Assembly (NCBI GenBank): GCA_965205025.1
Contig: CBDBFU010000014.1
Span: 256,001 to 320,000 of the forward strand
Direction of reading: 5' to 3'
Length of the DNA stretch: 64,000 bases
Source of the DNA: Candidatus Poribacteria bacterium
GTDB taxonomy: Bacteria; Poribacteria; WGA-4E; WGA-3G
Shown here: positions 1 through 64,000 of the stretch, piece by piece
How positions within the stretch are numbered: the stretch's first letter is position 1
Layout of the letters: each line of letters starts with the position of its first letter
Position numbers and translations under genes: made by a program
The notes under the pieces: generated by a model
What the model saw: the letters and a program-made list of their open reading frames with translations, nothing else
Told to the model about the DNA's origin: nothing
Database searches by the model: none

Positions 1-846
1 ACTTATAACAGAGTTTGAAATTGATATTCAAATGCCCACTGATTCAGCACGCTTTATGAAAAAATGGTATCTTCCACGGGTAAAAGCAGAGATAGAATTT
101 GTCTATAATGAAATATGTAAGGTGGAAGATATATCTATAAAAAACGCTCTAATGCTTATTCTAAGTCGTACTATTCGTTCATGTAGAGCAACAACCCACG
201 CAGATTTAGGCACATTACGGAATCCAGTTACCACAACTTACTTTTGTAGAAAACATGGTAAAGTTTGTAAACCACTTTTTTTCAATTTTAGGTTGGTGGG
301 AACGGTATTGTAAGGATAGTATTGAACGATGGAATGAATATGGAAAGTTAAAGACGGATACACATCAATATTGTTTAACTGGGGATTCTCGTACAATAAA
401 CATCCTAACCATGTTAGAACAGACTAATAAGAAATTAGCAGAAATTGTTCAGAATAGACGAATAAAAGGTATTTTTACAAGTCCACCTTATGTTGGTTTG
501 ATTAATTACCACGAACAACATGCTTATGCTTATGATCTTTTTGGATTTAAAAGGTTAGACGAATTAGAGATTGGACCTCTCTTTAAAGGAAAGGGTAAAG
601 ATGCAAGAGAATCTTATGTCCAAGGTGTCTCAGAAGTTCTTAGGAACTGTAAACGATTCTTAGCAGATGATTATAATGTCTTTATCGTAGCCTAATGATA
701 AGTTTAACTTGTATCCAACAATTGCCGAATTAGCTGATATGAAGATAATAGATCAACACAAACGTCCGGTCCTAAACCGTACTGAGAAAAATAGAGACAC
801 AGCCTATTCGGAGACGATATTTCATTTGAAAGATAATCAGGTTTGA
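1..846 (+). CDS. DNA methyltransferase (N4-cytosine type, partner of the downstream REase); 5'-truncated by the window edge, with two apparent frameshifts
   Basis: ORF pieces 32-313 and 255-695 plus the frame 694-846 (NDKFNLYP...RPVLNRTE...ETIFHLKDNQV*) join into one protein with the catalytic motif FTSPPY. Shifts fall at the T-run near 276-282 and at 'gcctaat' near 691. Confidence 0.8.
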
Positions 847-850
847 AGAA

Positions 851-1621
851 ATGCTATTACAAAGACGCGAAATGATTAAAGAAAAGATAAAGGAGTGTCT
901 GCGTGATAAATTTCGAGAATATAATCCGGAAACAGACAATATGCCTTTTCATTATCGACTACTCGGAAGAGATAGGATGGCTTTATACTCGTTCATTCAT
1001 TCAATCAATACCAAATTCGGAATTTCATTTTATGAACCAGTTGCAATTGCTTTGGCAAAAGAAAGGTTTAAAATAGCAGACACACAAGTTAAACCTGGAG
1101 ACAAGATAAGTCTTGAAGCACATCAAAGAATACAGACAATAATGAACGGGTTAAGTACTGCAGAAAGAAATCCGAACAAGTCATTAGAAATTCAAGAGAT
1201 AAGGGAAGTCTGTACTTCAGGAAAATTAGAAGACGTTAAACTCACTAAAGTTGATGTCTGGTTAGAAACAGATGAAGGTGAATTGTTTCTAATTGACTTT
1301 AAAACTGTAAAACCTAACAAAGGTGATTTTCAGAAATTTAAGAGGACATTACTTGAATGGAGCGCTGCTGAATTAGCAAGAAATCCGGATGGTGTTGTTA
1401 ATGCTTTAATCGGCATACCATACAATCCTTATGAACCGAAACCATATCAACGATGGACTCTTAAGGGTATGTTTGATCTTAAACATGATATATTGATAGC
1501 AGAAGATCTATGGGATTTTATTGGTGGACAAGGAAGTTATGATGCATTATTGAATGCATTTGAACAAGCAGGGATAGAGTTAAGAAATGAAATTGATGAG
1601 TATTTTGCAAATTTTAAATGA
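851..1621 (+). CDS. Type II restriction endonuclease, TdeIII/MjaII-like family
   Basis: MPFHYRLLGRDRMALYSFIHS, a PD-(D/E)xK-like VDVWL...IDFKTVKPN and IPYNPYEP motifs; directly downstream of the MTase. Confidence 0.75.
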   Translation: MLLQRREMIKEKIKECLRDKFREYNPETDNMPFHYRLLGRDRMALYSFIHSINTKFGISFYEPVAIALAKERFKIADTQVKPGDKISLEAHQRIQTIMNGLSTAERNPNKSLEIQEIREVCTSGKLEDVKLTKVDVWLETDEGELFLIDFKTVKPNKGDFQKFKRTLLEWSAAELARNPDGVVNALIGIPYNPYEPKPYQRWTLKGMFDLKHDILIAEDLWDFIGGQGSYDALLNAFEQAGIELRNEIDEYFANFK

Positions 1622-1648
1622 AAATACAAGTTCATTACTCAATTTAAC

Positions 1649-2392
1649 ATGGAGGACATTATGTCTCAGATAAAATCAGTATTCTTATGGGAAAACCAAC
1701 GACGGTATATTCGAGAAGCAATAGATGAAGGCACCCTCAAAGGAGCAATTATACCAACAGGTAGTACAGAACAACACAATGAACACTTGGCAATGTATCA
1801 CGATACACAAAGTGCAGTCTATGTATCTAAATTGGTCGCTGAAAAATTGTATCCAAAGGTTGTTGTAACTACACCATTGGCAATTGGGGTTTCAGAACAC
1901 TGGATGGACCATAAAGGCACACTTACACTTCGCGCGGAAGTCTTTGGTGAAGTACTATACGATGTAGCTGACAGTATGCGGCGCCACGGAATAGAAAACA
2001 TATTGATTGTAAATGGCCATGCAGGGAATGCAGGTCCAGTAACCCAACGATTGGATAGGTATAGAGAAAAACTTGGAATCAACATAGCGTTTCATTCATA
2101 CTGGGAAGCATATACCAGTGAGTTAGTACAAGAACAGATGGAATCTGGAGTATGTCCCGGCCATGCTGCAGAATTTGAAACGGCTTTTGCCCTCGCAGCA
2201 TTTGCAGAAAACGTTGATTGGGATGGGGTTGATTATGATAGTGCTAAACTAACAATTTCAAACGAAGGACAGGCTCAATCTGATAGAGAATACCATCATC
2301 AAGCGAAACTTGCTACAACTGAAAAAGGTCAGGTAATGATTGATGTAGCAGTTGATTGGGTTGCTAAAAAAATGCAGAATTTGATGTCATAG
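1649..2392 (+). CDS. Creatininase/creatinine amidohydrolase family protein
   Basis: PTGSTEQHNEHL...D, GVSEHW, VNGHAGN and GHAAEFET motifs. Confidence 0.85.
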   Translation: MEDIMSQIKSVFLWENQRRYIREAIDEGTLKGAIIPTGSTEQHNEHLAMYHDTQSAVYVSKLVAEKLYPKVVVTTPLAIGVSEHWMDHKGTLTLRAEVFGEVLYDVADSMRRHGIENILIVNGHAGNAGPVTQRLDRYREKLGINIAFHSYWEAYTSELVQEQMESGVCPGHAAEFETAFALAAFAENVDWDGVDYDSAKLTISNEGQAQSDREYHHQAKLATTEKGQVMIDVAVDWVAKKMQNLMS

Positions 2393-2418
2393 ATTATATA
2401 AAACTTTGTTCATTATGA

Positions 2419-2446
2419 AAGGCGCGTATATTATGCGCGCCTTCTT
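2419..2446. terminator. GC-rich hairpin, probable intrinsic terminator between convergent genes
   Basis: aaggcgcgta...tgcgcgcctt inverted repeat just after the stop at 2392. Confidence 0.55.
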
Positions 2447-2560
2447 ATACCATTTCTATTTAAATAGTTCACATTACGAATACTCTTAGTAGTCCCCCTG
2501 ATAAGGGGGATTTAGGGGGTTTCTTTAATTAATAATGGGCGATCATTATTTAGAAATGGT
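2447..2560. mobile_element. MITE-like element, TIR ATACCATTTCT...AGAAATGGT, carrying a CCCCCTGATAAGGGGG palindrome
   Basis: Same terminal repeats as the copies at 3380, 23066 and 26531. Confidence 0.6.
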
Positions 2561-2569
2561 ATTATATTT

Positions 2570-3361
2570 CTAATGACCCTCAAGTGCCTTTCGAAGACCA
2601 TCACCGTGCTCACGCCACCATCCATATAAGATTGAAATATCTGTTCCTATACAGAAATGTCTTACACCCATATCGAGAAATCGTTTTGCCCCATCAGCAC
2701 TACCAATTTCCGCACGAGGGGGTACACCCATCTCTAAAGCTGTTTTAAATACTTTCATCTCTGTATCTTGGATTTCTTGTGAACCCCGCTGACCTACCTT
2801 CCCAATACTCATAGAATAATCTGATCCACCCCACTGAATCATATCTACGCCATCAACAGATAACACCTCTTCAAGATTCTCAACTGTTCCTTTCTTCTCA
2901 ATCATAATGACTACGACAACATCTCTTAAGGCTTGTACGTATTCCGGACCACCACCATATCCCATATACGAAAAACGCCTTGTCGCAACACCATAACTAC
3001 CCCCATCTTCAGGCGTATCTGCTCTTGTTATCTTTACACATTCTTTTACATCATCAACATTTTGACAATCCGCATAGAGAACACTTTGGAAACCGGATCC
3101 GATAGCGCGTTGAGCAATGAATCCGCGCGGCTCCTGGTCAACTTTGATCATTGTTGAAATGTTATGTAGTTCTGCTGCTCTACACAGATTATCCAAATCG
3201 TGGAGATCAAAGGGTCCGTATTCTCCTACAAATTCTACATAATCATACATTCCTGTATGACCTATGGCTTCAACAATTGAGGGCCATGTCGTATGAATAT
3301 GTGTTCCGACAGTAGGTTTGTCAGCATTGAGTAATTCTCGAAAGGTATTTTCTCTCATCAA
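2570..3361 (-). CDS. HpcH/HpaI aldolase/citrate lyase family protein
   Basis: GMYDYVEFVGEYGPFD and VVVIMIEKKGTVENLEEVLSVDGVDMIQWGGSDYSMSIG motifs. Confidence 0.85.
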   Translation of the reverse strand: MMRENTFRELLNADKPTVGTHIHTTWPSIVEAIGHTGMYDYVEFVGEYGPFDLHDLDNLCRAAELHNISTMIKVDQEPRGFIAQRAIGSGFQSVLYADCQNVDDVKECVKITRADTPEDGGSYGVATRRFSYMGYGGGPEYVQALRDVVVVIMIEKKGTVENLEEVLSVDGVDMIQWGGSDYSMSIGKVGQRGSQEIQDTEMKVFKTALEMGVPPRAEIGSADGAKRFLDMGVRHFCIGTDISILYGWWREHGDGLRKALEGH

Positions 3362-3379
3362 TCTTCCTTTTCTATAATA

Positions 3380-3850
3380 ATACCATTTCTGGTAATTAAA
3401 GTCTCATTAATAGAATCTCTTTAATGTAGCACAAACTGTATGAAGATTAACTTTTTAAATCGGTAATTCTAATTCCACAGACCCGGTATGCGGGGAATGC
3501 TAAATAGCATTCATACCGTTGATTTCTTGAGTCCCGTAGGGACGGAATGTCTATAGCAAAGGTATATATCCACATAATTGAGTCCCGTAGGGACGGAATG
3601 TGTATTGAAGTCGTTATCGCCAATATCCTAAGCCCCAGCGGGGCGAAAGGTGTGTAGAAAACGTACTAAACCACTAAACCTAAGCCCCGGTGAATGCCAT
3701 AAGGCATTCATACCGTTGATTTGCGGGGCGAAAGGTGTATCCTTAACCCGTATAATACCGAATTAATATATTAATCTTCATTTAGTTTGTGCAGTATTTC
3801 AAGCCATGCATAAAAAATGTTGATGGGATAAACATTTTTAGAAATGGTAT
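3380..3850. mobile_element. Nested MITE: outer TIR ATACCATTTCT/AGAAATGGTAT, inner ATGAAGATTAA/TTAATCTTCAT element, plus REP-like palindromes and two 34-bp hairpin elements
   Basis: TIRs are visible directly. An empty outer element lies at 26531-26658 and a free inner element at 24903-25017. Confidence 0.75.
3531..3740. repeat. Cluster of REP-like palindromes (GTCCCGTAGGGACGGAATGT x2; AGCCCCAGCGGGGCGAAAGGTGT x2)
   Basis: Short GC hairpins with conserved tails; related copies at 25967, 26017, 26431, 26481, 63130 and 63181. Confidence 0.7.
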
Positions 3851-4153
3851 AACGCCAGTTTGATAATAAATATGTCAGCTCGATAAATAGTATTTTGTCC
3901 TGAGAATAGTCTTTGTAGCACAAACTTTCCAGTTTGTGCACTCTGGTGTAAACTAAAAGTTTGGGTTACAATGTGTCTTATCAAACTCACGTCATAATAA
4001 TTAAACGATCTACAACTTGTGATAGTAAAAATCTAATGGTATCTATACTACCAGTAATTGATATATTTTTCAACGGCAAAATAGGATTGCTTAGGTGATG
4101 TATTTCTGTTAAACTGATAACAAAACGTGCTAATATAGGAATCTTGTAAAACG

Positions 4154-4936
4154 ATGAAAAATCCAATAAGTCTACCATCAAACTTCTCAGATTATCTACA
4201 AATAGAAAATGCTGACATCCGTTTCCAAGAAGCCACAGATGTTGCTATGAAAATCACAGACGCAGGTGTAAAAATCTATCCGAATATGGATCATGCCGCC
4301 ATTTTCTGTGACCCGCCTCATCTGGTAGCAGATGGTCTGAAACAACTCGGTTATATAAACGGTTGGGATGCAAGATGTTATCCATCCCCTGTTGACGGTT
4401 GTGATTATATAAATGTCTCTGCGCAATTATCTACAGACAGTCCAGCAAGAAAAGAGGGATGGTTTGATTATGTTGCTGTTGTTCATCCTGTTGATAAAAT
4501 AGCATTAGAACATATGCTCGGACAAGGACATGGCAATCCGTTTATACATCATCTGACGTGGGGTATAATTGCTCCAGAACGTGGAAAAAACAATGATTTT
4601 GAATATGCCAGTACGGTTGTACCTTTTATGGTTAATCAACGACAGATTATAGGGGAGGCTATAGGAGATGAACCTGGGACACTTATAATAGCACTGCCAG
4701 AAAACGTCGTTTCAAATCCTAAATTGCAAGATGAATTACCACAGTGGTTAGGAGATTTAAAAGAAGACGAATATCAGATAGAATCCATGCAAGGCGGCGG
4801 TTTTCTGATACAATTCTTTGTGTTAACAGGTGGTAGGATAGAAGTCGCCTTACGGGTAGATACAACCCAAACCTTCAACCCGAAAAGTGTTCACAAAATA
4901 TCCGAAGACGAGATAAGTGCTATTCAAGGAAAATAA
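4154..4936 (+). CDS. Hypothetical protein, possibly a VOC/4-hydroxyphenylpyruvate dioxygenase-like metalloenzyme
   Basis: 260-aa ORF; DHAAI, FIHHLTW, GGFLIQFF and RIEVALR resemble a 2-His-1-Glu HPPD-like pattern (inference). Confidence 0.45.
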   Translation: MKNPISLPSNFSDYLQIENADIRFQEATDVAMKITDAGVKIYPNMDHAAIFCDPPHLVADGLKQLGYINGWDARCYPSPVDGCDYINVSAQLSTDSPARKEGWFDYVAVVHPVDKIALEHMLGQGHGNPFIHHLTWGIIAPERGKNNDFEYASTVVPFMVNQRQIIGEAIGDEPGTLIIALPENVVSNPKLQDELPQWLGDLKEDEYQIESMQGGGFLIQFFVLTGGRIEVALRVDTTQTFNPKSVHKISEDEISAIQGK

Positions 4937-4943
4937 TACTGAT

Positions 4944-5133
4944 CAGGACTTACGCATTTCATCTTAAAGTCCCCTTGATAAGGGGCGGGGAATGCCCTAA
5001 GGCATTCATACCCGGGGAATGCTAAATAGCATTCATACCGTTGATTCCTTGATTCTTTAGGGGGTTAAAACACCGAAATGACGGCTTTTTAAGTCAAATT
5101 TTACCTTTTTCTAATTAAGTTGCGTAAGTCCTG
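4944..5133. mobile_element. MITE with TIR CAGGACTTACGCA and a 6-bp target duplication ACTGAT; contains a doubly nested 34-bp hairpin element
   Basis: ACTGAT at 4938-4943 and 5134-5139; insertion-free copy at 26257-26376. Confidence 0.85.
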
Positions 5134-5179
5134 ACTGATAATTCTTAAAACTAAATAATCCTACCCATTTTATCGTTTC

Positions 5180-5208
5180 TTGACCATATACCCCTCCTAT
5201 GTTATAAT
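5180..5208 (+). promoter_or_regulatory. Sigma70-type promoter at the start of the defence island
   Basis: TTGACC-17 bp-TATAAT with TG extended -10. Confidence 0.6.
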
Positions 5209-5244
5209 CCTCTTACCCAATCCAGATATACACTGAGGGGATAT

Positions 5245-5511
5245 ATGTCAGAAACAGAACAATTATACCTTCCTTTACAAACCGAAAGTAGCCATACTGA
5301 TAACGGTTTTTACGATTCACTAAATTTCATCAGAGAAAACGCAAATTCACAATACGGGGTTGGTAAGGTTTTTGAACGACAACCCCTCACACTGCAGGAA
5401 CATCAACAGAAAGCCTATGACGATGTTATCAACGGTTTCAAAGAATCTGATCGTGGCAAACTAATCATGGCGTGCGGCACACGCAACCCCCTTATACTAC
5501 AACAAAAATAG
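5245..5511 (+). pseudogene. Remnant of a restriction-associated helicase (type ISP/Mrr-helicase-like)
   Basis: LQEHQQKAYDDVINGFKESDRGKLIMACGT stops before completing Walker A (GTGKT); appears internally deleted. Confidence 0.6.
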
Positions 5512-5521
5512 AGGTACCTAC

Positions 5522-8500
5522 ATGTCAAATGAAAAACCATTCGTGAAATCCGGTATCCGAGACAATCTCGGTCGTGGAACGGTTCACAAATTCTTAGAGG
5601 AAGGAATTCAAAACGGTTCCACTCTCTCTATTGTATCTGCCTACTTCACCATCTACGCCTATGAAAAACTCCAACATGTTCTCAACGAAATTGAAGAACT
5701 CCGATTTCTTTTCGGCGATCCTGATTTTGTTAAACGTATGGACCCAAATAATACCGACAAAAAAGCGTTTGGAATAACAGATACCGGTTTAGAACTCAAT
5801 CGACAACTACGGCAGAAACCTCTTGCCAAAGCGTGTGCCAAATGGATAAAAGAGAAGGTTCAAATCCGCACAACTCGACAATCAAATCTACTCCACGGAA
5901 AAATGTATCACATTGACAATCAGGGTGTTGAGAAAGCAATTCTCGGCAGTTCTAACTTTACGGTGCGAGGACTCGGACTGAGTGCAAATAGCAATAACAT
6001 TGAACTCAACATGGTGGTGGATAGTGACCGAGACCGCGCCGATCTAAAGCAGTGGTTTGACGAAATCTGGAATGATGATAAACTTGTTGAAGATGTGAAA
6101 ACGTTGGTGCTTGCAAAGTTAGCACAAATGGGAAAAGACCATGCCCCTGAACTAATTTACTACAAAACTCTTTATGAACTATTTAGAGAAGAAATTGCAA
6201 CACGGCAAGCCAGTGAACAGAACATTGAAGATATACATCTCTATGACACCCTCATTTGGAACAAATTATACCAATTTCAGAAAGATGGAGCAAAGAGTGT
6301 TATCGCACGACTATTACGGCACAACGGATGCATCTTAGCCGATAGTGTAGGTTTAGGAAAAACCTTTACCGCCCTCGCTGTCATCAAATTCTTTGAATTA
6401 AGAAACGAACGCGTACTTGTCCTATGTCCAAAAAAACTCAGAGAAAATTGGGCACTTTATCCTGCATATAACGCCCAAACCTCAAATGAATTTCTTGACG
6501 ACAAATTCAATTACACTGTCCTATCACATACCGATCTCTCTCGATATACAGGTGAATCCGGTAGTGTCAATTTGGAGGATTTCAATTGGAGTAGTTTTGA
6601 CCTAATTGTAATTGACGAATCACATAACTTCCGAAATGACACCAAACCTGTTCGTGACAGTGATGGCACATTTATTAGGCATAGCCGGTATTCACGGCTA
6701 ATTGAAGAAGTTATCAAAAGTGGCACGAAAACAAAAGTCCTGATGTTGTCTGCAACACCTGTCAATACTTCCCTTATAGATCTACGCAATCAGATACATC
6801 TCATGACAGAGAAGCGGGAGGACGTTTTCCAAGACAGTTTAGGTGTGAGTAATATCGGTAATTTGTTACGCCAAACACAGAAGGCATTTAAAGCATGGGA
6901 AGAACAAGCAGCGAAAGAAGGTGTCAGAGACAAAGCAAAACTACTGGCATCTTTAGGGGCAGATTTTTTCCAATTACTTGGCGGTGTTTCCATAGCACGT
7001 TCACGAAGACATATTAAAACGTTCTATGCAGACGAGATGCAAAATATAGGAGAATTTCCAACACATGAAAAACCGGAAAACTGCCATCCACCGACAGATT
7101 TGAAAGGAAAACTTTCCTATAAAGAATTAGCAGATCAGATCGGAGATTTTGAATTAGCCATCTATAGACCCTCCAGTTATCTTATTAGTGAAGAAGCAAA
7201 ACAACGTTTGGCAGATGAGAAAAAGAGATATCGCTTTAATCAAGAAGACAGAGAAAAATTCCTTATCGGCATGATGCAAACTAATTTTCTGAAGCGACTT
7301 GAAAGCTCCGCATTCTCCTTGTCCGAAACCCTTGAACGCACGATAGACAAAATTGACAATATGCTGGATAAGATAGACCGATATAAAAAGAACCAAAAGT
7401 TAACTGACTCGGACCTCAGTGAGGATATACTACCCGAAGATGACGATGATGATGAAGATTTCTTGATAAACCGCGCAAAATATCCATATCACCTAAGCGA
7501 ATTGGATCTGAATCAGTGGAAACAAGACCTCCACAAGGACAAACAAACCTTAACCGTTGCATGGAACAATGTCAGATCTATCACGCCAGATAGAGACGGT
7601 AAACTCAAAGCAATTAAGAAACATATACGACAAAAGCATGAAAAACCAACAAAAGATTTGGAAGGAAACCTAAACAAGAAATTGTTAGTGTTTTCTACCT
7701 TTAAAGATACTGCAGAATATCTATATGAGAATCTATCTGATCTGGCATCAGAACTGGATATTAATATGGCAATGGTATCAGGTGATCTAACACGAACAAA
7801 ATGTAGAAAGAAGGACTTCAACGCAATTCTCACTAATTTCGCCCCAAACGCACGAAACAGATCAGAAACGTCAGATGACAATATTGACCTACTAATTGCT
7901 ACAGACTGTATCTCCGAAGGGCAAAACCTGCAGGATTGTGATACCGTCATCAATTATGATATACACTGGAATCCTGTGCGGATTATTCAACGTTTCGGAC
8001 GGATTGACCGAATCGGAAGCAAGAATGAATCCGTGAAAATGATAAATTATTGGCCCACCGAGGACATGGAAGTATATCTACAATTAAGAAGCCGAGTTGC
8101 ATCACGCATGGCACTCGCAGATGCAACAGCAAGTGGAGATGACGACCCTCTCAACGAATTCACTTATGAACAAGCACAAATGGAACTTAATTTTCGAGAT
8201 AAACAGTTAGAAAAACTAAGAAATGAAGTCATAGACTTGGACGAACTCTCTGAGGGAGTAGTACTCAGTGATTTCACTTTGGATTACTTCTTTACGCAAC
8301 TCCTAAGATATCTTGAAAGAAATAGGGCTGAATTGGACGCAACACCAGACGGAGCCTATGCCGTAACAGACAATACTATTGATACGATGAACAACGGTGT
8401 TATCTTCTTCCTAAAACTGCGGAATGCAAGCACAGACAAAAAGGAAAAAACCGCAAGTCCAATCCACCCATATTATACGGTGTTTATACGTAACAACCAT

Positions 8501-8821
8501 GATATCCGTTATGGATGCATGAATGTTAAACAGATTTTAGACCTGTTTGAAGTAATAACAGAAGGTAAAACAGAAGCAATTGACAAACTCTGTTTATGGT
8601 TTGATCAAGAAACTAAACACGGAAAAGACATGGATCATTACAATGAACTTCTCAATACAGTCGTGAAGCAAATCACAAGCTCCCATACGAAGACACAAAA
8701 GCAAGGTTTGAAAAGAGGTGGAGATCGCAACTTCAAACTCACCAAATCATCTGAAGCACCAAAAAGCACAAGTGACTTTGAATTAATTACATGGTTAGTT
8801 ATCAGATCCCCTATCAATTGA
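5522..8821 (+). CDS. PLD-nuclease + SNF2-family helicase (R-M/DISARM-associated type)
   Basis: LHGKMY...GSSNFT (PLD HKD-like), LADSVGLGKT, IDESHNFRN, LSATP, SEGQNLQ, HWNP and QRFGRIDRIG motifs. Confidence 0.9.
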   Translation: MSNEKPFVKSGIRDNLGRGTVHKFLEEGIQNGSTLSIVSAYFTIYAYEKLQHVLNEIEELRFLFGDPDFVKRMDPNNTDKKAFGITDTGLELNRQLRQKPLAKACAKWIKEKVQIRTTRQSNLLHGKMYHIDNQGVEKAILGSSNFTVRGLGLSANSNNIELNMVVDSDRDRADLKQWFDEIWNDDKLVEDVKTLVLAKLAQMGKDHAPELIYYKTLYELFREEIATRQASEQNIEDIHLYDTLIWNKLYQFQKDGAKSVIARLLRHNGCILADSVGLGKTFTALAVIKFFELRNERVLVLCPKKLRENWALYPAYNAQTSNEFLDDKFNYTVLSHTDLSRYTGESGSVNLEDFNWSSFDLIVIDESHNFRNDTKPVRDSDGTFIRHSRYSRLIEEVIKSGTKTKVLMLSATPVNTSLIDLRNQIHLMTEKREDVFQDSLGVSNIGNLLRQTQKAFKAWEEQAAKEGVRDKAKLLASLGADFFQLLGGVSIARSRRHIKTFYADEMQNIGEFPTHEKPENCHPPTDLKGKLSYKELADQIGDFELAIYRPSSYLISEEAKQRLADEKKRYRFNQEDREKFLIGMMQTNFLKRLESSAFSLSETLERTIDKIDNMLDKIDRYKKNQKLTDSDLSEDILPEDDDDDEDFLINRAKYPYHLSELDLNQWKQDLHKDKQTLTVAWNNVRSITPDRDGKLKAIKKHIRQKHEKPTKDLEGNLNKKLLVFSTFKDTAEYLYENLSDLASELDINMAMVSGDLTRTKCRKKDFNAILTNFAPNARNRSETSDDNIDLLIATDCISEGQNLQDCDTVINYDIHWNPVRIIQRFGRIDRIGSKNESVKMINYWPTEDMEVYLQLRSRVASRMALADATASGDDDPLNEFTYEQAQMELNFRDKQLEKLRNEVIDLDELSEGVVLSDFTLDYFFTQLLRYLERNRAELDATPDGAYAVTDNTIDTMNNGVIFFLKLRNASTDKKEKTASPIHPYYTVFIRNNHDIRYGCMNVKQILDLFEVITEGKTEAIDKLCLWFDQETKHGKDMDHYNELLNTVVKQITSSHTKTQKQGLKRGGDRNFKLTKSSEAPKSTSDFELITWLVIRSPIN

Positions 8822-8905
8822 GAGGAATGTATTGTTCGTAGTCACGCAATTCATTGCCCTCTTACATTATCATTATCTTATAGATCTTAACAAAGAGAAT
8901 TCTAT

Positions 8906-11900
8906 ATGAACAAAGAAGCAATCAAATCCGCATTAGCAGCTATCACAACTGATAATTTCTTAGACAACACAAATGTACTCTTAGCAACATTAGGATACAA
9001 AAGCGAAAAGACTGCAGACCTATTCGGTTCAGTTGACGAATTCATCAATGAATATGAGGCACCGAACCCAAACACAAAAACAGAACAGGAATTCCGCCAA
9101 CATGTCAAATCTGTGCAATTTGTATTTCAATATACGACCGACGAAATTGTTGACGATCCACAGCTAGAACTATTTGAGCCGGCATCCTTTGATAAAGGAA
9201 ATTACCATAGTTTTATTTTCTGCGCGGTTGAACTAAAAGACAATGACTATTCACGCACAAAATATGCAGAATTCACGAGAGAAATTAACAAACGACTTAT
9301 TACTCCCACCGTTGTCTTCTTTCGTGTAGAAAATAAGATAACAGTTGCATTTGCTGATCGCCGTCCAAACCTAACACCAATCGCTTGACGTACTCGGACA
9401 AGTCACCCTCATCAAGGACATCCGCCTGAACAACCCACACCGTGCACATCTTGACATCCTCTCCGAACTCTCACTTGAGGAATGCGTCGAGTGGATAGAC
9501 GAAAAGAAAAAACAGAAAAACTTCGACGGACTGCTGGCAGCATGGATCGCCAAATTAGATACAGAAGAACTTAACAAACAATTCTATCGGAAACTGTTTT
9601 CGTGGTATGAATGGGCAGTTGAGACAGCAAAATTCCCAACAGATGAGAATCGCATCATAGAGCCTGAGGAGCATGTGATACGTCTCATCACACGTCTACT
9701 CTTTATCTGGTTTATCAAGGAAAAAGGATTGATCGCCAATGAACTATTTAACAAAGCACAAATCCAAGACCTACTGAATGAGGATGACTTTGATAACGGT
9801 GACTCATACTATCGCGCCGTGCTACAAAACCTCTTTTTTGCGACACTAAACACTGAGATAGACAGACGTAAGTTTAGCAAGGAAAACTCAAACGGCCATC
9901 GAAACTTTTCAAAATATCGTTATAAAACACAGATGTCCGACCCCGATAAACTGTTGTCCCTATTTGCAGAAACCCCGTTTATCAACGGTGGCTTGTTCGA
10001 TTGCTTAGATAGTTTCAAAGCCACAGGTGAAGGCGGTTACAGAATTGACTGCTTCTCTGATAAGCAGTATAAGAAATTATCCATCCCCAACTGCCTCTTT
10101 TTTGACGAAAACCGAGGACTCCTACCACTACTTGAACACTACAAATTTACCGTTGAGGAAAACACACCGATAGATCAAGAAGTCGCACTTGACCCCGAAC
10201 TACTCGGCAGAGTGTTCGAAAACCTACTCGCCGCTATCAACCCAGAAACAGGAGAAACGGCACGCAAGATGACTGGTTCTTACTACACGCCACGCGCTAT
10301 CGTTGACTATATGGTGGAGGAGGCGTTGGTCGCTGCTTTATCTCAAAAATGCCAACCAACTGATGGCAATACGGAACTTTGGGATGAACGATTGCATTAC
10401 CTTTTTGACTATGCAAAGATGTGTGATGATGCAAGCGATTGGTTTGACAACAAAGAAACTGACGCAATTGTCAAAACTATCTCTAACCTCAAGATTTTGG
10501 ACCCAGCGGTCGGTTCGGGTGCGTTTCCGATGGGGGTACTGCATAAACTGACACTCGCACTCAGACGGCTTGATCCAGATAATATCCGTTGGGAAAAACT
10601 ACAAAAGGAACTCGCTGGAGAACGCGCAGCAGATGCTTTCAATACCCAAGACCAACAGGAACGCGATGATGAACTCACCGAAATCAGTGACACTTTTGAA
10701 CGTTACAGAGATTCTGACTTCGGACGGAAATTATACTTAATTCAAAATAGTATCTTCGGTGTGGACATCCAACCGATTGCGTGTCAAATCGCCAAACTCC
10801 GATTTTTTATCTCGCTCGCAATTGAGCAGGAATCGGACAGAAACACTGAGAACTTTGGCATCAAACCGTTGCCGAACTTAGAGACGCGATTTGTTGCTGC
10901 GAACACACTGATAGGTATAAATTTATCCGAAACAAAAGGACTGTTCCAAGCTGATACTGTGCAACAATTGCTAAAAGAAATTGATACAATTCGCGAAAGG
11001 TTTTTTCTTGCAAACAATCGCACGCAAAAACGTGACCTTGAAGAGCAGGAGGAAAATTGTCGCGAACAATTAGAAAAAGAATTGGAACGTCTGCGAACAG
11101 AATGGATTGAGAACCGACAAACAGAAATAGAAGCCAAAATTGCACCACTTCCCAACTCAGAACAACGGGAACAGTTACGCGAAAAAGAACAGAAAACGTT
11201 TGAAGCACGGAAAAAAGTGTTTGATGCTGACTTTGAAAATGCTCGCAAAATTGCACAATGGAAACCCTACGACCAGAATGCAAGAACAGATTGGTTTGAT
11301 CCCGAATGGATGTTTGGGGTTACGGATGGATTTGATGTTTTACTTGGAAATCCACCTTATATTAGTCATGATAAAATCCCAAAACAACTTAAAGCAAAAA
11401 TTAAGAATTATTACCAGTCATATCAACCATTTGCCGATTTATATTGTTATTTTATTGAGAAAGCTTTAGATCTACAGAGTGAGATCGGTGTTCTTAGCTT
11501 TATTACCTCAAATTCATACTTGAGAGCCGAGTATGGGGCACCGATCCGAAAATTGCTGCTAAGAAAAAATATATTGCTTCAAATGTTAAATGTTGAGGAT
11601 TCACAAGTTTTCGAAAGTGCAATTGTTAACGTTGCGATAATTATGTCTCGGCAACCGACAAATTCCATGGATAATTTTTGCCTTATTGTTAATTCACCAT
11701 TTTCAGGTAACAGTTTTGTAGACTTTGTGAAAACCAACGGTTTTAATTGTTCCCAAGATTACTTTAATTCAAAGTCGTGGAATCTTGCAGAACCAACACA
11801 TGTTGAACTTCAAAGGAAACTTGAAACATCAGGTAAAACCTTAGATCAGTTGGGTACAAAAATCAGATTAGGTATTGCCACAGGGAGCAATGACGCTTTT

Positions 11901-12593
11901 CTCATAGACGAAAATAAGAAAAGAGAGTTTTGTGAGAAAAATCATGTGAATGCTAAAATAATTAAGCCCGTTTTGAGAGGTAGAGATATTTCTCGCTATA
12001 TATACACCCTATCTGGACAGCATATTATACTTGCTAAAAATGGTGTTAATGTAAAGAAAGATTACCCCGATATATATGAACATTTAGAATCATTTGGAGA
12101 TAAATTCAAAAAACGTGGAGCGCAAGGACAACATTGGACTAATCTAAGGGCTTGTTCATTTTATGACGATTTCAAAAAGGAAAAGATTGTGTGGATTCCA
12201 TTGTCTGATATAGGGCGGTTTACTATCTGTAATGAAGAAGTTTATCTACTTAATTCTGCGTATTTTTTGTTACCACCTTCAGACATCAATTTAAAACTTT
12301 TGTTAGGTATTTTAAATTCAAGAGTAATTCGTTTTTATTTGGGAAACGTTGCAGTAACAAGTGGAATGGGAACGAGCCAATGGATAAACAATTATGTCAA
12401 AGAATTTCCTATTCCAACAGTTACTACTGAACAACAAACTGAAATCATTGAACTTGTGGATCAGATACTTGATGATAAACAAGCTAACCCCGATGCCAAC
12501 ACTTCCTCCCTTGAAAATGAGATTGATAAGCTGGTGTACGAATTGTATGATTTAACGGAAGATGAGATTGCCATTGTGGAGGGGAGTATCTAA
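8906..12593 (+). CDS. Type IIG (Eco57I/TaqI-like) restriction-modification enzyme with N6-adenine MTase and C-terminal TRD; one frameshift near 9375-9387
   Basis: ORF 8906-9388 continues via DVLGQVTLIKDI...LDTEELNKQFY in the frame of ORF 9675-12593; TGSYYTP, LDPAVGSGAF and GNPPY motifs; tail LENEIDKLVYELYDLTEDEIAIVEG. Confidence 0.88.
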
Positions 12594-12779
12594 ATCCCTG
12601 ATGCGGAAGATGAGAAGTCTGAAGTAAAGTCGTAGGTAGGTTTGTTATGATACATTGATATATACTCTTACATTTGATTGGCAAATCTACTTCGGAAATG
12701 TTATGATTAAATTGTTCTTCCTATCTCAACAATTGAGTAGAGAATGTTCTTGAGATTCATAACATAAGGAATTAATTTT

Positions 12780-14204
12780 ATGAGAAAAGGTAAATGCATT
12801 TACTGTAACCAAGAGAAAGAATTAAACGAAGAACATGCTTTTCCCAGATCTCTGCTACAGATAGCGGAAGGATCACCAGAATGGATCATTGATAGACATT
12901 TGTGTGAGGAGTGTAACGGAAAACTGAGCAAACTTGATAAAATACTAACAATGAGAGGTCCCATAGGACATACATGGAGTTTGATTAAGAGTGAATTAGG
13001 TCAGGAAAATGAAAATCAACAATCACTTCGTTATAATCAGAACTGTTATGGCCTTAAGCCTGATAGAATGATGGTGCCAGAACCTGTCTTGGAAAACCGT
13101 ATAGGTTTATTCAAATTATTAGTAGAGAACTGTGAAAACAAGGCATCTTCTAATTCAATCGAAAACTCACTTGATCCTGTGGTTCCGCAGATAATTTTAA
13201 CTTTATATGCAGAATGGCAACAACTTGAGGAGACGAGGGATGAAACAGTAGATAATTTTGATAGTTTAGATATTATTCCCTATACCGACAATGATTTTAA
13301 GGGATCAGTATACTGGATCGGGAATGGAAAAATAATGACACAGGCTTTAAGTGACTCTGTTATTTTGGTGCCGAGATTGTCGGTTCAAAACCATAATTTT
13401 GTGCTGTTTCCTCCTATTCTTCCACCAAACGCTACTGAGGATTTTCCTTTTCCCCATACCTATGTTTTTTCTCAAAAGGCTACAGAATATTTCTTTGATC
13501 AACCAAGAGATTTTCAGTCCAAATTTCTAAGAAATCTTGATTGGATTCGGAGTGATTTGACGATTATAAAAGATAGTAAAAATAAGAAACATGGTAAAGC
13601 AAAGTATTTCAGACAGTCTGTAAAAGCTGACCACATAACTGTTGTAGACAAACAAATATATCTCAAAGATAAAACATATGCTGATATTCCAAGACTCAAA
13701 ACACTACGAGGCAGATTTGCAACAGATGGCAACGCTAAATTATATATTGAGAGAGCCATTGCAAAAATAGGGTTTCACTGCTTTTTGTACCACTATTTTG
13801 ATGAGTTTAATGGACATGAACCCATATTTGATGATATTAAAACATTTATATTTAAGGAAAATACTCCTAATAATTTCGTTATTGAATACAAAGATGTAGC
13901 CGAAAATCCTATTTATTCTTCTAATACACACTTCCACAACATATCATTTTATCGAGATGGACAAAACATTGGTTGCCAAATAATTTTATTTACAGGACTT
14001 TGGAGGAAACCATTTTCCTTTTACATAACTTTGTCGGGTAAGATCAAAAATTGGAACGTTGAGTCTGATAAAACAGAACATATTCCTTTCTATCTGAGTA
14101 GTAAAAGTGACAGAAAGAGACGGGTATATCCTCCAAGCGACTCTGAGATAATACAAAAACCGAGTCTAAAAGATATGTTTATAGTTGGTATAACACGCTA
14201 TTGA
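12780..14204 (+). CDS. HNH-endonuclease-like protein (CxxC...EH...CxxCN)
   Basis: N-terminal KCIYC...EEHAFP...LCEECNGKLS; C-terminal RAIAKIGF motif common in such proteins; AAGGA RBS. Confidence 0.65.
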   Translation: MRKGKCIYCNQEKELNEEHAFPRSLLQIAEGSPEWIIDRHLCEECNGKLSKLDKILTMRGPIGHTWSLIKSELGQENENQQSLRYNQNCYGLKPDRMMVPEPVLENRIGLFKLLVENCENKASSNSIENSLDPVVPQIILTLYAEWQQLEETRDETVDNFDSLDIIPYTDNDFKGSVYWIGNGKIMTQALSDSVILVPRLSVQNHNFVLFPPILPPNATEDFPFPHTYVFSQKATEYFFDQPRDFQSKFLRNLDWIRSDLTIIKDSKNKKHGKAKYFRQSVKADHITVVDKQIYLKDKTYADIPRLKTLRGRFATDGNAKLYIERAIAKIGFHCFLYHYFDEFNGHEPIFDDIKTFIFKENTPNNFVIEYKDVAENPIYSSNTHFHNISFYRDGQNIGCQIILFTGLWRKPFSFYITLSGKIKNWNVESDKTEHIPFYLSSKSDRKRRVYPPSDSEIIQKPSLKDMFIVGITRY

Positions 14205-14239
14205 TTGCTTGAAGAAGTTTTCCGCTATTAGATCAAATT

Positions 14240-15433
14240 ATGAGCACACAAACACAATCCGCAACCCAAAACGCGCTTAACAGAATTCTTGAACTAATCC
14301 GTGAGATAGTAGAGAAATCAGTTAATGGAAACTGCATTTATCGTGGTGAACCTGATCACTATGATAAAGTATCCTCGAATTTCTATAGGATGTATCCAGG
14401 TGGTTTTGACCCAGATGCCTCAACCAATTTAGAGGTCCTACGACAGGAAACTCTAAGAAATGCTCAGCAATACATCCAAGATGACACAATAGATGACTTT
14501 GGACTTTTAACTGAGCTGCAGCACTATGGCAGTCAAACCGACCTTATAGACTTCACAACAGACTATCATATTGCCCTTTTCTTCGCATGCAACGATTCTC
14601 ATGACAAAGATGGTAGGATTGTCGTGTTGAAAAGAACCGAGGATATTGATGAAAAATACAGAGTCCAACAACCTTTAAGACCTCTCAATCGCGTCAAGGC
14701 ACAAAAAAGTATATTCACTCAACCTCATAAGGGATTTATTGATCACAACGATTTAATCACTATTACTGTACCTGCCAATCTAAAACAGTGGATACTTATT
14801 TATCTACGGTTGTCCGAGAATATATCTACTCAAAGCCTCTACAACGATCTATACGGCTTCATCCAAGATAAACATGTACGTTACTCACGCGAAGCAAGTC
14901 TTCCACTTGTTTTGGCTGAACTACAATTAAAACACATTGCGGACAATAATCTATCGGTTGAAGAAAAACAATCTACATATCAAGAAGTAATAGAACATTA
15001 TATAGAAGCTTTACAATACTCACCGTATAATGTTAAGCTTTATGTGGATCAAGGTAAATGCTACTTAGATGTCAACCAATATGATTGTGCAATTGAAGCT
15101 TGTAGTAAAGCATTGCTCTTACATCCCAATTATTTTGAAGCTTATGTTTGTCGTGGTCTTGCTTTTTTCCATAAAAAGGATTACAGAAGTACTATAGAAG
15201 ACTTTGACTATATTATAGAAGCAAGTCCAGAGAATACTATGGTATACATCTTTAGAGGCATTGCATTTTTACACCTACAAGAATGGGAAAAAGCAAAATT
15301 AGACTTTGAGGCTGCCAAAGAGATGAGTGAAACTATTACCATTTTATTTCGTCAGGACTCTCAAAGCATTTTAGATTTTGAGCAGAAGTATAACGTTAGA
15401 CTACCCGCAGACATCGCTGCTCTAATAAAATAG
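14240..15433 (+). CDS. FRG-domain + TPR protein
   Basis: IYRGE, LQHYGSQTDLIDFT, ALFFAC and RVKAQKSIF (FRG motifs), followed by TPRs and the shared tail DFEQKYNVRLPADIAALI. Confidence 0.85.
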   Translation: MSTQTQSATQNALNRILELIREIVEKSVNGNCIYRGEPDHYDKVSSNFYRMYPGGFDPDASTNLEVLRQETLRNAQQYIQDDTIDDFGLLTELQHYGSQTDLIDFTTDYHIALFFACNDSHDKDGRIVVLKRTEDIDEKYRVQQPLRPLNRVKAQKSIFTQPHKGFIDHNDLITITVPANLKQWILIYLRLSENISTQSLYNDLYGFIQDKHVRYSREASLPLVLAELQLKHIADNNLSVEEKQSTYQEVIEHYIEALQYSPYNVKLYVDQGKCYLDVNQYDCAIEACSKALLLHPNYFEAYVCRGLAFFHKKDYRSTIEDFDYIIEASPENTMVYIFRGIAFLHLQEWEKAKLDFEAAKEMSETITILFRQDSQSILDFEQKYNVRLPADIAALIK

Positions 15434-15665
15434 CAGGGTAACAGTAAACGCTTGCCATAGCGAATTATCTGATGTTACAGATTATCAATCCGTGTCCTCT
15501 GTGTCCTCCGCAATTCAGACAACAAAGAACGCCGAACATGCAATACACCTCTCACACCAAACACAAACCAATGTCAAGGCTCTCACTTGTAAATGAGATT
15601 GATAAACTGGTCTATGCCTTATATTACCTCATTGATAAAGAAATTGCCGCTTTGGAGGGAATAGA
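15434..15665 (+). repeat. Cassette junction repeat J1, including a degenerate copy of the type IIG gene 3' end
   Basis: Similar to 18785-18975, 20644-20920, 22888-23037 and 25651-25837; 15586-15669 translates as LVNEIDKLVYALYYLIDKEIAALEGIE. Confidence 0.8.
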
Positions 15666-17042
15666 ATGAGCACTGAACAAACTGAGTTAAACAGAATCTT
15701 AGAAATAATCGCTGAAATAGGATATAAATCTGCTACCAGTGATTATATCTACCGCGGTGAACCAGAATGCTATCCGAAAGTTTCCTCAAATCTCTATCGT
15801 GAACTTGAAGATGCAAACCTTTTACATCCCCATCTTAAGATAGAAGATATCCAAAAAACAGAATTGGAAGACGCTAAAGGGTATGGGTACATCAAGAAAA
15901 CTGACGATTTTGATATTCTCAGCGAAATACAACACTTCGGTGGAAAAACAAACTTATTAGACTTTACGTGTGATTACAGGGTTGCTATTTTCTTTGCATG
16001 TGAACGATTCCCTTTCAATGATGGCAGGATTATCCTGCAAGACAAAAATGGAATAATAAAAGATTGCATTAGAACATCTCAGAATGTAGTGCAAGGAAGC
16101 CGTCCCGATGTGCAAAAAAGCATATTCGTTCAACCACCTGAAGGCTTTATAGAACCGGATAAGACAATCGTCATTCCAAATTCACTCAAACAGCCTATCC
16201 TGAAGTATCTTGAAGATGAATTTGACATATCTACTGAGCGAATCTATCCTGATCTTCATGGCTTTGTTAGTAGACAGAAGACACGCCTTGGGACATATAA
16301 GGAACTTGGTAAAGGAAATAAATGTAGAGAAAACGGGGATGCGGAAGATGACCTTACAAAAAAGAACAATCAATATGAAAAGGCAATTGGGCACTATACT
16401 AACGCAATACAACAGATGCCTGGAATTGCTTTAGCATATATCGGACGAGGGTTCGTTTATTCTTCAAAAGATGACCCCGATAACGCCCTTGCCGATTATG
16501 ACAAGGCATTAGAATTGGACCAAAATTCTAAGGAGGCATATAAAGGTCGTAGTGCCGTTTACCGCGCCAAAGATGAAATTGATAAGGCAATTGATGACGC
16601 TGTTAAGTTAGTAGAACTTGATCCATCTGATGCTGCTGCACATTGCGCTCTCTACCTTGCTTATTGGGATAAAAATGATTTTGAAAACGCATCTGTTAGC
16701 ATAAGTGAAGCAATCCATCTGAAACCAGATCAATCTGAATTCTACTTTTCGCGTGGTGATATTTACTTCACCAAAAGAGATTTTGACAATGCCATTAAAG
16801 ACTATAACAAAGCAATGGAACTAAACCTCAATTCTTCCAAAATCTATTATAACAGGGGTTTGGCTTATATCCTCCAGAGAGAATGGACCAAAGCAAAATA
16901 TGACCTGATTAAAGCGAGGGACTTGAAGATGGATATCACTGTTGAGTTTTCCAAATTTGGAAGTATTGAAAATCTTGAGCAAGAAATAGGTATCCAGTTA
17001 CCGCCAGACATTGTTGAAATGCTAACGCCTCCACAGTCATAG
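15666..17042 (+). CDS. FRG-domain + TPR protein
   Basis: IYRGE, IQHFGGKTNLLDFT, AIFFAC and VQKSIF; about 6 TPRs; tail LPPDIVEMLTPPQS. Confidence 0.85.
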   Translation: MSTEQTELNRILEIIAEIGYKSATSDYIYRGEPECYPKVSSNLYRELEDANLLHPHLKIEDIQKTELEDAKGYGYIKKTDDFDILSEIQHFGGKTNLLDFTCDYRVAIFFACERFPFNDGRIILQDKNGIIKDCIRTSQNVVQGSRPDVQKSIFVQPPEGFIEPDKTIVIPNSLKQPILKYLEDEFDISTERIYPDLHGFVSRQKTRLGTYKELGKGNKCRENGDAEDDLTKKNNQYEKAIGHYTNAIQQMPGIALAYIGRGFVYSSKDDPDNALADYDKALELDQNSKEAYKGRSAVYRAKDEIDKAIDDAVKLVELDPSDAAAHCALYLAYWDKNDFENASVSISEAIHLKPDQSEFYFSRGDIYFTKRDFDNAIKDYNKAMELNLNSSKIYYNRGLAYILQREWTKAKYDLIKARDLKMDITVEFSKFGSIENLEQEIGIQLPPDIVEMLTPPQS

Positions 17043-17068
17043 CAATATTAAAACTGTCTGATTGGATA

Positions 17069-17992
17069 TTGATGAAAATGGAAATGATTGATAGATTTCG
17101 TGGGCAGGAAGGAAATAAACGGCTTATTTCGGCATTACGCACACAAGCCATCTTTCATAACAACGAACCTTTAATAAAGGAAATAGCAGACCAAGCTGAA
17201 CTTTTGCAGTTTGAATCAGGAAAGGAATTAATAACTCAAGATAATGTGGATAATGATATCTATTTTATTTTATCTGGACGACTTTCTATCGTTGTTAATG
17301 GACGCGAAGTGGCAATTAGGAATTCTGGACAGTACGTAGGTGAAATGGCGTTGATTGATCCATCTGCTAAGCGTTCTGCCTCGGCTATTGCTATCGAACA
17401 AACGGTTGTTGCGAAAATCTCTGAGGCATCTTTCTATCCGTTAGCAAATAAATATCCAAAAGTCTGGCAGCTAACCGCGATAGAAATTTGTAATAGATTA
17501 CGCCAAAGGAATAGGTTAGTTGTTTCTAAAAATCCACGTCCAGTCTTGTTTATAGGTTCTTCATCGGAATCTCTTGAGGTAGCACGGGCAATTCGTTCTA
17601 ATTTTAATCACGATGATTTTGTTATAAATTTATGGACAGATAAAGTTTTTGGTCCTTCACGGTTTCCAATTGCCGAACTTGAAAAAATGGTTCAACAAGC
17701 CGATTTCGCAGTGTTAGTGCTGGGTCCTGACGATAAGGTAGAAAGTCGAAACGAGAAATCAGATGCACCGCGCGATAATGTAATTTTTGAGTTAGGACTA
17801 TTTATGGGAGCTTTATCACATGAACGAACCTTTATGGTTGTCCCTCGCGAGTGTGATATTAAAATTCCAACTGATTTGTTAGGTCTTATTCCTTTGAAGT
17901 ATAAATCAGATGACTCTAATAATCTTACTTCCTTATTAGGTGCGGTCTGTGATGAACTTCGGGATATAATTAACGAAATGGGTGTTAAATAA
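17069..17992 (+). CDS. pycTIR: Pycsar effector PycTIR (cNMP-binding domain + TIR NADase)
   Basis: N-terminal cNMP-binding domain (GQYVGEMALI...RSASAIA); C-terminal CAP12/Pycsar-type TIR (LFIGSSSE, ADFAV, PRDNVIFELGLFMG, KIPTDLLG); adjacent to a cyclase. Confidence 0.9.
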   Translation: MMKMEMIDRFRGQEGNKRLISALRTQAIFHNNEPLIKEIADQAELLQFESGKELITQDNVDNDIYFILSGRLSIVVNGREVAIRNSGQYVGEMALIDPSAKRSASAIAIEQTVVAKISEASFYPLANKYPKVWQLTAIEICNRLRQRNRLVVSKNPRPVLFIGSSSESLEVARAIRSNFNHDDFVINLWTDKVFGPSRFPIAELEKMVQQADFAVLVLGPDDKVESRNEKSDAPRDNVIFELGLFMGALSHERTFMVVPRECDIKIPTDLLGLIPLKYKSDDSNNLTSLLGAVCDELRDIINEMGVK

Positions 17993-18013
17993 TTTTATAT
18001 AAGGAGAATTATA

Positions 18014-18709
18014 ATGAGTTTAGTTGACGATTATACTGAAGCAGTTAAGGAGATATTTGAGGAAGAATGGGAGACTCGTGAGGGGCAAAAAGTTCCAGAA
18101 TCTGAAGATTTGAAGTTAAGTAACGATGCCGTGGAGTTAGATGGGACAGTGCTTTATGCAGACCTTGATGATTCTACAAACCTTGTGGATAATTACGATC
18201 CAGAATTTGCAGCTGAAATATATAAAGCGTATCTTAATTGTGCTGCTAAGGTGATACGGTCTGAGGGCGGTGAAATTACTTCTTACGATGGTGATCGTAT
18301 CATGGCAGTGTATATTGGCGATGAAAAAGATGATTCTGCTGCTCGTTCAGCATTGAAAATAAACTACACAGTTAAGAAGATCATCAATCCTCTCTTAGAA
18401 GAACATTATCCTGATGAGGATTATCGTGTAAAACAGGTCGTGGGTATTGACACCAGCGAGTTATTTATAGCACGCACTGGAATACGTGGATCAAATGATC
18501 TTGTTTGGGTTGGACGTGCCGCGAACTACGCAGCGAAATTATGTTCACTTTCACCTAATTATCCCTCACGACTGACCAAAGCGGTATACGATAACTTGGA
18601 TAACTCAGTTAAGTATTCAAGTGAAGGGAAGCTTATGTGGGGGGCTGCAAAATGGACAGATATGAATAACATGAAAATTTATCGATCAACTTGGCGGCGG
18701 AAAGTATAG
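18014..18709 (+). CDS. pycC: Pycsar pyrimidine (probably uridylate) cyclase PycC
   Basis: Class III cyclase motifs LYADLDDST, YDGDRIMAV and GIRGSNDLVWVGRAANYAAKL; AAGGAG RBS; paired with cNMP-TIR. Confidence 0.9.
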   Translation: MSLVDDYTEAVKEIFEEEWETREGQKVPESEDLKLSNDAVELDGTVLYADLDDSTNLVDNYDPEFAAEIYKAYLNCAAKVIRSEGGEITSYDGDRIMAVYIGDEKDDSAARSALKINYTVKKIINPLLEEHYPDEDYRVKQVVGIDTSELFIARTGIRGSNDLVWVGRAANYAAKLCSLSPNYPSRLTKAVYDNLDNSVKYSSEGKLMWGAAKWTDMNNMKIYRSTWRRKV

Positions 18710-18784
18710 GTAAGTTATGCTATTGACTAATTGGAAAATCGAGAGACTATTTGAATCGCTTATGGAGCAAGGATTGTAGATTTT

Positions 18785-18975
18785 CAATCAGTGTTAATCT
18801 GCGTAATCCGCGTCAATCCGCGATTCTGATAACAAAGTACCTCGAATATACAATACACCCTCACACCAAAACACAGACCAATGTAAAGACTTACACCTGA
18901 AAATGAGATTGTTACGCTCGTATACGCATTGTATAATTTAACAGTAAAGAAAATTGCGATTGTGGAGAAAAAAGA
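18785..18975 (+). repeat. Cassette junction repeat J2, right part, with R-M 3'-end copy
   Basis: aatccgcgattctgataacaaag...cacagaccaatg...cctgaaaatgagattg...attgcgattgtggag, directly before the ATG at 18976. Confidence 0.8.
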
Positions 18976-20643
18976 ATGAATACATCAAATCAATCTAATA
19001 CCTCAAATGAAAAACCAAGCACTATTGAGGACATCATCCGGACTATACAAGAAAAGTCAAAAGATGGTAGCTACATCTTCCGTGGTGAACGCCAATGTCG
19101 TAATAAAAAAGTTTCCTCAAAACTTTATCGAGACTTTGAGGATATAGACTCAGAAACATTTGATATTGAGGTAATCCAAAAAGAGATGCTTAGCGGTGCT
19201 AAAAAACATACTGGACATTATCCACAATCAGGGGAGACACCTCCAGACTTCCGTCCAACTCTCGCGAGAATGTTTAGGGTGAGAGAAGAAGATACTGCAG
19301 AAACTATTGATTTTGAGATACTTACTGAAATCCAACACTATGGTGGTAAGACAAATCTAATTGATTTCACGACCGACTATTGCATTGCCCTATTTTTCGC
19401 ATGCGATGGTCACCATGACAAAGACGGTCGATTAATCCTACTAAAAACACAGAATATAAAAGACATGATCAAGTATCCCAAGGAGCCAAGACATCGGGTT
19501 ATCGCCCAGAAAAGTGTAATTGTGCGTCCGCCGAAAGGTTATATTGAACAGCACGAGTATCATATAGTAAAAATCCCCGCTAAACTCAAAGAGGAAGTAC
19601 TACAGTATTTAGAAAAATATCATGGGATTTTCACGGAAACAATCTATAATGATCTTCATGGTTTTATTAGAAACCAGGATATTCATGGAGACGCCAACAC
19701 ATCTTTTTATAGAGGACTCGCATGTAGCAATAGAGGAGATAAAGTGGAAAGCAAAGAAGAAAAACAGAAGGAATATGAAGAAGCTATAACACACTATACT
19801 AAGGTAATCGAATTAAGACCCGATTTTGCTGGGGCATATAACAATCGTGGTAGTGCCTACAGCGATAAAGGTGAGCTTGACAGAGCTATCAAAGACTATG
19901 ACACCGCAATAGAAATCAAACCTGATTATGCTAATGCATATAATAATCGTGGTAGTGTTTACAGCGATAAAGGTGAGTTTGACAAAGCTATCAAAGACTA
20001 TGACACCGCAATAGAAATCAAACCTGATCATGATGCATATATCAATCGTGGTAGTGTTTACAGCGATAAAGGTGAGTTTGACAAAGCTATCAAAGACTAT
20101 GACACCGCAATAGAAATCAAACCTGATCATGATGCATATATCAATCGTGGTATTGTCTACAACAAGAAAGGTGAGTTTGACAAAGCTATCAAAGACTATG
20201 ACACCGCAATAGAAATCAAACCTAATTATGCCAAGGCATATAATAGTCGTGGTATTGCCTACGGAGAAAAAGGTGAGCTTGACAAAGCTATCAAAGACTG
20301 TGACATGGCAATAGAAATCAATCCTAATTATGCTGACGCATATAACAATCGTGGCTTCACCTATCAAAAAAAAGATGATGTTGATAACGCCATAAAAGAT
20401 TATAACACCGCGATAGAATTGGATCCTGGAATGGCAATAGCCTATACTAATCGAGGAGAAGCATGGCTACACTTAAAAGAATGGGATAAAGCGAGAACCG
20501 ACTTAATGACCGCCAAGGACATGGGCATAAGTATTATAGAGTCATTTCAGAATGACTATAAAAGCGTTGCCGACTTTGAGCAGAAGTATAACGTTGAACT
20601 CCCCGAAGACATTGCCGCACTACTAACACCTCCACAGTTATAG
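18976..20643 (+). CDS. FRG-domain + TPR protein with tandemly expanded TPRs
   Basis: IFRGE, IQHYGGKTNLIDFT, ALFFAC and AQKSV; about 8 TPRs; tail DFEQKYNVELPEDIAALLTPPQL. Confidence 0.88.
   Translation: MNTSNQSNTSNEKPSTIEDIIRTIQEKSKDGSYIFRGERQCRNKKVSSKLYRDFEDIDSETFDIEVIQKEMLSGAKKHTGHYPQSGETPPDFRPTLARMFRVREEDTAETIDFEILTEIQHYGGKTNLIDFTTDYCIALFFACDGHHDKDGRLILLKTQNIKDMIKYPKEPRHRVIAQKSVIVRPPKGYIEQHEYHIVKIPAKLKEEVLQYLEKYHGIFTETIYNDLHGFIRNQDIHGDANTSFYRGLACSNRGDKVESKEEKQKEYEEAITHYTKVIELRPDFAGAYNNRGSAYSDKGELDRAIKDYDTAIEIKPDYANAYNNRGSVYSDKGEFDKAIKDYDTAIEIKPDHDAYINRGSVYSDKGEFDKAIKDYDTAIEIKPDHDAYINRGIVYNKKGEFDKAIKDYDTAIEIKPNYAKAYNSRGIAYGEKGELDKAIKDCDMAIEINPNYADAYNNRGFTYQKKDDVDNAIKDYNTAIELDPGMAIAYTNRGEAWLHLKEWDKARTDLMTAKDMGISIIESFQNDYKSVADFEQKYNVELPEDIAALLTPPQL
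19843..20346 (+). repeat. Intragenic tandem repeat: five 99/102-bp TPR-coding units
   Basis: Units start at 19843, 19945, 20044, 20143 and 20245; units 2 and 3 are identical over 99 bp. Confidence 0.9.
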
Positions 20644-20920
20644 CAGCATAGTAAAAAACACTCACCTTAGCAGGTTAACTGATGTTACAGATTCCCAATC
20701 CGTGTAATCTGTGTAATCTGTGTAATCCGACGAATTCCATACGCGGATTCGGCGTTGATTTGGTGATTCAGACAACACAGAACCCCAAACAGACAGGACA
20801 ACCCTAACACCAAAACACAGACCAATGCAAAGGCTTACCCTTGAAAATGATCTTGCTAAGCTGGTCTCCGAACTGTCCAATTTAACGGAAAAAGAAATTG
20901 CGATTGTGGAAAGGTCTGTC
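20644..20920 (+). repeat. Cassette junction repeat J3 with R-M 3'-end copy
   Basis: Contains the (GTGTAATCT)n motif; 20840-20920 translates as LENDLAKLVSELSNLTEKEIAIVERSV. Confidence 0.8.
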
Positions 20921-21033
20921 CGATTGGCAAAAGACGCTTAGATTGAGAGGGAAATAGGGATTTTGGTTGATATGTCGGGGTTGGTTGCGTTATCATTACC
21001 ATCAAGGAATACGAATTGTGCAGGAGAAAAGTT

Positions 21034-21699
21034 ATGCAAGAACTAAATCAAGGGTTTGTTAATGCTTCTTACGACCCCAATTTTATTTATGCTGATAACA
21101 CACTATCTCGCATACAGGATAGTGTTGAGGCGTACAATAACCAAGGCGTTAATCATGCCAAAAATGGACATTATGATCTTGCCATCATCTCCTTCAAAAA
21201 AGCGATAGAACTAAAACCTGATTATGCTACATCTTATTATAATCGAGGTCTAACTTATCTGCTCAACGACGAAGTTGATAAGGCAATAAGAGATTATACA
21301 AAAGTAATAGAACTTAACCCAGATAATGCGGAAGTCTATAACATGCGTGGATGTATTTATTTCAGCAAAAATGTGGTTGACCATGCCATTAAAGACTTTA
21401 ATAAAGCAATAGAGCTGAACCCAGATAATGCCGTTGCCTATAACAACCGCGGTTTAGCTTATGCGAAAAAAAGTCAGGTGGAATTTGCTATTGCTGACTA
21501 TTCTAAAGCGATAGCACTCAATCCCGATTTTGCTGAGGCATATTATTATCGCGGAGGTGCATTGTTACGACTCGAAAAGCGAGAGAGGGCTAAATTAGAC
21601 CTCGCGATTGCCAGAAGCATGGAATATGACTCTCTCATTGCCTTAGACAAAATACTGAAAGATTACGATCGCGCATGGAAAACCCTCGCCAACTTATGA
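21034..21699 (+). CDS. TPR-repeat protein
   Basis: AGGAG RBS before the ATG at 21034; about 5 TPRs (AYNNRG...AIELNPD). Confidence 0.8.
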   Translation: MQELNQGFVNASYDPNFIYADNTLSRIQDSVEAYNNQGVNHAKNGHYDLAIISFKKAIELKPDYATSYYNRGLTYLLNDEVDKAIRDYTKVIELNPDNAEVYNMRGCIYFSKNVVDHAIKDFNKAIELNPDNAVAYNNRGLAYAKKSQVEFAIADYSKAIALNPDFAEAYYYRGGALLRLEKRERAKLDLAIARSMEYDSLIALDKILKDYDRAWKTLANL

Positions 21700-21786
21700 A
21701 ATATTTAGATGATTGCAGAGAATAAAATCCGCGTCCTCTGTGTCCTCCGCGAATATCCGCGATTCAGATTTTACTCAAAAGTGAAA

Positions 21787-21816
21787 TTGACAAAACCGGC
21801 ACATGTATAGTATGAT
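21787..21816 (+). promoter_or_regulatory. Putative sigma70 promoter
   Basis: TTGACA-18 bp-TATGAT upstream of 21854. Confidence 0.45.
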
Positions 21817-21853
21817 TTAACATTAGAGGTATCTGCATTGTGGTGATCAAAGT

Positions 21854-22887
21854 TTGAACACACAAACAACCGAACTGAACAAGATTTTAGAGATAATTGG
21901 TAGGATAGCAAAAACAACTGCGGATGGAGACTTCATCTACCGCGGCGAACCCGAACATTATAAAGAAGATTCGTACTATGAGAAAGTATCCTCAAGTCTC
22001 TGGCGTGACTGTAGAAAGGAGATTGGAACAGAGGAGTTTGATATAGAAGTCATCCAAAAACAAATGCTGGAAAAGGAGACGTAAAAAACATGCAGACACA
22101 TACAGGACAGGCCTCCTACGATACCGCTATCCAGCACTATAACAAAGCAATCGCTTCAAAACCGAATTTTGCCCACGCTTATAACTATCGCGGCATTGCC
22201 TATAGTAATATAGGTGAGTTTGACCGCGCGATTGAGGATTTCAATAGAGCTATACAACTCAAAGATGACTATGCCGAGGCTTACAGTAATCGTAGTGGTG
22301 TTTACCGTATTCAAGGTGACTATGACCGCGCCATTAAGGATTGTAACACAGCGATAAGACTCGACCCCAATTTGCCAGAAGCATATAACAATCGAGGGAT
22401 AATTTATAAACTCACAGGCGAAATAGATCGGGCTATTGAAGACTATAACACGGCTATAGTACTTGATCCAAACTTCGCTTACGCTTATTACAATCGCGGT
22501 ATTGTCTACCACGAAAGAGACGACTTTGAGCGTGCCATCAGAGACTATACCAAGTCAATAGAACTGAGACCAGACCTTGTCCATCCCTATAATAACCGCG
22601 GGAATGCATACACTCAAAAAGGCGCGTATGAACGTGCTATAAAAGACTATGATGCGGCGATAGAACGGAACACTGATTTAGCAGAGCCGTATTACAATCG
22701 CGGCATGGCGTTTTTAACCCTCGAAAACTGGGATAAGGCAAAATCGGACCTAACAACTGCTGTAGAACTCAAAGAAACTATTGTCCTTGAGAACTTCAGC
22801 AAAGACTATAAAAGCATTGCTAACTTTGAGAAGAAACATAATGTTACCCTACCAGAAAACATCACCGCACTGCTAACACCTCCATAG
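21854..22887 (+). pseudogene. FRG-TPR paralogue with most of the FRG domain deleted; TPR part (22090-22887) intact
   Basis: 21854-22084 matches the N-termini of the paralogues (ELNKILEII...IYRGE...KVSS) and then jumps out of frame to KGDVKNMQ...YDTAIQHY; same C-terminal tail LPENITALLTPP. Confidence 0.75.
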
Positions 22888-23037
22888 CCATAGCAAAACA
22901 GAAAACACTCACCTTAGCAGATTACCTGATGTAACAGATTACCAATCCGCGTTTTCCGTGTTCTCCGCAATTCAGACAACAAAGAACCCTGAAGGGATAG
23001 GACAACCCCCACACCCAAACACAGACCAATGCCAAAG
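22888..23037 (+). repeat. Cassette junction repeat J5, interrupted; resumes at 25102-25125
   Basis: Ends in cacagaccaATGCCAAAG; the continuation ATGCCAAAGctttcacttgaaaat lies at 25102. Confidence 0.75.
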
Positions 23038-24723
23038 GGGTGTCTACAGTTTTTGGCATTAATTTATACCATTTCTGGTAATTAAAGTCTCATTAATAGA
23101 ATCTCTTTTTTGTAGCACAAACTGTATGAAGATTAAGAAAATATTTCGGTAATTCTAATTTTTCCATACCCGGTAGGTGCGGTTTCCTAACCACGGGGAA
23201 TGCTAAATAGCATTCATACCGTTGATTCGAATTTCTAACACATTACCGAATTATTATTTTAAGCTTCATTTAGTTTGTGCCGTATTAGATTACATTTCAC
23301 AAAAACCTGTAATGCGAACCCATTTTTTAGAAATGGTATCAGATAAAATCGAAGATACATTTCATTCACGCCATTGTTAAAACACAATAAACATATGTGA
23401 TTCACGGAAAATTGGTATACTTAAAATTATAAACCCTTATAGAATAAGGGCTCGTAAAATTGCTCCGTGAAGGTTTCCGTGAAAATGCTATCAACTCAGA
23501 ACGATAAATATTAACACTTTTTCCATAAAACTTAAAATAATTTGAAGAAAATATAAACATCTAACAACTAACACATATATCACAATAACATAAAATAAAT
23601 TAAATATATTTGTCAAAATCAAAACAAAATGATACAATACTATATCGTTCAATAATTATAAACTAAAAATAACACGTTACTTGGGAGATACGAAATATTA
23701 TTTATATCGTGAAAGTATAACTATTTTCTACAGTGTATCTCAAAAATACGAATCGTTCATAACCATATAATTACTCTTCGTAGGGACGGGTTCTCCCCGT
23801 CCGTTATTTCAATATAAAGTACAGTGTAAGAACAAAAAATTCTCCATATATATGATTTATGAGATAAGCTCAAATTATTTAGACTTCTAAACTTTATGCC
23901 AAATTCAACCAAATCCACTATCTGGGAAATAGGAAAATCCATGTTAGAATTACAACCAAAATATTCAGAATTATCACCCCATAAGCAGATACAGAGGAAA
24001 ATCAATGCGAATTCAACCGAATATTTTTTTAGTTTTTCTAATTTTAATATTTTACACCGATTAATCAAATCCTTTGTTATCCCAATCCCCAACAGGGTTT
24101 ACGGCTCATTAAAAAATCATTTCTTAAAAAGCAACTAAAAAAACTTGAAAAACTAAAAGAGCTAAAAAAACTAAAAATTAGACCGGCTTCAAACAAAACA
24201 GACTATCATGCACAACAGTAAACTACAGCGTATCTCATTACTACGAATCGTCCATACAGATATAATTCTCTTCATAGAATTCGGATTTCCCCATCCGTTG
24301 GTTGAAAATATAGCAAATGGCACGTACAAAGAATCCTCCAAATCTATGATTTATGATATATGTTCCAATATCTTGTCAAAATGGAAACACAAAATATTTC
24401 ACATTCAAACAATCCTAAATCAATGGATCAAAAGAAAAGTAAAAGACACAAAATTCATCACCACTTTATAATTTTTACAAATTCTTGTAACCTTAAAAAA
24501 TAGATCTAAACCCAGTGTAGTACTGACGGGATAGAGGTTTTTCCAATGTCACACCATGTGACAAAAAGTGTAACTTTATTCAACATATAAATAACTAAAA
24601 TATTACTATTGTGAACATAAAAAAACAGCAAGATTACAGTAAAATTACCCTCGGTTCAATATAATACATAGAAAAAAGATCCCTATGATACCGTTATATT
24701 CATGCCAAAAACTTTACACACCC
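23038..24723. mobile_element. Non-autonomous or decayed IS-like element, 22-bp TIRs, 9-bp target duplication ATGCCAAAG
   Basis: Left GGGTGTCTACAGTTTTTGGCAT, right ATGCCAAAAACTTTACACACCC; ATGCCAAAG at 23029-23037 and 24724-24732; no intact transposase inside. Confidence 0.75.
23066..23339. mobile_element. Nested ATACCATTTCT-type MITE with inner ATGAAGATTAA element and a 34-bp hairpin element
   Basis: Same architecture as 3380-3850. Confidence 0.75.
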
Positions 24724-24732
24724 ATGCCAAAG

Positions 24733-25101
24733 GGTGTAAACTTTTTGTCACCATAGGTGTTAATTTACACATTAGACTCTTCTGTAGGCGGGGAATGCCT
24801 AAATGGCATTCATACCGTTGATTCCGAACTCCGATTCCCGACTCTTCTCTTCCTCTTCGTAGGGGCGGGGTCTCCCTGACCGATATTTGTATCACAATCT
24901 TCATGAGGATTAAATAAATATTTCGGTAATTCTAATTTTCCCAAACCCGGTAGGTGCGGTTTCCTAACCGCACTGGATTTTTCTTTAAAATTACCGGATT
25001 AAAAAATTAATCTTCATCCAGATTGCGTCTTGCGGTATAGCACAAACTAACAGTTTATGCTACAAAATAGACACATATAGTGACAAATTATTTACATACC
25101 C
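24733..25101. mobile_element. Second MITE inserted at the same ATGCCAAAG target
   Basis: Left GGTGTAAACTTTTTGTCAC, right GTGACAAATTATTTACATACCC; third ATGCCAAAG at 25102-25110; contains REP-like palindromes and the free ATGAAGATTAA-type element at 24903-25017. Confidence 0.65.
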
Positions 25102-25192
25102 ATGCCAAAGCTTTCACTTGAAAATCCATTTGACGTTATGATATACTGCTGATACAATCAGACTGCAAACATAATATAAGGAGGATTAATCC

Positions 25193-25597
25193 ATGAACGG
25201 CACCGAAAAGGTTGTAAAACATCTGGAAATGACGCAAGCCGTTATTAACCGCTTGGGACGCAACAGTTTTCTCTTAAAAAGTTGGAGCATGACGATCCTC
25301 GTTGCAGCAATGGTCTTAATCACAAGAGAAAACCTGCAAAATTCAAATTTTGTCTTGGTCCTCTTCCTTCCCATCGTAGGATTTTGGATTCTGGATGGAT
25401 ACTTTCTTTCGCAGGAACGGTTGTTCCGATATGTCTATAATGATATCAGAGAGCAAACTGATACCGATTTCAAGATGGATCTCGGCAAGCACAAGGACAA
25501 ACCGAAAAGTAGTTGGATATCCGCTATTTTTTCAGTAACGCTTATTATTTTTTATCTGATAGAAGTCCTTTTTGTGAGTGCAATTGCCTATTTTTAA
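25193..25597 (+). CDS. Small 3-TM membrane protein, possible defence effector
   Basis: GGAGGA RBS; KHLEMTQAVINRLGRNSFLLKSW...FWILDGYFLSQERLFR with three hydrophobic segments; bracketed by junction repeats. Confidence 0.7.
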   Translation: MNGTEKVVKHLEMTQAVINRLGRNSFLLKSWSMTILVAAMVLITRENLQNSNFVLVLFLPIVGFWILDGYFLSQERLFRYVYNDIREQTDTDFKMDLGKHKDKPKSSWISAIFSVTLIIFYLIEVLFVSAIAYF

Positions 25598-25650
25598 ATT
25601 GATTCTAAGTCGATATGAGATGCGTCTTTTCGGTAATACCAAGATTTCTA

Positions 25651-25837
25651 ATCACCGCACTGCTAACGCCTCCACAGCCATAGCAGCATAACAGAACTCC
25701 CTTCTTAGAAAATTACCTGATGTTACAGACTGCCAATCCGTGAAATCCGTGTAATCTGTGTAATCCGCGATTCAGACAACAAAGAATCCCGAACAGACAA
25801 GACAACCCTCACACCCAAACACAGACCAATGCCAAAG
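25651..25837 (+). repeat. Junction repeat J6, including an orphan TPR-gene tail (ITALLTPPQP*), followed by another left TIR at 25838
   Basis: Closely similar to 22861-23060; 26126-26256 and 26697-26787 also duplicate 23511-23638 and 23393-23484. Confidence 0.8.
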
Positions 25838-25875
25838 GGGTGTGTAAAGTTTTTGGCATTAATTTACTTAATATA

Positions 25876-26099
25876 ACGAGTTGTGCTAAATAACTTTTAG
25901 CAACCAATAATTTCACATATATAATAGTTGATATGAATATCCTACATTAGTTAAGACTTTCTTTAGTCCCGTAGGGACGGAATGTCTATAGAAAACCAAT
26001 GAAAAACCTAAGTTGAGTCCCGTAGGGACGGAATGTCTATAGTAAAAAACCAAAATCCGTAAAAACAACAAATACATTTAGTTAACTGGCACAAGTCGT
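25876..26099. mobile_element. MITE (ACGAGTTGTGC...GCACAAGTCGT) carrying two REP-like palindromes; 7-bp flanking duplication TAATATA
   Basis: Related copies at 63040-63264 (flanked by TTAAATT) and, inverted, at 63462-63636. Confidence 0.7.
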
Positions 26100-26256
26100 T
26101 AATATAAACTGTATCAAATTCTAATTTCACACTTTTTCCATAAGACTTAAAATAATTTGAAGAAAATATAAACAGCTAACAACTAACACACATATATCAC
26201 AATAACATAAAATAAATTAAATATATTTGTCAAAATCAAAACAAAATGATACAATC

Positions 26257-26376
26257 AGGACTTACGCATTTCATCTTAAAGTCCCCCTGATAAGGGGGAT
26301 TTAGGGGGTTAAAACACTGAAATGACGGCTTTTTAAGTTAAATTTACCTTTTTCTGATTAAGTTGCGTAAGTCCTG
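26257..26376. mobile_element. CAGGACTTACGCA-type MITE, empty copy
   Basis: Near-identical to 4944-5133 without the nested insert. Confidence 0.8.
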
Positions 26377-26530
26377 TAAGAATCTAATGATAAGTCTATT
26401 TTTTGGAGTTTTCTATATCAAAAATACCGTACTCCAGCGGAGTACTATGTCTATAGAAAACAATATCGGAACAGTCTGGCACTCCAGCGGAGTGCCATGT
26501 CCCAATACACTACGTATGAAAAACATATAA

Positions 26531-26658
26531 TACTATTTCTGGTAATTAAAGTCCCATTACAAAAATCTCTTTAATGTAGCACAAACTTCCAGTTTGTGTA
26601 GTATTTCAAGACATAAATATCACCTAATCATGGAAGAATCATTTATAGAAATGGTATA
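26531..26658. mobile_element. ATACCATTTCT-type MITE, empty copy
   Basis: Uninterrupted GTAGCACAAACTTCCAGTTTGTG palindrome at the site where the other copies carry the inner element. Confidence 0.7.
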
Positions 26659-26801
26659 AGTACTTAATACACACTTAAGTTATAATATAATCAACGTATG
26701 TGATTCACGGAGAATTGGTATACTTTAAATTATAAACCCTTATAGAATAAGGCTTCGTAGAATTGCTCCGTGAAGGTTTCCGTGAAAGTCCGGTTTAAAA
26801 T

Positions 26802-26831
26802 TTGCAATTATCTGCATATATATGGTATACT
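26802..26831 (+). promoter_or_regulatory. Putative pyr operon promoter
   Basis: TTGCAA-18 bp-TATACT with TG extended -10. Confidence 0.55.
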
Positions 26832-26862
26832 AAATTAGGTTAATTAAGCGTTAGGTTCAAAA

Positions 26863-26896
26863 CCTTTTTAATCCCATCCCGAGAGGTGGAAAAAGG
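26863..26896 (+). promoter_or_regulatory. PyrR-binding RNA stem-loop (anti-antiterminator)
   Basis: CCTTTTTAATCCCATCCCGAGAGGTGGAAAAAGG resembles the PyrR-site consensus (UUUAA...UCCnGAGAGG) upstream of pyrR. Confidence 0.75.
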
Positions 26897-27048
26897 ATGT
26901 TAGACTACAAAACGGGAACTTATGTTCCCACCTATAATAAAATAATAATACATCAGTTCATACTTAGAGATCTAATTCCAAACTACTCCATTACCTCAAA
27001 TCTATTAAATTTACAAATTTGTTGTAAAGTTCAAATACTAAATCTGAC

Positions 27049-27079
27049 CCTTCTCACTCAAAAGTGAGAAGGTTTTTTT
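27049..27079 (+). terminator. Attenuator intrinsic terminator in the pyrR leader
   Basis: CCTTCTCACT-caaa-AGTGAGAAGG followed by T7. Confidence 0.85.
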
Positions 27080-27137
27080 ATGTCAAATACATTAGAATAA
27101 ACACTAAGACAAATAATAATTTTACTTGGTCAAAACT

Positions 27138-27691
<554 letters not shown>

Positions 27692-27730
27692 TGTAATATG
27701 TTTCTAATTATAAGGATAGCCTAAACAGAA

Positions 27731-29014
27731 ATGCAGAGAACACTCCTACGTAATGGACACATCATTGATCCCGTTAATGATATAGATGAAGTGGGTGATA
27801 TTCTGATTGTTGATGGTAAAATTGCCCAGGTTGGTGGCAATATCCAAGTAGATATTGATGATGTAAGAGATGCAACTAATTTGACAGTCACCCCCGGTCT
27901 GATTGACATACATGTGCATCTACGTGAACCCGGATTAGAACATAAAGAAACAATATCTACTGGCACAGCCGCAGCAGCAGCAGGTGGGTTTACATCTGTT
28001 GTATGTATGGCGAATACATCACCAGTGACAGATACTCCAGATAGAGTAAAGCACATTTACAACATTGCAACAGATATCACAAGACAACAAGGCACTTCTA
28101 CTGCAAATGTATTCACGGTAGGAAGTATAACTAAGGATCTTTCAGGAGAAGAACTGACTGATATAAATGGAATGCTTTCAGCAGGTGCAGTTGGATTTAG
28201 CGATGATGGCGTTACCGTTATGAATTCCGCACTTATGTGTGATGTGTTGAGATTAAGTGCAGAACTAAACTTTCCAGTGATGGTCCATTGTGAAGAACAC
28301 AATCTTAATGCTGGTGCTGTGATGAATCTTGGTGAAACTTCACGGAAATTGAACCTCGTTGGCAGCCCGAATGCTGCAGAAGATATAATTGTTGCACGGG
28401 ATATTATGTTAGCAGAATTTACAGGTGGACACATTCATATACTTCACGTTAGCACTGCAGGAGCAGTTGATTTGGTTAGATGGGGAAAGCAGAGAGGGGT
28501 AAACATCACAGCTGAAGCATGCCCACACCACTGGATTCTCACGGATGAAGAGGTAGAGAAACAGGGAACGAATGCCAAGATGCACCCACCATTAAGATCT
28601 CAAACAGATATTGAAGCTATTCTTCTTGGTTTACAGGATGGAACAATAGATGCAATCACTACAGACCATGCACCCCATACACCTGAAGAGAAAACACTTG
28701 GTATGGTGGATGCACCCAACGGAATAATAGGACTTGAAACAAGCTTACCCCTTGTTATGACAACTCTTGTTGAAAATGGACATCTTTCTTTGAAGGATGC
28801 GATTGCCAAAATGTCATATATTCCAGCAAATATCGTTGGAATTGATAGAGGAACACTTTCCATCGGGGCAATAGCAGATATAACATTAATTGACACACAA
28901 AAAATTGATAAAGTAAACGTTGAGAATTCTCTCTCTAAAAGTAGGAATACACCTTTCAATGGTTGGGAGTTAAAAGGATGGTCTATACAGACTATCAGAG
29001 ATGGAATATTTTAA
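27731..29014 (+). CDS. pyrC: Dihydroorotase (type I)
   Basis: DIHVHLREPG, MANTSP, HILHVST, KMHPPLR and TDHAPH motifs. Confidence 0.95.
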   Translation: MQRTLLRNGHIIDPVNDIDEVGDILIVDGKIAQVGGNIQVDIDDVRDATNLTVTPGLIDIHVHLREPGLEHKETISTGTAAAAAGGFTSVVCMANTSPVTDTPDRVKHIYNIATDITRQQGTSTANVFTVGSITKDLSGEELTDINGMLSAGAVGFSDDGVTVMNSALMCDVLRLSAELNFPVMVHCEEHNLNAGAVMNLGETSRKLNLVGSPNAAEDIIVARDIMLAEFTGGHIHILHVSTAGAVDLVRWGKQRGVNITAEACPHHWILTDEEVEKQGTNAKMHPPLRSQTDIEAILLGLQDGTIDAITTDHAPHTPEEKTLGMVDAPNGIIGLETSLPLVMTTLVENGHLSLKDAIAKMSYIPANIVGIDRGTLSIGAIADITLIDTQKIDKVNVENSLSKSRNTPFNGWELKGWSIQTIRDGIF

Positions 29015-29041
29015 TAATACCATAAAATAAAGAGGTATAAA

Positions 29042-30177
29042 ATGAAAGCAATACTTGCATTAGCTGATGGAACCGTATTTGAAGGTGAACAATTCGGTGC
29101 AACTGGAGAAACTGTAGGTGAAGTCGTATTCAACACCAGCATGACAGGCTATCAAGAAGTACTTACTGATCCGTCATATAAGGCACAGATTGTTACAATG
29201 ACATATCCTCTTATTGGTAATTACGGATGCAACGAAGTTGACATAGAATCTATTTGTGCACAGGTTGAAGGATTTGTTGTCCGTGAATATAGTACATATC
29301 ATAGCAATTGGCGTTCACAATGGAGTTTAGAGGAATACTTAGTAAGACATAACATTATTGGTATACAGAATATTGATACACGTGCCCTTACACGTCGTTT
29401 ACGTGTAGAAGGTGTAATGAATGGATGTCTCGCAACAGAACACACAGACGAAAAACTTGACCCAGAATGCTTAATTGACAAAGCACGGGCATGGCACGGC
29501 CTGATTGGACAAGATCTTGTGCAACGCGTCACTTGTCCAAATACATACGCTTGGTCAGAACAGCATTCTGCCACTGGTTTCGAAAATGGTGATTCTCCAC
29601 ACAATGATAAAATATATAATGTAATAGCACTTGATTTCGGTGTCAAGTACAATATTCTAAGACAGTTGACAGAACATGGTTGTGATGTTCAGGTAGTTCC
29701 AGCAAATACAACCGCAGATGAAATACTTGATTCTAATCCTGACGGTATTTTTCTTTCAAATGGTCCAGGAGATCCAATGCCGTTGGAATATGCAACAAAA
29801 ACAATACGTGATCTAATTGGTAAAAAGCCGTTATTTGGTATCTGTTTGGGACATCAATTATTGAGTCTTGCACTTGGTGGCAAAACATATAAGCTTAAGT
29901 TCGGACACAGGGGAGCGAATCAGCCTGTGAAATTTATAGAAACCGATCAGGTCGAAATAACTTCTCAAAATCACGGTTTCTGTGTAGATATTGATTCACT
30001 ACCAAATAATGTAGATATCACACATATCAATTTGAATGATAATACACTTGAAGGAATTCAACATAGAGAATATCCCGCTTTTTCGGTACAGTATCACCCT
30101 GAAGCATCACCAGGTCACATGACGCAAGTTATCTCTTTTCACATTTTACTAAAATGATGGACAAACACGCAATATAA
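29042..30177 (+). CDS. carA: Carbamoyl-phosphate synthase small subunit; 1-nt frameshift near 30116, true end inferred at 30177
   Basis: [29 protein letters not shown] and [10 protein letters not shown], with [10 protein letters not shown] in the shifted frame. Confidence 0.95.
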
Positions 30178-30252
30178 TATGTATACATAGTTTGTCAGAT
30201 TAAAATCTTACAAGCATCAGACAAATGATAATAACAACTAAATTATAATAAA

Positions 30253-33200
30253 ATGCCAAAACGTACAGATATTAATAAAATCTTAATTATTGGATCAGGT
30301 GCAATAATAATCGGTCAAGCGTGCGAATTCGATTATTCAGGCACGCAAGCATGTAAAGCACTGAAAGAGGAAGGCTATGAAATTATATTAGTCAATAGTA
30401 ATCCCGCCACTATTATGACAGATCCAGATTTTGCTGATCGAACCTATGTTGAACCCATCACATCGGACACTGTTGAACTCATCATAGATAAAGAACGTCC
30501 CGATGCTTTATTGCCAACACTCGGTGGACAAACTGCACTAAATGTGTCTGTTGAACTTGCTGAATCAGGTATACTTAACAAATATAATGTTGAACTCATT
30601 GGGGCAAAATTACACGCAATTCAAAAGGCAGAAGATCGTGCTCTATTTAAAGATGCAATGAAAAAAATCGGTTTGGATGTGCCTTTGAGTGGCATCGCAC
30701 ATACAAATGAAGAAGCAAATGACCTAATAGATGACATTGGATTCCCCGCGATAATTCGTCCTGCATTTACACTCGGCGGTACAGGAGGAGGAATTGCGTA
30801 TAACATAGAAGAATATCAAAAAATGGTGTCTTCAGGACTTGCATTAAGTCCAATTAGTGAACTACTAATTGAGGAATCTATTATTGGATGGAAAGAGTTT
30901 GAATTAGAGGTGATGCGAGATGGAGGAGATAATGTTGTAATCATCTGTTCTATTGAAAACCTTGATCCAATGGGCGTTCATACGGGTGATAGTATCACTG
31001 TTGCTCCAATACAAACTTTGACTGATAAAGAGTATCAATTAATGCGGGACTCCGCCATAAAAATCATACGCGAAATTGGTGTCGATACCGGTGGATCCAA
31101 TATACAATTTGCCGTTGATCCAAAAACAGGAAAACAGGTGGTAATTGAAATGAATCCTCGCGTTTCTCGGAGTTCAGCTCTTGCTTCAAAAGCAACCGGA
31201 TTTCCCATTGCTAAGATTGCTGCCAAGTTGGCTGTCGGATACAATCTTGATGAAATACCAAACGATATTACCGCTGAAACCCCTGCATGTTTTGAACCAA
31301 CTATTGATTATGTGGTCGTAAAAATACCAAGATGGGCTTTTGAGAAATTCCAAGGAACAGATGAAACGCTTACAACTCAGATGAAATCTGTGGGCGAAGC
31401 CATGTCTATTGGCAGAACTTTTAAGGAAGCCTTACAGAAAGGGCTGCGATCCTTAGAAACAGGTTGGTGTGGATTTGATAATCATCCTATTGAAGAATTA
31501 CCACTTTCAGAACTATCCAGTAAATTAACCATACCCAATGTAGAACGTATCTTTTATATTAAATCCGCACTAAAACGGGGTATGTCAATTGACGATATAT
31601 ATTCCTATACTCATATAGATCCTTTCTTCTTGTATAATCTTCAAGAGTTAGTTATTTTTGAGGATCATCTTTCTACACCACAGGCAAAACAGAAAATAGA
31701 AAATGGAGATTCTGACGGTGATGTAGAAAACCTACTTCGACAGGCAAAACAATATGGTTTTTCTGACAGACAACTTGCAGATATTTGTAATCAAACAGAA
31801 TCCGATATTAGAGGAACACGGAAATCCCTTGGTATTGAAGCAACATATAAAACTGTTGATACTTGTGCAGCTGAATTTGAAGCGGAAACTCCATATTACT
31901 ATTCAACCTGCTCAAGTGAGGACGAAGTTCGACCTACTGATAACGATAAAATCATGATTTTAGGTGGTGGTCCAAATCGGATTGGACAAGGTATTGAATT
32001 CGACTATTGTTGTGTCCACGCTGCTATGGCATTAAAAGAAGACGGTTATGAGACTATTATGGTGAATAGTAATCCTGAAACTGTCAGTACAGATTATGAT
32101 ACTTCTGACCGTCTATACTTTGAACCCTTAACATGTGAGGATGTACTGAATATATATGATAAAGAAAAGCCTATTGGGGTAATTGTACAATTTGGTGGTC
32201 AGACACCGTTAAATCTTGCAGATTCACTCAAACAAGCAGGTGTACCAATTATCGGCACAAGTCCACAGGATATAGCTCGTTCTGAAAACCGACAACTATT
32301 TAAAGAGGTATTAGATGAAATAGGTCTAAAGCAACCACCTAACGGAACCGCTACCTCAATTGATGAAGCTGTACCGATAGCAGCATCACTTGGTTATCCT
32401 GTGATTGTAAGACCATCTTTTGTTTTAGGGGGTCGTGCAATGCAAATTGTCTACGATGAAACACTTCTACAAGAATATATGGATACCGCAGTTCAAGCCT
32501 CTCCTGAACACCCAATTCTCATTGATAAATATCTTGAGGAGGCAATTGAGGTAGATGTGGATGCTATCTCTGATGGGTACACAACTGTCATTGGCGGTAT
32601 AATGGAACATATTGAAGAAGCAGGTGTTCATTCAGGTGATAGCGATTGCGTACTTCCTCCATATACTCTGGTAGATGATCAGATAGACCAGCTTAAAGAA
32701 TATACATACGCACTTGCAAAAGCACTGAACGTTTGCGGCCTAATGAATGTTCAATATGCTATAAAAAGCGATGAGATTTATGTTCTTGAAGTAAATCCTC
32801 GAGCATCTCGGACGATTCCTTTTGTTAGTAAAGCAATTGGAGTTCCTCTTGCTAAACTTGCTGCGCGCGTTATGGCTGGAAAAACTCTTACAGAATTAGG
32901 TTACACTTCGGAAATTGAACCCCCTTATTTTAGTGTAAAAGCACCTGTATTCCCTTTTAATCGATTCCCAGGAGCGAATTCACGACTTGGTCCAGAAATG
33001 AAATCCACTGGTGAGGTTATGGGGATTGATTATGATGTATCACGGGCTTTCGCAAAAGCACAGAAAGCTTGTGGATATTCTCTACCCTTGAAAGGAAACG
33101 TATTTATTAGTGTCAGGAATAAAGATAAAAGATCAGTCATTTTTTTAGCAAAAAAATTAACTGATATGGGATTTGAACTTATAGCTACCCATGGAACAGC

Positions 33201-33486
33201 TAAAGTTCTATTACGAAATGGAATGAAGGTAGATCTTGTATATAGTATAGGTAAAGGGAGACCTACTATACACGATCACATCAAAAACCATGCAGTTGAC
33301 TTAATTATAAATACACCTACTGGTGATTTGCATAGAACTAATGAACTCCTCATCAGACAGATGGCAATAGAGCATGACATTCCAATATATTCAACAATTC
33401 CAGGTGCGGCTGCAGCAGTCAATGCAATCGACGTACTACAAAGTGGTGAAATATCAGTAACACCATTACAAGATTATCATAGGTAA
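30253..33486 (+). CDS. carB: Carbamoyl-phosphate synthase large subunit
   Basis: MPKRTDI...[11 protein letters not shown], duplicated ATP-grasp domains, C-terminal MGS domain. Confidence 0.98.
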
Positions 33487-33494
33487 GGTAAATT

Positions 33495-34283
33495 ATGTCA
33501 AACGAATCGACTCGAAGGAATACTCGTTGGGTACAAGCTCTTGATAGATTGTTACAAGTCCTTAATCTTGACGAAGATCACCCCATTAGAATTATGACAA
33601 TTGAAGATGGAAGAGAAGTAATTGTCGTAAAACCAAATGCATTCACCGTTTCAAGATTCTATGCATCTGGACGACCCGACGGTACACGTCCACACGGTCT
33701 GGAATCATACTATGAATACTATCTTACCCAATTAAACAAATATGAAGAAGAAAATGGATCAACTGACGGTTTTGAATTGACTGATGATGAATGGCATACA
33801 TTATTTGACGAATCCTTTCATAGGTATACACGCTATTTATTATTCGCAGGAATCAAACGGTGGGAAGATGTCCAGCGGGATACAGATACCAATATAGCCG
33901 TTACAAATTTAGCTAAGAAGTATGCACCATCAGAAATCGCATGGCGGAGTTATCAATATAAAGGGTATATGATTATGATGAATAGTATTTCAAAAGCAGA
34001 ATTAAGTCTGCAACAAGATGATCCTACAACTGCTTTACAGCACATAGATATAGGTATTGAACAACTTGGGGAATTCTGTGGAGAATGTTTGCGAGAAGAA
34101 CATGCGGATGCAGAAAATATCACACGTGAACGTTATCTAAGTAACCTAATCGAATTTCGTTCAGATTTAGAAGCTATCGCTACAGATGATAGTAACGGTC
34201 AGATGACCAATACAGATAGAGAGGATTCAGATCTATTAACTGAATTAGAAAGATTGTTAAACGATACCGATTCCGTCGATTAA
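33495..34283 (+). CDS. Conserved hypothetical protein (GRPDG-RPHG motif family)
   Basis: 262-aa ORF 8 bp after carB; SGRPDGTRPHGLESYYEYY; acidic tail. Confidence 0.65.
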   Translation: MSNESTRRNTRWVQALDRLLQVLNLDEDHPIRIMTIEDGREVIVVKPNAFTVSRFYASGRPDGTRPHGLESYYEYYLTQLNKYEEENGSTDGFELTDDEWHTLFDESFHRYTRYLLFAGIKRWEDVQRDTDTNIAVTNLAKKYAPSEIAWRSYQYKGYMIMMNSISKAELSLQQDDPTTALQHIDIGIEQLGEFCGECLREEHADAENITRERYLSNLIEFRSDLEAIATDDSNGQMTNTDREDSDLLTELERLLNDTDSVD

Positions 34284-34388
34284 GAAATGAGTAATAGGAC
34301 ACAATACCTATTTACTCGAATTCCTAATCAATTAATACGCTATTTCAAGTTGAATCCTCTATAATTTCCATCCATATCTATACTTTGA

Positions 34389-35021
34389 TTATTCTTCCCA
34401 TTCTGGGATATTACCTTCACGACTTGCTTGTATCAATACACCCCCAAGAAATAGGAAAGCAAGACCACGTATCAAGATGTGTATATTAAAATTCACGCCT
34501 GGTATAAATGTAATAGCAAAGGTAATTGCTGATATTATTAACAAGAATGCTGAACCGTTATTACCCCAAAGTCCAATAGAGAAACCAAAACATACAGCCA
34601 TAATAGCATAAGCAAAACCTGCAGTAAGGATTAAGGTTTCATTTAAGTCTAACCATATTTTAGTGAATATACTACCAAATTCCGTTTGTGATGCCGCTTG
34701 TCCCATAACAATTTTTAATGGAGATGTTTGGGTAAGGTGTGCAATTAGTTCTAATATGACCCAAAGGGCAGCAAAAGCAATTCCTATGAGCGTACCTGTT
34801 CTGGCATCGTTTATTAGTAAAACTGAAGTTGCAACCAAAGTTGGTATGATCAATAATAACATTCCAACACTAACACCATGCATAATATCTGGGCGACCAC
34901 TATTTTGAAAAATAAACATGAATCCTGTAAATATCATCAGAAGTGCTCCCAGTATTCCTGCTATACCACCAGAAAAAAATAAACTCTTTGAACTATTATC
35001 AGCCATAAAATAGACCTCCAA
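34389..35021 (-). CDS. Hypothetical multi-pass membrane protein
   Basis: About 6 hydrophobic segments; GGAGG RBS before the ATG at 35006. Confidence 0.7.
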   Translation of the reverse strand: MEVYFMADNSSKSLFFSGGIAGILGALLMIFTGFMFIFQNSGRPDIMHGVSVGMLLLIIPTLVATSVLLINDARTGTLIGIAFAALWVILELIAHLTQTSPLKIVMGQAASQTEFGSIFTKIWLDLNETLILTAGFAYAIMAVCFGFSIGLWGNNGSAFLLIISAITFAITFIPGVNFNIHILIRGLAFLFLGGVLIQASREGNIPEWEE

Positions 35022-35488
35022 GATACCATTGTAAATTAAAAAGTAATTCTAAATTTAAGATATTAGTAAGTTATATATATCACAGAGAATATACAAAAAT
35101 AAAAAAATATAAGGACATAAATAATACATTTTAAAAAAATATATATTATAGAGTATACAAAACTACATGTTCTAAGTCAACAATCATAGATAATTTCATA
35201 TAGAAATGTGAGATTCACATAATCAATATTAGCCATGCTGTAGTTAGATTTTGAAATCATTGATGTCAAATTTACCTACACACCTGTCACCCCTTAAAGG
35301 TTTAGGTGAACCAAATATCAGCACCCATTAATGTCAATTTAAGCATAAGACTCTTCTGTAGGAGGGAATTCCAATTCCCGACTATATTTGTAGGTTGCGA
35401 TTCAAAGATCGCTCCACAGAATATAATACCATTTATACGGATTGCACAGGGAAGAGGGATTTGGTGAGTGTAAAGAAGTAATTGGTTT

Positions 35489-35586
35489 AAGATGCCAACG
35501 AATCCAACTTAACCATTCATAAACGATCACTGGAAAGCTTATAAACCTCAGCATTCCAGCTATCCTATGGTCATATGATACTATTT
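35489..35586 (-). repeat. Conserved 3'-flank element of CTD genes, copy 1
   Basis: 35523-35586 is identical to 61024-61087. Confidence 0.85.
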
Positions 35587-38130
35587 GCGTATAATCATCT
35601 TGCGTGTAGCAATGTATTTACCAGCTATTAATGTGTAGAAGTACACACCACTGGCAACATATTCACCACTTTCATTCTTACCATTCCAATACACCGCGCT
35701 ATTTCGTTGTAGATATGAACCAACTGATTGTTGTCCCATTGCTAATGTTCGTATTAATATCCCATCAGTACTATAGATCTGTATTGTAACATCTGATGGT
35801 TGAGATAGTTGGTACGGTATCCATGTTTCAGGATTGAATGGATTTGGATAATTGGGTAGGAGTGCTGTCTTATTTGGTGTTAACTGAAGTAGAAACTGCT
35901 CCAGATATTGTATTCCTTTTTGAATTATTGGATCTGATAAATTAAGCTGTTGAGCTTGTATCAACCAATCGTGTATATTTTCAGTCTTTAGATTTTTATT
36001 CTTACTATATTTTACAGGGGCATCATTACCTTCATTCAATACTCCTGCAACCTTGATAAGATCAGCAATATCAACAACATCATCTCCATTTACATCTGCT
36101 GCATTTTCACCAGTCTGTCCAAAATTTGCCGCAATAACGACTAAATCTTTAACATCTATAACTCCATCATTATTAACATCTTCTTTAATTCGGGAAGGAG
36201 TGAATAAAGTTGGATAATCCCAAAACAGTATTGTTCCATCTACGCCTAATGTTGCGAGAGTATCCCCATCAGGACTAAACTTTAAATCATCAATTCCATT
36301 CGCCATACCTTTTAAAATAGTTTTTAGATCTCCATTTGATGAATCCCAAAATCGTATTGTTCCATCCTTTCTATCTCCAGCAGAAATGAGAGTTTTCCCA
36401 TCTGGACTGAAAGTAATTTTAACATATCTATATGTATGTCCTGTGTTAATTATCGTTCTTTCTTCAGTATATAAATTCCATATATACAACTGTTGTGATC
36501 CACTGACTGAAGCAATCAATCTTCCGTCTGGACTAAAAACTATATTTGTTCCAATGGCTGACGGGTGTGGTATTTCTGTAATAAGTTCTCTTCTTGAAAA
36601 ATCCCATAATCTAATTGCAGACGAATCCCCTGTAACAAGGATTCTTCCATTAGGACTATACGCGACCTGCTTCGTCTGTGTTATTTCTGTTGGAATAGTC
36701 CATAGTGGTTTATAGGATATTGTATCCCATAGAACAACCGCACCTTTGTTTACAGACGCAGCAACGATTGGTTCGTATGGATGGAATGCAACAGAACTGA
36801 CATTACTTTTATGTCCATATAGTGTTGCTTTCGTTTTTCCAGTTGAGACATCCCATAACCTTATACTGTTTTCATTAGCACTCCATATAGATATAGACAA
36901 GGGATATGTTATAGAACCAGTAGCAATGGTTTCTCCATCAGGACTATAAGATACTGAAGCTAAGAGATCATATTGACCATGACCCGTACTGATGAGTTTT
37001 CCAGATGTAGTATCCAAAAGACGAAGTGTGTTATCTCTGCCAATTGATGCGATTGTTTCTCCATCAGGACTAAAGTCAATTTCAGACCATAAAGCCAGGT
37101 GATTATCTATGGTATTTATCTTCTCAAGTGTTTGAGTATCCCAAAGATGAATATTTCCGTCCCTACTACCACAGACTAATGTCTTTCCATCAGGACTAAA
37201 TGAGACACTTATAACCGACGAAGTATGAGCGATAAGAGTGTTCATGTGACGCATGGTATTCATATCCCATAGACATAAAATTCCATCATCACTAACACTG
37301 GCAAGGATACTACCATCTTTATTGTAATCTATACTATTTACACCCAGCATGTGTCCTAAAAGTGTCTGTATTAATGTACCCGTTTCTACATCCCATAAAT
37401 GTATGGAAGTATCCCATCTACCGGAACAACTTGCAATTGTTTTTCCATCAGGACTAAATGAAATATCCGGTACACCAAATAAGCCAAACTCACTATATGT
37501 AATGATAGTCTTATCGAGTTCACCTGTTGGCAGATTCCATAGCTTAATTGTATTGCGGTCATCATAACCACCTGTAGCGAGGATTTTTCCATCAGGACTG
37601 AATTCAAGACAGGTTGCATCATCTTCATGTCCATCAAGGGTTGTTATAATTCTTCCAGTAGCCACATCCCATAGCTTTACTGATGAATCCTTGTACCAAC
37701 TACATGTTGCGAGGATTTTCCCGTCTGGACTAAACTCCAGATCAGTTATCTCATCTGTGTGGGCAGAGAGAACAGATATGAGTTTCCCCGTAGGTACATC
37801 CCATAATAAGAATTCTCCAGCACTACTACTTGCCAATGTATTACCATCAGGACTGAAGGATACGCTTGTAACACGTCTTGAATGATTTGTAAATAGACTT
37901 TGTTCTTTACCAGTATTTGCGTTATATATCCAAACCCCAATTGAACTTGGTACAGCAACGAGTGAATTGTCGGGTGAAAAGATGATATTTCCAGTAATCT
38001 CTCCTTTTCCAAGACGTTTATATGCACCATTAGGGAGTTCCCACTTTGTGTAATCCTGCGCAAATACGGTTAATGGTAATAGGGATAACAACCAAAGCAA
38101 GACAGAGATGGATAGTAGGATCTTTTTCAT
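35581..38130 (-). CDS. Secreted WD40 beta-propeller + dockerin + FlgD-Ig CTD protein (subtype A2)
   Basis: Signal peptide, GH...FSPDG...WD repeats, paired DVNxDG dockerin motifs, NYPNPFNPETWIPYQL CTD. Confidence 0.9.
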   Translation of the reverse strand: MKKILLSISVLLWLLSLLPLTVFAQDYTKWELPNGAYKRLGKGEITGNIIFSPDNSLVAVPSSIGVWIYNANTGKEQSLFTNHSRRVTSVSFSPDGNTLASSSAGEFLLWDVPTGKLISVLSAHTDEITDLEFSPDGKILATCSWYKDSSVKLWDVATGRIITTLDGHEDDATCLEFSPDGKILATGGYDDRNTIKLWNLPTGELDKTIITYSEFGLFGVPDISFSPDGKTIASCSGRWDTSIHLWDVETGTLIQTLLGHMLGVNSIDYNKDGSILASVSDDGILCLWDMNTMRHMNTLIAHTSSVISVSFSPDGKTLVCGSRDGNIHLWDTQTLEKINTIDNHLALWSEIDFSPDGETIASIGRDNTLRLLDTTSGKLISTGHGQYDLLASVSYSPDGETIATGSITYPLSISIWSANENSIRLWDVSTGKTKATLYGHKSNVSSVAFHPYEPIVAASVNKGAVVLWDTISYKPLWTIPTEITQTKQVAYSPNGRILVTGDSSAIRLWDFSRRELITEIPHPSAIGTNIVFSPDGRLIASVSGSQQLYIWNLYTEERTIINTGHTYRYVKITFSPDGKTLISAGDRKDGTIRFWDSSNGDLKTILKGMANGIDDLKFSPDGDTLATLGVDGTILFWDYPTLFTPSRIKEDVNNDGVIDVKDLVVIAANFGQTGENAADVNGDDVVDIADLIKVAGVLNEGNDAPVKYSKNKNLKTENIHDWLIQAQQLNLSDPIIQKGIQYLEQFLLQLTPNKTALLPNYPNPFNPETWIPYQLSQPSDVTIQIYSTDGILIRTLAMGQQSVGSYLQRNSAVYWNGKNESGEYVASGVYFYTLIAGKYIATRKMIIRK

Positions 38131-38140
38131 TTTTGTTCTC

Positions 38141-40654
38141 CTATTTCCTAATTAGTAATCGTCTGGTAGCATTAAACTGTCCTGAAGAGAGGGAATAAAA
38201 ATAACTGCCACTTGCTACATGTTCACCATGTTCATTTTTCCCATCCCAATGGGCTGCACGGGTTCGGGAGTGATAGATTCCAGCTTGTTGTCGGCCAACT
38301 TTTATTGTCCGAACTAACTCACCGTTAGCAGTATAAATGCGAATTGATACATCTGAAGGTGTATTAAGTTGATACGGTATCCACGTTTCTGGGTTTGCAG
38401 GATTAGGATAATTTGGTAAAAGCACTGTATCTTCAGGAGTAAAGTGGAATAAGATATTTTCAAGTACAGCAATACCTTTCTGTAATATTGGAGTTTTGTT
38501 AGGAATCATCTGTGATTGGGTTAACCATTGTTGAACCATTGTGGGGTTCAAAATATTTTTTGCATCTATTAATTTTCGTGGGGCACTATTATCATTATCA
38601 AGTGCAGCGGCAACTAATAACAAATCCTCAATATTCACAATTCCATCTTCATTTAAATCAGCACTATTTTCTGTTCCTGTTTTTCCAAATTGTAATGCGA
38701 CATAGATTAAATCTTGTAAGTCCACAGTACCATCATGATTAACATCTTCTAACAAGGTAGCCATTTCTAATTTCGAATCAATTATTGAGGCATAATCCCA
38801 TAGCATCACAGTCCCATCAGGACTGCCAGTAGCAAGTGTCTTTCCATCAGAAGTAAATACTACATCTAATACAACGTAACCATGTCCAATAAGTGTTTTA
38901 ATCATCTCACCAGTAGCCACATCCCATATTCTTACAATAGGATCATCCCATCCACCACAACTTACGAGATATTTCCCATCTTTACTAAATGCTATTTTTC
39001 GAACTTCTTCCCTATGTGCTGAATGAATTACCGTTGAATCCCCACTCGACATATCCCAAAATATTATTGAGTTATCCTTACCACAACTTGCAAGAATACT
39101 TCCATCATCATTAAAATCAACACAATGTACCCTATCAAGATGTCCATATAGGGTAGTAATGTTGGATCCAGTCGAAACATCCCAAATCCGTACTGTTTTG
39201 TCATTGCTACTACTGGCAAGAAGATTTTCATCAGGACTAAATTTAACTGAAGTAACCCCTGCTGTATGACCAATAAAAGCATCAATATGTGTACGACCTG
39301 CATACCATATATGTACAGCAGTATTTAATTCATTGCCCCCGGCAAGGAGTTGACCATCCGAGCTATACTCTAATCCAGACAAAAAAGCACTTGATGTAAG
39401 ATTCTTCCCTCCATTGCCTGTGAGTGTAGCAAGATATGTTAGATGATTAACATCCCAAATAAGTGTTCTACGACCATCTTGACTAGCAAGTATATTTCCA
39501 TCTGGTCTGAATGCTAAACCTATAAAGTAGTTATACCATTCATTGAAATATATCTGTCCTAACCGTTCGGTAGAGGAGGTATTCCACAGATTAATTTGAT
39601 AAGGACTTCCAGTTGCGAGTATGTTTCCATCCGGACTGAATGCTAAGGCTCTAATTTCAGTCGAATGTCCTTGAATTGACAGATTCCGTTCACCAGTATT
39701 CACATCCCAAATGAATAAACCATCTGAACTGCCGCTTGCGAGTGTAGTACCATCAGGACTGAATACTAATGTATACACTTTCTGCTTTTTATGTCCTATA
39801 AAATCTCTGATTCGTTCCCCCGAACCAACTTTCCATAGATCTAATTTTCCATATCTATCACCAATAGCAATGGTATTTCCGTCAGGACTAAAGGCAATTC
39901 CATGGATTGTTTGTTTTAATTGAATTGTATGATATCTATCTGTTATCACATCTGAAATATTCACTTTTTTCTGGTTCACACTTATACTTGCTACTTTACT
40001 TCCGTCTGGACTAAAGATGATTTTCGATATACTACTTCTATGGTTAGTTAGATATTTCTTCTGTGTAGCAGTCGTAAGATCCCATAACCGTACGGTATCA
40101 TACCAATTTCCACTAATAAGTGAGTTCCCATCAGGACTGAAAGCAAGTGAATTAACCCTACCTGTATGACCAGTCAGTATAGAAATTTTTTCACCTGAAG
40201 CAATATCCCATAGGACTATCGCTTTGCCTATTCCTGCAGCAAAGGTATATCCATCAGGACTGCTTGCAACTGTTCGTCTAACTCCTGTATCTCCTTCGAT
40301 CTCTGCAATTAAACTTCCATCATAGATTGATCTGATTTGGTAGATATCTTCAGTTTCAACACATACGTACATTTCCCCATCGGGACTAACACTAAGTAAG
40401 TCTTTACCATAGGTCGAAATAAAACCTAATTCAACACCAGTCTGTGCATCATAAGTCCAAATACCATTATAGCATTGAACAATTAACCTACTTCCATCAG
40501 GTGAATATGCCAGACTCCTAACAATTCCTTTACCAATCCGTAATTTTGCCCCATCAGGTAAATCCCATTTCATGTATTGATTCGCATAGGAAAATGGAAG
40601 AAAATGTAAAGAAATATATAGACATACAAGCATAATCTGTTTGATAGTTTTCAT
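38141..40654 (-). CDS. Secreted WD40 + dockerin + CTD protein (subtype B2)
   Basis: Same architecture; GRTH motif; dockerin DLIYVALQF. Confidence 0.9.
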   Translation of the reverse strand: MKTIKQIMLVCLYISLHFLPFSYANQYMKWDLPDGAKLRIGKGIVRSLAYSPDGSRLIVQCYNGIWTYDAQTGVELGFISTYGKDLLSVSPDGEMYVCVETEDIYQIRSIYDGSLIAEIEGDTGVRRTVASSPDGYTFAAGIGKAIVLWDIASGEKISILTGHTGRVNSLAFSPDGNSLISGNWYDTVRLWDLTTATQKKYLTNHRSSISKIIFSPDGSKVASISVNQKKVNISDVITDRYHTIQLKQTIHGIAFSPDGNTIAIGDRYGKLDLWKVGSGERIRDFIGHKKQKVYTLVFSPDGTTLASGSSDGLFIWDVNTGERNLSIQGHSTEIRALAFSPDGNILATGSPYQINLWNTSSTERLGQIYFNEWYNYFIGLAFRPDGNILASQDGRRTLIWDVNHLTYLATLTGNGGKNLTSSAFLSGLEYSSDGQLLAGGNELNTAVHIWYAGRTHIDAFIGHTAGVTSVKFSPDENLLASSSNDKTVRIWDVSTGSNITTLYGHLDRVHCVDFNDDGSILASCGKDNSIIFWDMSSGDSTVIHSAHREEVRKIAFSKDGKYLVSCGGWDDPIVRIWDVATGEMIKTLIGHGYVVLDVVFTSDGKTLATGSPDGTVMLWDYASIIDSKLEMATLLEDVNHDGTVDLQDLIYVALQFGKTGTENSADLNEDGIVNIEDLLLVAAALDNDNSAPRKLIDAKNILNPTMVQQWLTQSQMIPNKTPILQKGIAVLENILFHFTPEDTVLLPNYPNPANPETWIPYQLNTPSDVSIRIYTANGELVRTIKVGRQQAGIYHSRTRAAHWDGKNEHGEHVASGSYFYSLSSGQFNATRRLLIRK

Positions 40655-40662
40655 AATAATTT

Positions 40663-43164
40663 CTACTTCCGGATTACCATTTGTCGTGTGGCAACAAACT
40701 GTCCTGCTGTAAATTCATAGAAGTATACTCCACTCGCTACATGTTCACCATATTCATTTTTCCCATCCCAATAGGCAGCGCGGGAACGAGATTGGTATAG
40801 TCCTGGTTGTTGATATCCTATTTGTAATTGTCGAATCAATTGACCATTTGTTGAATAAATTCGGATTGTTACATCTGATGGTTCGGATAGTTGATACGGA
40901 ATCCACGTTTCAGGATTGAATGGATTCGGATAATTTGGAAATGCAACGGTTTTTTCAGGATACTTACTATTCAGAAGTTGTTCAAGAAAATATATCCCTC
41001 TTTTTGAAACTGGATCAGTAAGATTATGTATCTGTGCCTGTTTCAACCACTCCTTGATAGTACTTGCTTTTAGAATATCTTTATAGGGTGTTTTTGTTGG
41101 AGATGCAGATTCCAGATTAATTGCTGCGGCTACCATGATAAGATCCGTAATATCAACAACACCATCACCATTTATATCAGCTGCATTTGGACCAGTTTTA
41201 TTAAAGTTTGTAGCAACTACAATCAAATCCTTAATGTCAACAACGCCATCCCCATTTACATCAGTTGTTAATGAGATGGGTTGAATTATATCATCAAAAT
41301 CCCATATATAGATTACTCCTCCCTCACCGGCAGTTGCGACTGTGCTCCCATCTTTACTGATCCTAATTTGACCAAAACCATCCGGAATCCCAGAAAATTG
41401 ATGTATTATTTCGGCAGTTCCAGGTTCCCAAAATGATATAGTACCACCATCAGAATTGGTCATACTAATTAGGAACTTTCCATTAGGACTATATGTAATT
41501 CCACTGACACCGACATCTGTCTGGGTAAGTTCTCTCTTAAGCGTTCCCGTTTCCACATCCCATAAATTCACAATTCGTGATGCAAATACGGCTGCAAGAG
41601 TGTTCCCATTCGGACTGAAGGTCAAGGATCTAATCCAAGTATAACCTACCCCGAAGTTTCTTACTTGTTTTCTCTTTGATAAATCCCATAGTAATATGTC
41701 CTGCCCTCCAGATGCCAACATTTGACCATCTTGACTAAAAGCTAAACTAAGTGGAGCCTGTGTAGGTCCAGTAAAGGTGGCAATGTGATGTCCAGTCTGT
41801 GAATCCCATAGACACACATTCTTATCTCTACCTCCTGTGGCAAGCATTTTTCCATCTGGACTGAATCTTACAACATATATATTCCCATTATGTCCCATTA
41901 GCATCAGTTTAGTTTTTCCAGTTACAGCATCCCATAATCGGACTGACCTGTCATAATAATTCCCACTACTCGCTATAGTTTTACCATCTGGACTTATATC
42001 AATTGATTCAATGTAAGATGTATGACCGATTAGAGTGTTTATCTTTTTTCCAGTTGCTGTTTTCCAAAGGTATAGTTTATTGTCCCAACTACCACTAACT
42101 ATCATATCCCCGTTAGGACTTATAGCAAAACTGTCGCCAGCAGTATGGTGACCTAAAATCTGAGTAATGGTTTCTAAAGTCTCAGCATTTCTGATCTGTA
42201 TAGTTCCATCAAAGCTACTACTTACTAAAAGGTTGCCATCTGGACTATAGAGTACATTTTGTACTCTGTATGTATGATCAAGGAGAGTAGTTTTATAGGT
42301 GGCAGTAGATACATCCCACAAAACAACCGTACCATCATCGCCTCCACTGGCAAGAGTATTTCCATCTGAACTAAATGATACACTGTTGACTTTTCTTGTA
42401 TGTCCAGAAAGCGTGTTTATCAGTTCTCCAGTGTCTGTATTCCATAGGTGAATTGAGGTATCTGACCAATCACTGCCTCCGGCGAGTATACTCCCATCAG
42501 GACTAAATGCTAAACTCTGGACACCATCTTCATGACCAATGATGAATTTCTTTAATCTGAGTGTTTCAACATCCCACAATATCACCTCATTTTCATATTC
42601 TGTACAACTTGCAAGAGTTTTACCATCAGGACTAAATATCACATCTGATACATTATCTGAATGATCAGTGAAGATTGCCAACATGACACCACTATTCACA
42701 TCCCATAATATCACAGATTCGTCTGTCCCTCCTCCACAACTTGCAAGTATATTACCATCAGGACTAAAGGCGACACCAAGGATTTCATCGTGATGTCCCA
42801 TAAATCTTTTGATGACTTTTCCTGTAGAAACATTCCAGAGTAATAATTTTCCTTCACGACTCCCACTTGCAAGTATCTTTCCATCCGGACTGTAAGCCAC
42901 ACTTGCAACACCTTCTTGATGTCCTAAGAACAAATCGAGTTCTTTTCCTGAAAATACATCATAAATCCATGTCCCAATTGGCGTTGTAACCACAAGTCTC
43001 TTGCTATCAGGAGAAAATGCAATTTCTCCATCTAACATACCTTTACCAATTCTTAATTTTGCGCGTTCCGGTAAATTCCATCTCATATACTCTTGTGCAA
43101 ATAATGTGATGGGTAAATTAATTATAAGAAGTAGTATGAGGGTAAAATATCGTGTTTTCTTCAT
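40663..43164 (-). CDS. Secreted WD40 + dockerin + CTD protein (subtype A1)
   Basis: Same architecture; dockerin DLIVVATNF. Confidence 0.9.
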   Translation of the reverse strand: MKKTRYFTLILLLIINLPITLFAQEYMRWNLPERAKLRIGKGMLDGEIAFSPDSKRLVVTTPIGTWIYDVFSGKELDLFLGHQEGVASVAYSPDGKILASGSREGKLLLWNVSTGKVIKRFMGHHDEILGVAFSPDGNILASCGGGTDESVILWDVNSGVMLAIFTDHSDNVSDVIFSPDGKTLASCTEYENEVILWDVETLRLKKFIIGHEDGVQSLAFSPDGSILAGGSDWSDTSIHLWNTDTGELINTLSGHTRKVNSVSFSSDGNTLASGGDDGTVVLWDVSTATYKTTLLDHTYRVQNVLYSPDGNLLVSSSFDGTIQIRNAETLETITQILGHHTAGDSFAISPNGDMIVSGSWDNKLYLWKTATGKKINTLIGHTSYIESIDISPDGKTIASSGNYYDRSVRLWDAVTGKTKLMLMGHNGNIYVVRFSPDGKMLATGGRDKNVCLWDSQTGHHIATFTGPTQAPLSLAFSQDGQMLASGGQDILLWDLSKRKQVRNFGVGYTWIRSLTFSPNGNTLAAVFASRIVNLWDVETGTLKRELTQTDVGVSGITYSPNGKFLISMTNSDGGTISFWEPGTAEIIHQFSGIPDGFGQIRISKDGSTVATAGEGGVIYIWDFDDIIQPISLTTDVNGDGVVDIKDLIVVATNFNKTGPNAADINGDGVVDITDLIMVAAAINLESASPTKTPYKDILKASTIKEWLKQAQIHNLTDPVSKRGIYFLEQLLNSKYPEKTVAFPNYPNPFNPETWIPYQLSEPSDVTIRIYSTNGQLIRQLQIGYQQPGLYQSRSRAAYWDGKNEYGEHVASGVYFYEFTAGQFVATRQMVIRK

Positions 43165-43225
43165 AATATGCTTTATAGTAGTAGAAATGTTGTTTGATAT
43201 TGTTCTGTTGATATAGTGTCTTAAG

Positions 43226-45742
43226 CTACTTAATTATTAACATACGTCGGGTTGCTGTATATTCTCCAGCAGACATAGTACATAAATAAATACCACTTGC
43301 AACTGATTCACCTGCTTTATTCTTTCCATCCCAATATACTGCTTCGTGTCTACTATGATACTCACCAGCAGGTTTATACCCTAAATCTATATGTTTTACT
43401 AACTGACCATTGGATGTATAGATCTGTATGGAAACATCTGTCGGTTTTGCTAACTGGAATGGAATCCAAGTTTCTGGATTGAAGGGATTAGGATAATTTG
43501 GCAATAGAGTAGTCTCTTTTGGTGTAAGTACTACCAAGAGTTGTTTAAGTAAAGCTACTCCTCTTCGGTAGTTGTCTGACACATTATTGGAATTCTGTGC
43601 TTGATTTAGCCACATTTTAACCGTTTCAGCAGAGAGTTTATTGTTAGGCTTAGAAGCCACAATTGGAGCACTATCTGTATTCGCAATCGCTCCTGCAACA
43701 AGCACAATATCAGTAGCATCAACAACACCGTCGTTGTTAATATCTGCGATATTCTCAGTTCCAATCTTTCCAAATTGTGATGCCACATAGATAAGGTCGT
43801 GTATATCCACAACACCATCACTGTTAACATCTTCTGGTATTATTGCAATCTCTTCTTCTACACCGTTAATAGATTTCCAATCCCAGACTAATGCTGTTCC
43901 ATCTGAACTCACACTCACGAAACTGCGTCCATCTGTGCTGAAGGAAATACCATCAATCCTTCCATAATGACCAAATAACGGAGGTAGTGGTTCACCCGAA
44001 GGTACATCCCATAAACGTATAAGGTTATCTCTATCACCGACACTTGCGAGTGTCTCTCCATTAGGACTAAACGCAACACTTGAAACCCAACTGGGATGTC
44101 CGATTAGTTGTCTAATTTGTTTGCCAGTATTAACATCCCATAAGATCACTGAACTATCTTTACTTCCACTGGCAATTAAATTCCCTTTAGGACTGTATGC
44201 AACACTACGCACATCAGCAGTATGCCCTATAAATGTTGTAATCAATTCCTCATTTTCAACATTCCAAAGGCGAACAGTATCATCCAGACTTCCACTTACG
44301 AGATAACGACTATCAGGACTGAATGCAATAGAATAAATGCCTTCACTATGTCCAATAAGTGTTCCTTTGTGTGTACGACCTGAATGCCATAATTGTACTG
44401 TACCTTCACTACTTGCACTTGCAAGATATTTCCCGTCAGGACTATAGGCAATTGATATAATACCATAACCAGATGCCGAATTACCTGAATAGCCCTTGAG
44501 AGTTGCAATGGGTACTCCTTGATTTAGATTCCATAAACGTATAGACCATCCAATTTCACTTGCAAGTGTTTGACCATCTTGACTAAATGCCATTTTCCAG
44601 ATATTCTCATTAGGTTCATAGAGTGTTGTCATATATTCCCCAGTGGTAATATCCCATAGATGAATTACATCTCGACCACCAGTAGCAACTGTACGATTAT
44701 TTGGAGATATCGCAAGTCCATTTAGATAAGTAGTATGTCCAGGTATTGATAAAATCCTTGCCCCTGTCATCACATCCCAAAAAAACAACTCTCCATGTCC
44801 TCCACTTACTAATGTTTGACCGTCAGGACTGAATGCAATAGTTGAAATATCATAGGTATGTGATGTCAGTTCAAATAGTTTTTCCTTAGATTCGAAATCC
44901 CATAAGGAAAGATTATCGATTCTGGAAATGGCAATTAATGAACCGTCTGGACTAAAAGTACAATTATAGTAGAGAGGTATAGTTGCCTCTCCAAGAAAAC
45001 TCCCAGTTGCTATATTCCATTCATATACCCTATTACTATTGTAACCCACCCCGGCAATAATGTTGCTATTCGGATAGAATATGACTCGTGCAACTCCGTC
45101 ATAATGTTTTTTAAATGTGTGCCTGTTTTCGCCTGTCGCTATATCCCATATACGTACAGACCTATCCCAACTGCTGGTTACAAGTGTTTTACCATCTGAA
45201 CTAAAAGCCATGGATGTAATAGTATCTGTGTGTCCTTCAAAAGTGGTTTTCGTTACTCCGGTGTTAACATCCCTTAGAGTCATTGAATAGTCTTTCAGAG
45301 AATAGGATGAATTTGCACTTACAAGTGAATTTCTATCCGGACTAAAAATAACAGATCTAATAGAATTACCATATAGCGGTATACTCTTCACTATATTCCA
45401 TGTTGAAGTGTCGACTATATGAACAGAATCAACTCCATCAAAATATGAGAGTGTACTACCATCAGGACTAAATTCTAACATATCTATCTGTGAATCCTCA
45501 TCAGTGAACAGTCTTAATGTCTTACCAGTGTAGGCATCATAGATCCATATCCCTATAGAACTGTCTACTGCAATATACTCTCCATTCGGGGCATACAGAA
45601 CCTTTTGGATTCTCCCTTTACCCAGACGATATTTCGCGCCTTCAGGTAAATCCCATTGCGTATAATCCTGTGCATAGCAGGATGTTAGAAAATGGATTGA
45701 AATTAAGAGTATTAGAATGATAGAAACCAAAGAAATCTTCAT
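43226..45742 (-). CDS. Secreted WD40 + dockerin + CTD protein (subtype B1)
   Basis: Same architecture; GNSASGYGI and GRTHKGTL motifs. Confidence 0.9.
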   Translation of the reverse strand: MKISLVSIILILLISIHFLTSCYAQDYTQWDLPEGAKYRLGKGRIQKVLYAPNGEYIAVDSSIGIWIYDAYTGKTLRLFTDEDSQIDMLEFSPDGSTLSYFDGVDSVHIVDTSTWNIVKSIPLYGNSIRSVIFSPDRNSLVSANSSYSLKDYSMTLRDVNTGVTKTTFEGHTDTITSMAFSSDGKTLVTSSWDRSVRIWDIATGENRHTFKKHYDGVARVIFYPNSNIIAGVGYNSNRVYEWNIATGSFLGEATIPLYYNCTFSPDGSLIAISRIDNLSLWDFESKEKLFELTSHTYDISTIAFSPDGQTLVSGGHGELFFWDVMTGARILSIPGHTTYLNGLAISPNNRTVATGGRDVIHLWDITTGEYMTTLYEPNENIWKMAFSQDGQTLASEIGWSIRLWNLNQGVPIATLKGYSGNSASGYGIISIAYSPDGKYLASASSEGTVQLWHSGRTHKGTLIGHSEGIYSIAFSPDSRYLVSGSLDDTVRLWNVENEELITTFIGHTADVRSVAYSPKGNLIASGSKDSSVILWDVNTGKQIRQLIGHPSWVSSVAFSPNGETLASVGDRDNLIRLWDVPSGEPLPPLFGHYGRIDGISFSTDGRSFVSVSSDGTALVWDWKSINGVEEEIAIIPEDVNSDGVVDIHDLIYVASQFGKIGTENIADINNDGVVDATDIVLVAGAIANTDSAPIVASKPNNKLSAETVKMWLNQAQNSNNVSDNYRRGVALLKQLLVVLTPKETTLLPNYPNPFNPETWIPFQLAKPTDVSIQIYTSNGQLVKHIDLGYKPAGEYHSRHEAVYWDGKNKAGESVASGIYLCTMSAGEYTATRRMLIIK

Positions 45743-45752
45743 ATTATATTAT

Positions 45753-48293
45753 CTATTTTTTTATTACCATTTGTCGTGTGGCACTGAATTTTCCTGCAGT
45801 AAATTCATAGAAATACATCCCACTCGCGACGGGTTCACCCAGTTCATTCTTTCCATCCCAATAAGCAGCTCGGGAACGGGAATGGTATAGTCCTGGTTGT
45901 TGATGTCCTATTTGTAATTGTCGAATCAATTGACCATTTGTTGAATAAATTCGTATTGTTACATCTGATGGTTCAGATAGTTGATAGGGTATCCATGTTT
46001 CTGGATTGAATGGATTAGGGTAGTTTGGTAGGAGAGTTGTCATTTTGGGAGTAAATGACTTCAAGAGTTGTTCAAGAAAGATAATCCCCTTGTGTATAGC
46101 GGGGTTGCTATTCTTAAGTTGTTGTGCATCAGTTATCCATTGTTGAATAGATTCAGCAGTTAGATTTGTGGTTGTTACCGGTATGGATGGGGCACCATCT
46201 CCAATGTTAATAGCTGCTGCAACAGCAATTAAATCTGCGATATTTACAACACCGTCTCTATTTACATCAGCAAGATTTTCTCCTGTTTTTCCGAAATTAG
46301 CAGCAACCAACACTAAGTCGTTAATATCTACAACACCATCCGAATTGATGTCAACGATATGTGTGGGTTTTTCAATTGCAAATGGGTAATTCCACAAGTA
46401 TATTACACCACCATAACCTGTTGTTGCGAGAGTTTTTCCATCTGGACTAAATATGAGATGACATACCTTATCCGGATTACTGGTGATAGTAAATTTAAGC
46501 TCATTACTCACAAGATCCCAAAATCGAATTGTATTGTCATCAAAAAAACTTGCCGTAGCAAGAGTTTTTCCATCCAGACTAAAAGCAGGAATTGTAAACC
46601 TTCCACTATGTCCTGTTTGTATGGTTCTATAGGCACCAGTCGATATATTCAATAGATGTATATCAGGATTCATACCCGATACTGCCAGAGTGCGACCATC
46701 AGGACTATATACCCCATAGGCATATCCTTCAGGTAGACCGGTATATAATGGAATTGGCTGCATAGTATTTAGGTCCCAGAACTGGATTCCTGACTTCCCC
46801 GCAGTTATGAATGTATTTCCATCTGGACTGAATGTAATGCTACCCATAGGATTATCTCTATCACCGCTAAGTGTCCAAAGTGGGTTCCCCGTTTTTACAT
46901 CCCAAAGAATGCTATCCCATTCAGATGTGCTTGTAAGGATTCTTCCATCCAGGCTAAATGACAAATTATGGATAGCAGAATAATGACCAATCATTGTTTT
47001 CTTATTTTTGCCTGAATCAACATCCCATAGTTTTATTGAAAAGTCATCAGAGTACCAACCATTTATTGAAGGACCTAAATCTCCTCCACTTGCAATGGTT
47101 TGACCATCAGGACTTATTGCGATACTTACAACAGAACTATTATGTCCAATAAATGTATTTAGATTTCTACCCGTTTCTGTATCCCATAATCGAACTGTTC
47201 TATCATTACTTCCACTCACAATAGTCTTTCCATCTGGAGTGAATGCCAATTCATTTATCCTACCATTATGTCCTGTTATTTTGGAGATCGTTTGAAAGTT
47301 TTGAGTATCCCACAATACAACTGTTCCATCCATACTACCAGATGCCAGAATATTGCCATTAGGACTAAATGCCACACTTACAACATCGTCTGTATGTTCT
47401 ATTAATGTCGTCAGATAGCTTCCATTAATTACATCCCATAAACAGATAGTTCTATCAATGCTCCCACTTGCCAACGTCTTCCCATCAGGACTAATAGCAA
47501 TACTTCTTACACCCCCTGTGTGTCCAATGAGTGTCTTTCTTAAAGAAGTTGATGCAACATCCCATAATTGAATCCTTTCGTCCCATCTACCTTTACAACT
47601 TGCTAAAGTACTTCCATCCGGATTGAAGACAATAATCATGTCCCATGCATTCGTTCCAGCATTAAAAGTTGTTCTGAGTTGACCTGTAGTAATATCCCAC
47701 AATTTCACTATATTCTTATCATCATCTTCTCCTGCGGAGGCTATTATATTGCCATCCGGACTGAATGAAATATTATAGACATCATCTAAATGTCCTGTCA
47801 GAGATGTTATTAACCTACCCGTAACACCATTCCATAACTTTACTGTCTCATCTCTCCAATCTCCACAAGTAGCAATTAGGTTCCCATCAGGACTAATAGC
47901 AACATCTGAAATGTCATTCTGATGAGCAGAAATAGTAAGTTTAAGTTTCCCTGAATCAACATCCCATAAATAAAATTCGGAAGCACTACTTCCCACGAGT
48001 GTTTTGTTATCTGGACTAAAAGCAATAGAACGGACAAATCCTACATTATTTGTAAGTAGGTCTAATTCCTCACCAGTTTGTCCATCATATATCCAGATTC
48101 CAATAGAACTTGCTACCGCAAGTCGAGTACTATCAGGAGAGAATACCATATTACCAGTTATATAACCTTTACCAATCCGTCTTTTTGCTCCATCAGGTAG
48201 TCCCCATTGCGAATAATTCTGTGAGAATGCAGTTGACAAAAATGGTATTGAAATTAAGAATAATATGGTAATCAAGAGTCGTCGTGTATTCAT
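45753..48293 (-). CDS. Secreted WD40 + dockerin + CTD protein (subtype A2)
   Basis: Same architecture; CKGRWD and PLWTL motifs shared with 35581. Confidence 0.9.
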   Translation of the reverse strand: MNTRRLLITILFLISIPFLSTAFSQNYSQWGLPDGAKRRIGKGYITGNMVFSPDSTRLAVASSIGIWIYDGQTGEELDLLTNNVGFVRSIAFSPDNKTLVGSSASEFYLWDVDSGKLKLTISAHQNDISDVAISPDGNLIATCGDWRDETVKLWNGVTGRLITSLTGHLDDVYNISFSPDGNIIASAGEDDDKNIVKLWDITTGQLRTTFNAGTNAWDMIIVFNPDGSTLASCKGRWDERIQLWDVASTSLRKTLIGHTGGVRSIAISPDGKTLASGSIDRTICLWDVINGSYLTTLIEHTDDVVSVAFSPNGNILASGSMDGTVVLWDTQNFQTISKITGHNGRINELAFTPDGKTIVSGSNDRTVRLWDTETGRNLNTFIGHNSSVVSIAISPDGQTIASGGDLGPSINGWYSDDFSIKLWDVDSGKNKKTMIGHYSAIHNLSFSLDGRILTSTSEWDSILWDVKTGNPLWTLSGDRDNPMGSITFSPDGNTFITAGKSGIQFWDLNTMQPIPLYTGLPEGYAYGVYSPDGRTLAVSGMNPDIHLLNISTGAYRTIQTGHSGRFTIPAFSLDGKTLATASFFDDNTIRFWDLVSNELKFTITSNPDKVCHLIFSPDGKTLATTGYGGVIYLWNYPFAIEKPTHIVDINSDGVVDINDLVLVAANFGKTGENLADVNRDGVVNIADLIAVAAAINIGDGAPSIPVTTTNLTAESIQQWITDAQQLKNSNPAIHKGIIFLEQLLKSFTPKMTTLLPNYPNPFNPETWIPYQLSEPSDVTIRIYSTNGQLIRQLQIGHQQPGLYHSRSRAAYWDGKNELGEPVASGMYFYEFTAGKFSATRQMVIKK

Positions 48294-48304
48294 GGGAAGA
48301 TCTC

Positions 48305-50800
48305 CTATTTTCGTATAACCATGCGTTTTGTTGCCATATAGTTTCCAGCAGATAAAGTATAAAAGTATACGCCACTTGCCACAGGTTCACCATGTTGATT
48401 TTTTCCATCCCAATATGCTGCCCGACTTTGATCTTGATAAACCCCAGCAGGTTTAGACCCTAATTCAAGCGTGCGAATCACTTGGCCGTTTGCTGAATAG
48501 ATTTTTATTATTGGGTTTGTAGCATTTGCCAACTGATATGGAATCCATGTTTCTGGATTAAAAGGATTCGGGTAATTTGACAATAACATGGTTTGATGAG
48601 GAGTTAAGTGTACTAACAGTTGTTCAAGAAAATTGATTCCCTGATGGTAGATTGCGTTATTCTGCATTTGCATTGCCTGGTCAATCCACTCTTGAACTAT
48701 ATTTGAAGTAAGATAATATTCAGATTTAGGAAGTATTAATGGCGCGGCATTCTTATTTGTAATAGCAGCTGCAACTAATAAAATATCAGCGATGTTCACT
48801 ACACCATCATTATTAATATCCGCGTCATTTTTTGTTACTGAATTACCAAATTGAGATGCAACATAAATGAGATCCTGCACATCTACAACTCCATCCCTAT
48901 TGACATCTTCGGAAAGGATAACTGGTTGATTTTCCGTTCCGATTATTGCGTTATAATTCCAAATTAGTATTTCACCATCCCAATTTCCTGTAGCAAATGT
49001 ATCACCATCCGGACTAAAATATAGCAGACGCGGACCTATTCTATGGCCATTTAGAATCTTCCTCTGCACACCAGTGGCAACATCCCAGAGCCTAATTGAT
49101 GGATCTTCACTACCAGCACAACTGACAAGTATTTTTCCGTCATGACTGAATGCGAGACTTTGTATTCCATCGGTATGTCCGGACAAGGTGGAAATCGGTA
49201 GTCCAGTGACAGTATCCCAAAGAATAATAGTTGTATCATCACTTCCACTGGCAACAATACTTGCATCGTGATTAATAGCGACATAGTTTACATTGTCAGT
49301 ATGTCCCTTGTAGGTATGTATTTCAGTTGCGGTGTCAACATCCCATAGACGGACAGTATTATCTTTGCTTCCACTCGCAAGTAAGGTGCTATCATCACTG
49401 ATGGCTACAGATGTCACCTCATCTGAATGTCCAATTAATGTTGATTCATAGGTGCGTCCCTTAAAGAATAAATGTACTAACCAATTACTATTTCCTGCAG
49501 CAAGGTATTGACCATCTCGACTGTAGGCAATTGAAGTATATCCAGAGTAGGTGACAGGAGCATGTGATGTCACTCTCCTTGCATAGACAGTTGCTTTATA
49601 TACATAGGTAGACAAGTCCCATAGAACAATTCTGAAGTCATTACTTGCAAGAGTTGTACCGTCAGGACTAAAAGCTAAATCCGAATATGTTGAATGATGT
49701 CCTGCAAATATCAAAGCCTTAGTTTTACCAGTATTTAGATCCCAAAAATATATTTTTTCACGATTAGATGCCGCAAGTGTAGTTCCATCTGGACTGAGAG
49801 CCATACCCCAAGCATGTAAATGACCATCAATTGATAACAAACGTCTTTTACTTTCTGTATCCCAAATGAATAATTCTTCTGCCCCACTACTGGCAATGTA
49901 GGAACCATCTCGACTAAATGCTATTCTGGAAACTCCTCTAATATGACCACCAAGTTTGGCAATATATGCACCGGTGATGGCATCAAATAGGTGTAAACCG
50001 TCATACCCTCCAACAGCTAAGATTTTACCATCTGGACTCAATGCGATGCACTGAGCAGACATAGTGTCAATCTTCTGTTTTATTTTTCCAGATTCTGTAT
50101 CCCATAACTCAACCGTATCATTCCGATTGGCAGTAATCACCGTGTTACTATCAGGTGTAAAAACAAGATTCTCACTCCCATAAACATATCTTGATAATTT
50201 TGCTGTCTCAATTCCAGTAGCTATATCCCATAAACGTATGGTACTATCAAAACCTATGGTAGCCATCGTCTTACCATCGGAATTAAAAACGATCGTCCTG
50301 AACCGACCATTTGGCAACTCAAGTCTTGTCAATTGTTTTCCAGTAATAGTATCCCATAGATAGATCTTATCACTAAATATCCCAGCAAGTATTTGTCCAT
50401 CTGGACTGAAAACCACCTCACGAATTCCTTCTGGATCTCCGACTAATGACACATTGAAATTGGGATTGAGCAAGTCGCGTATTTTGAGTGTATTAGATGA
50501 ATCAGAAATAACATAAGCATTTGAATATGGACTCACTCCAAGAATCTGAGAAGAATATTCTGCGATAAAGTCAAGTTCTGTTCCAGTGCTGACATCATAG
50601 CTCCATAGTCCTATACCTGTGTCCACAATTAAACGGTTACTATCATGTGAGAATGTTATATTCTGTACTGTCCCTTTCCCTATACGAGATATAGCACCTT
50701 CGGGTAAATCCCATTGATGATAATTTTGAGCGTTGGTGTTTATGGGAAAAAGAATTAAAATGAATAATAAAGATAGTATGTTAAATTCTAACACTTTCAT
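48305..50800 (-). CDS. Secreted WD40 + dockerin + CTD protein (subtype B2)
   Basis: Same architecture; GRTY motif; dockerin DLIYVASQF. Confidence 0.9.
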   Translation of the reverse strand: MKVLEFNILSLLFILILFPINTNAQNYHQWDLPEGAISRIGKGTVQNITFSHDSNRLIVDTGIGLWSYDVSTGTELDFIAEYSSQILGVSPYSNAYVISDSSNTLKIRDLLNPNFNVSLVGDPEGIREVVFSPDGQILAGIFSDKIYLWDTITGKQLTRLELPNGRFRTIVFNSDGKTMATIGFDSTIRLWDIATGIETAKLSRYVYGSENLVFTPDSNTVITANRNDTVELWDTESGKIKQKIDTMSAQCIALSPDGKILAVGGYDGLHLFDAITGAYIAKLGGHIRGVSRIAFSRDGSYIASSGAEELFIWDTESKRRLLSIDGHLHAWGMALSPDGTTLAASNREKIYFWDLNTGKTKALIFAGHHSTYSDLAFSPDGTTLASNDFRIVLWDLSTYVYKATVYARRVTSHAPVTYSGYTSIAYSRDGQYLAAGNSNWLVHLFFKGRTYESTLIGHSDEVTSVAISDDSTLLASGSKDNTVRLWDVDTATEIHTYKGHTDNVNYVAINHDASIVASGSDDTTIILWDTVTGLPISTLSGHTDGIQSLAFSHDGKILVSCAGSEDPSIRLWDVATGVQRKILNGHRIGPRLLYFSPDGDTFATGNWDGEILIWNYNAIIGTENQPVILSEDVNRDGVVDVQDLIYVASQFGNSVTKNDADINNDGVVNIADILLVAAAITNKNAAPLILPKSEYYLTSNIVQEWIDQAMQMQNNAIYHQGINFLEQLLVHLTPHQTMLLSNYPNPFNPETWIPYQLANATNPIIKIYSANGQVIRTLELGSKPAGVYQDQSRAAYWDGKNQHGEPVASGVYFYTLSAGNYMATKRMVIRK

Positions 50801-50810
50801 TTTATGACTC

Positions 50811-53342
50811 CTATTTTCGTATTACCATTCTTTTTGTAGATGAGTAATTACCAGCTGCAAATTCGTAGATATATATACCACTTGCCACAGGTTCACCTAT
50901 TTCATTCTTACCATCCCAATACCCTGCACGAGTACGATCTTGATATAACCCAGGTTGTTGATGTCCTAATGAAATATTCTTTATCAATAGACCATCTGCT
51001 GAATAAATCCTGATGGATACATCCGTTGATTCAGATAGCTGATATGGAAACCATGTTTCAGGATTGAATGGATTAGGATAGTTTGGTAGGAGTAGAGTTT
51101 TCTTTGGAGTTAAGTCAATCAGAAGTTGCTCCAAAAACATTTTCCCTTTTTGTGTTGTTGGATTAATTATATTCAGTGATTGAGCTTGTTTAATCCAGCG
51201 TTGCACATCTAAAGTTGTAATTGGTAGATTAGGATTTTGTGTAGAGATTGATGGAGCTGCTGCATTTCCTAATTCTGCGGCAATCTGTATGAGATCCGCT
51301 ATGTTTACGATACCATCACCATTAATGTCTGCTATATTCGGTCCTGTCTTACCAAAGTTTGCAGCAACGACAATTAAATCGTAGACATCCACAATACCAT
51401 CCCCATTTACATCTGTTATTAAGTATGTCGGAGTTATAATCGAATTGTATTCCCATAATAGAATAGTACCATCTTTACTTCCGGATACAAGTGTTTGTCC
51501 ATCAGGACTTATTGAAACATCAACAATCCCATTCGTGTGTCCTGATAAGGTATGTTTTAGTACTCCACTATTTACATCCCATAAATATAATGATGGATTA
51601 GCGATATTTCCTCCCGCAATCACGGTCTGACCATCAGAACTGAATGTTATACTACTGACAACTTCCGGACTGTCTGGTAGAATTTTCTGTTCCCCAGAAA
51701 CGACATTCCATAGTATAACTTTATGGTAAGCTCCTCCACTTGTTAATGTTCTTCCATTAGGACTGAACGCAAGGGCATTCACTCTATTTGAATGACCAGT
51801 ATATTCTTCAATCTGGCTATAATTTATGAGACTCCACAGTCGAATTTTTCCATGACTGTTCCCTGATGCCAACGTATAACCATCAGGACTGAAAGCAAGA
51901 CTTAAAATAGGATCATTGTGTGTATTGTTAGTAAAATCGGTTAGTGTCGCATAATTATTACCTGTGACAGTGTTATACAAATATATGTCATCACTGTCAC
52001 CAGCAGATGCAAGGATTTTACCATCTGGACTGAATATAACTTTATTTATAACATTTGTATATCCCAGAACTATTTTGCTTAATCTTCCATTCTCAGCATC
52101 CCATAATCGGACAGTAGGATCATCATAACTGCTACTACTAACTACTGTCCTACCATCAGGACTAAAATCAACCGATTTAATCCTTGCAATATGTCCAGTA
52201 AGGGTATATATACCTTCACCGGTTAGAGTATCCAATATCCTTACTTTACTATCCCAACTTCCTAATATAAGCATCTTACTATTAGGACTTATTGCCATAG
52301 TCGAAATATTTGGAATGTGTCCTGTGATTATCTTCTTCGGTTCAAGACTGTCAGCATCGCGAATTATAATAGTGCCATCCCAACTACCACTGATAAGTGT
52401 CTTACCATCCGAACTAAAGGCAACATTTATAACTGAAGTAGGATGTTCAAGCAATGTTGTCTTGTACTTATAAGAAGGAACATCCCATAATACTATTGTC
52501 CCATCATTACCACAACTTACAAGCGTCTGACCGTCAACACTGAATGTAATACTATTGACACCTTGTGTATGTCCAGTTAATGTGGTTATCAGTTCATCAT
52601 TAACAGTATCCCAAATACGAATTGTGTTATCTAAAAACCCTGCACAACTTGCCAAGATTTTTCCATCAGGACTAAAAGCAAGATCGTTAATATCACCTGT
52701 ATGTCCTATGTAAGTTGTTTTTAGTGTACCAGTAGCAACATCCCATAACTTTATCAAAGACTCCTTCCATTCTGTTCCAGTTGCAAGAGTTTTTCCATCA
52801 GGACTAAATGCAAGGCTTGAGATTTTTTCTGTCTCATCAATATTGATTGAACTGACTTCTCCAGATGCTACATCCCAAATTCGTACAGTTCTATCGTTCC
52901 AACCAGCAGAAGTTGCAAGAGTTTTTCCATCAGGACTAAAAGCAAGTTCGTTAATATCACCTGTATGTCCTAAGAATCGAGCTTTAATTACTCTATTGTT
53001 AACATCCCATAGTAATAATGATTCATCCGAACTCCCACTCGCGAGTGTGGTACCATCCGGACTAAAGGTAAGACCTGCTATGCTCGGGGCAGGCATACTC
53101 AATAGATCAAATTCAGCTCCCGTTTGAGCATCATATAGCCAGATTCCAATTGTAGTTGCAACTGCAAGGATGGAATTGTCAGGTGAAATTGCTATATCTC
53201 CAGAGATTCTACCTTTACCGATTCTAAGTTTCGCACCATCCGGTAAATGCCATCTCATATAATCTTCCGCATAACCCGTATGTGAAAAATAAATCATAAT
53301 AAGCAGTATTATTATTATATGTAAGTGTGTTCTTGATTTCAT
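50811..53342 (-). CDS. Secreted WD40 + dockerin + CTD protein (subtype A1)
   Basis: Same architecture; YMRWHLP and YKTTLLEH motifs shared with 40663. Confidence 0.9.
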   Translation of the reverse strand: MKSRTHLHIIIILLIMIYFSHTGYAEDYMRWHLPDGAKLRIGKGRISGDIAISPDNSILAVATTIGIWLYDAQTGAEFDLLSMPAPSIAGLTFSPDGTTLASGSSDESLLLWDVNNRVIKARFLGHTGDINELAFSPDGKTLATSAGWNDRTVRIWDVASGEVSSINIDETEKISSLAFSPDGKTLATGTEWKESLIKLWDVATGTLKTTYIGHTGDINDLAFSPDGKILASCAGFLDNTIRIWDTVNDELITTLTGHTQGVNSITFSVDGQTLVSCGNDGTIVLWDVPSYKYKTTLLEHPTSVINVAFSSDGKTLISGSWDGTIIIRDADSLEPKKIITGHIPNISTMAISPNSKMLILGSWDSKVRILDTLTGEGIYTLTGHIARIKSVDFSPDGRTVVSSSSYDDPTVRLWDAENGRLSKIVLGYTNVINKVIFSPDGKILASAGDSDDIYLYNTVTGNNYATLTDFTNNTHNDPILSLAFSPDGYTLASGNSHGKIRLWSLINYSQIEEYTGHSNRVNALAFSPNGRTLTSGGAYHKVILWNVVSGEQKILPDSPEVVSSITFSSDGQTVIAGGNIANPSLYLWDVNSGVLKHTLSGHTNGIVDVSISPDGQTLVSGSKDGTILLWEYNSIITPTYLITDVNGDGIVDVYDLIVVAANFGKTGPNIADINGDGIVNIADLIQIAAELGNAAAPSISTQNPNLPITTLDVQRWIKQAQSLNIINPTTQKGKMFLEQLLIDLTPKKTLLLPNYPNPFNPETWFPYQLSESTDVSIRIYSADGLLIKNISLGHQQPGLYQDRTRAGYWDGKNEIGEPVASGIYIYEFAAGNYSSTKRMVIRK

Positions 53343-53416
53343 ATATAATCCTCAAGTTGTTCTAAATGACGATGTTGAAGTAATCTTACTGGGAACTCCA
53401 TGCTACTGAATTAAAA

Positions 53417-55963
53417 TTATTTCTGTATGACCATTCGTCGTGTAGCGGAAAACTCTCCTGCCGAGAGTGTATAGAAATATATTCCACTGGCAACATTTTC
53501 ACCGATTTCATTCTTACCATCCCAATATGCGGCTTTATTACGACTATGATATACTCCTGCAGATTGATTTCCAACATTCAAAGTTCGTACTAACTGACCA
53601 TCAGATGAATAAATGTATACACTAATTTTTGCTGGTTTTGATATCTGGTATGGAATCCAAGTTTCAGGATTGAATGGGTTTGGATAGTTGTTTAGGAGGG
53701 CACTACTTTTTGGTGTTAATGCAGTTAGAAGATGTTCAAGCACAGTAATACCTTTTTGGAATTCAATAGACGGATTCCTATATTTTTGTGCTTGTTCAAT
53801 CCAACTTTTAATTTGGTCAATTGAGAGTAAATTGGTTGGAGAGGAAGCTCTATTTGGGGCGGCATTTTCATTCTCTAATGCTGTAGCAATTAATACAATA
53901 TCAGCAATATCAACAATTCCATCTTGATTAACATCAGCTGCATTTTCGTTATCTTTTGTACCAAATTGTGATGCAACATAAATCATATCCTGAATGTCTA
54001 CAACACCATCACGGTTTACATCTTCTAAGGTATATTGAGTTTCTCGGTTAATATCTCTTTCTGTCCAATCCCATATTAAGGCTGTTCCATCTGCGCTTAG
54101 AGATACCAAGGAATTTCCATCAGCACTGAAAGCAAGATCTCTAATCCCAGTTGTATGTCCTTTGATCGATGGTAGCGGTTCACCTGTAGCAACATCCCAA
54201 AGAAGAATAGTGTCTTCATAACTTCCCGCACTGGCAAGTGTTCTACCGTCAGTACTGAAAGCAAGATTCCTAACTGAACTCGTATGTCCTGTTAAGATAG
54301 ATCGAATCTCACCGGTACCAACATTCCATAGGATCACAGTTTCATCTCTACTTCCACTGGCAAGTATACTGGCATCAGGACTAAATAGCACACTTACCAC
54401 TTCATCAGTATGACCTCTGAATGTATCTATATGGGTTTCACTTTCTACATCCCATAAACGTACTGTTTGATCTTTACTCCCACTTGCAAGTGTTCGACTG
54501 TCATAACTGAATGCAATGGTAGTTAGTCCTGCAGAATGCCCCGAAAGTGTACCTTTATGTGTACGTCCGAGATGCCACAATTGTATTGTTGCCTGACTAC
54601 TTCCGCTTGCTAAGTATCTTCCATTTGGACTAAATGCAATTGAAGCTATACCATATCCTGAGGCACTATTTCCTAAATACCCCCTTAATGTAGTTAGATG
54701 TGTTCCATCATTTACATTCCACAGACGTATTTGCCAACCTGTCTCACTCGCAAGTATAGAACCATCAGGATTGAACGACATTGTCCCGTTACCCCAATAA
54801 CTTTCATACAATGTCGTTTTTAACGTACCCGTAACTGCATCCCATAAACGAATTTCTTCCCTACTACCAATAGCAATTGTGCGATTATCAGGGGAGAGTG
54901 CAAGACTATAGACATAATCATTATGACCAGAAATTGACATTTTTTGAGTACCAGAAACTACATCCCATAGATGTAATTCTCCATTACCACTGGTAATTAG
55001 TATCCGTCCATTTGGACTAAAGGTAATGGATGAGATAGAGTACAAATGTCCAGTAAGTTCAAATTGATATTTCTCATTTTCAACATCCCAAATCCTTAAT
55101 TCTCTTCCTTTAGCAATAGCCAATATTGACCCATCTGGACTAAAAGTAGACTTTGAAGATATTGGTTGCTTTGGGACACCAAGGTAGTCTCCGGTTTCAA
55201 TATCCCATAGATGTGCTCCACTTCGATTATAACCGACTCCAGCGAATGTTCGACCATCAGGGTAGAATATGATCTTTGAAACACCATCTGTGTGTTTTGT
55301 ATAAGTGGTTCTATGAGTTCCTGATGCAACATCCCATAAACGAATAGACTTATCCCAACTCCCTGTCACAAACGTATTTCCATCTGAACTAAATGCCATT
55401 GATGTAATAATACTTGTATGTCCTTCAATAATATGAAGCTGTTCACCTGTTGCAACATCCCAAAAAACTGCATTGTAATCTGAATTGGCACTGACAAGAA
55501 TCTTCCCATCTGGACTGAAAATCACAGGTCCAGCATATCTATTTTCTATTTGAAACTTTTTTATAATTTGCCAATTGGATGTATCCAGTATACGGACATA
55601 TTCATCATCACTAGCATAGGCGAGCATCCTTCCATCTGGACTGAAAGCTATACTATCAATGTATGGATTCTCTTCACGAAGAAGTGATAATTCATTACCA
55701 GTCTGTGCATCATAGATCCAAATTCCAATAGTACTGGCAACAGCAAAGTATTTTCCATGTGGAGAAAACTCTACCTCATATATTCTACCCTTACCAAGTC
55801 GCATTTTTGCGCCATCCGGTAATCCCCAACGCGCATGATTCTGTGCAGATACAACAGATACAAATATGAGAAAAATTAAACTGAATGATAACAAGAATGG
55901 CATCCAAAATTTCCAAATATAGTTTAACTCTGTATTGACCAGATTCTTCATAAGATACTCCAA
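53417..55963 (-). CDS. Secreted WD40 + dockerin + CTD protein (subtype B1); exact start uncertain
   Basis: Same architecture; GNSASGYGI and GRTHKGTL motifs shared with 43226. Confidence 0.9.
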   Translation of the reverse strand: MEYLMKNLVNTELNYIWKFWMPFLLSFSLIFLIFVSVVSAQNHARWGLPDGAKMRLGKGRIYEVEFSPHGKYFAVASTIGIWIYDAQTGNELSLLREENPYIDSIAFSPDGRMLAYASDDEYVRILDTSNWQIIKKFQIENRYAGPVIFSPDGKILVSANSDYNAVFWDVATGEQLHIIEGHTSIITSMAFSSDGNTFVTGSWDKSIRLWDVASGTHRTTYTKHTDGVSKIIFYPDGRTFAGVGYNRSGAHLWDIETGDYLGVPKQPISSKSTFSPDGSILAIAKGRELRIWDVENEKYQFELTGHLYSISSITFSPNGRILITSGNGELHLWDVVSGTQKMSISGHNDYVYSLALSPDNRTIAIGSREEIRLWDAVTGTLKTTLYESYWGNGTMSFNPDGSILASETGWQIRLWNVNDGTHLTTLRGYLGNSASGYGIASIAFSPNGRYLASGSSQATIQLWHLGRTHKGTLSGHSAGLTTIAFSYDSRTLASGSKDQTVRLWDVESETHIDTFRGHTDEVVSVLFSPDASILASGSRDETVILWNVGTGEIRSILTGHTSSVRNLAFSTDGRTLASAGSYEDTILLWDVATGEPLPSIKGHTTGIRDLAFSADGNSLVSLSADGTALIWDWTERDINRETQYTLEDVNRDGVVDIQDMIYVASQFGTKDNENAADVNQDGIVDIADIVLIATALENENAAPNRASSPTNLLSIDQIKSWIEQAQKYRNPSIEFQKGITVLEHLLTALTPKSSALLNNYPNPFNPETWIPYQISKPAKISVYIYSSDGQLVRTLNVGNQSAGVYHSRNKAAYWDGKNEIGENVASGIYFYTLSAGEFSATRRMVIQK

Positions 55964-56493
55964 TGGATATACATTTACTGATAGAATAGAGAAACTCTTG
56001 ATGTGTTAATGTATCTTTAGCAAAAATAATGCCAAATATGAGACTGCGTATTATGATGGTCTATATAAAATCAATACCTATTCTCTCAAAATAACATCAT
56101 TACTGTCCAAAATATGAACACACAGTATAATAGTCTATGTTATACCAATTTTACTTAATTAACTAACATTAATAGCAGATTGGAAAGCCAATTTAGTTTA
56201 GAAGGTATTATATAGGTGTATGTTGAGTATGTACTGGTTGAGGAAATGAAGAAATAGTTTGTTTCTTTGGTTAATTAATGGAGGTTATGTCAGCAAGTAC
56301 AAAAAGGATAGAATTAGGATTTCAAAGCGGATTGAGACTCAGACCTGCACATGAACGTGCATAATAGGAAAGGATGTACAATATCGGGCAGTAATACAAT
56401 CAGTTGTGTACCTGGATGTAAATATGTAATAGAACAAATAGTATATGAAAGGAATACAGTTTTTTAGGTGAGTGGATACTGAAATGAAATGTA

Positions 56494-56528
56494 AAGGCAT
56501 GGATAATATTCTCAATTATCCATGCCTT
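56494..56528 (-). terminator. Hairpin after the YWTD gene stop, probable terminator
   Basis: AAGGCATGGATAAT-attctca-ATTATCCATGCCTT perfect inverted repeat. Confidence 0.7.
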
Positions 56529-56545
56529 TAGTTTGTATACTGACT

Positions 56546-59500
56546 CTACTTCAAAATTAACATTTTTCGCGTCGAAGTGAAATCGCCTGCTGTCAGTGTA
56601 TAAAAATACACACCACTCGCAACCGGTTCACCGAGCGTGTTTTTACCATCCCAATACGCCGCACGACTTTTATCGTGATAGATTCCTGCTGGTTGATGTC
56701 CAAACGATAAGGTACGCACCAAAGATCCATTCACAGAATAAATGGATAGTGTCACCTTTGTAGGTCTTGCTAACTGATAAGGTATCCACGTCTCTGGATT
56801 GAACGGATTCGGGTAATTGGGATGTAAATGCGTTTCGTCTATATGTTCTACAAGCACTGCAGGAGCAGTCACGATTGATGTGTGAGTTTGCACGGTGCCC
56901 AAGACTATATTGGCAGGTGCACTTAAGCCCATGACAATATTTTGGATGTTCTCCCCGTTAAGACTGGCACAATTGATACTACCTGTTTCTGTCCAGTAGA
57001 TTTTCCCACTATTAACATCCACGGCGATCCCTTCTGGAGACTCCAAACCTATGATGAAATCAGTTTCAAAGTTTGAACCATCAAAATTGAGTCGTTGGAC
57101 CTTACCCGAAGAGTTTGTTAAATACAACTTACGATTGGCGGAGTCAATCGCAATACCGCGAGGTACTCTTGATAGGGATTTTACCAATTCTACGTTTGAA
57201 CCGTTGAGGTTAGCACGTTGAATCTTCCCTGTTCCATTGCTTGTTTTCTCTGTCCAATAGAGTTTTCCCCCATCAACATCCAATACGATGTTTTTTGGAG
57301 AATTCAAGCCTGTGATAAAGTTGTTTTCAAAGTTTGAACCGTCAAAATTGAGACGCTGAATCTTTCCCCATGAGTTTATCGTATACAGTTTATCATGTGT
57401 AGTATCAATAGCGATTCCACGCTGAGGCCGCTTTATGGATCGCACAAGTTCTACGTTTGAACCGTTGAGGTTAGCACGTTGAATCTTCCCTGTTTTTTGA
57501 CTCGTTTTTTCTGTCCAGTAGATTTTTCCTCCTGCTACATCCATAGCAACACCAGTTGCATTCTGGACGTTTGGAAGAAGGTTTTCTACTGCAACTCCGT
57601 TGAAGCGGTGGAGCGTGCCGTTTGCTTTGTCTGTCCAATACATTGCCGGATACTGGAACTCAGGCACAGGAGTACTAGGCATATCCCCACCCAAGGCAAG
57701 ACTTCCTGGGGCGAGTAAGCCGGTGACGAGCGTACGGGTTGATGATAGTGGAATGTACCTTTGTTTCGGATTTCCTCTTGTGATCGGAAGGTATCCGCGT
57801 CTGATTTCTCCTATCTCATTCGTCCAATAAACTTTGTTCTCCGTAGTGTCCACGGCAATACCAATAGGTGATTGAATGAAAGACCCAATGCTCTCGACTT
57901 TTTTGCCGTTGAGAGAGGAACGCTTGATACTATCCTTCCCCCACTCAGTCCAATAAAGTTTATCCTCTGCCAGAGCAATTCCACCTATTGCTCTTAAGTC
58001 TGTTGCAAGTGTTTGGATATTTGAGCCATCCATATTTGCGCGTTGAATTCGTCTATCTTCAGTCCAATAAACAATACCTTTTGATACGTCTAAAGCGATA
58101 TGCATTGGAGACTTCAAACCCGTAATTAGGTCGGATTGGAAGTTTGAACCGTCAAAACTCATCCACTGGATTTTCCCCAGCGAATTTGTCACGTAAATCC
58201 TACTATTAGAAGCGTCAATCGCTATACTGCGCGGCACACCTTCAAGAGACTTCACATCTTCAATTTTTGAGCCATCAAAGTTTGCGCGTCGGACCTTACC
58301 AACGTTATTGCCCGTTTTTTCAGTCCAATAAACTTTACCACCTGTCATATCCACAGTAAGGCTTGTTACATTTTGGGCACTGGGTACAAAACGTTCTATA
58401 ACCGACCCGGCCAGTTGATGGAGTGTACCCATCTGCGTATTAATCCAATACATTGGAGGACGAAAGGATTCAGGTAGAACTGGACGAGGAATATATACTA
58501 AGGCGAGATCCTTTGGTGCAGTCAACCCCTTGATGATATTTCGAACATTCTTACCGTTAGTATCTGATCGTTGAATTTTTCCACGAGAGTTGGTCCAATA
58601 AATTAGAACTTTATGTCCATTAAAGTCATAGTGCATGTTGTCTACACCAATGCTATGCAGCACACTCATTGATGTAACAATTGTCTGAATGTTGTCTCCG
58701 TTGAGATATGCACGTTTTATTCTTCCACTGTTCTCATCCACTTGTTCTGTCCAGAATAGATAGCGTCCCCAAAAGGTAAAATCACCCACCGATTCCGTAG
58801 TAGATACAACAGTTTCAATATTTTTACCATTCAGGTTTGCCCGACGAATGTGTCCCGCTGCCTCTGTCCAATAGACTTTTCCCGCATGTATAGCAAGATT
58901 ATCTGGAGATTCTAACGCAGCGATGAGATTGGGTTCGAAGTTTGAACCATCAATATTGAGACACTGGATTTTACCCGACGAATTCGTTACGTAGATCTTA
59001 TCATAAGAAGTGTCAATCGCAATACCAAGTGGTACACTTGTTAAGGACTTTACTTCTTCAATGTTTGTACCATCAAAGTTTGCGCGTCTGATCCTGCCAG
59101 TTCTACTACCCGTTTTCTCTGTCCAGTAGACTTTACCATCTGCCACATCTATAGCAAGGCTTGTCGCGTTTAGGACACTCGGTACAAAAGGTATTGGTGT
59201 GGCTCCTATCAACCGATACAACGTACCTTCTTCCGTATTAACCCAATACATTTCCGGATGGAGGTGTTTAATTTCCAATTCATTAGAACGACGACCAACA
59301 TTTTGTTTTTGCTTCTCCCATGGAACACTAGAGCCAAACCACGCATCGTAAGTTGCCTGATCAATGAACAATTCCTCAATCGGAATGGCGGAACTGCGGA
59401 TCGACCAGGTGTAAGGATCATCACCATGACTCAGGTACTTACCTTCACTTATAAAGTAAGGAAGAGCATGTCCTCCGCCTGGGGCATTTTTGACAGGAAT

Positions 59501-60319
59501 GTTCACGACCCTCAATATCTCTCGAAGGAACGCTGTAGTTCCCCAACATCCTCCGGTATAATGTGAAAAATGTTCTGCATTCCAAAAGTCAGAATAAAAC
59601 GTTGTCCCAGATACGACACGTGAGACAGGTGTTGCACCACGGTACTGCCAATGGTCTTCGACATTTTTTGCCGTAAACCCACCGGTAAAGTGTTTCATGT
59701 TATAACGACACCAAGTAAGGAGATTCCCTATTGTCCGCAACCTATCCTGGGCAATCATATCGTTATCACTCAGAAACTGAAATGAGAAATCAGGTGGTGC
59801 AGGCATTCCAGAGTAAATTACTTGGTACCCTTCCAAATCATGCCTTCTCCTAAACATTTTACTTCCATCAAGTAATTCCAACAGTTCCTCCTGAGAATAC
59901 GCGGTTAATGACCAGGACACCCACTCTCCAGTCTCAACAGCAAGACTGAATGCGATATGTGCCAAAAACAGAGGCCATGCGTGATCCTTTGATAGCACCG
60001 TCGAGGAGTAGTCATCATCTGCAAGGTCAAGCATATTAGGTGGAGGATCGGTTAACTCAAGGGATTCTCCTCTCCAAACTTTTTGATACATCTCAAGTAA
60101 ATCTGCTTTTTGAGTAGCAGACCAATCACGGTACTCCTTGATTCCATTTGCATCTTCCCACCTGATGGTTTGGGATATAAGAGGATGGTCAGTTAGCCAA
60201 GCCCCAATATCTGGCTCATCGGTTTCTGCGGTTGCTACCAATGGAATCGAAAGGAAGGTCAATCCACATAAAACAATAAAAAGTAATAGCATCTTGCTCA
60301 AAATATAGTTTGTCTTCAT
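56546..60319 (-). CDS. Secreted protein: transglutaminase-like N-terminal domain + three LDL-receptor class B (YWTD) propellers + FlgD-Ig CTD
   Basis: Signal peptide; GGCWGTTAFLREILRVVNIPV...GH...HGDDPY; many K(V/I/L)YWTE...IxRANxDG repeats in three blocks; CTD; no dockerin. Confidence 0.85.
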   Translation of the reverse strand: MKTNYILSKMLLLFIVLCGLTFLSIPLVATAETDEPDIGAWLTDHPLISQTIRWEDANGIKEYRDWSATQKADLLEMYQKVWRGESLELTDPPPNMLDLADDDYSSTVLSKDHAWPLFLAHIAFSLAVETGEWVSWSLTAYSQEELLELLDGSKMFRRRHDLEGYQVIYSGMPAPPDFSFQFLSDNDMIAQDRLRTIGNLLTWCRYNMKHFTGGFTAKNVEDHWQYRGATPVSRVVSGTTFYSDFWNAEHFSHYTGGCWGTTAFLREILRVVNIPVKNAPGGGHALPYFISEGKYLSHGDDPYTWSIRSSAIPIEELFIDQATYDAWFGSSVPWEKQKQNVGRRSNELEIKHLHPEMYWVNTEEGTLYRLIGATPIPFVPSVLNATSLAIDVADGKVYWTEKTGSRTGRIRRANFDGTNIEEVKSLTSVPLGIAIDTSYDKIYVTNSSGKIQCLNIDGSNFEPNLIAALESPDNLAIHAGKVYWTEAAGHIRRANLNGKNIETVVSTTESVGDFTFWGRYLFWTEQVDENSGRIKRAYLNGDNIQTIVTSMSVLHSIGVDNMHYDFNGHKVLIYWTNSRGKIQRSDTNGKNVRNIIKGLTAPKDLALVYIPRPVLPESFRPPMYWINTQMGTLHQLAGSVIERFVPSAQNVTSLTVDMTGGKVYWTEKTGNNVGKVRRANFDGSKIEDVKSLEGVPRSIAIDASNSRIYVTNSLGKIQWMSFDGSNFQSDLITGLKSPMHIALDVSKGIVYWTEDRRIQRANMDGSNIQTLATDLRAIGGIALAEDKLYWTEWGKDSIKRSSLNGKKVESIGSFIQSPIGIAVDTTENKVYWTNEIGEIRRGYLPITRGNPKQRYIPLSSTRTLVTGLLAPGSLALGGDMPSTPVPEFQYPAMYWTDKANGTLHRFNGVAVENLLPNVQNATGVAMDVAGGKIYWTEKTSQKTGKIQRANLNGSNVELVRSIKRPQRGIAIDTTHDKLYTINSWGKIQRLNFDGSNFENNFITGLNSPKNIVLDVDGGKLYWTEKTSNGTGKIQRANLNGSNVELVKSLSRVPRGIAIDSANRKLYLTNSSGKVQRLNFDGSNFETDFIIGLESPEGIAVDVNSGKIYWTETGSINCASLNGENIQNIVMGLSAPANIVLGTVQTHTSIVTAPAVLVEHIDETHLHPNYPNPFNPETWIPYQLARPTKVTLSIYSVNGSLVRTLSFGHQPAGIYHDKSRAAYWDGKNTLGEPVASGVYFYTLTAGDFTSTRKMLILK

Positions 60320-60495
60320 TTTATTCTCCTTTCTTGTATCCCAATAGAATAAAGGTTAACATAGGTCTAATAAAAGTAACCAAAGAGGGTTATACTATTT
60401 TCTAAACGAACAGTTCTCATTGAACTCATATTGAGTAAAACATCAGGATGTTATATAATCGGGTGACGCAAGAGTTTATTTATGTCCTATTTTTT

Positions 60496-60726
60496 CTAAT
60501 TCATAAGCTGTGAAAGATCAGAGATCGTATTATGTCCAACCCATAATCTGGACAGTTGCAATAACCCCGAAAGCGGTGTAAGATCTGATATAGTGTGCTG
60601 AACGTTGAGATCACGCAAACGAACCGCATCCAGTGCACCTTGTTCTTTATTGACCAATGTCCACGGCGTAAAAAAAGTAAGCGTTCTGCTATGGGTATCG
60701 TAATCCTTTCTTGTTGCGTTTGTCAA
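60496..60726 (-). pseudogene. Internalin-type LRR fragment
   Basis: LNVQHTISDLTPLSGLLQLSRLWVGHNTISDLSQL; about two LRRs only, no convincing start. Confidence 0.5.
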
Positions 60727-60988
60727 TAACTTCTACTAAAAAACTATCAAGTGGCAAGATTTTCTTCTACTCATTCTTCACTTCAAAAAGTGATTGTATT
60801 AAGGTGATGCATAGTAGATATGGTGTGAAAAGTCACACCATAACTGCTTTTATAGAGTATTTACAACTATGAAAAAACACACCAACAAAAAATAAATAAT
60901 CCTGGTTTTGTTGAAAATACAGTTGACACCCACTACCGGTTTTGCTATTTTTTAGGCTTATTTATCTCCAAACGCACCATTTCCAAAG

Positions 60989-61087
60989 AAGATGCCAACA
61001 AACCCAACTTAACCCACTCATTGACGATCACTGGAAAGCTTATAAACCTCAGCATTCCAGCTATCCTATGGTCATATGATACTATTT
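60989..61087 (-). repeat. Conserved 3'-flank element of CTD genes, copy 2
   Basis: 64 bp identical to 35523-35586. Confidence 0.85.
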
Positions 61088-63019
61088 TCGGATTAACATC
61101 TTGCGCGTAGCCGTAAACTCCCCCGCTCTCAGTGTGTAAAAATACACACCACTTGCCACGGGTTCACCGAGTGCGTTCTTCCCATCCCAATACGCAGCAC
61201 TGCTCCGGGATTCATAGATACCAACTGCTTGATGTCCTAATTCGAGTCTCCGCACCAATTTCCCATCAGCAGCATAAATAGAGATACTGACATCAGAAGG
61301 TCTTGCTAAATGATAAGGTATCCACGTCTCTGGATTAAATGGGTTTGGATAGTTCGCAAGCAACACTGTTTTGTTCGGATTCAGCGTTGATAAGAGTTGT
61401 TTTAAAACAGCAATACCTTTTCGGAACTCTGGATCTTCCAAATTGAGTTGTTGGGCATAGTTAAGCCACTGTTGAATGTCAACTGCAGTAAGTGTGGATC
61501 TTATTGCATGCACAGAAGGAGCACCCTGTTCAGTGCTGAATGCCTCAGCAACCATTACCAAGTCTAGGATATTTACCTCACCATCACCATTGACATCCTC
61601 CTCTCTATTTTTGACGGTCTGTCCGAAAAGGGAAGCAACCTTTGCCAAATCTAATATGTTTACCTCACCATCACCATTGACATCTTCTAACCTCCGTGCT
61701 GGTTTAATTACTTGCCCATTTTCAACGGTGACAGGAAGACTATTAGCATCATTGCCAGAGAGAACTACTTTAGATAAGGTTAAAGTTGAGGCTTTAACAG
61801 CAAGAACTTCAAATATGATAGTTGCGAGTATTCCATCACCATCGCTGTTTCCAGCAAGTGAAGTTGCGCCAAGCGTTACGCGATTTCCTTTCACAATCGG
61901 AGGAACAAAATATGCACCACTGGGTAGGTAGTCACTATTATTACCAGATACATATCGGAGCGCAGTAGTATCAAATTCCACTGTAGCCTGGTACCCGGTG
62001 ATGCCTTTTCCACCTTCAATGGTAATATTGATGGTCAATTGTTTGCCGACACGCGGAGACTCTATAGGAGAGGGCGAAATTTTGACAACAGCAGGTGCAA
62101 TTGGATCCGGTTTATCCGGAACACCAGCAGTGACTGATTCATAGAGGTAATCAATTGGAGGTAGAGATGTGCTAGCCCCACAAGCCGAGAACGTTTGCGA
62201 TCCATCTCTAACTTCAATATGTACATGTTCCCCTGTAATATTACCTGGTCCTGTATCCCCTTGTATTCCTAAACGATCACCGATCTCGACAGAATCCCCT
62301 ACATCTACATAAAGATGTCGAGCATGAAGATATAAGGTTGTCTTATTATCATGCTCATTATAGATGGCGATAGTATTAAAGTTGCCGCCTGCCCTAATAA
62401 CTTTCCCCGTTGTTAAAGAATAAAATTCTTCGTCGGCTGTCAATTCGCCAGCTACACTTTTGGTTTGGGCATCCCATCCCGAGTGTCCTCCGCGATAACC
62501 GTCGCAGGCATTGTCGTCATTGGGATCACATCCATAACCATTGTAATCATGGTTGGTCTCTGTATGAGGGATATTCCAAAACAAAGCTTCTACTAGGACA
62601 TCCCTTCGGTCAGCTTCTTCAGCAGCACCAATTACTTTACATCCATCCTCGGTAACAGTTTCTGCACTCCAACCCACGAGATTAGCTCCCAAAATTTTCC
62701 ATTCTACTTCATACCATAATAAGTTGTTCCCTCGTTCAGGTCCCTTTTGTATAATGCCTCTTGTGCCATTAGGCACTCTACCTTTCACAGTAGCAGCCCA
62801 GGGAACAGATATGCCGGACACCCATCTTACAATAACTTTGCCGCCTGGTCCTCTATTTTGTGCCACAACCGTATCGCCTTTCTGAAAAGCCTGAGAACTA
62901 TTTGGAACCAATAATCCCCCAAATATAAATATGAAAAAACAGGCAAGACTCATCAAAGAACGTGTTTTAGATTTCAGTTTTTGCTTTGGCCCTATTGATT
63001 TAATAAAAGAACGTATCAT
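61082..63019 (-). CDS. Secreted M23 peptidase + cohesin + dockerin + CTD protein
   Basis: SH3-like N-terminus; GHSGWD, YLHAR and HVHIEV (M23 zinc motifs); cohesin-like LTINITIEGG...GYQATVEFD...GDGILATIIFEV; duplicated EDVNGDGEVNILDL; CTD. Confidence 0.82.
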   Translation of the reverse strand: MIRSFIKSIGPKQKLKSKTRSLMSLACFFIFIFGGLLVPNSSQAFQKGDTVVAQNRGPGGKVIVRWVSGISVPWAATVKGRVPNGTRGIIQKGPERGNNLLWYEVEWKILGANLVGWSAETVTEDGCKVIGAAEEADRRDVLVEALFWNIPHTETNHDYNGYGCDPNDDNACDGYRGGHSGWDAQTKSVAGELTADEEFYSLTTGKVIRAGGNFNTIAIYNEHDNKTTLYLHARHLYVDVGDSVEIGDRLGIQGDTGPGNITGEHVHIEVRDGSQTFSACGASTSLPPIDYLYESVTAGVPDKPDPIAPAVVKISPSPIESPRVGKQLTINITIEGGKGITGYQATVEFDTTALRYVSGNNSDYLPSGAYFVPPIVKGNRVTLGATSLAGNSDGDGILATIIFEVLAVKASTLTLSKVVLSGNDANSLPVTVENGQVIKPARRLEDVNGDGEVNILDLAKVASLFGQTVKNREEDVNGDGEVNILDLVMVAEAFSTEQGAPSVHAIRSTLTAVDIQQWLNYAQQLNLEDPEFRKGIAVLKQLLSTLNPNKTVLLANYPNPFNPETWIPYHLARPSDVSISIYAADGKLVRRLELGHQAVGIYESRSSAAYWDGKNALGEPVASGVYFYTLRAGEFTATRKMLIRK

Positions 63020-63039
63020 AATAGAATCCTCCTTAAATT

Positions 63040-63264
63040 ACGCTTTGTGCTAGATAACTTTTAGTAACCAATCGTTTCACAACAATAAAGGTTTATATGA
63101 ATATCTTTCATTAGTTAAACGGTTCTTTAGTCCCGTAGGACCGATATGTTTATAGAAAAACTATTACACACATCTCTTGAGTCCCGTAGGGACGATATGT
63201 TTATAGCACAGAATCCAAACTTCGTGAAAACAACAAACACAATTAGTTAACTAGCACAAGTCGT
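63040..63264. mobile_element. MITE with two REP-like palindromes (same family as 25876)
   Basis: TIR-like ends; flanking TTAAATT duplication. Confidence 0.65.
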
Positions 63265-63461
63265 TTAAATTGAATTTATATATCGCTTGATTTCTGCAAC
63301 AGTAGGAAATAGGCATCGTTCCCACTAGACGATAACAAACACATAACAATGTATTGTAAGCGAGTTTTGAAACCTTGCCTACAATATACTATAGCTTGGA
63401 CAGTTTCATCCTGTTAGGACTTTCAAACAATTTTTGTCCGGACTTTTATATAGTTATAATA

Positions 63462-63636
63462 ACGACTTGCACCAGTTAACTAATTTTTTTCCTTATATTT
63501 TCACAGATTTTAGGTTCTGTCCTATAAACATATCGTCTGGACGGAACTAAAGGGTCTATCTGTCATGAGGAAAACTTGCTGAATATTGGACTTATGTGAA
63601 ACAATATTGTACAATAAGTTACTTAGTACAAGTCGT
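63462..63636. mobile_element. Inverted, degenerate copy of the same MITE family
   Basis: ACGACTTGCACCAGTTAAC...AAGTTACTTAGTACAAGTCGT. Confidence 0.55.
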
Positions 63637-63741
63637 TTTTATATCATCCTTTTTCTGTAGGGGTTTTGCGTCTCCTCGCAGGACGATAGTGAACGTGGCA
63701 GACATTTCTCAAATGCCCCTGCCGAGTAAGGTCTTATGATT

Positions 63742-64000
63742 CTACTTCCGTATCAACATCTTACGCGTAGCAGTGAAATCTCCCGCGCTGAATTTGACAA
63801 AATAGACCCCTGCCGCCACCTTCTCACCAAGATTATTCTTACCATCCCAATACGCCGCACGGATCCGACTATGATACATACCCGCAGCCCGATACCCTAA
63901 CGCCAACCGACGCACGACTATACCTCTTACATCATAGATTGTCAATGTAACATCAGCAGGTTTAGATAACTGATATGGTATCCACGTCTCTGGGTTGAAC
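63742..64000 (-). CDS. 3' end of another FlgD-Ig CTD secreted protein (runs off the window)
   Basis: FNPETWIPYQLSKPADVTLTIYD...RAAYWDGKN...TRKMLIRK. Confidence 0.85.
   Translation of the reverse strand, partial: FNPETWIPYQLSKPADVTLTIYDVRGIVVRRLALGYRAAGMYHSRIRAAYWDGKNNLGEKVAAGVYFVKFSAGDFTATRKMLIRK

Follow-up and report, generated by a model that had tools for sequence, protein, structure and literature searches.

Decayed copies of a restriction-modification gene end link stacked defence-type genes in a Poribacteria genome

Chromosomal defence islands acquire and rearrange genes even where no mobile element can be seen, and several described systems can be compared with the locus studied here. 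Integrative elements accrete in tandem at gene 3' ends: every newcomer rebuilds the end of its target gene, and the former end is pushed downstream. They encode an integrase and recombine at a fixed core. In the T4-type phages RB49 and phi1, a repeated promoter-bearing linker (PeSL) was proposed to be where homologous recombination adds, removes or exchanges single genes, no integrase being involved (PMC2839356). Restriction-modification (R-M) units inserted with long target duplication are flanked by long repeats across a stop/start codon without a mobile element, and in IIG genes the C-terminal specificity regions are swapped between conserved flanks (PMC2853133). Sedentary chromosomal integrons and CALINs form ordered, co-oriented and variable arrays, rich in anti-phage genes and adjacent to a fixed head (10.1101/2024.07.02.601686). 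In the minimal mobile elements and maf/fha silent cassettes of Neisseria, alternative genes recombine between conserved flanks (PMC1797815).

In the window, that is, the whole stretch of 64,000 nucleotides analysed, defence-type cargo genes were found stacked behind an R-M gene and joined by decayed copies of the R-M 3' end, approximately its last 100 bases. The array resembles all of these systems in part. Like PeSL, it has a repeated linker, putatively promoter-bearing, before variable genes and no integrase was found; unlike PeSL, the linker is a co-opted R-M coding end on a bacterial chromosome, conserved at 70-85%, and has no clear terminator hairpin (PMC2839356). Whereas the R-M unit is the inserted cargo in the target-duplication system, this locus repeats the R-M gene end as its target and has reused it for unrelated defence cargo as many as four times (PMC2853133). 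The array shares order, co-orientation, variable anti-phage cargo and a fixed head with sedentary integrons, but has no IntI, no attC and ragged breakpoints, and its cassettes are larger and bring their own expression signals (10.1101/2024.07.02.601686). As in maf/fha, short repeats of the upstream gene reappear in downstream cassettes; the Neisseria repeats, however, serve to exchange either alternative C-termini or entire loci, always at fixed syntenic positions, whereas the repeat in this array derives from the 3' end of the gene itself, cargo is added on and the island lies at different chromosomal sites (PMC1797815). In contrast to tandem integrative-element accretion, neither an integrase nor a fixed core was found in the array. 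No description of such tail relics was found in the literature searched; supplements or subscription journals may hold one. We propose the locus as a concrete, testable route by which a defence gene's own conserved end would seed and express an array, with the tail relic as a simple marker for cassette boundaries and new candidate defence genes.

Array layout and junction anatomy

The features of the array are as follows.

5522-8821, plus strand: PLD-SNF2 helicase, island head (Pfam PLDc_2, SNF2-rel, Helicase_C; PADLOC HKD+Snf2)
8906-12593, plus strand: type IIG-like (Eco57I/TaqI_C) R-M gene, frameshifted near 9385 (ORFs 8906-9388 and 9675-12593; three-frame translation)
12460-12593, plus strand: original R-M tail, with TTGATA-17-TATGAT at 12523-12551 and GGAG close to the stop
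12780-14204, plus strand: 474-aa protein with a weak N-terminal HNH match (HNH_5, E 5e-4, below cut-off)
14240-15433, plus strand: FRG-TPR protein, 397 aa (Pfam FRG and TPR; PDC-S15)
15431-15665, plus strand: junction 1 (spacer A, repeat half, spacer B, tail copy 15586-15664 leading to ATG 15666)
15666-17042, plus strand: FRG-TPR protein, 458 aa (Pfam), with homologues behind the same relic at other loci and under other heads
17069-18709, plus strand: Pycsar pair, PycTIR effector and PycC cyclase (PADLOC, E 2e-104 and 9e-105, respectively)
18787-18975, plus strand: junction 2 (repeat half, spacer B, tail copy leading to ATG 18976)
18976-20643, plus strand: FRG-TPR protein, 555 aa, in a relative the first gene after an intact R-M gene
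20641-20918, plus strand: junction 3 (spacer A, repeat half, spacer B, tail copy)
21016-21720, plus strand: TPR-only gene, 227 aa, overlapping the 5' stub of a doc gene (from 21675)
21858-22887, plus strand: broken FRG-TPR gene (FRG remnant and 265-aa TPR frame) with its own TTGACA-18-TATGAT in front
22891-23037, plus strand: junction 4, first part (spacers A and B, interrupted by a MITE-like insertion)
23038-24723 and 24733-25101, no strand assigned: two tandem MITE-like elements, with an identical 9-bp duplication between and flanking them and dispersed repeats inside
25102-25192, plus strand: junction 4, remainder, with a 9-nt tail stub (uninterrupted form in L033, L038 and L041)
25193-25597, plus strand: 134-aa membrane protein, PDC-M50A-like; in relatives a ThsB-type TIR gene comes next
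25651-25837, plus strand: junction 5 (orphan 30-nt TPR-gene tail, spacers A and B; MITE end at 25838)

The R-M gene joins an Eco57I-type adenine methyltransferase and a TaqI_C specificity domain in one large polypeptide (Pfam, PADLOC), and its N-terminal 160 aa matched no Pfam or PADLOC family. A preliminary description of this DNA had named it a type IIG gene. The domains agreed with a type IIG-like assignment, but this head is frameshifted near 9385, and junctions also occur behind heads other than type IIG. A public-run contig matched the frameshift region (9256-9725) without difference, and an intact paralogue of 1197 aa lies elsewhere in the same genome. The cargo is of defence type, comprising the Pycsar pair, FRG-TPR proteins and PDC-M50A (Pfam, PADLOC); the PycC cyclase adjoins a cNMP-binding TIR effector, as Pycsar genes do (PADLOC), and several cargo proteins had no Pfam match. 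Inspection of the island boundaries at 4936 and 26790 found neither a boundary repeat nor an integrase.

The R-M 3' end (12508-12593) was found again at 15586-15664, 18896-18971 and 20839-20918, with 73-82% identity to the original over 73-92 nt (genome-wide E 2e-5 to 2e-13), and as a 9-nt stub at 25116-25124. Alignment thus recovered every copy previously claimed, at 15586, 18896, about 20840 and, as a stub, about 25117; the copies at 15586 and 18896 do end in GGAG and run straight into the ATGs at 15666 and 18976, as had also been stated. Going outward, identity to the head tail is 73, 77 and 82%, and a gradient of relic age with distance from the head, looked for among the window copies, was absent. 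The longest exact matches of the window copies were 13-15 nt to the head tail and 11-31 nt between junctions, which makes them poor recombination substrates in their present state. The R-M homology probably reaches about 45 nt further upstream, into the "spacer", the extension having an alignment score of 31.0 compared with 26.6 +/- 1.1 (maximum 29.0) in 60 shuffles. An ATG in the spacer was considered as the start of a small translated tail peptide and rejected, because many copies have a stop or frameshift behind it. The junction had no match in Rfam.

Each junction is a mosaic drawn from a TPR-gene tail, half of a genome-wide repeat, a spacer and the R-M tail. In the (GTGTAATCT)n part we see one half of a repeat that is dispersed through the genome, where its end has 109 copies. 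The mosaic does recur, as the proposed unit of about 230 bp implied, but it is not one fixed block that separates all genes: the junction at 18896 has no TPR tail and no first spacer, and the gene boundaries HNH/FRG, FRG/PycTIR and PycTIR/PycC have no junction. Partial junctions were real at 22888 and 25651, while the one suggested at 21727 is the dispersed repeat alone, preceded by the doc-gene stub. Junction 3 together with the TPR-only gene was found again at a second locus of the same genome.

Junctions 4 and 5 are both interrupted, at one and the same base, by a MITE-like insertion with 29-nt arms and a 9-bp target duplication. The duplication was present in 2 of 14 paired MITE ends only, and no transposase was found within the window elements. 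A MITE end lies 16 nt ahead of the stub TTGAAA here, and of 86 such ends in the genome, some of which share flanks and are non-independent, 18 have a TTG hexamer at that distance. Promoter-targeting Mutator-type elements (p-MULT 3/4) insert 15-17 nt ahead of the -35 box, and the window elements resemble them in terminal inverted repeats, direct repeat and a 16-nt peak before the -35 (PMC3942029).

Promoter and ribosome-site motifs in the relics

The tail copies differ in the motifs that they keep. The copy in junction 2 has TTGTTA-17-TATAAT at 18909-18937, that in junction 1 has a weak -10 (TATTAC), and that in junction 3, which has no adjacent ATG, has lost its -10 (TCCAAT), leaving a consensus -10 in one of the three window copies. 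In junction 4 an extended -10 promoter motif (25118-25147) takes its -35 from the stub, as TTGAAA. TATAAT is already present in 40 of 59 intact R-M genes, and it was therefore inherited rather than gained.

Gene-coupled relics preferentially keep the -35/17 nt/-10 motif: their hexamer columns (n=18) differed by 0.050 compared with 0.174 elsewhere (permutation p 0.0055), whereas uncoupled relics (n=30) had no hexamer difference (p 0.37), and no relic had a deletion within the 17-nt -35/-10 spacer. Losses of the -10 among spacer-B relics gave Fisher p values of 0.008 and 0.0007, which are overstated and were set aside because the losses fall in one clade. Promoter-like motifs in the AT-rich region (64 compared with 52.8 +/- 8.0) barely exceeded chance. 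No terminator-like site was called at junctions 1, 2, 4 and 5, and one weak stem was seen (insertion at 20731).

Crossover, cassette movement and proposed routes of assembly

The 5' half of the 18896 junction is 94% identical to a relic of another genome, and its 3' half is 93% identical to an intact R-M end that stands ahead of the same FRG-TPR gene in a relative, both values resting on segments of 45-50 nt. This junction is a crossover product with its breakpoint inside the tail. Three cassette families stand behind both intact R-M genes and relics (TIR-TPR, 7 and 5; FRG-TPR, 1 and 2; a 352-aa protein, 1 and 2, respectively), and every window cassette for which a homologue with 60% identity or more exists is also seen in other neighbourhoods. 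On a contig from another study, the 15666 gene is joined to the 25193 gene across about 500 nt, as read from record coordinates. Of 46 copies of spacer A, only 12 lead into spacer B, and of 34 copies of spacer B, 16 have A in front of them; orphan TPR tails range from 0 to at least 66 nt and the tails after spacer B from 0 to 74 nt. Junction breakpoints are therefore ragged, and the TPR tail and repeat half also reassort, so that the R-M tail is not the sole crossover zone. The idea that cargo has been swapped across the R-M tail was upheld by the variable cargo and at least one in-tail crossover, but other crossover zones exist. Gene gain, loss and swap with breakpoints in a linker, as in PeSL, are indicated by the mosaic junction, the cassettes found in both contexts and the other gene orders. 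Neither circles nor junction-to-junction joints were found among the 15 of 341 joints listed from contigs of four runs, and these 15 came mostly from dispersed repeats. ComEC is present in the genome.

We consider it somewhat probable that the array arose as the host recombined tail linkers which also serve as promoter and ribosome site, in the manner of PeSL and not of an integron. Ordinary host recombination at short common linkers would have assembled the array without an integrase. The 3' end of these type IIG-like genes is conserved across otherwise variable specificity domains and carries a predicted ribosome site for the next gene, along with a sigma-70-like -35/17/-10 motif of predicted function. 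Once a tail is displaced or duplicated downstream, DNA consisting of cargo plus tail could cross over within it, the donor being perhaps a circle that formed when the DNA between two tails looped out, or else linear DNA from a relative. Insertion ahead of the resident first gene would displace the latter behind a hybrid relic, of which the 18896 junction is one instance. The TPR-gene tail and repeat half would provide additional crossover zones, and new genes may come in through imprecise joins beside them, consistent with the ragged ends observed. Relics directly on a gene may be retained for expressing it, while those without a gene would decay, as the motif correlation suggests.

A less probable, still credible, account is that the copies are passive scars and not reused crossover sites. 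Repeated replacement or deletion of the R-M head, together with tandem duplication of a tail plus TPR gene, could leave tails behind, which would persist as promoter or ribosome site or through drift. The low identity between copies agrees with this, as do R-M remnants as long as 79-141 codons, orphan tails set in housekeeping surroundings, local tandem tail duplications (L119 and L177) and the one MITE insertion common to junctions 4 and 5, which points to duplication. Against it stand a single relic lineage (spacer B) that heads many unrelated genes and is joined to different 3' halves, and the movement of the same cassette between intact and relic tails. It is rather unlikely that a trans-acting site-specific enzyme, either a tyrosine recombinase working on the R-M 3' end or else a nuclease or transposase that goes with the dispersed repeat, made the joins. 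Sharp tail-specificity across phyla would suit such an enzyme, and so would a Nitrospirales-labelled locus in which a tyrosine-recombinase-like gene immediately precedes a tail copy with inverted tails nearby, and GxxExxY genes inside repeat pairs at junctions in four loci; but the breakpoints are ragged, the two Phage_integrase matches of the genome are both on other contigs, no recombinase was found among the 71 of 142 array genes scanned, and the junction has no stable hairpin.

The preliminary description had called the array integron-like, and its variable, co-oriented defence cassettes accreting beside a fixed head do recall sedentary integrons (10.1101/2024.07.02.601686). This mechanism was not borne out. 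The best TIGR02249 (IntI) match in the 95% complete genome scored 48 bits against a cut-off of 265. The attC search used the consensus of the R''/R' boxes, and no such pair was found on either strand of five junctions. Six of seven junction folds were no better than shuffles (z above -1.3; best z -2.0). There was no fixed crossover point, and the cassettes, up to 5 kb long, have a promoter motif of their own in the junction. A true integron or CALIN with unusual attC sites is thus very improbable. No more credible is an assembly artefact from repeats in a metagenome bin: although 23-27 kb is dense in high-copy repeats, the tail copies are diverged rather than identical, the scaffold was found again in other genomes, and a 6430-nt public-run contig equals 12551-18980 across two junctions with zero differences, a run that may be the source sample and so supports the assembly without being independent.

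Occurrence in relatives and other phyla

In this genome, tail and spacers are confined to three R-M loci and are thus not a dispersed repeat unrelated to such loci, an outcome that would have told against the preliminary description; the repeat core is genome-wide. Cassette content and order vary, so that the second outcome of this kind, identical order in relatives, was not seen either: relatives, which are different species rather than strains and are mutually non-independent, have the same scaffold with different cargo and order, and gene order is not conserved. Copies of the last 120 nt of the R-M gene lie downstream of it at 11 of 41 Poribacteria-labelled loci and at 6 of 22 loci from other phyla, whereas nearly every other 120-nt window had none, and other gene ends had such copies in 0 of 48 and 1 of 17 cases. 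A scan for the spacer-tail pattern across metagenome contigs gave no match.

Matches in frames shorter than 200 aa numbered 22 of 80 for the tail (E up to 1e-6) and 0 of 102 for a motif IV control, a control biased by the fact that a gene end needs one break alone to give a short frame; therefore, 20 chosen loci were inspected and the classes counted by hand. The 22 tail matches comprised about three extra copies behind an intact gene, one displaced tail, 11 orphans (10 inspected), three out-of-frame own tails and four at contig ends. The relic signal outside Poribacteria suggests a general habit. Tentatively, the conserved last 30-40 codons of Eco57I/type IIG-like genes might be a built-in landing pad for defence cassettes in several phyla. 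Such a dual-coded end could serve at once as protein helix, expression signal and crossover site, with cassettes inserted in order, and the whole might be an integrase-free counterpart of the integron founded on a defence gene, possibly helped by a dedicated recombinase in some lineages; both suggestions are as tentative as the first. One way in which a first tail copy may arise is shown by L119, where a tail is duplicated in tandem as an exact 86-nt repeat.

Defence island and its junctions

The junctions lie in a defence island with the following features.

5.5-25.8 kb, all genes on the + strand: defence island
+ strand: PLD-SNF2 helicase
8906..12593, + strand: type IIG-like Eco57I/TaqI_C R-M gene, with a frameshift near 9385
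+ strand: HNH-like protein
+ strand: three FRG-TPR genes
+ strand: Pycsar pair
+ strand: two TPR frames
+ strand: 134-aa membrane protein

PMC9503650 assigns FRG to the ART superfamily and describes it as a potential anti-viral NADase; for the FRG-TPR fusions an anti-viral role is putative, and TPR proteins may have a host-interaction role. The closest relatives of the R-M gene's 3' end carry the label Candidatus Poribacteria, which points to that phylum. Five of 38 relatives with pyrR were compared at this site. In these, the gene ending at 4936 lies within 0.5-4.3 kb of pyrR, and neither an R-M gene nor an array intervenes; all 22 kb of the island are therefore an insertion here. Neither an integrase nor a repeat was seen at the island's boundaries. 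A short ORF at the left edge (5245-5511), ending in a helicase motif-I-like stretch, is probably what is left of a previous head gene. To the left of the island, at a distance of 3 kb, are a split methyltransferase and a likely type II endonuclease gene (32-1621); pyrR occupies two frames at 27126-27691, a similar split being found in two close relatives.

Profiles of the junction, based on the window together with two paralogous loci, divide it into four parts: the final codons of a TPR gene and spacer A; one half of a dispersed repeat; spacer B; and the R-M tail, that is, the 3' end of the R-M gene. The preliminary description had placed tail copies at 15586, 18896 and 20840 and a stub at ~25117, and these positions were confirmed far above chance. 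As for confinement of the junction to R-M loci, this held for the tail, spacer A and spacer B, whose 7, 5 and 6 matches in the whole genome all fall at three R-M loci, but not for the repeat, whose end had 109 matches genome-wide. An array typically opens with a tail and closes on spacer A, so a full junction joins the right-hand end of one unit to the left-hand end of its neighbour. In its 3' part, spacer B probably consists of older R-M coding sequence. Thus defined, the R-M tail relics (displaced, decayed tail copies) linking defence cassettes are real.

Halves of the same dispersed repeat flank GxxExxY genes in four loci outside the window (L038:8533-8940, L049:13326-13673, L122:12966-13415 and L128:11492-11899), and the repeat also occurs 3' of the stop codon in most intact Poribacteria R-M genes examined. 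A doc gene overlaps TPR genes and provides their final codons at L002:7401-7793, L047:10606-11007 and window 21675-21720, the last a remnant of the first 15 codons only.

Cassette turnover and probable crossover sites

The spacer-tail pattern was found in 10/112 genomes of the family, one of which looks like a chance match, and 9 of the 10 belong to the window's genus, this genome counted; control matches were 0. Forty regions, picked from search matches, carried the same scaffold with TIR-TPR, ThsB-type TIR, SIR2, AlbA_2, HD, AAA-DUF4435, PIN, Doc and unnamed genes (the ORF scan covered 71 of 142 listed ORFs, first set). Arrays were headed by IIG genes and also by type ISP-like, SIR2-linked and NACHT genes. 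Cassettes of the window recurred elsewhere in other orders; on a contig from another study, the 15666 gene precedes the 25193 gene by ~500 nt (orientation from record coordinates). The cargo was thus variable, as had been proposed, in content and order among relatives carrying the same scaffold. In the domain scans, four cargo proteins had no Pfam/NCBIfam match over the cut-off and are candidate new defence genes: L033:13350-14408 (352 aa), L037:3515-4957 (480 aa), L109:8310-9470 (386 aa) and window 12780-14204 (474 aa). At L001:9943-14007, L051:3516-9928 and L109:10898-14374, a TIR-TPR or FRG-TPR protein carries a fused TaqI_C-like specificity domain, with an AAA ATPase next in line; the arrangement looks like an undescribed sensor-effector pair using a borrowed R-M target-recognition domain.

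In several genomes, an intact R-M gene overlaps the start of the gene behind it, whose ATG lies 38 nt past the -10 motif, precisely the distance found at 15666 and 18976. Three cassette families occurred behind relics and intact R-M genes alike. Insertion by crossover within the tail would predict a mosaic in which the 5' half resembles a relic and the 3' half an intact R-M end; in the 18896 junction, the 5' segment had 94% identity to a relic of another genome and the 3' segment 93% identity to the intact R-M end preceding the same FRG-TPR gene. The preliminary description had called the array integron-like, with no integrase visible. The latter was correct for the island, and the two Phage_integrase matches in the genome were both on other contigs. 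An integron mechanism was not supported, since the genome had no IntI over the cut-off and the junction no attC features, and because ends were ragged on both sides and spacers A and B reassorted across the repeat half, the sequences argue against one site-specific core. The array is not an integron. ComEC was present in the genome. Exact matches between tail copies were short and no circles were seen in the assembled contigs, both of which count against present-day activity.

In the way it works, the array most resembles the shuffling of PeSL, the promoter-bearing linkers of T4-type phages (PMC2839356), together with the insertion of DNA by long target duplication known from R-M loci (PMC2853133). 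Homologous recombination between shared defence domains has been discussed as a possible route of hotspot turnover (PMC13586616), but linkers like the R-M tail relics are not described in the available portion of that account, and no published description of them was found in the literature searched. Building of the array by recombination at such linkers is slightly more likely than not.

At L209:6048-11680 and in L166, a type IIG gene faces the C-terminal half of another such gene in inverted orientation, a possible specificity-domain shufflon; L209 also has a tyrosine-recombinase-like gene and more inverted tails. At L211:8875, L220:4178 and L228:4191, the R-M frame stops just ahead of an out-of-frame tail, as if the specificity-domain/tail join were a frequent breakpoint.

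A promoter motif in the tail

In the DNA, the tail codons I-D-x-L-V-Y-x-L-Y-N/D read TTGATA-17-TATAAT or TATGAT, a motif already present in 40/59 intact genes. In the relic set (119/199 matches kept after removal of identical contexts, with loci overlapping between searches), TATAAT occurred in 15/18 gene-coupled relics, which run directly into the next ATG, versus 15/30 uncoupled ones, and the -11 A was lost in 0/18 versus 10/30, although the losses in spacer-B relics represent one clade, coupled relics are related to each other and the region is AT-rich. This pattern held in the subset seeded without the promoter-containing pattern (12/15 and 7/19). A column test with an anchor excluding the promoter gave p values of 0.0055 for coupled relics, 0.37 for uncoupled relics and 0.16 for intact genes. 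Within the window, only the 18896 copy had the consensus -10.

Junctions 4 and 5 (22891 and 25651) were interrupted at the identical base by insertion of a MITE-like element, which is accompanied by a 9-bp duplication. This family (window 23038-25110 and 25838) has 29-nt inverted ends, 86 of them genome-wide, and 18/86 lie 16 nt ahead of a TTG hexamer; PMC3942029 reports this spacing for Mutator-type elements that target promoters. One end lies 16 nt ahead of TTGAAA at 25118 in the stub, and this placement supports a promoter at the stub, whose -35 differs from that of the full tail. Within this genome, the family can serve to mark promoters.

Tail copies at other loci

Loci were chosen by the tail motif and by 3 kb or more of sequence beyond it. 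Among them, the last 120 nt of the gene recurred downstream on the same strand in 11/41 loci labelled Poribacteria and in 6/22 with other labels (Desulfobacterales, Planctomycetaceae, Bacteroidetes, Nitrospirales, Phycisphaerae and Anaerolineae), two-tail loci having two chances of being drawn. Almost no downstream copies were found for any other R-M gene window or other gene ends. In the Desulfobacterales case, the copy terminates a second partial R-M frame. In another phylum, sampled as an even draw of 200 genomes plus the centre genome, 22/80 tail matches lay in frames <200 aa versus 0/102 motif-IV matches (hand count), a control biased in that a gene end needs a single break to yield a short frame. 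Inspected loci had displaced or orphan tails, or extra tail copies separated by one or two genes. Arrays of several junctions that include the spacer were seen in one Poribacteria clade only. At L119:4484-4640, an 86-nt tandem duplication of the R-M tail, nearly exact, immediately follows the stop codon.

Follow-up and report, generated by a model that had tools for sequence, protein, structure and literature searches.

The locus described here raises the question of why eight WD40 genes with dockerins stand side by side in a poribacterial genome, how this arrangement arose and what the encoded proteins might do. Poribacteria are uncultured and are noted for their many eukaryote-like repeat proteins, the role of which is unknown. 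We analyzed a stretch of 64,000 nucleotides from a Candidatus Poribacteria contig (CBDBFU010000014.1), called the window in the following. The explanation that we favor, with a confidence somewhat better than even for the whole of it, is that eight paralogues make up one long operon here and encode paired double-propeller proteins, which would be exported by means of a C-terminal sorting domain (CTD) and docked to cohesins on the cell surface.

Organization of the array and architecture of its proteins

ORF calling revealed eight intact ORFs between positions 35581 and 55963, all located on the minus strand and 831-849 aa in length (Table 1). A sequence-only reading of this DNA had placed an eight-gene array at exactly these coordinates. 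In the order of transcription from g1 to g8 the intergenic gaps are 74, 10, 11, 10, 61, 8 and 10 nt; five of the seven fall into the range of 8-11 nt that had been claimed for most of them. The two long gaps come right after the genes of class B1 and nowhere else, which is itself a period-4 feature. Signs of an operon are the single strand and the mostly 8-11-nt gaps, and at three junctions the TAG stop codon lies within a ribosome-binding site, TAGGAG. The true start of g1 is likely the ATG at 55951, which gives a protein of 844 aa and is preceded by a GGAG 7 nt upstream. A consensus scan of the array for promoter-like sites showed no excess over shuffled sequences (71 versus 81 +/- 10), and terminator-like sites within the array were at most slightly enriched (14 versus 9 +/- 2.6 in shuffles). 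The operon promoter is likely located in the 582-nt region upstream of g1, as no other long gap exists on the 5' side. Scans of the window for tRNAs and Rfam families gave no matches.

Table 1. Positions of the array genes and of selected features within the window.
Feature	Position	Strand	Basis
g1, class B1	53417..55963	-	ORF; signal peptide, 14 WD40 blades, dockerin, linker, CTD
g2, class A1	50811..53342	-	ORF, Pfam matches, AF2 model, sister of g6
g3, class B2	48305..50800	-	ORF, Pfam matches, WD40-region tree
g4, class A2	45753..48293	-	ORF, Pfam matches, WD40-region tree
g5, class B1' (sister of g1)	43226..45742	-	Tree with outgroups
g6, class A1' (sister of g2)	40663..43164	-	Trees with and without outgroups
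g7, class B2'	38141..40654	-	Pairs with g3 in window-only tree
g8, class A2'	35581..38130	-	ORF, Pfam matches, WD40-region tree
g1 dockerin (aa 645-703), example of the module in all eight	53855..54031	-	PF00404
g1 T9SS type A sorting domain/CTD (aa 757-848), example	53420..53695	-	TIGR04183, FlgD_ig, model
g4 3' end (CTD), homogenised with g6 40666-40950	45756..46040	-	Nucleotide and amino-acid identity
582-nt intergenic region upstream of g1	55964..56545	-	Sole long gap 5' of the array
Upstream neighbour, 1257 aa, YWTD propellers and CTD	56546..60319	-	Domain matches
M23 peptidase-cohesin-dockerin-linker-CTD protein	61082..63019	-	PF01551, PF00963, PF00404, FlgD_ig

In all eight proteins a signal peptide is followed by 14 WD40 blades, and the C-terminal part is made up of a type I dockerin, a linker of two helices and a T9SS type A sorting domain. 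Signal peptides were called by inspection of the N-termini, using the hydropathy of the core and an A-x-x motif: in each of the eight, A-Q/E-D/N-Y comes after a hydrophobic core with a mean hydropathy of 2.1-2.9 over 15 aa, and the proteins are predicted to be Sec-exported. The WD40 family PF00400 (cut-off 27) scored 302 bits with g8 and 268 bits with g7, and the other six proteins align throughout. The AF2 models of g1 and g2 (pLDDT 86.9 and 83.2) contain 56 strands each, in addition to the helices of dockerin and linker and a beta-sandwich CTD (residues 768-846 in g1). In the predicted structures the 56 strands correspond to 14 four-stranded blades and thus to two seven-bladed propellers. 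The top matches of a Foldseek search were also tandem seven-bladed propellers, 2ymu_A (E 2e-53, 34% identity) and 1nr0.

The dockerin family PF00404 matched all eight proteins at or above its cut-off (23.7-35.1 bits compared with 22.9), and solved cellulosomal dockerins appeared as weak sequence matches (E 0.002-0.9). The module comprises two Ca-binding loops of the form D.N.DG..D..D with a helix after each loop (residues 657-665 and 686-698 in the model of g1). Among 110 sequences D648, N650, D652, D659, D677, D681 and D688 are invariant and N679 nearly so. For the sorting domain, TIGR04183 reached 30.9-40.0 bits (cut-off 23) in all four array proteins tested and matched both neighbours as well; FlgD_ig was found in all eight, and PF18962 reached its cut-off of 27 in three of them, with scores of 21.1-26.1 in the remaining five. 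This T9SS-type domain, common to all eight C-termini, had gone unmentioned in the sequence-only reading. A catalytic domain was found in none of the eight proteins.

The B-then-A gene pair and the duplication of the array

Along the eight ORFs two gene classes alternate strictly (B, A, B, A and so on). The motifs by which the sequence-only reading had defined them are present in the translations, GRT[HY] and D[LM]IYVA[SL]QF in the four B proteins and GKG.[IL].G...[FI]SPD and DL....A.NF..TG.N in the four A proteins, and so are those quoted for genes four positions apart: GNSASGYGI and KH.DGV...FYP for g1 and g5, YMRW.LP, YKTTLL.H and GSWD for g2 and g6, EL.FI..Y....L.VSP for g3 and g7, and C.GRWD and PLWT for g4 and g8. 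The chance of a perfect alternation of four A and four B genes is 2/70 = 0.029, and after shuffling of the labels on the tree 13 of 500 arrangements were as clustered as the observed one. Amino-acid identity amounts to 43-49% within A, 40-55% within B and 35-40% between A and B. Across the phylum 15 columns discriminate the classes, among them a B-only W[HY].GRT[HY] blade and several A-only loop insertions.

Using g4 as the query we obtained 59 related loci, every one of them from Poribacteria-type MAGs, in agreement with the assignment to Poribacteria in the sequence-only reading. In these loci and the window B is followed by A in 51 adjacencies, A by B in 24, B by B in one and A by A in none; alternation is strict in 75 of the 76, and the lone B-B adjacency involves a truncated B without its partner. 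The arrays contain 2, 4, 6 or 8 genes, and the eight-gene form is common to the window and three close relatives. The split into A and B is ancient, with 53 B and 49 A among 117 family members, and the trees of A and B mirror each other (B1/A1, B2/A2, Bp/Ap, Bx/Ax). The synteny in other Poribacteria demonstrated that the B-then-A pair is kept across all sampled lineages: this gene pair is the unit of evolution and is conserved throughout the phylum.

The sequence-only reading had explained the two classes by obligate A/B pairs with two dockerin specificities, which can be taken to mean a 1:1 heterodimer of B and A with class-specific dockerins that address two cohesins. The absence of A-A neighbours, the tight gene coupling, the 15 discriminating columns and a class-specific consensus in the first dockerin helix point in this direction, and the synteny, with its alternation, tight gaps and mirrored trees, suggests that the A/B pairs may be obligate. 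However, mirrored trees also arise from the co-duplication of neighbours without physical contact, and the gap between B1 and A1 is 61-74 nt in the window and 35-194 nt in pair-only genomes. We regard such a heterodimer with two specificities as possible but rather unlikely.

In a tree of the eight full-length proteins A and B were separated with a support of 100/100, and the pairs g1+g5 (100/100), g2+g6 (99/98), g3+g7 (78/84) and g4+g8 (56/36) were formed. The tree of the WD40 region showed the same split (100/100) and the pairs g1+g5 (100/99), g2+g6 (98/96), g3+g7 (94/93) and g4+g8 (92/90), and thus recovered the A/B split together with the predicted period-4 sisters. A tree of the C-terminal part (dockerin, linker and CTD; 209 columns) did not recover the period-4 pairs and gave no resolution because of the high conservation of this part and an old g4/g6 conversion, and it was therefore left out of the history. 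The claim that genes four apart are the closest held in the all-versus-all identities for g1/g5 (54.6), g2/g6 (48.7) and g4/g8 (47.1) and failed for g3/g7 (41.6, compared with 42.4 for g3/g5). With outgroups in the tree, g1+g5 (100/100) and g2+g6 (86/81) excluded the copies from loci L057 and L018, and g4+g8 was weak (59/88) with two extra sequences within. The pair g3+g7 was not recovered in this tree, in which a 97/97 clade excludes g7; an AU test did not reject the union of the two (p 0.21).

The relatives add to this history. L057 has four genes in the order B1-A1-B2-A2, an exact match to the unit, L009 contains a fifth pair between the two four-gene units, and L003 retains a truncated remnant of the fifth pair. 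The fifth pair and its remnant indicate a birth and death of pairs without a clean step from four to eight. The nested doubling from one to two, four and eight genes that had been proposed is supported in outline by the ancient A/B split, the four-gene unit of L057 and the sisters g1+g5 and g2+g6; in view of g3+g7 and the fifth pair it is largely right but too tidy. Our analysis showed that arrays gain and lose pairs or four-gene blocks by tandem duplication and loss.

At the DNA level there is a single family of long repeats, the 300-nt end that codes for the CTD. It is present in eight copies with a spacing of 2506-2606 nt, and the identity of 62-71% indicates that these copies are old. The CTDs of g4 and g6 are identical to 88% in amino acids and 84% in nucleotides, compared with 57-71% and 62-74% in other pairs, and share an exact match of 48 nt (45906-45953 and 40816-40863); L001 (82%) and L003 (84%) show the same similarity. 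An old gene-conversion tract has homogenised the two ends. As the route from four to eight genes we considered a crossover joining the CTD of an upstream gene to that of A2, but dropped it, as the spacer between g4 and g5 measures 10 nt in the window and the spacers of L001 and L003 carry remnants of the fifth pair.

Orthologues of g1 are 83-85% identical, those of g3 in L001, L003 and L002 73-78%, and a partial orthologue of g8 (L001:20529-22538) 78%. In all 20 orthologue comparisons dN/dS was between 0.17 and 0.35 (g3 0.17-0.21, g4 0.20-0.27, g5 0.28-0.35, g6 0.25-0.31, g8 0.26), and all array copies are under purifying selection. Among the eight paralogues the amino-acid identity is 57-88% in the CTD versus 26-57% in the WD halves, and in the loops it is 23% on the top face versus 47% on the bottom face (Mann-Whitney p 5e-12). 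Face-specific diversification was rejected as a proof of ligand panels: the ratio of paralogue to orthologue divergence is alike in all structural classes (2.4-3.4), and the structural FSPDG and LWD motifs alone would give the same contrast. The variability of the top face is consistent with a ligand-panel model, but not diagnostic.

The dockerin cassette, cohesins and a model of surface display

Dockerin, linker and CTD form a cassette of about 200 aa at the C-terminus of each array protein. The full cassette was also detected in 12 non-WD ORFs of the related loci, and the eight of these that were scanned contain LRR, LRR-YWTD, beta-helix-type (NosD) or cohesin domains. The cassette ends unrelated families, and the dockerin is therefore not special to the WD40 genes. 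This also affects the two dockerin specificities that had been postulated: two discriminating columns of the dockerin (Q/N in the first helix and N/A at the C-terminal edge) and the differing consensus of helix 1 (I-f-VASQF in B, V-v-VAANF in A) lend them weak support, but these are only two of the 15 columns, and the cassette is a generic one.

The cohesin that had been proposed for the ORF at 61082-63019 was confirmed (PF00963, E 4e-10). The C-terminal cassette of this protein aligns with that of the eight array proteins, and it is a candidate docking partner. The other neighbour combines LDL-receptor class B (YWTD) propellers with the same CTD and is devoid of a dockerin. The cohesin-dockerin region matches 547 database proteins of many architectures at E<=1e-5, some of which also bear metalloprotease-type Pfam codes. 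Cohesin genes adjoin arrays in at least ten loci. In eight loci a cohesin gene lies <=700 nt upstream of the first B gene, WD40-cohesin ORFs upstream of arrays are listed in nine loci, and in L001 an ORF with cohesin and cassette lies 1.4 kb upstream of the array; in pair-only genomes no cohesin gene adjoins the pair. A single cohesin is present in 22 of 24 cohesin ORFs, the exceptions being L004:20408-22480, which has three, and L036:5133-7619, in which one match is full and two are partial. Among the cassette-bearing proteins scanned the M23 peptidase was the sole enzyme domain, the others carrying WD40, LRR, YWTD, beta helix or cohesin. A complex prediction that combined the window cohesin (alignment of 25) and two Ca with residues 641-706 of g1, its dockerin (alignment of 108), gave a score of 0.08 (mark 0.32), which speaks neither for nor against binding.

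It is conceivable that the dockerin-like module binds no cohesin and acts as a Ca-stabilised spacer in an export or anchoring cassette, the proteins being released or anchored to the outer membrane by the CTD. Such a role would fit with a cassette that ends many unrelated proteins, the cohesin-bearing ones included, and that is far more conserved than the propellers, and dockerin-like modules are reportedly widespread outside cellulosomes. However, cohesins are abundant in the same proteomes, mostly located directly before a dockerin, their genes adjoin the arrays, and every Ca-ligand position of the dockerin is invariant, or nearly so in the case of N679. We therefore consider the spacer role unlikely.

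According to the docking explanation that we favor, the sorting domain would bring the proteins through the outer membrane and onto the cell surface, and the dockerin would plug into cohesin-bearing surface proteins, the M23-cohesin neighbour in the window and the upstream WD40-cohesin proteins elsewhere. The outcome would be a non-enzymatic, cellulosome-like display network with the propellers as ligand-binding platforms. Divergence is highest in the loops of the top face, and the eight proteins would thus offer a set of differing binding surfaces. B and A would probably be required in equal amounts, possibly as a heterodimer. The secreted binding repertoire suggested from the sequence alone appears plausible.

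Concerning export, the parts of the single-cell genome study that bear on secretion report no Por structural genes in Poribacteria (Kamke et al. 2014, PMC3909097). Parts of a T9SS were found neither in the 32 flanking ORFs scanned, a chosen subset of 261 candidate flank ORFs, nor in the 24 other window ORFs scanned. A more far-reaching "adhesome" would combine obligate B/A heterodimers, export by a CTD pathway other than the classical Bacteroidota T9SS, docking onto WD40-cohesin or M23-cohesin scaffolds, and a panel of alternative receptors that recognize surfaces of hosts or particles and owe their diversity to the birth and death of pairs; as a whole we judge this combination to be quite unlikely. 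The proteins might also be eukaryote-like effectors aimed at an animal host, for example against sponge phagocytosis, rather than serve as general surface adhesins. Passages of the single-cell study describe WD40 and other eukaryote-like repeats as enriched in sponge symbionts and, in Poribacteria, as often linked to a Por CTD, and they describe the LDL-receptor class B repeats, encoded here by the neighbour at 56546-60319, as rare in bacteria (PMC3909097). The sequence, however, indicates no host target, the nearest solved structure, 2ymu, is a bacterial-type repetitive propeller, and every poribacterial lineage sampled has kept the pair. A role as host effector is in our opinion very unlikely.

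Comparison with known systems

A literature search retrieved no paper combining Poribacteria, WD40 and dockerin, and nothing relevant for Poribacteria and dockerin; for Poribacteria and "type IX secretion" the abstracts point to nothing on these genes, and PMC8546597 has no text on WD40, cohesin or secretion systems. The closest precedent is the finding of WD40 genes with a Por-secretion C-terminal domain in poribacterial single-cell genomes. The passages concerned share with our locus the phylum, the combination of WD40 and TIGR04183 and the export pathway, raised there as a question, and do not mention a dockerin, a linker, two classes, B-A pairing, tandem arrays or a linkage to cohesins (Kamke et al. 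2014, PMC3909097). Our analysis adds that the WD40 family with the greatest expansion in the phylum is organized as a conserved two-gene module, that its members carry a common dockerin-linker-CTD cassette and that cohesin-bearing genes lie beside the arrays. Module, cassette and cohesin linkage provide a concrete, testable model of surface delivery and arrangement, and they sharpen the question of 2014, namely by which machinery T9SS-type sorting domains are handled in a phylum from which no T9SS genes have been reported. The arrays are, in addition, a clean natural example of pair-preserving duplication over many independent events.

Like the array proteins, 2ymu ("highly repetitive propeller structure") has 14 WD40 blades in two propellers, at an identity of 34%. 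This protein, which we take to be cyanobacterial, is not known from a paired array, and its matched chain of 577 residues corresponds approximately to the propeller region alone. With the type A cargo of the Bacteroidota T9SS, such as gingipains, the array proteins share the signal peptide and a beta-sandwich CTD of about 90 aa (TIGR04183); in contrast to that cargo, the CTD comes after a dockerin and a helical linker here, and the phylum has no reported T9SS core genes.

The inferred cellulosome-like system of Ca. Stygibacter (Cloacimonadota), as far as it is described in the sections cited, likewise combines cohesin and dockerin outside the Firmicutes with a T9SS-type CTD for surface attachment, with dockerins on enzymes (GH18, GH57, peptidases) and the CTD on the scaffoldin only (PMC8542988). 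In our case every subunit carries both dockerin and CTD, and the subunits are binding modules. The clostridial cellulosome is similar in its type I dockerin with two Ca-binding repeats and in the cohesin modules of the same proteome. Its cargo consists of glycoside hydrolases, whereas the cargo here is non-catalytic (WD40, LRR, YWTD), and the array proteins are not the carbohydrate-active enzymes that define the dockerin subunits of a cellulosome. Moreover, most cohesin proteins of the poribacterial loci have one cohesin and a dockerin of their own, and in this diderm organism every component ends in a T9SS-type CTD. Taken together, the model would extend the assembly by cohesin and dockerin to a diderm bacterium and to cargo that is non-catalytic.

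Arrangement and domain architecture of the eight genes

In the window, the array consists of eight minus-strand ORFs, all intact; they encode proteins of 831-849 aa and are numbered g1 to g8 along transcription (g1, g3, g5 and g7, class B; g2, g4, g6 and g8, class A). Their coordinates agree with those of the sequence-only reading, and every motif quoted there was found in the translations. From g1 to g8 the intergenic gaps measure 74, 10, 11, 10, 61, 8 and 10 nt, five of the seven thus falling within 8-11 nt. Because both long gaps are located directly 3' of a B1 gene (g1 or g5), the spacing also has a period of four. The start codon of g1 is most likely the ATG at 55951, with a GGAG 7 nt 5' of it, and not the TTG at 55963. 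At the g2-g3, g3-g4 and g7-g8 junctions the TAG stop codon supplies the first bases of the TAGGAG ribosome-binding site of the gene that follows, so that the conserved ...IRK-stop ends also act as regions of translation initiation. A consensus scan within the array revealed no excess of promoter-like sites over shuffled sequences and only a slight excess of terminator-like sites; the flanking gaps are 582 nt upstream of g1 and 559 nt downstream of g8. The arrangement is operon-like, and the eight genes would be co-transcribed.

The domain architecture of the array proteins is shown or strongly predicted. Each comprises an N-terminal signal peptide, WD40 repeats spanning about 590 residues, a type I dockerin (PF00404 at cut-off in all eight), a conserved, roughly 60-residue linker and, at the C-terminus, a T9SS type A sorting domain (CTD), the last of which had been overlooked in the sequence-only reading. 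FlgD_ig matched all eight proteins, and TIGR04183 scored above cut-off in all four array proteins tested. AlphaFold2 predicts 56 strands, forming 14 four-stranded blades, for both g1 (class B, pLDDT 86.9) and g2 (class A, pLDDT 83.2); in both models these are followed by two dockerin helices, two linker helices and a CTD folded as a beta sandwich. Among solved structures, tandem seven-bladed propellers come closest, namely 2ymu_A (E 2e-53, 34% identity), Aip1 (1nr0) and Utp/PWP2 proteins. In both dockerin loops the calcium-ligand positions are invariant in 110 family members.

Elsewhere the window contains a defence-island-like stretch and a region of about 4.8 kb in which no ORF exceeds 136 aa and the G+C content is low (0.34-0.37). 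The latter carries many dispersed direct and inverted repeats of up to 139 nt, one 68-nt copy being exact, and it yielded no match to tRNAs or Rfam families. Two ORFs between carB and the array gave no Pfam match.

Coordinates of features in the window and at loci of relatives (L numbers)
Feature	Location	Strand	Remark
Defence-island-like stretch	window 851-20643		
TdeIII restriction endonuclease	window 851-1621		
PLD-nuclease + SNF2-type helicase protein	window 5522-8821		
Eco57I/TaqI-like methylase	window 9675-12593		
Three FRG-domain + TPR proteins	window 14240-15433, 15666-17042, 18976-20643		
cNMP-binding + TIR protein	window 17069-17992		resembles Pycsar effectors
Repeat-rich region	window 22900-27700		
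Exact 68-nt copy	window 23571-23638, 26188-26255		
ORF, 262 aa	window 33495-34283		
ORF, 210 aa	window 34389-35021		
g8	window 35581-38130	minus	last in transcription order
g1	window 53417-55963	minus	first in transcription order
TAG/TAGGAG stop-RBS overlaps	window 50801-50810, 48294-48304, 38131-38140	minus	
CTD-coding ends of g4 and g6	window 45756-46040 and 40666-40950	minus	
YWTD-propeller gene, 1257 aa	window 56546-60319		between array and M23-cohesin gene; CTD, without dockerin
M23 peptidase + cohesin + dockerin + linker + CTD protein	window 61082-63019		cassette aligns residue by residue with the eight
Extra B-A pair in relative SB0202	L009:3024-8065		intact B gene, then A gene
Truncated class B gene, 550 aa	L003:12552-14204		between g4 and g5 orthologues; without dockerin or CTD
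TnpB gene (IS200/IS605-type RNA-guided endonuclease)	L005:5173-6204	minus	pair-only genome; between upstream WD40 gene and B-A pair

Two classes and the B-A pair as unit

All-against-all comparison gave 43-49% identity within class A, 40-55% within class B and 35-40% between the classes, and an alignment of the eight shows class-specific insertions and deletions throughout the propeller region. Maximum-likelihood trees were calculated for the full-length proteins and for the WD40 region only; the two branch-support values of each split are given in this order. The A/B split obtained 100/100 in both trees. The genes four apart were recovered as sisters: g1+g5 (100/100; 100/99), g2+g6 (99/98; 98/96), g3+g7 (78/84; 94/93) and g4+g8 (56/36; 92/90). 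The alternation of two classes with period-4 sister pairs, as claimed from the sequence, was thus borne out, with at least 92/90 for every pair in the WD40 region. Among copies the propeller halves share 45-64% nucleotide identity, and only the 300-nt end coding for the CTD forms a long DNA repeat (eight copies, 62-71% identity); judged by this divergence, the gene copies are old.

The best named relatives in a profile search were exclusively Candidatus Poribacteria, and the matches included a run of neighbouring locus tags from one MAG. With g4 as query and one genome per species, 59 loci were obtained, 56 of them titled Poribacteria and three 'uncultured bacterium'. ORFs were called in all loci and scored with an HMM of the eight, which yielded 191 ORFs at E<=1e-50. 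In the family tree of 109 full-length members and the eight, 53 members form a B superclade (support 99), 49 an A superclade (support 100) and 15 a third group, class C. Wherever classes A and B both occur, the gene order is strictly B then A: at distances of up to 700 nt, all loci and the window together show 51 B>A, 24 A>B, one B>B and no A>A adjacencies. One complete pair is present at 13 loci, either Bp-Ap (L005-7, L015, L021, L027, L028, L032, L035, L043, L044) or B2-A2 (L004, L056), and a single B2-A2 pair with an upstream cohesin gene or another family member nearby at L050, L054 and L012. Larger arrays contain four genes (L057 with B1-A1-B2-A2, L008, L017, L022), six (L025, L040) or eight (the window, L001, L003 and, in one further genome, L002+L009). 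The A and B superclades have matching subclades (B1/A1, B2/A2, Bp/Ap, Bx/Ax), and duplication has therefore taken the pair as its unit many times over.

Class C forms tandem arrays of its own without A/B alternation (L010, L014, L019, L020, L023, L024, L029, L033, L041, L047). In its dockerin consensus the two halves are nearly identical to each other.

History of the array

Nested doublings from one to two, four and eight genes had been proposed. With outgroups, the orthologue groups of g1 and g5 were joined with 100/100, the B1 genes of L057 and L018 lying outside. The g2 and g6 groups were joined with 86/81 within an A1 clade (97/95) to which L057/L018 also belong, and g4 and g8, along with L009:5537 and L008:4907, with 59/88. 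In the best outgroup tree of B2 the g3 group lies within a 97/97 clade of B2 genes from other genomes and g7 outside it. In the AU test a g3+g7 clade remains compatible with the data (lnL difference 5.0, p 0.21), and long-branch effects are plausible here because B2 evolves about twice as fast as B1 (dN to the same relative 0.17 versus 0.08).

SB0202 (L009) carries an extra B-A pair between its g4 and g5 orthologues. The truncated B gene of L003 is 65% identical to the extra B gene, and in L001 this position is occupied by a 316-nt spacer with short matches to the L003 region. On these grounds the common ancestor of the four genomes (window, L001, L003, SB0202) probably had at least five pairs, the fifth of which was lost without trace from the window, where the gap is 10 nt. 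The doubling scheme is thus largely right but too tidy, and the history of the array is one of birth-and-death evolution with the pair as unit.

Purifying selection acts on all eight genes: dN/dS was 0.17-0.35 in each of the 20 orthologue comparisons (with L001, L003, L002 and L009). Between g4 and g6 the CTDs share 88% protein and 84% DNA identity including a 48-nt exact match, compared with 62-74% DNA identity for the other pairs. The same excess was found in L001 (82%) and L003 (84%), which marks this as an old gene-conversion tract between non-sister genes; the tract explains the weak support for g4+g8 in the full-length tree.

Cassette, cohesins and proposed surface assembly

The full cassette of dockerin, linker and CTD is present in 149 WD-family ORFs and 12 other ORFs across the loci. 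In the eight non-WD ORFs scanned, it follows LRR, LRR+cohesin, LRR+YWTD+cohesin, beta-helix-type (NosD) or three-cohesin N-terminal parts; in four further ORFs, which give no linker match, dockerin and CTD accompany a beta helix, either alone or together with YWTD repeats. A query with the cohesin-dockerin region matched 547 database proteins of many architectures at E<=1e-5, the named ones being Poribacteria. The dockerin thus belongs to a general cassette common to several protein families. Of the 15 columns separating A from B phylum-wide, the dockerin contains only two (Q/N where helix 1 ends, N/A at the C-terminal edge), and the two dockerin specificities postulated earlier are therefore possible but weakly indicated.

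At nine loci (L008, L012, L017, L018, L040, L050, L052, L054, L057) a WD40-cohesin-dockerin-linker-CTD gene of about 960 aa with one cohesin is located 288-817 nt 5' of the first B gene, and its product could be the scaffold of B-A arrays. In L001 a cohesin-cassette ORF precedes the array by 1.4 kb, and no cohesin gene adjoins the pair in pair-only genomes. The shared cassette and the neighbouring cohesins are, like the domain architecture, shown or strongly predicted. The YWTD-propeller product of the window contains LDL-receptor class B (YWTD) repeats in three blocks; Kamke et al. (2014, PMC3909097) describe this domain as rare in bacteria. The N-terminal region of this product, about 350 aa long, gave no Pfam match.

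The array proteins would be exported by Sec and then by a CTD-dependent route, displayed on the cell surface, docked on cohesin proteins and would bind ligands with their propeller top faces. Among paralogues, divergence is greatest in the top-face loops (D-A, B-C), with 23% identity versus 47% in the loops of the bottom face (p 5e-12). This contrast could arise from the structural FSPDG and LWD motifs alone, and the ratio of paralogue to orthologue divergence is much the same in every structural class. The weakest point is the export route: scans of 24 ORFs in the window and 32 in the flanks revealed no T9SS parts, and Kamke et al. (2014, PMC3909097) state that poribacterial WD40 genes often carry a Por CTD and that Por structural genes were not found. 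Among the functional claims of the sequence-only reading, pairing and secretion are partly supported.

The combination of WD40 and Por CTD in Poribacteria is already in print in Kamke et al. (2014, PMC3909097), and for Cloacimonadota PMC8542988 infers cohesin-dockerin systems with a CTD-anchored scaffold. The main texts of the open-access literature searched contained nothing on the dockerin-linker-CTD cassette, the two classes, the B-A module, array dynamics or cohesin linkage. The array feature is real, phylum-wide and testable, yet made of known parts. Because its cargo is non-catalytic it is not a cellulosome; it would represent a new form both of T9SS-type cargo and of surface assembly through cohesins and dockerins.
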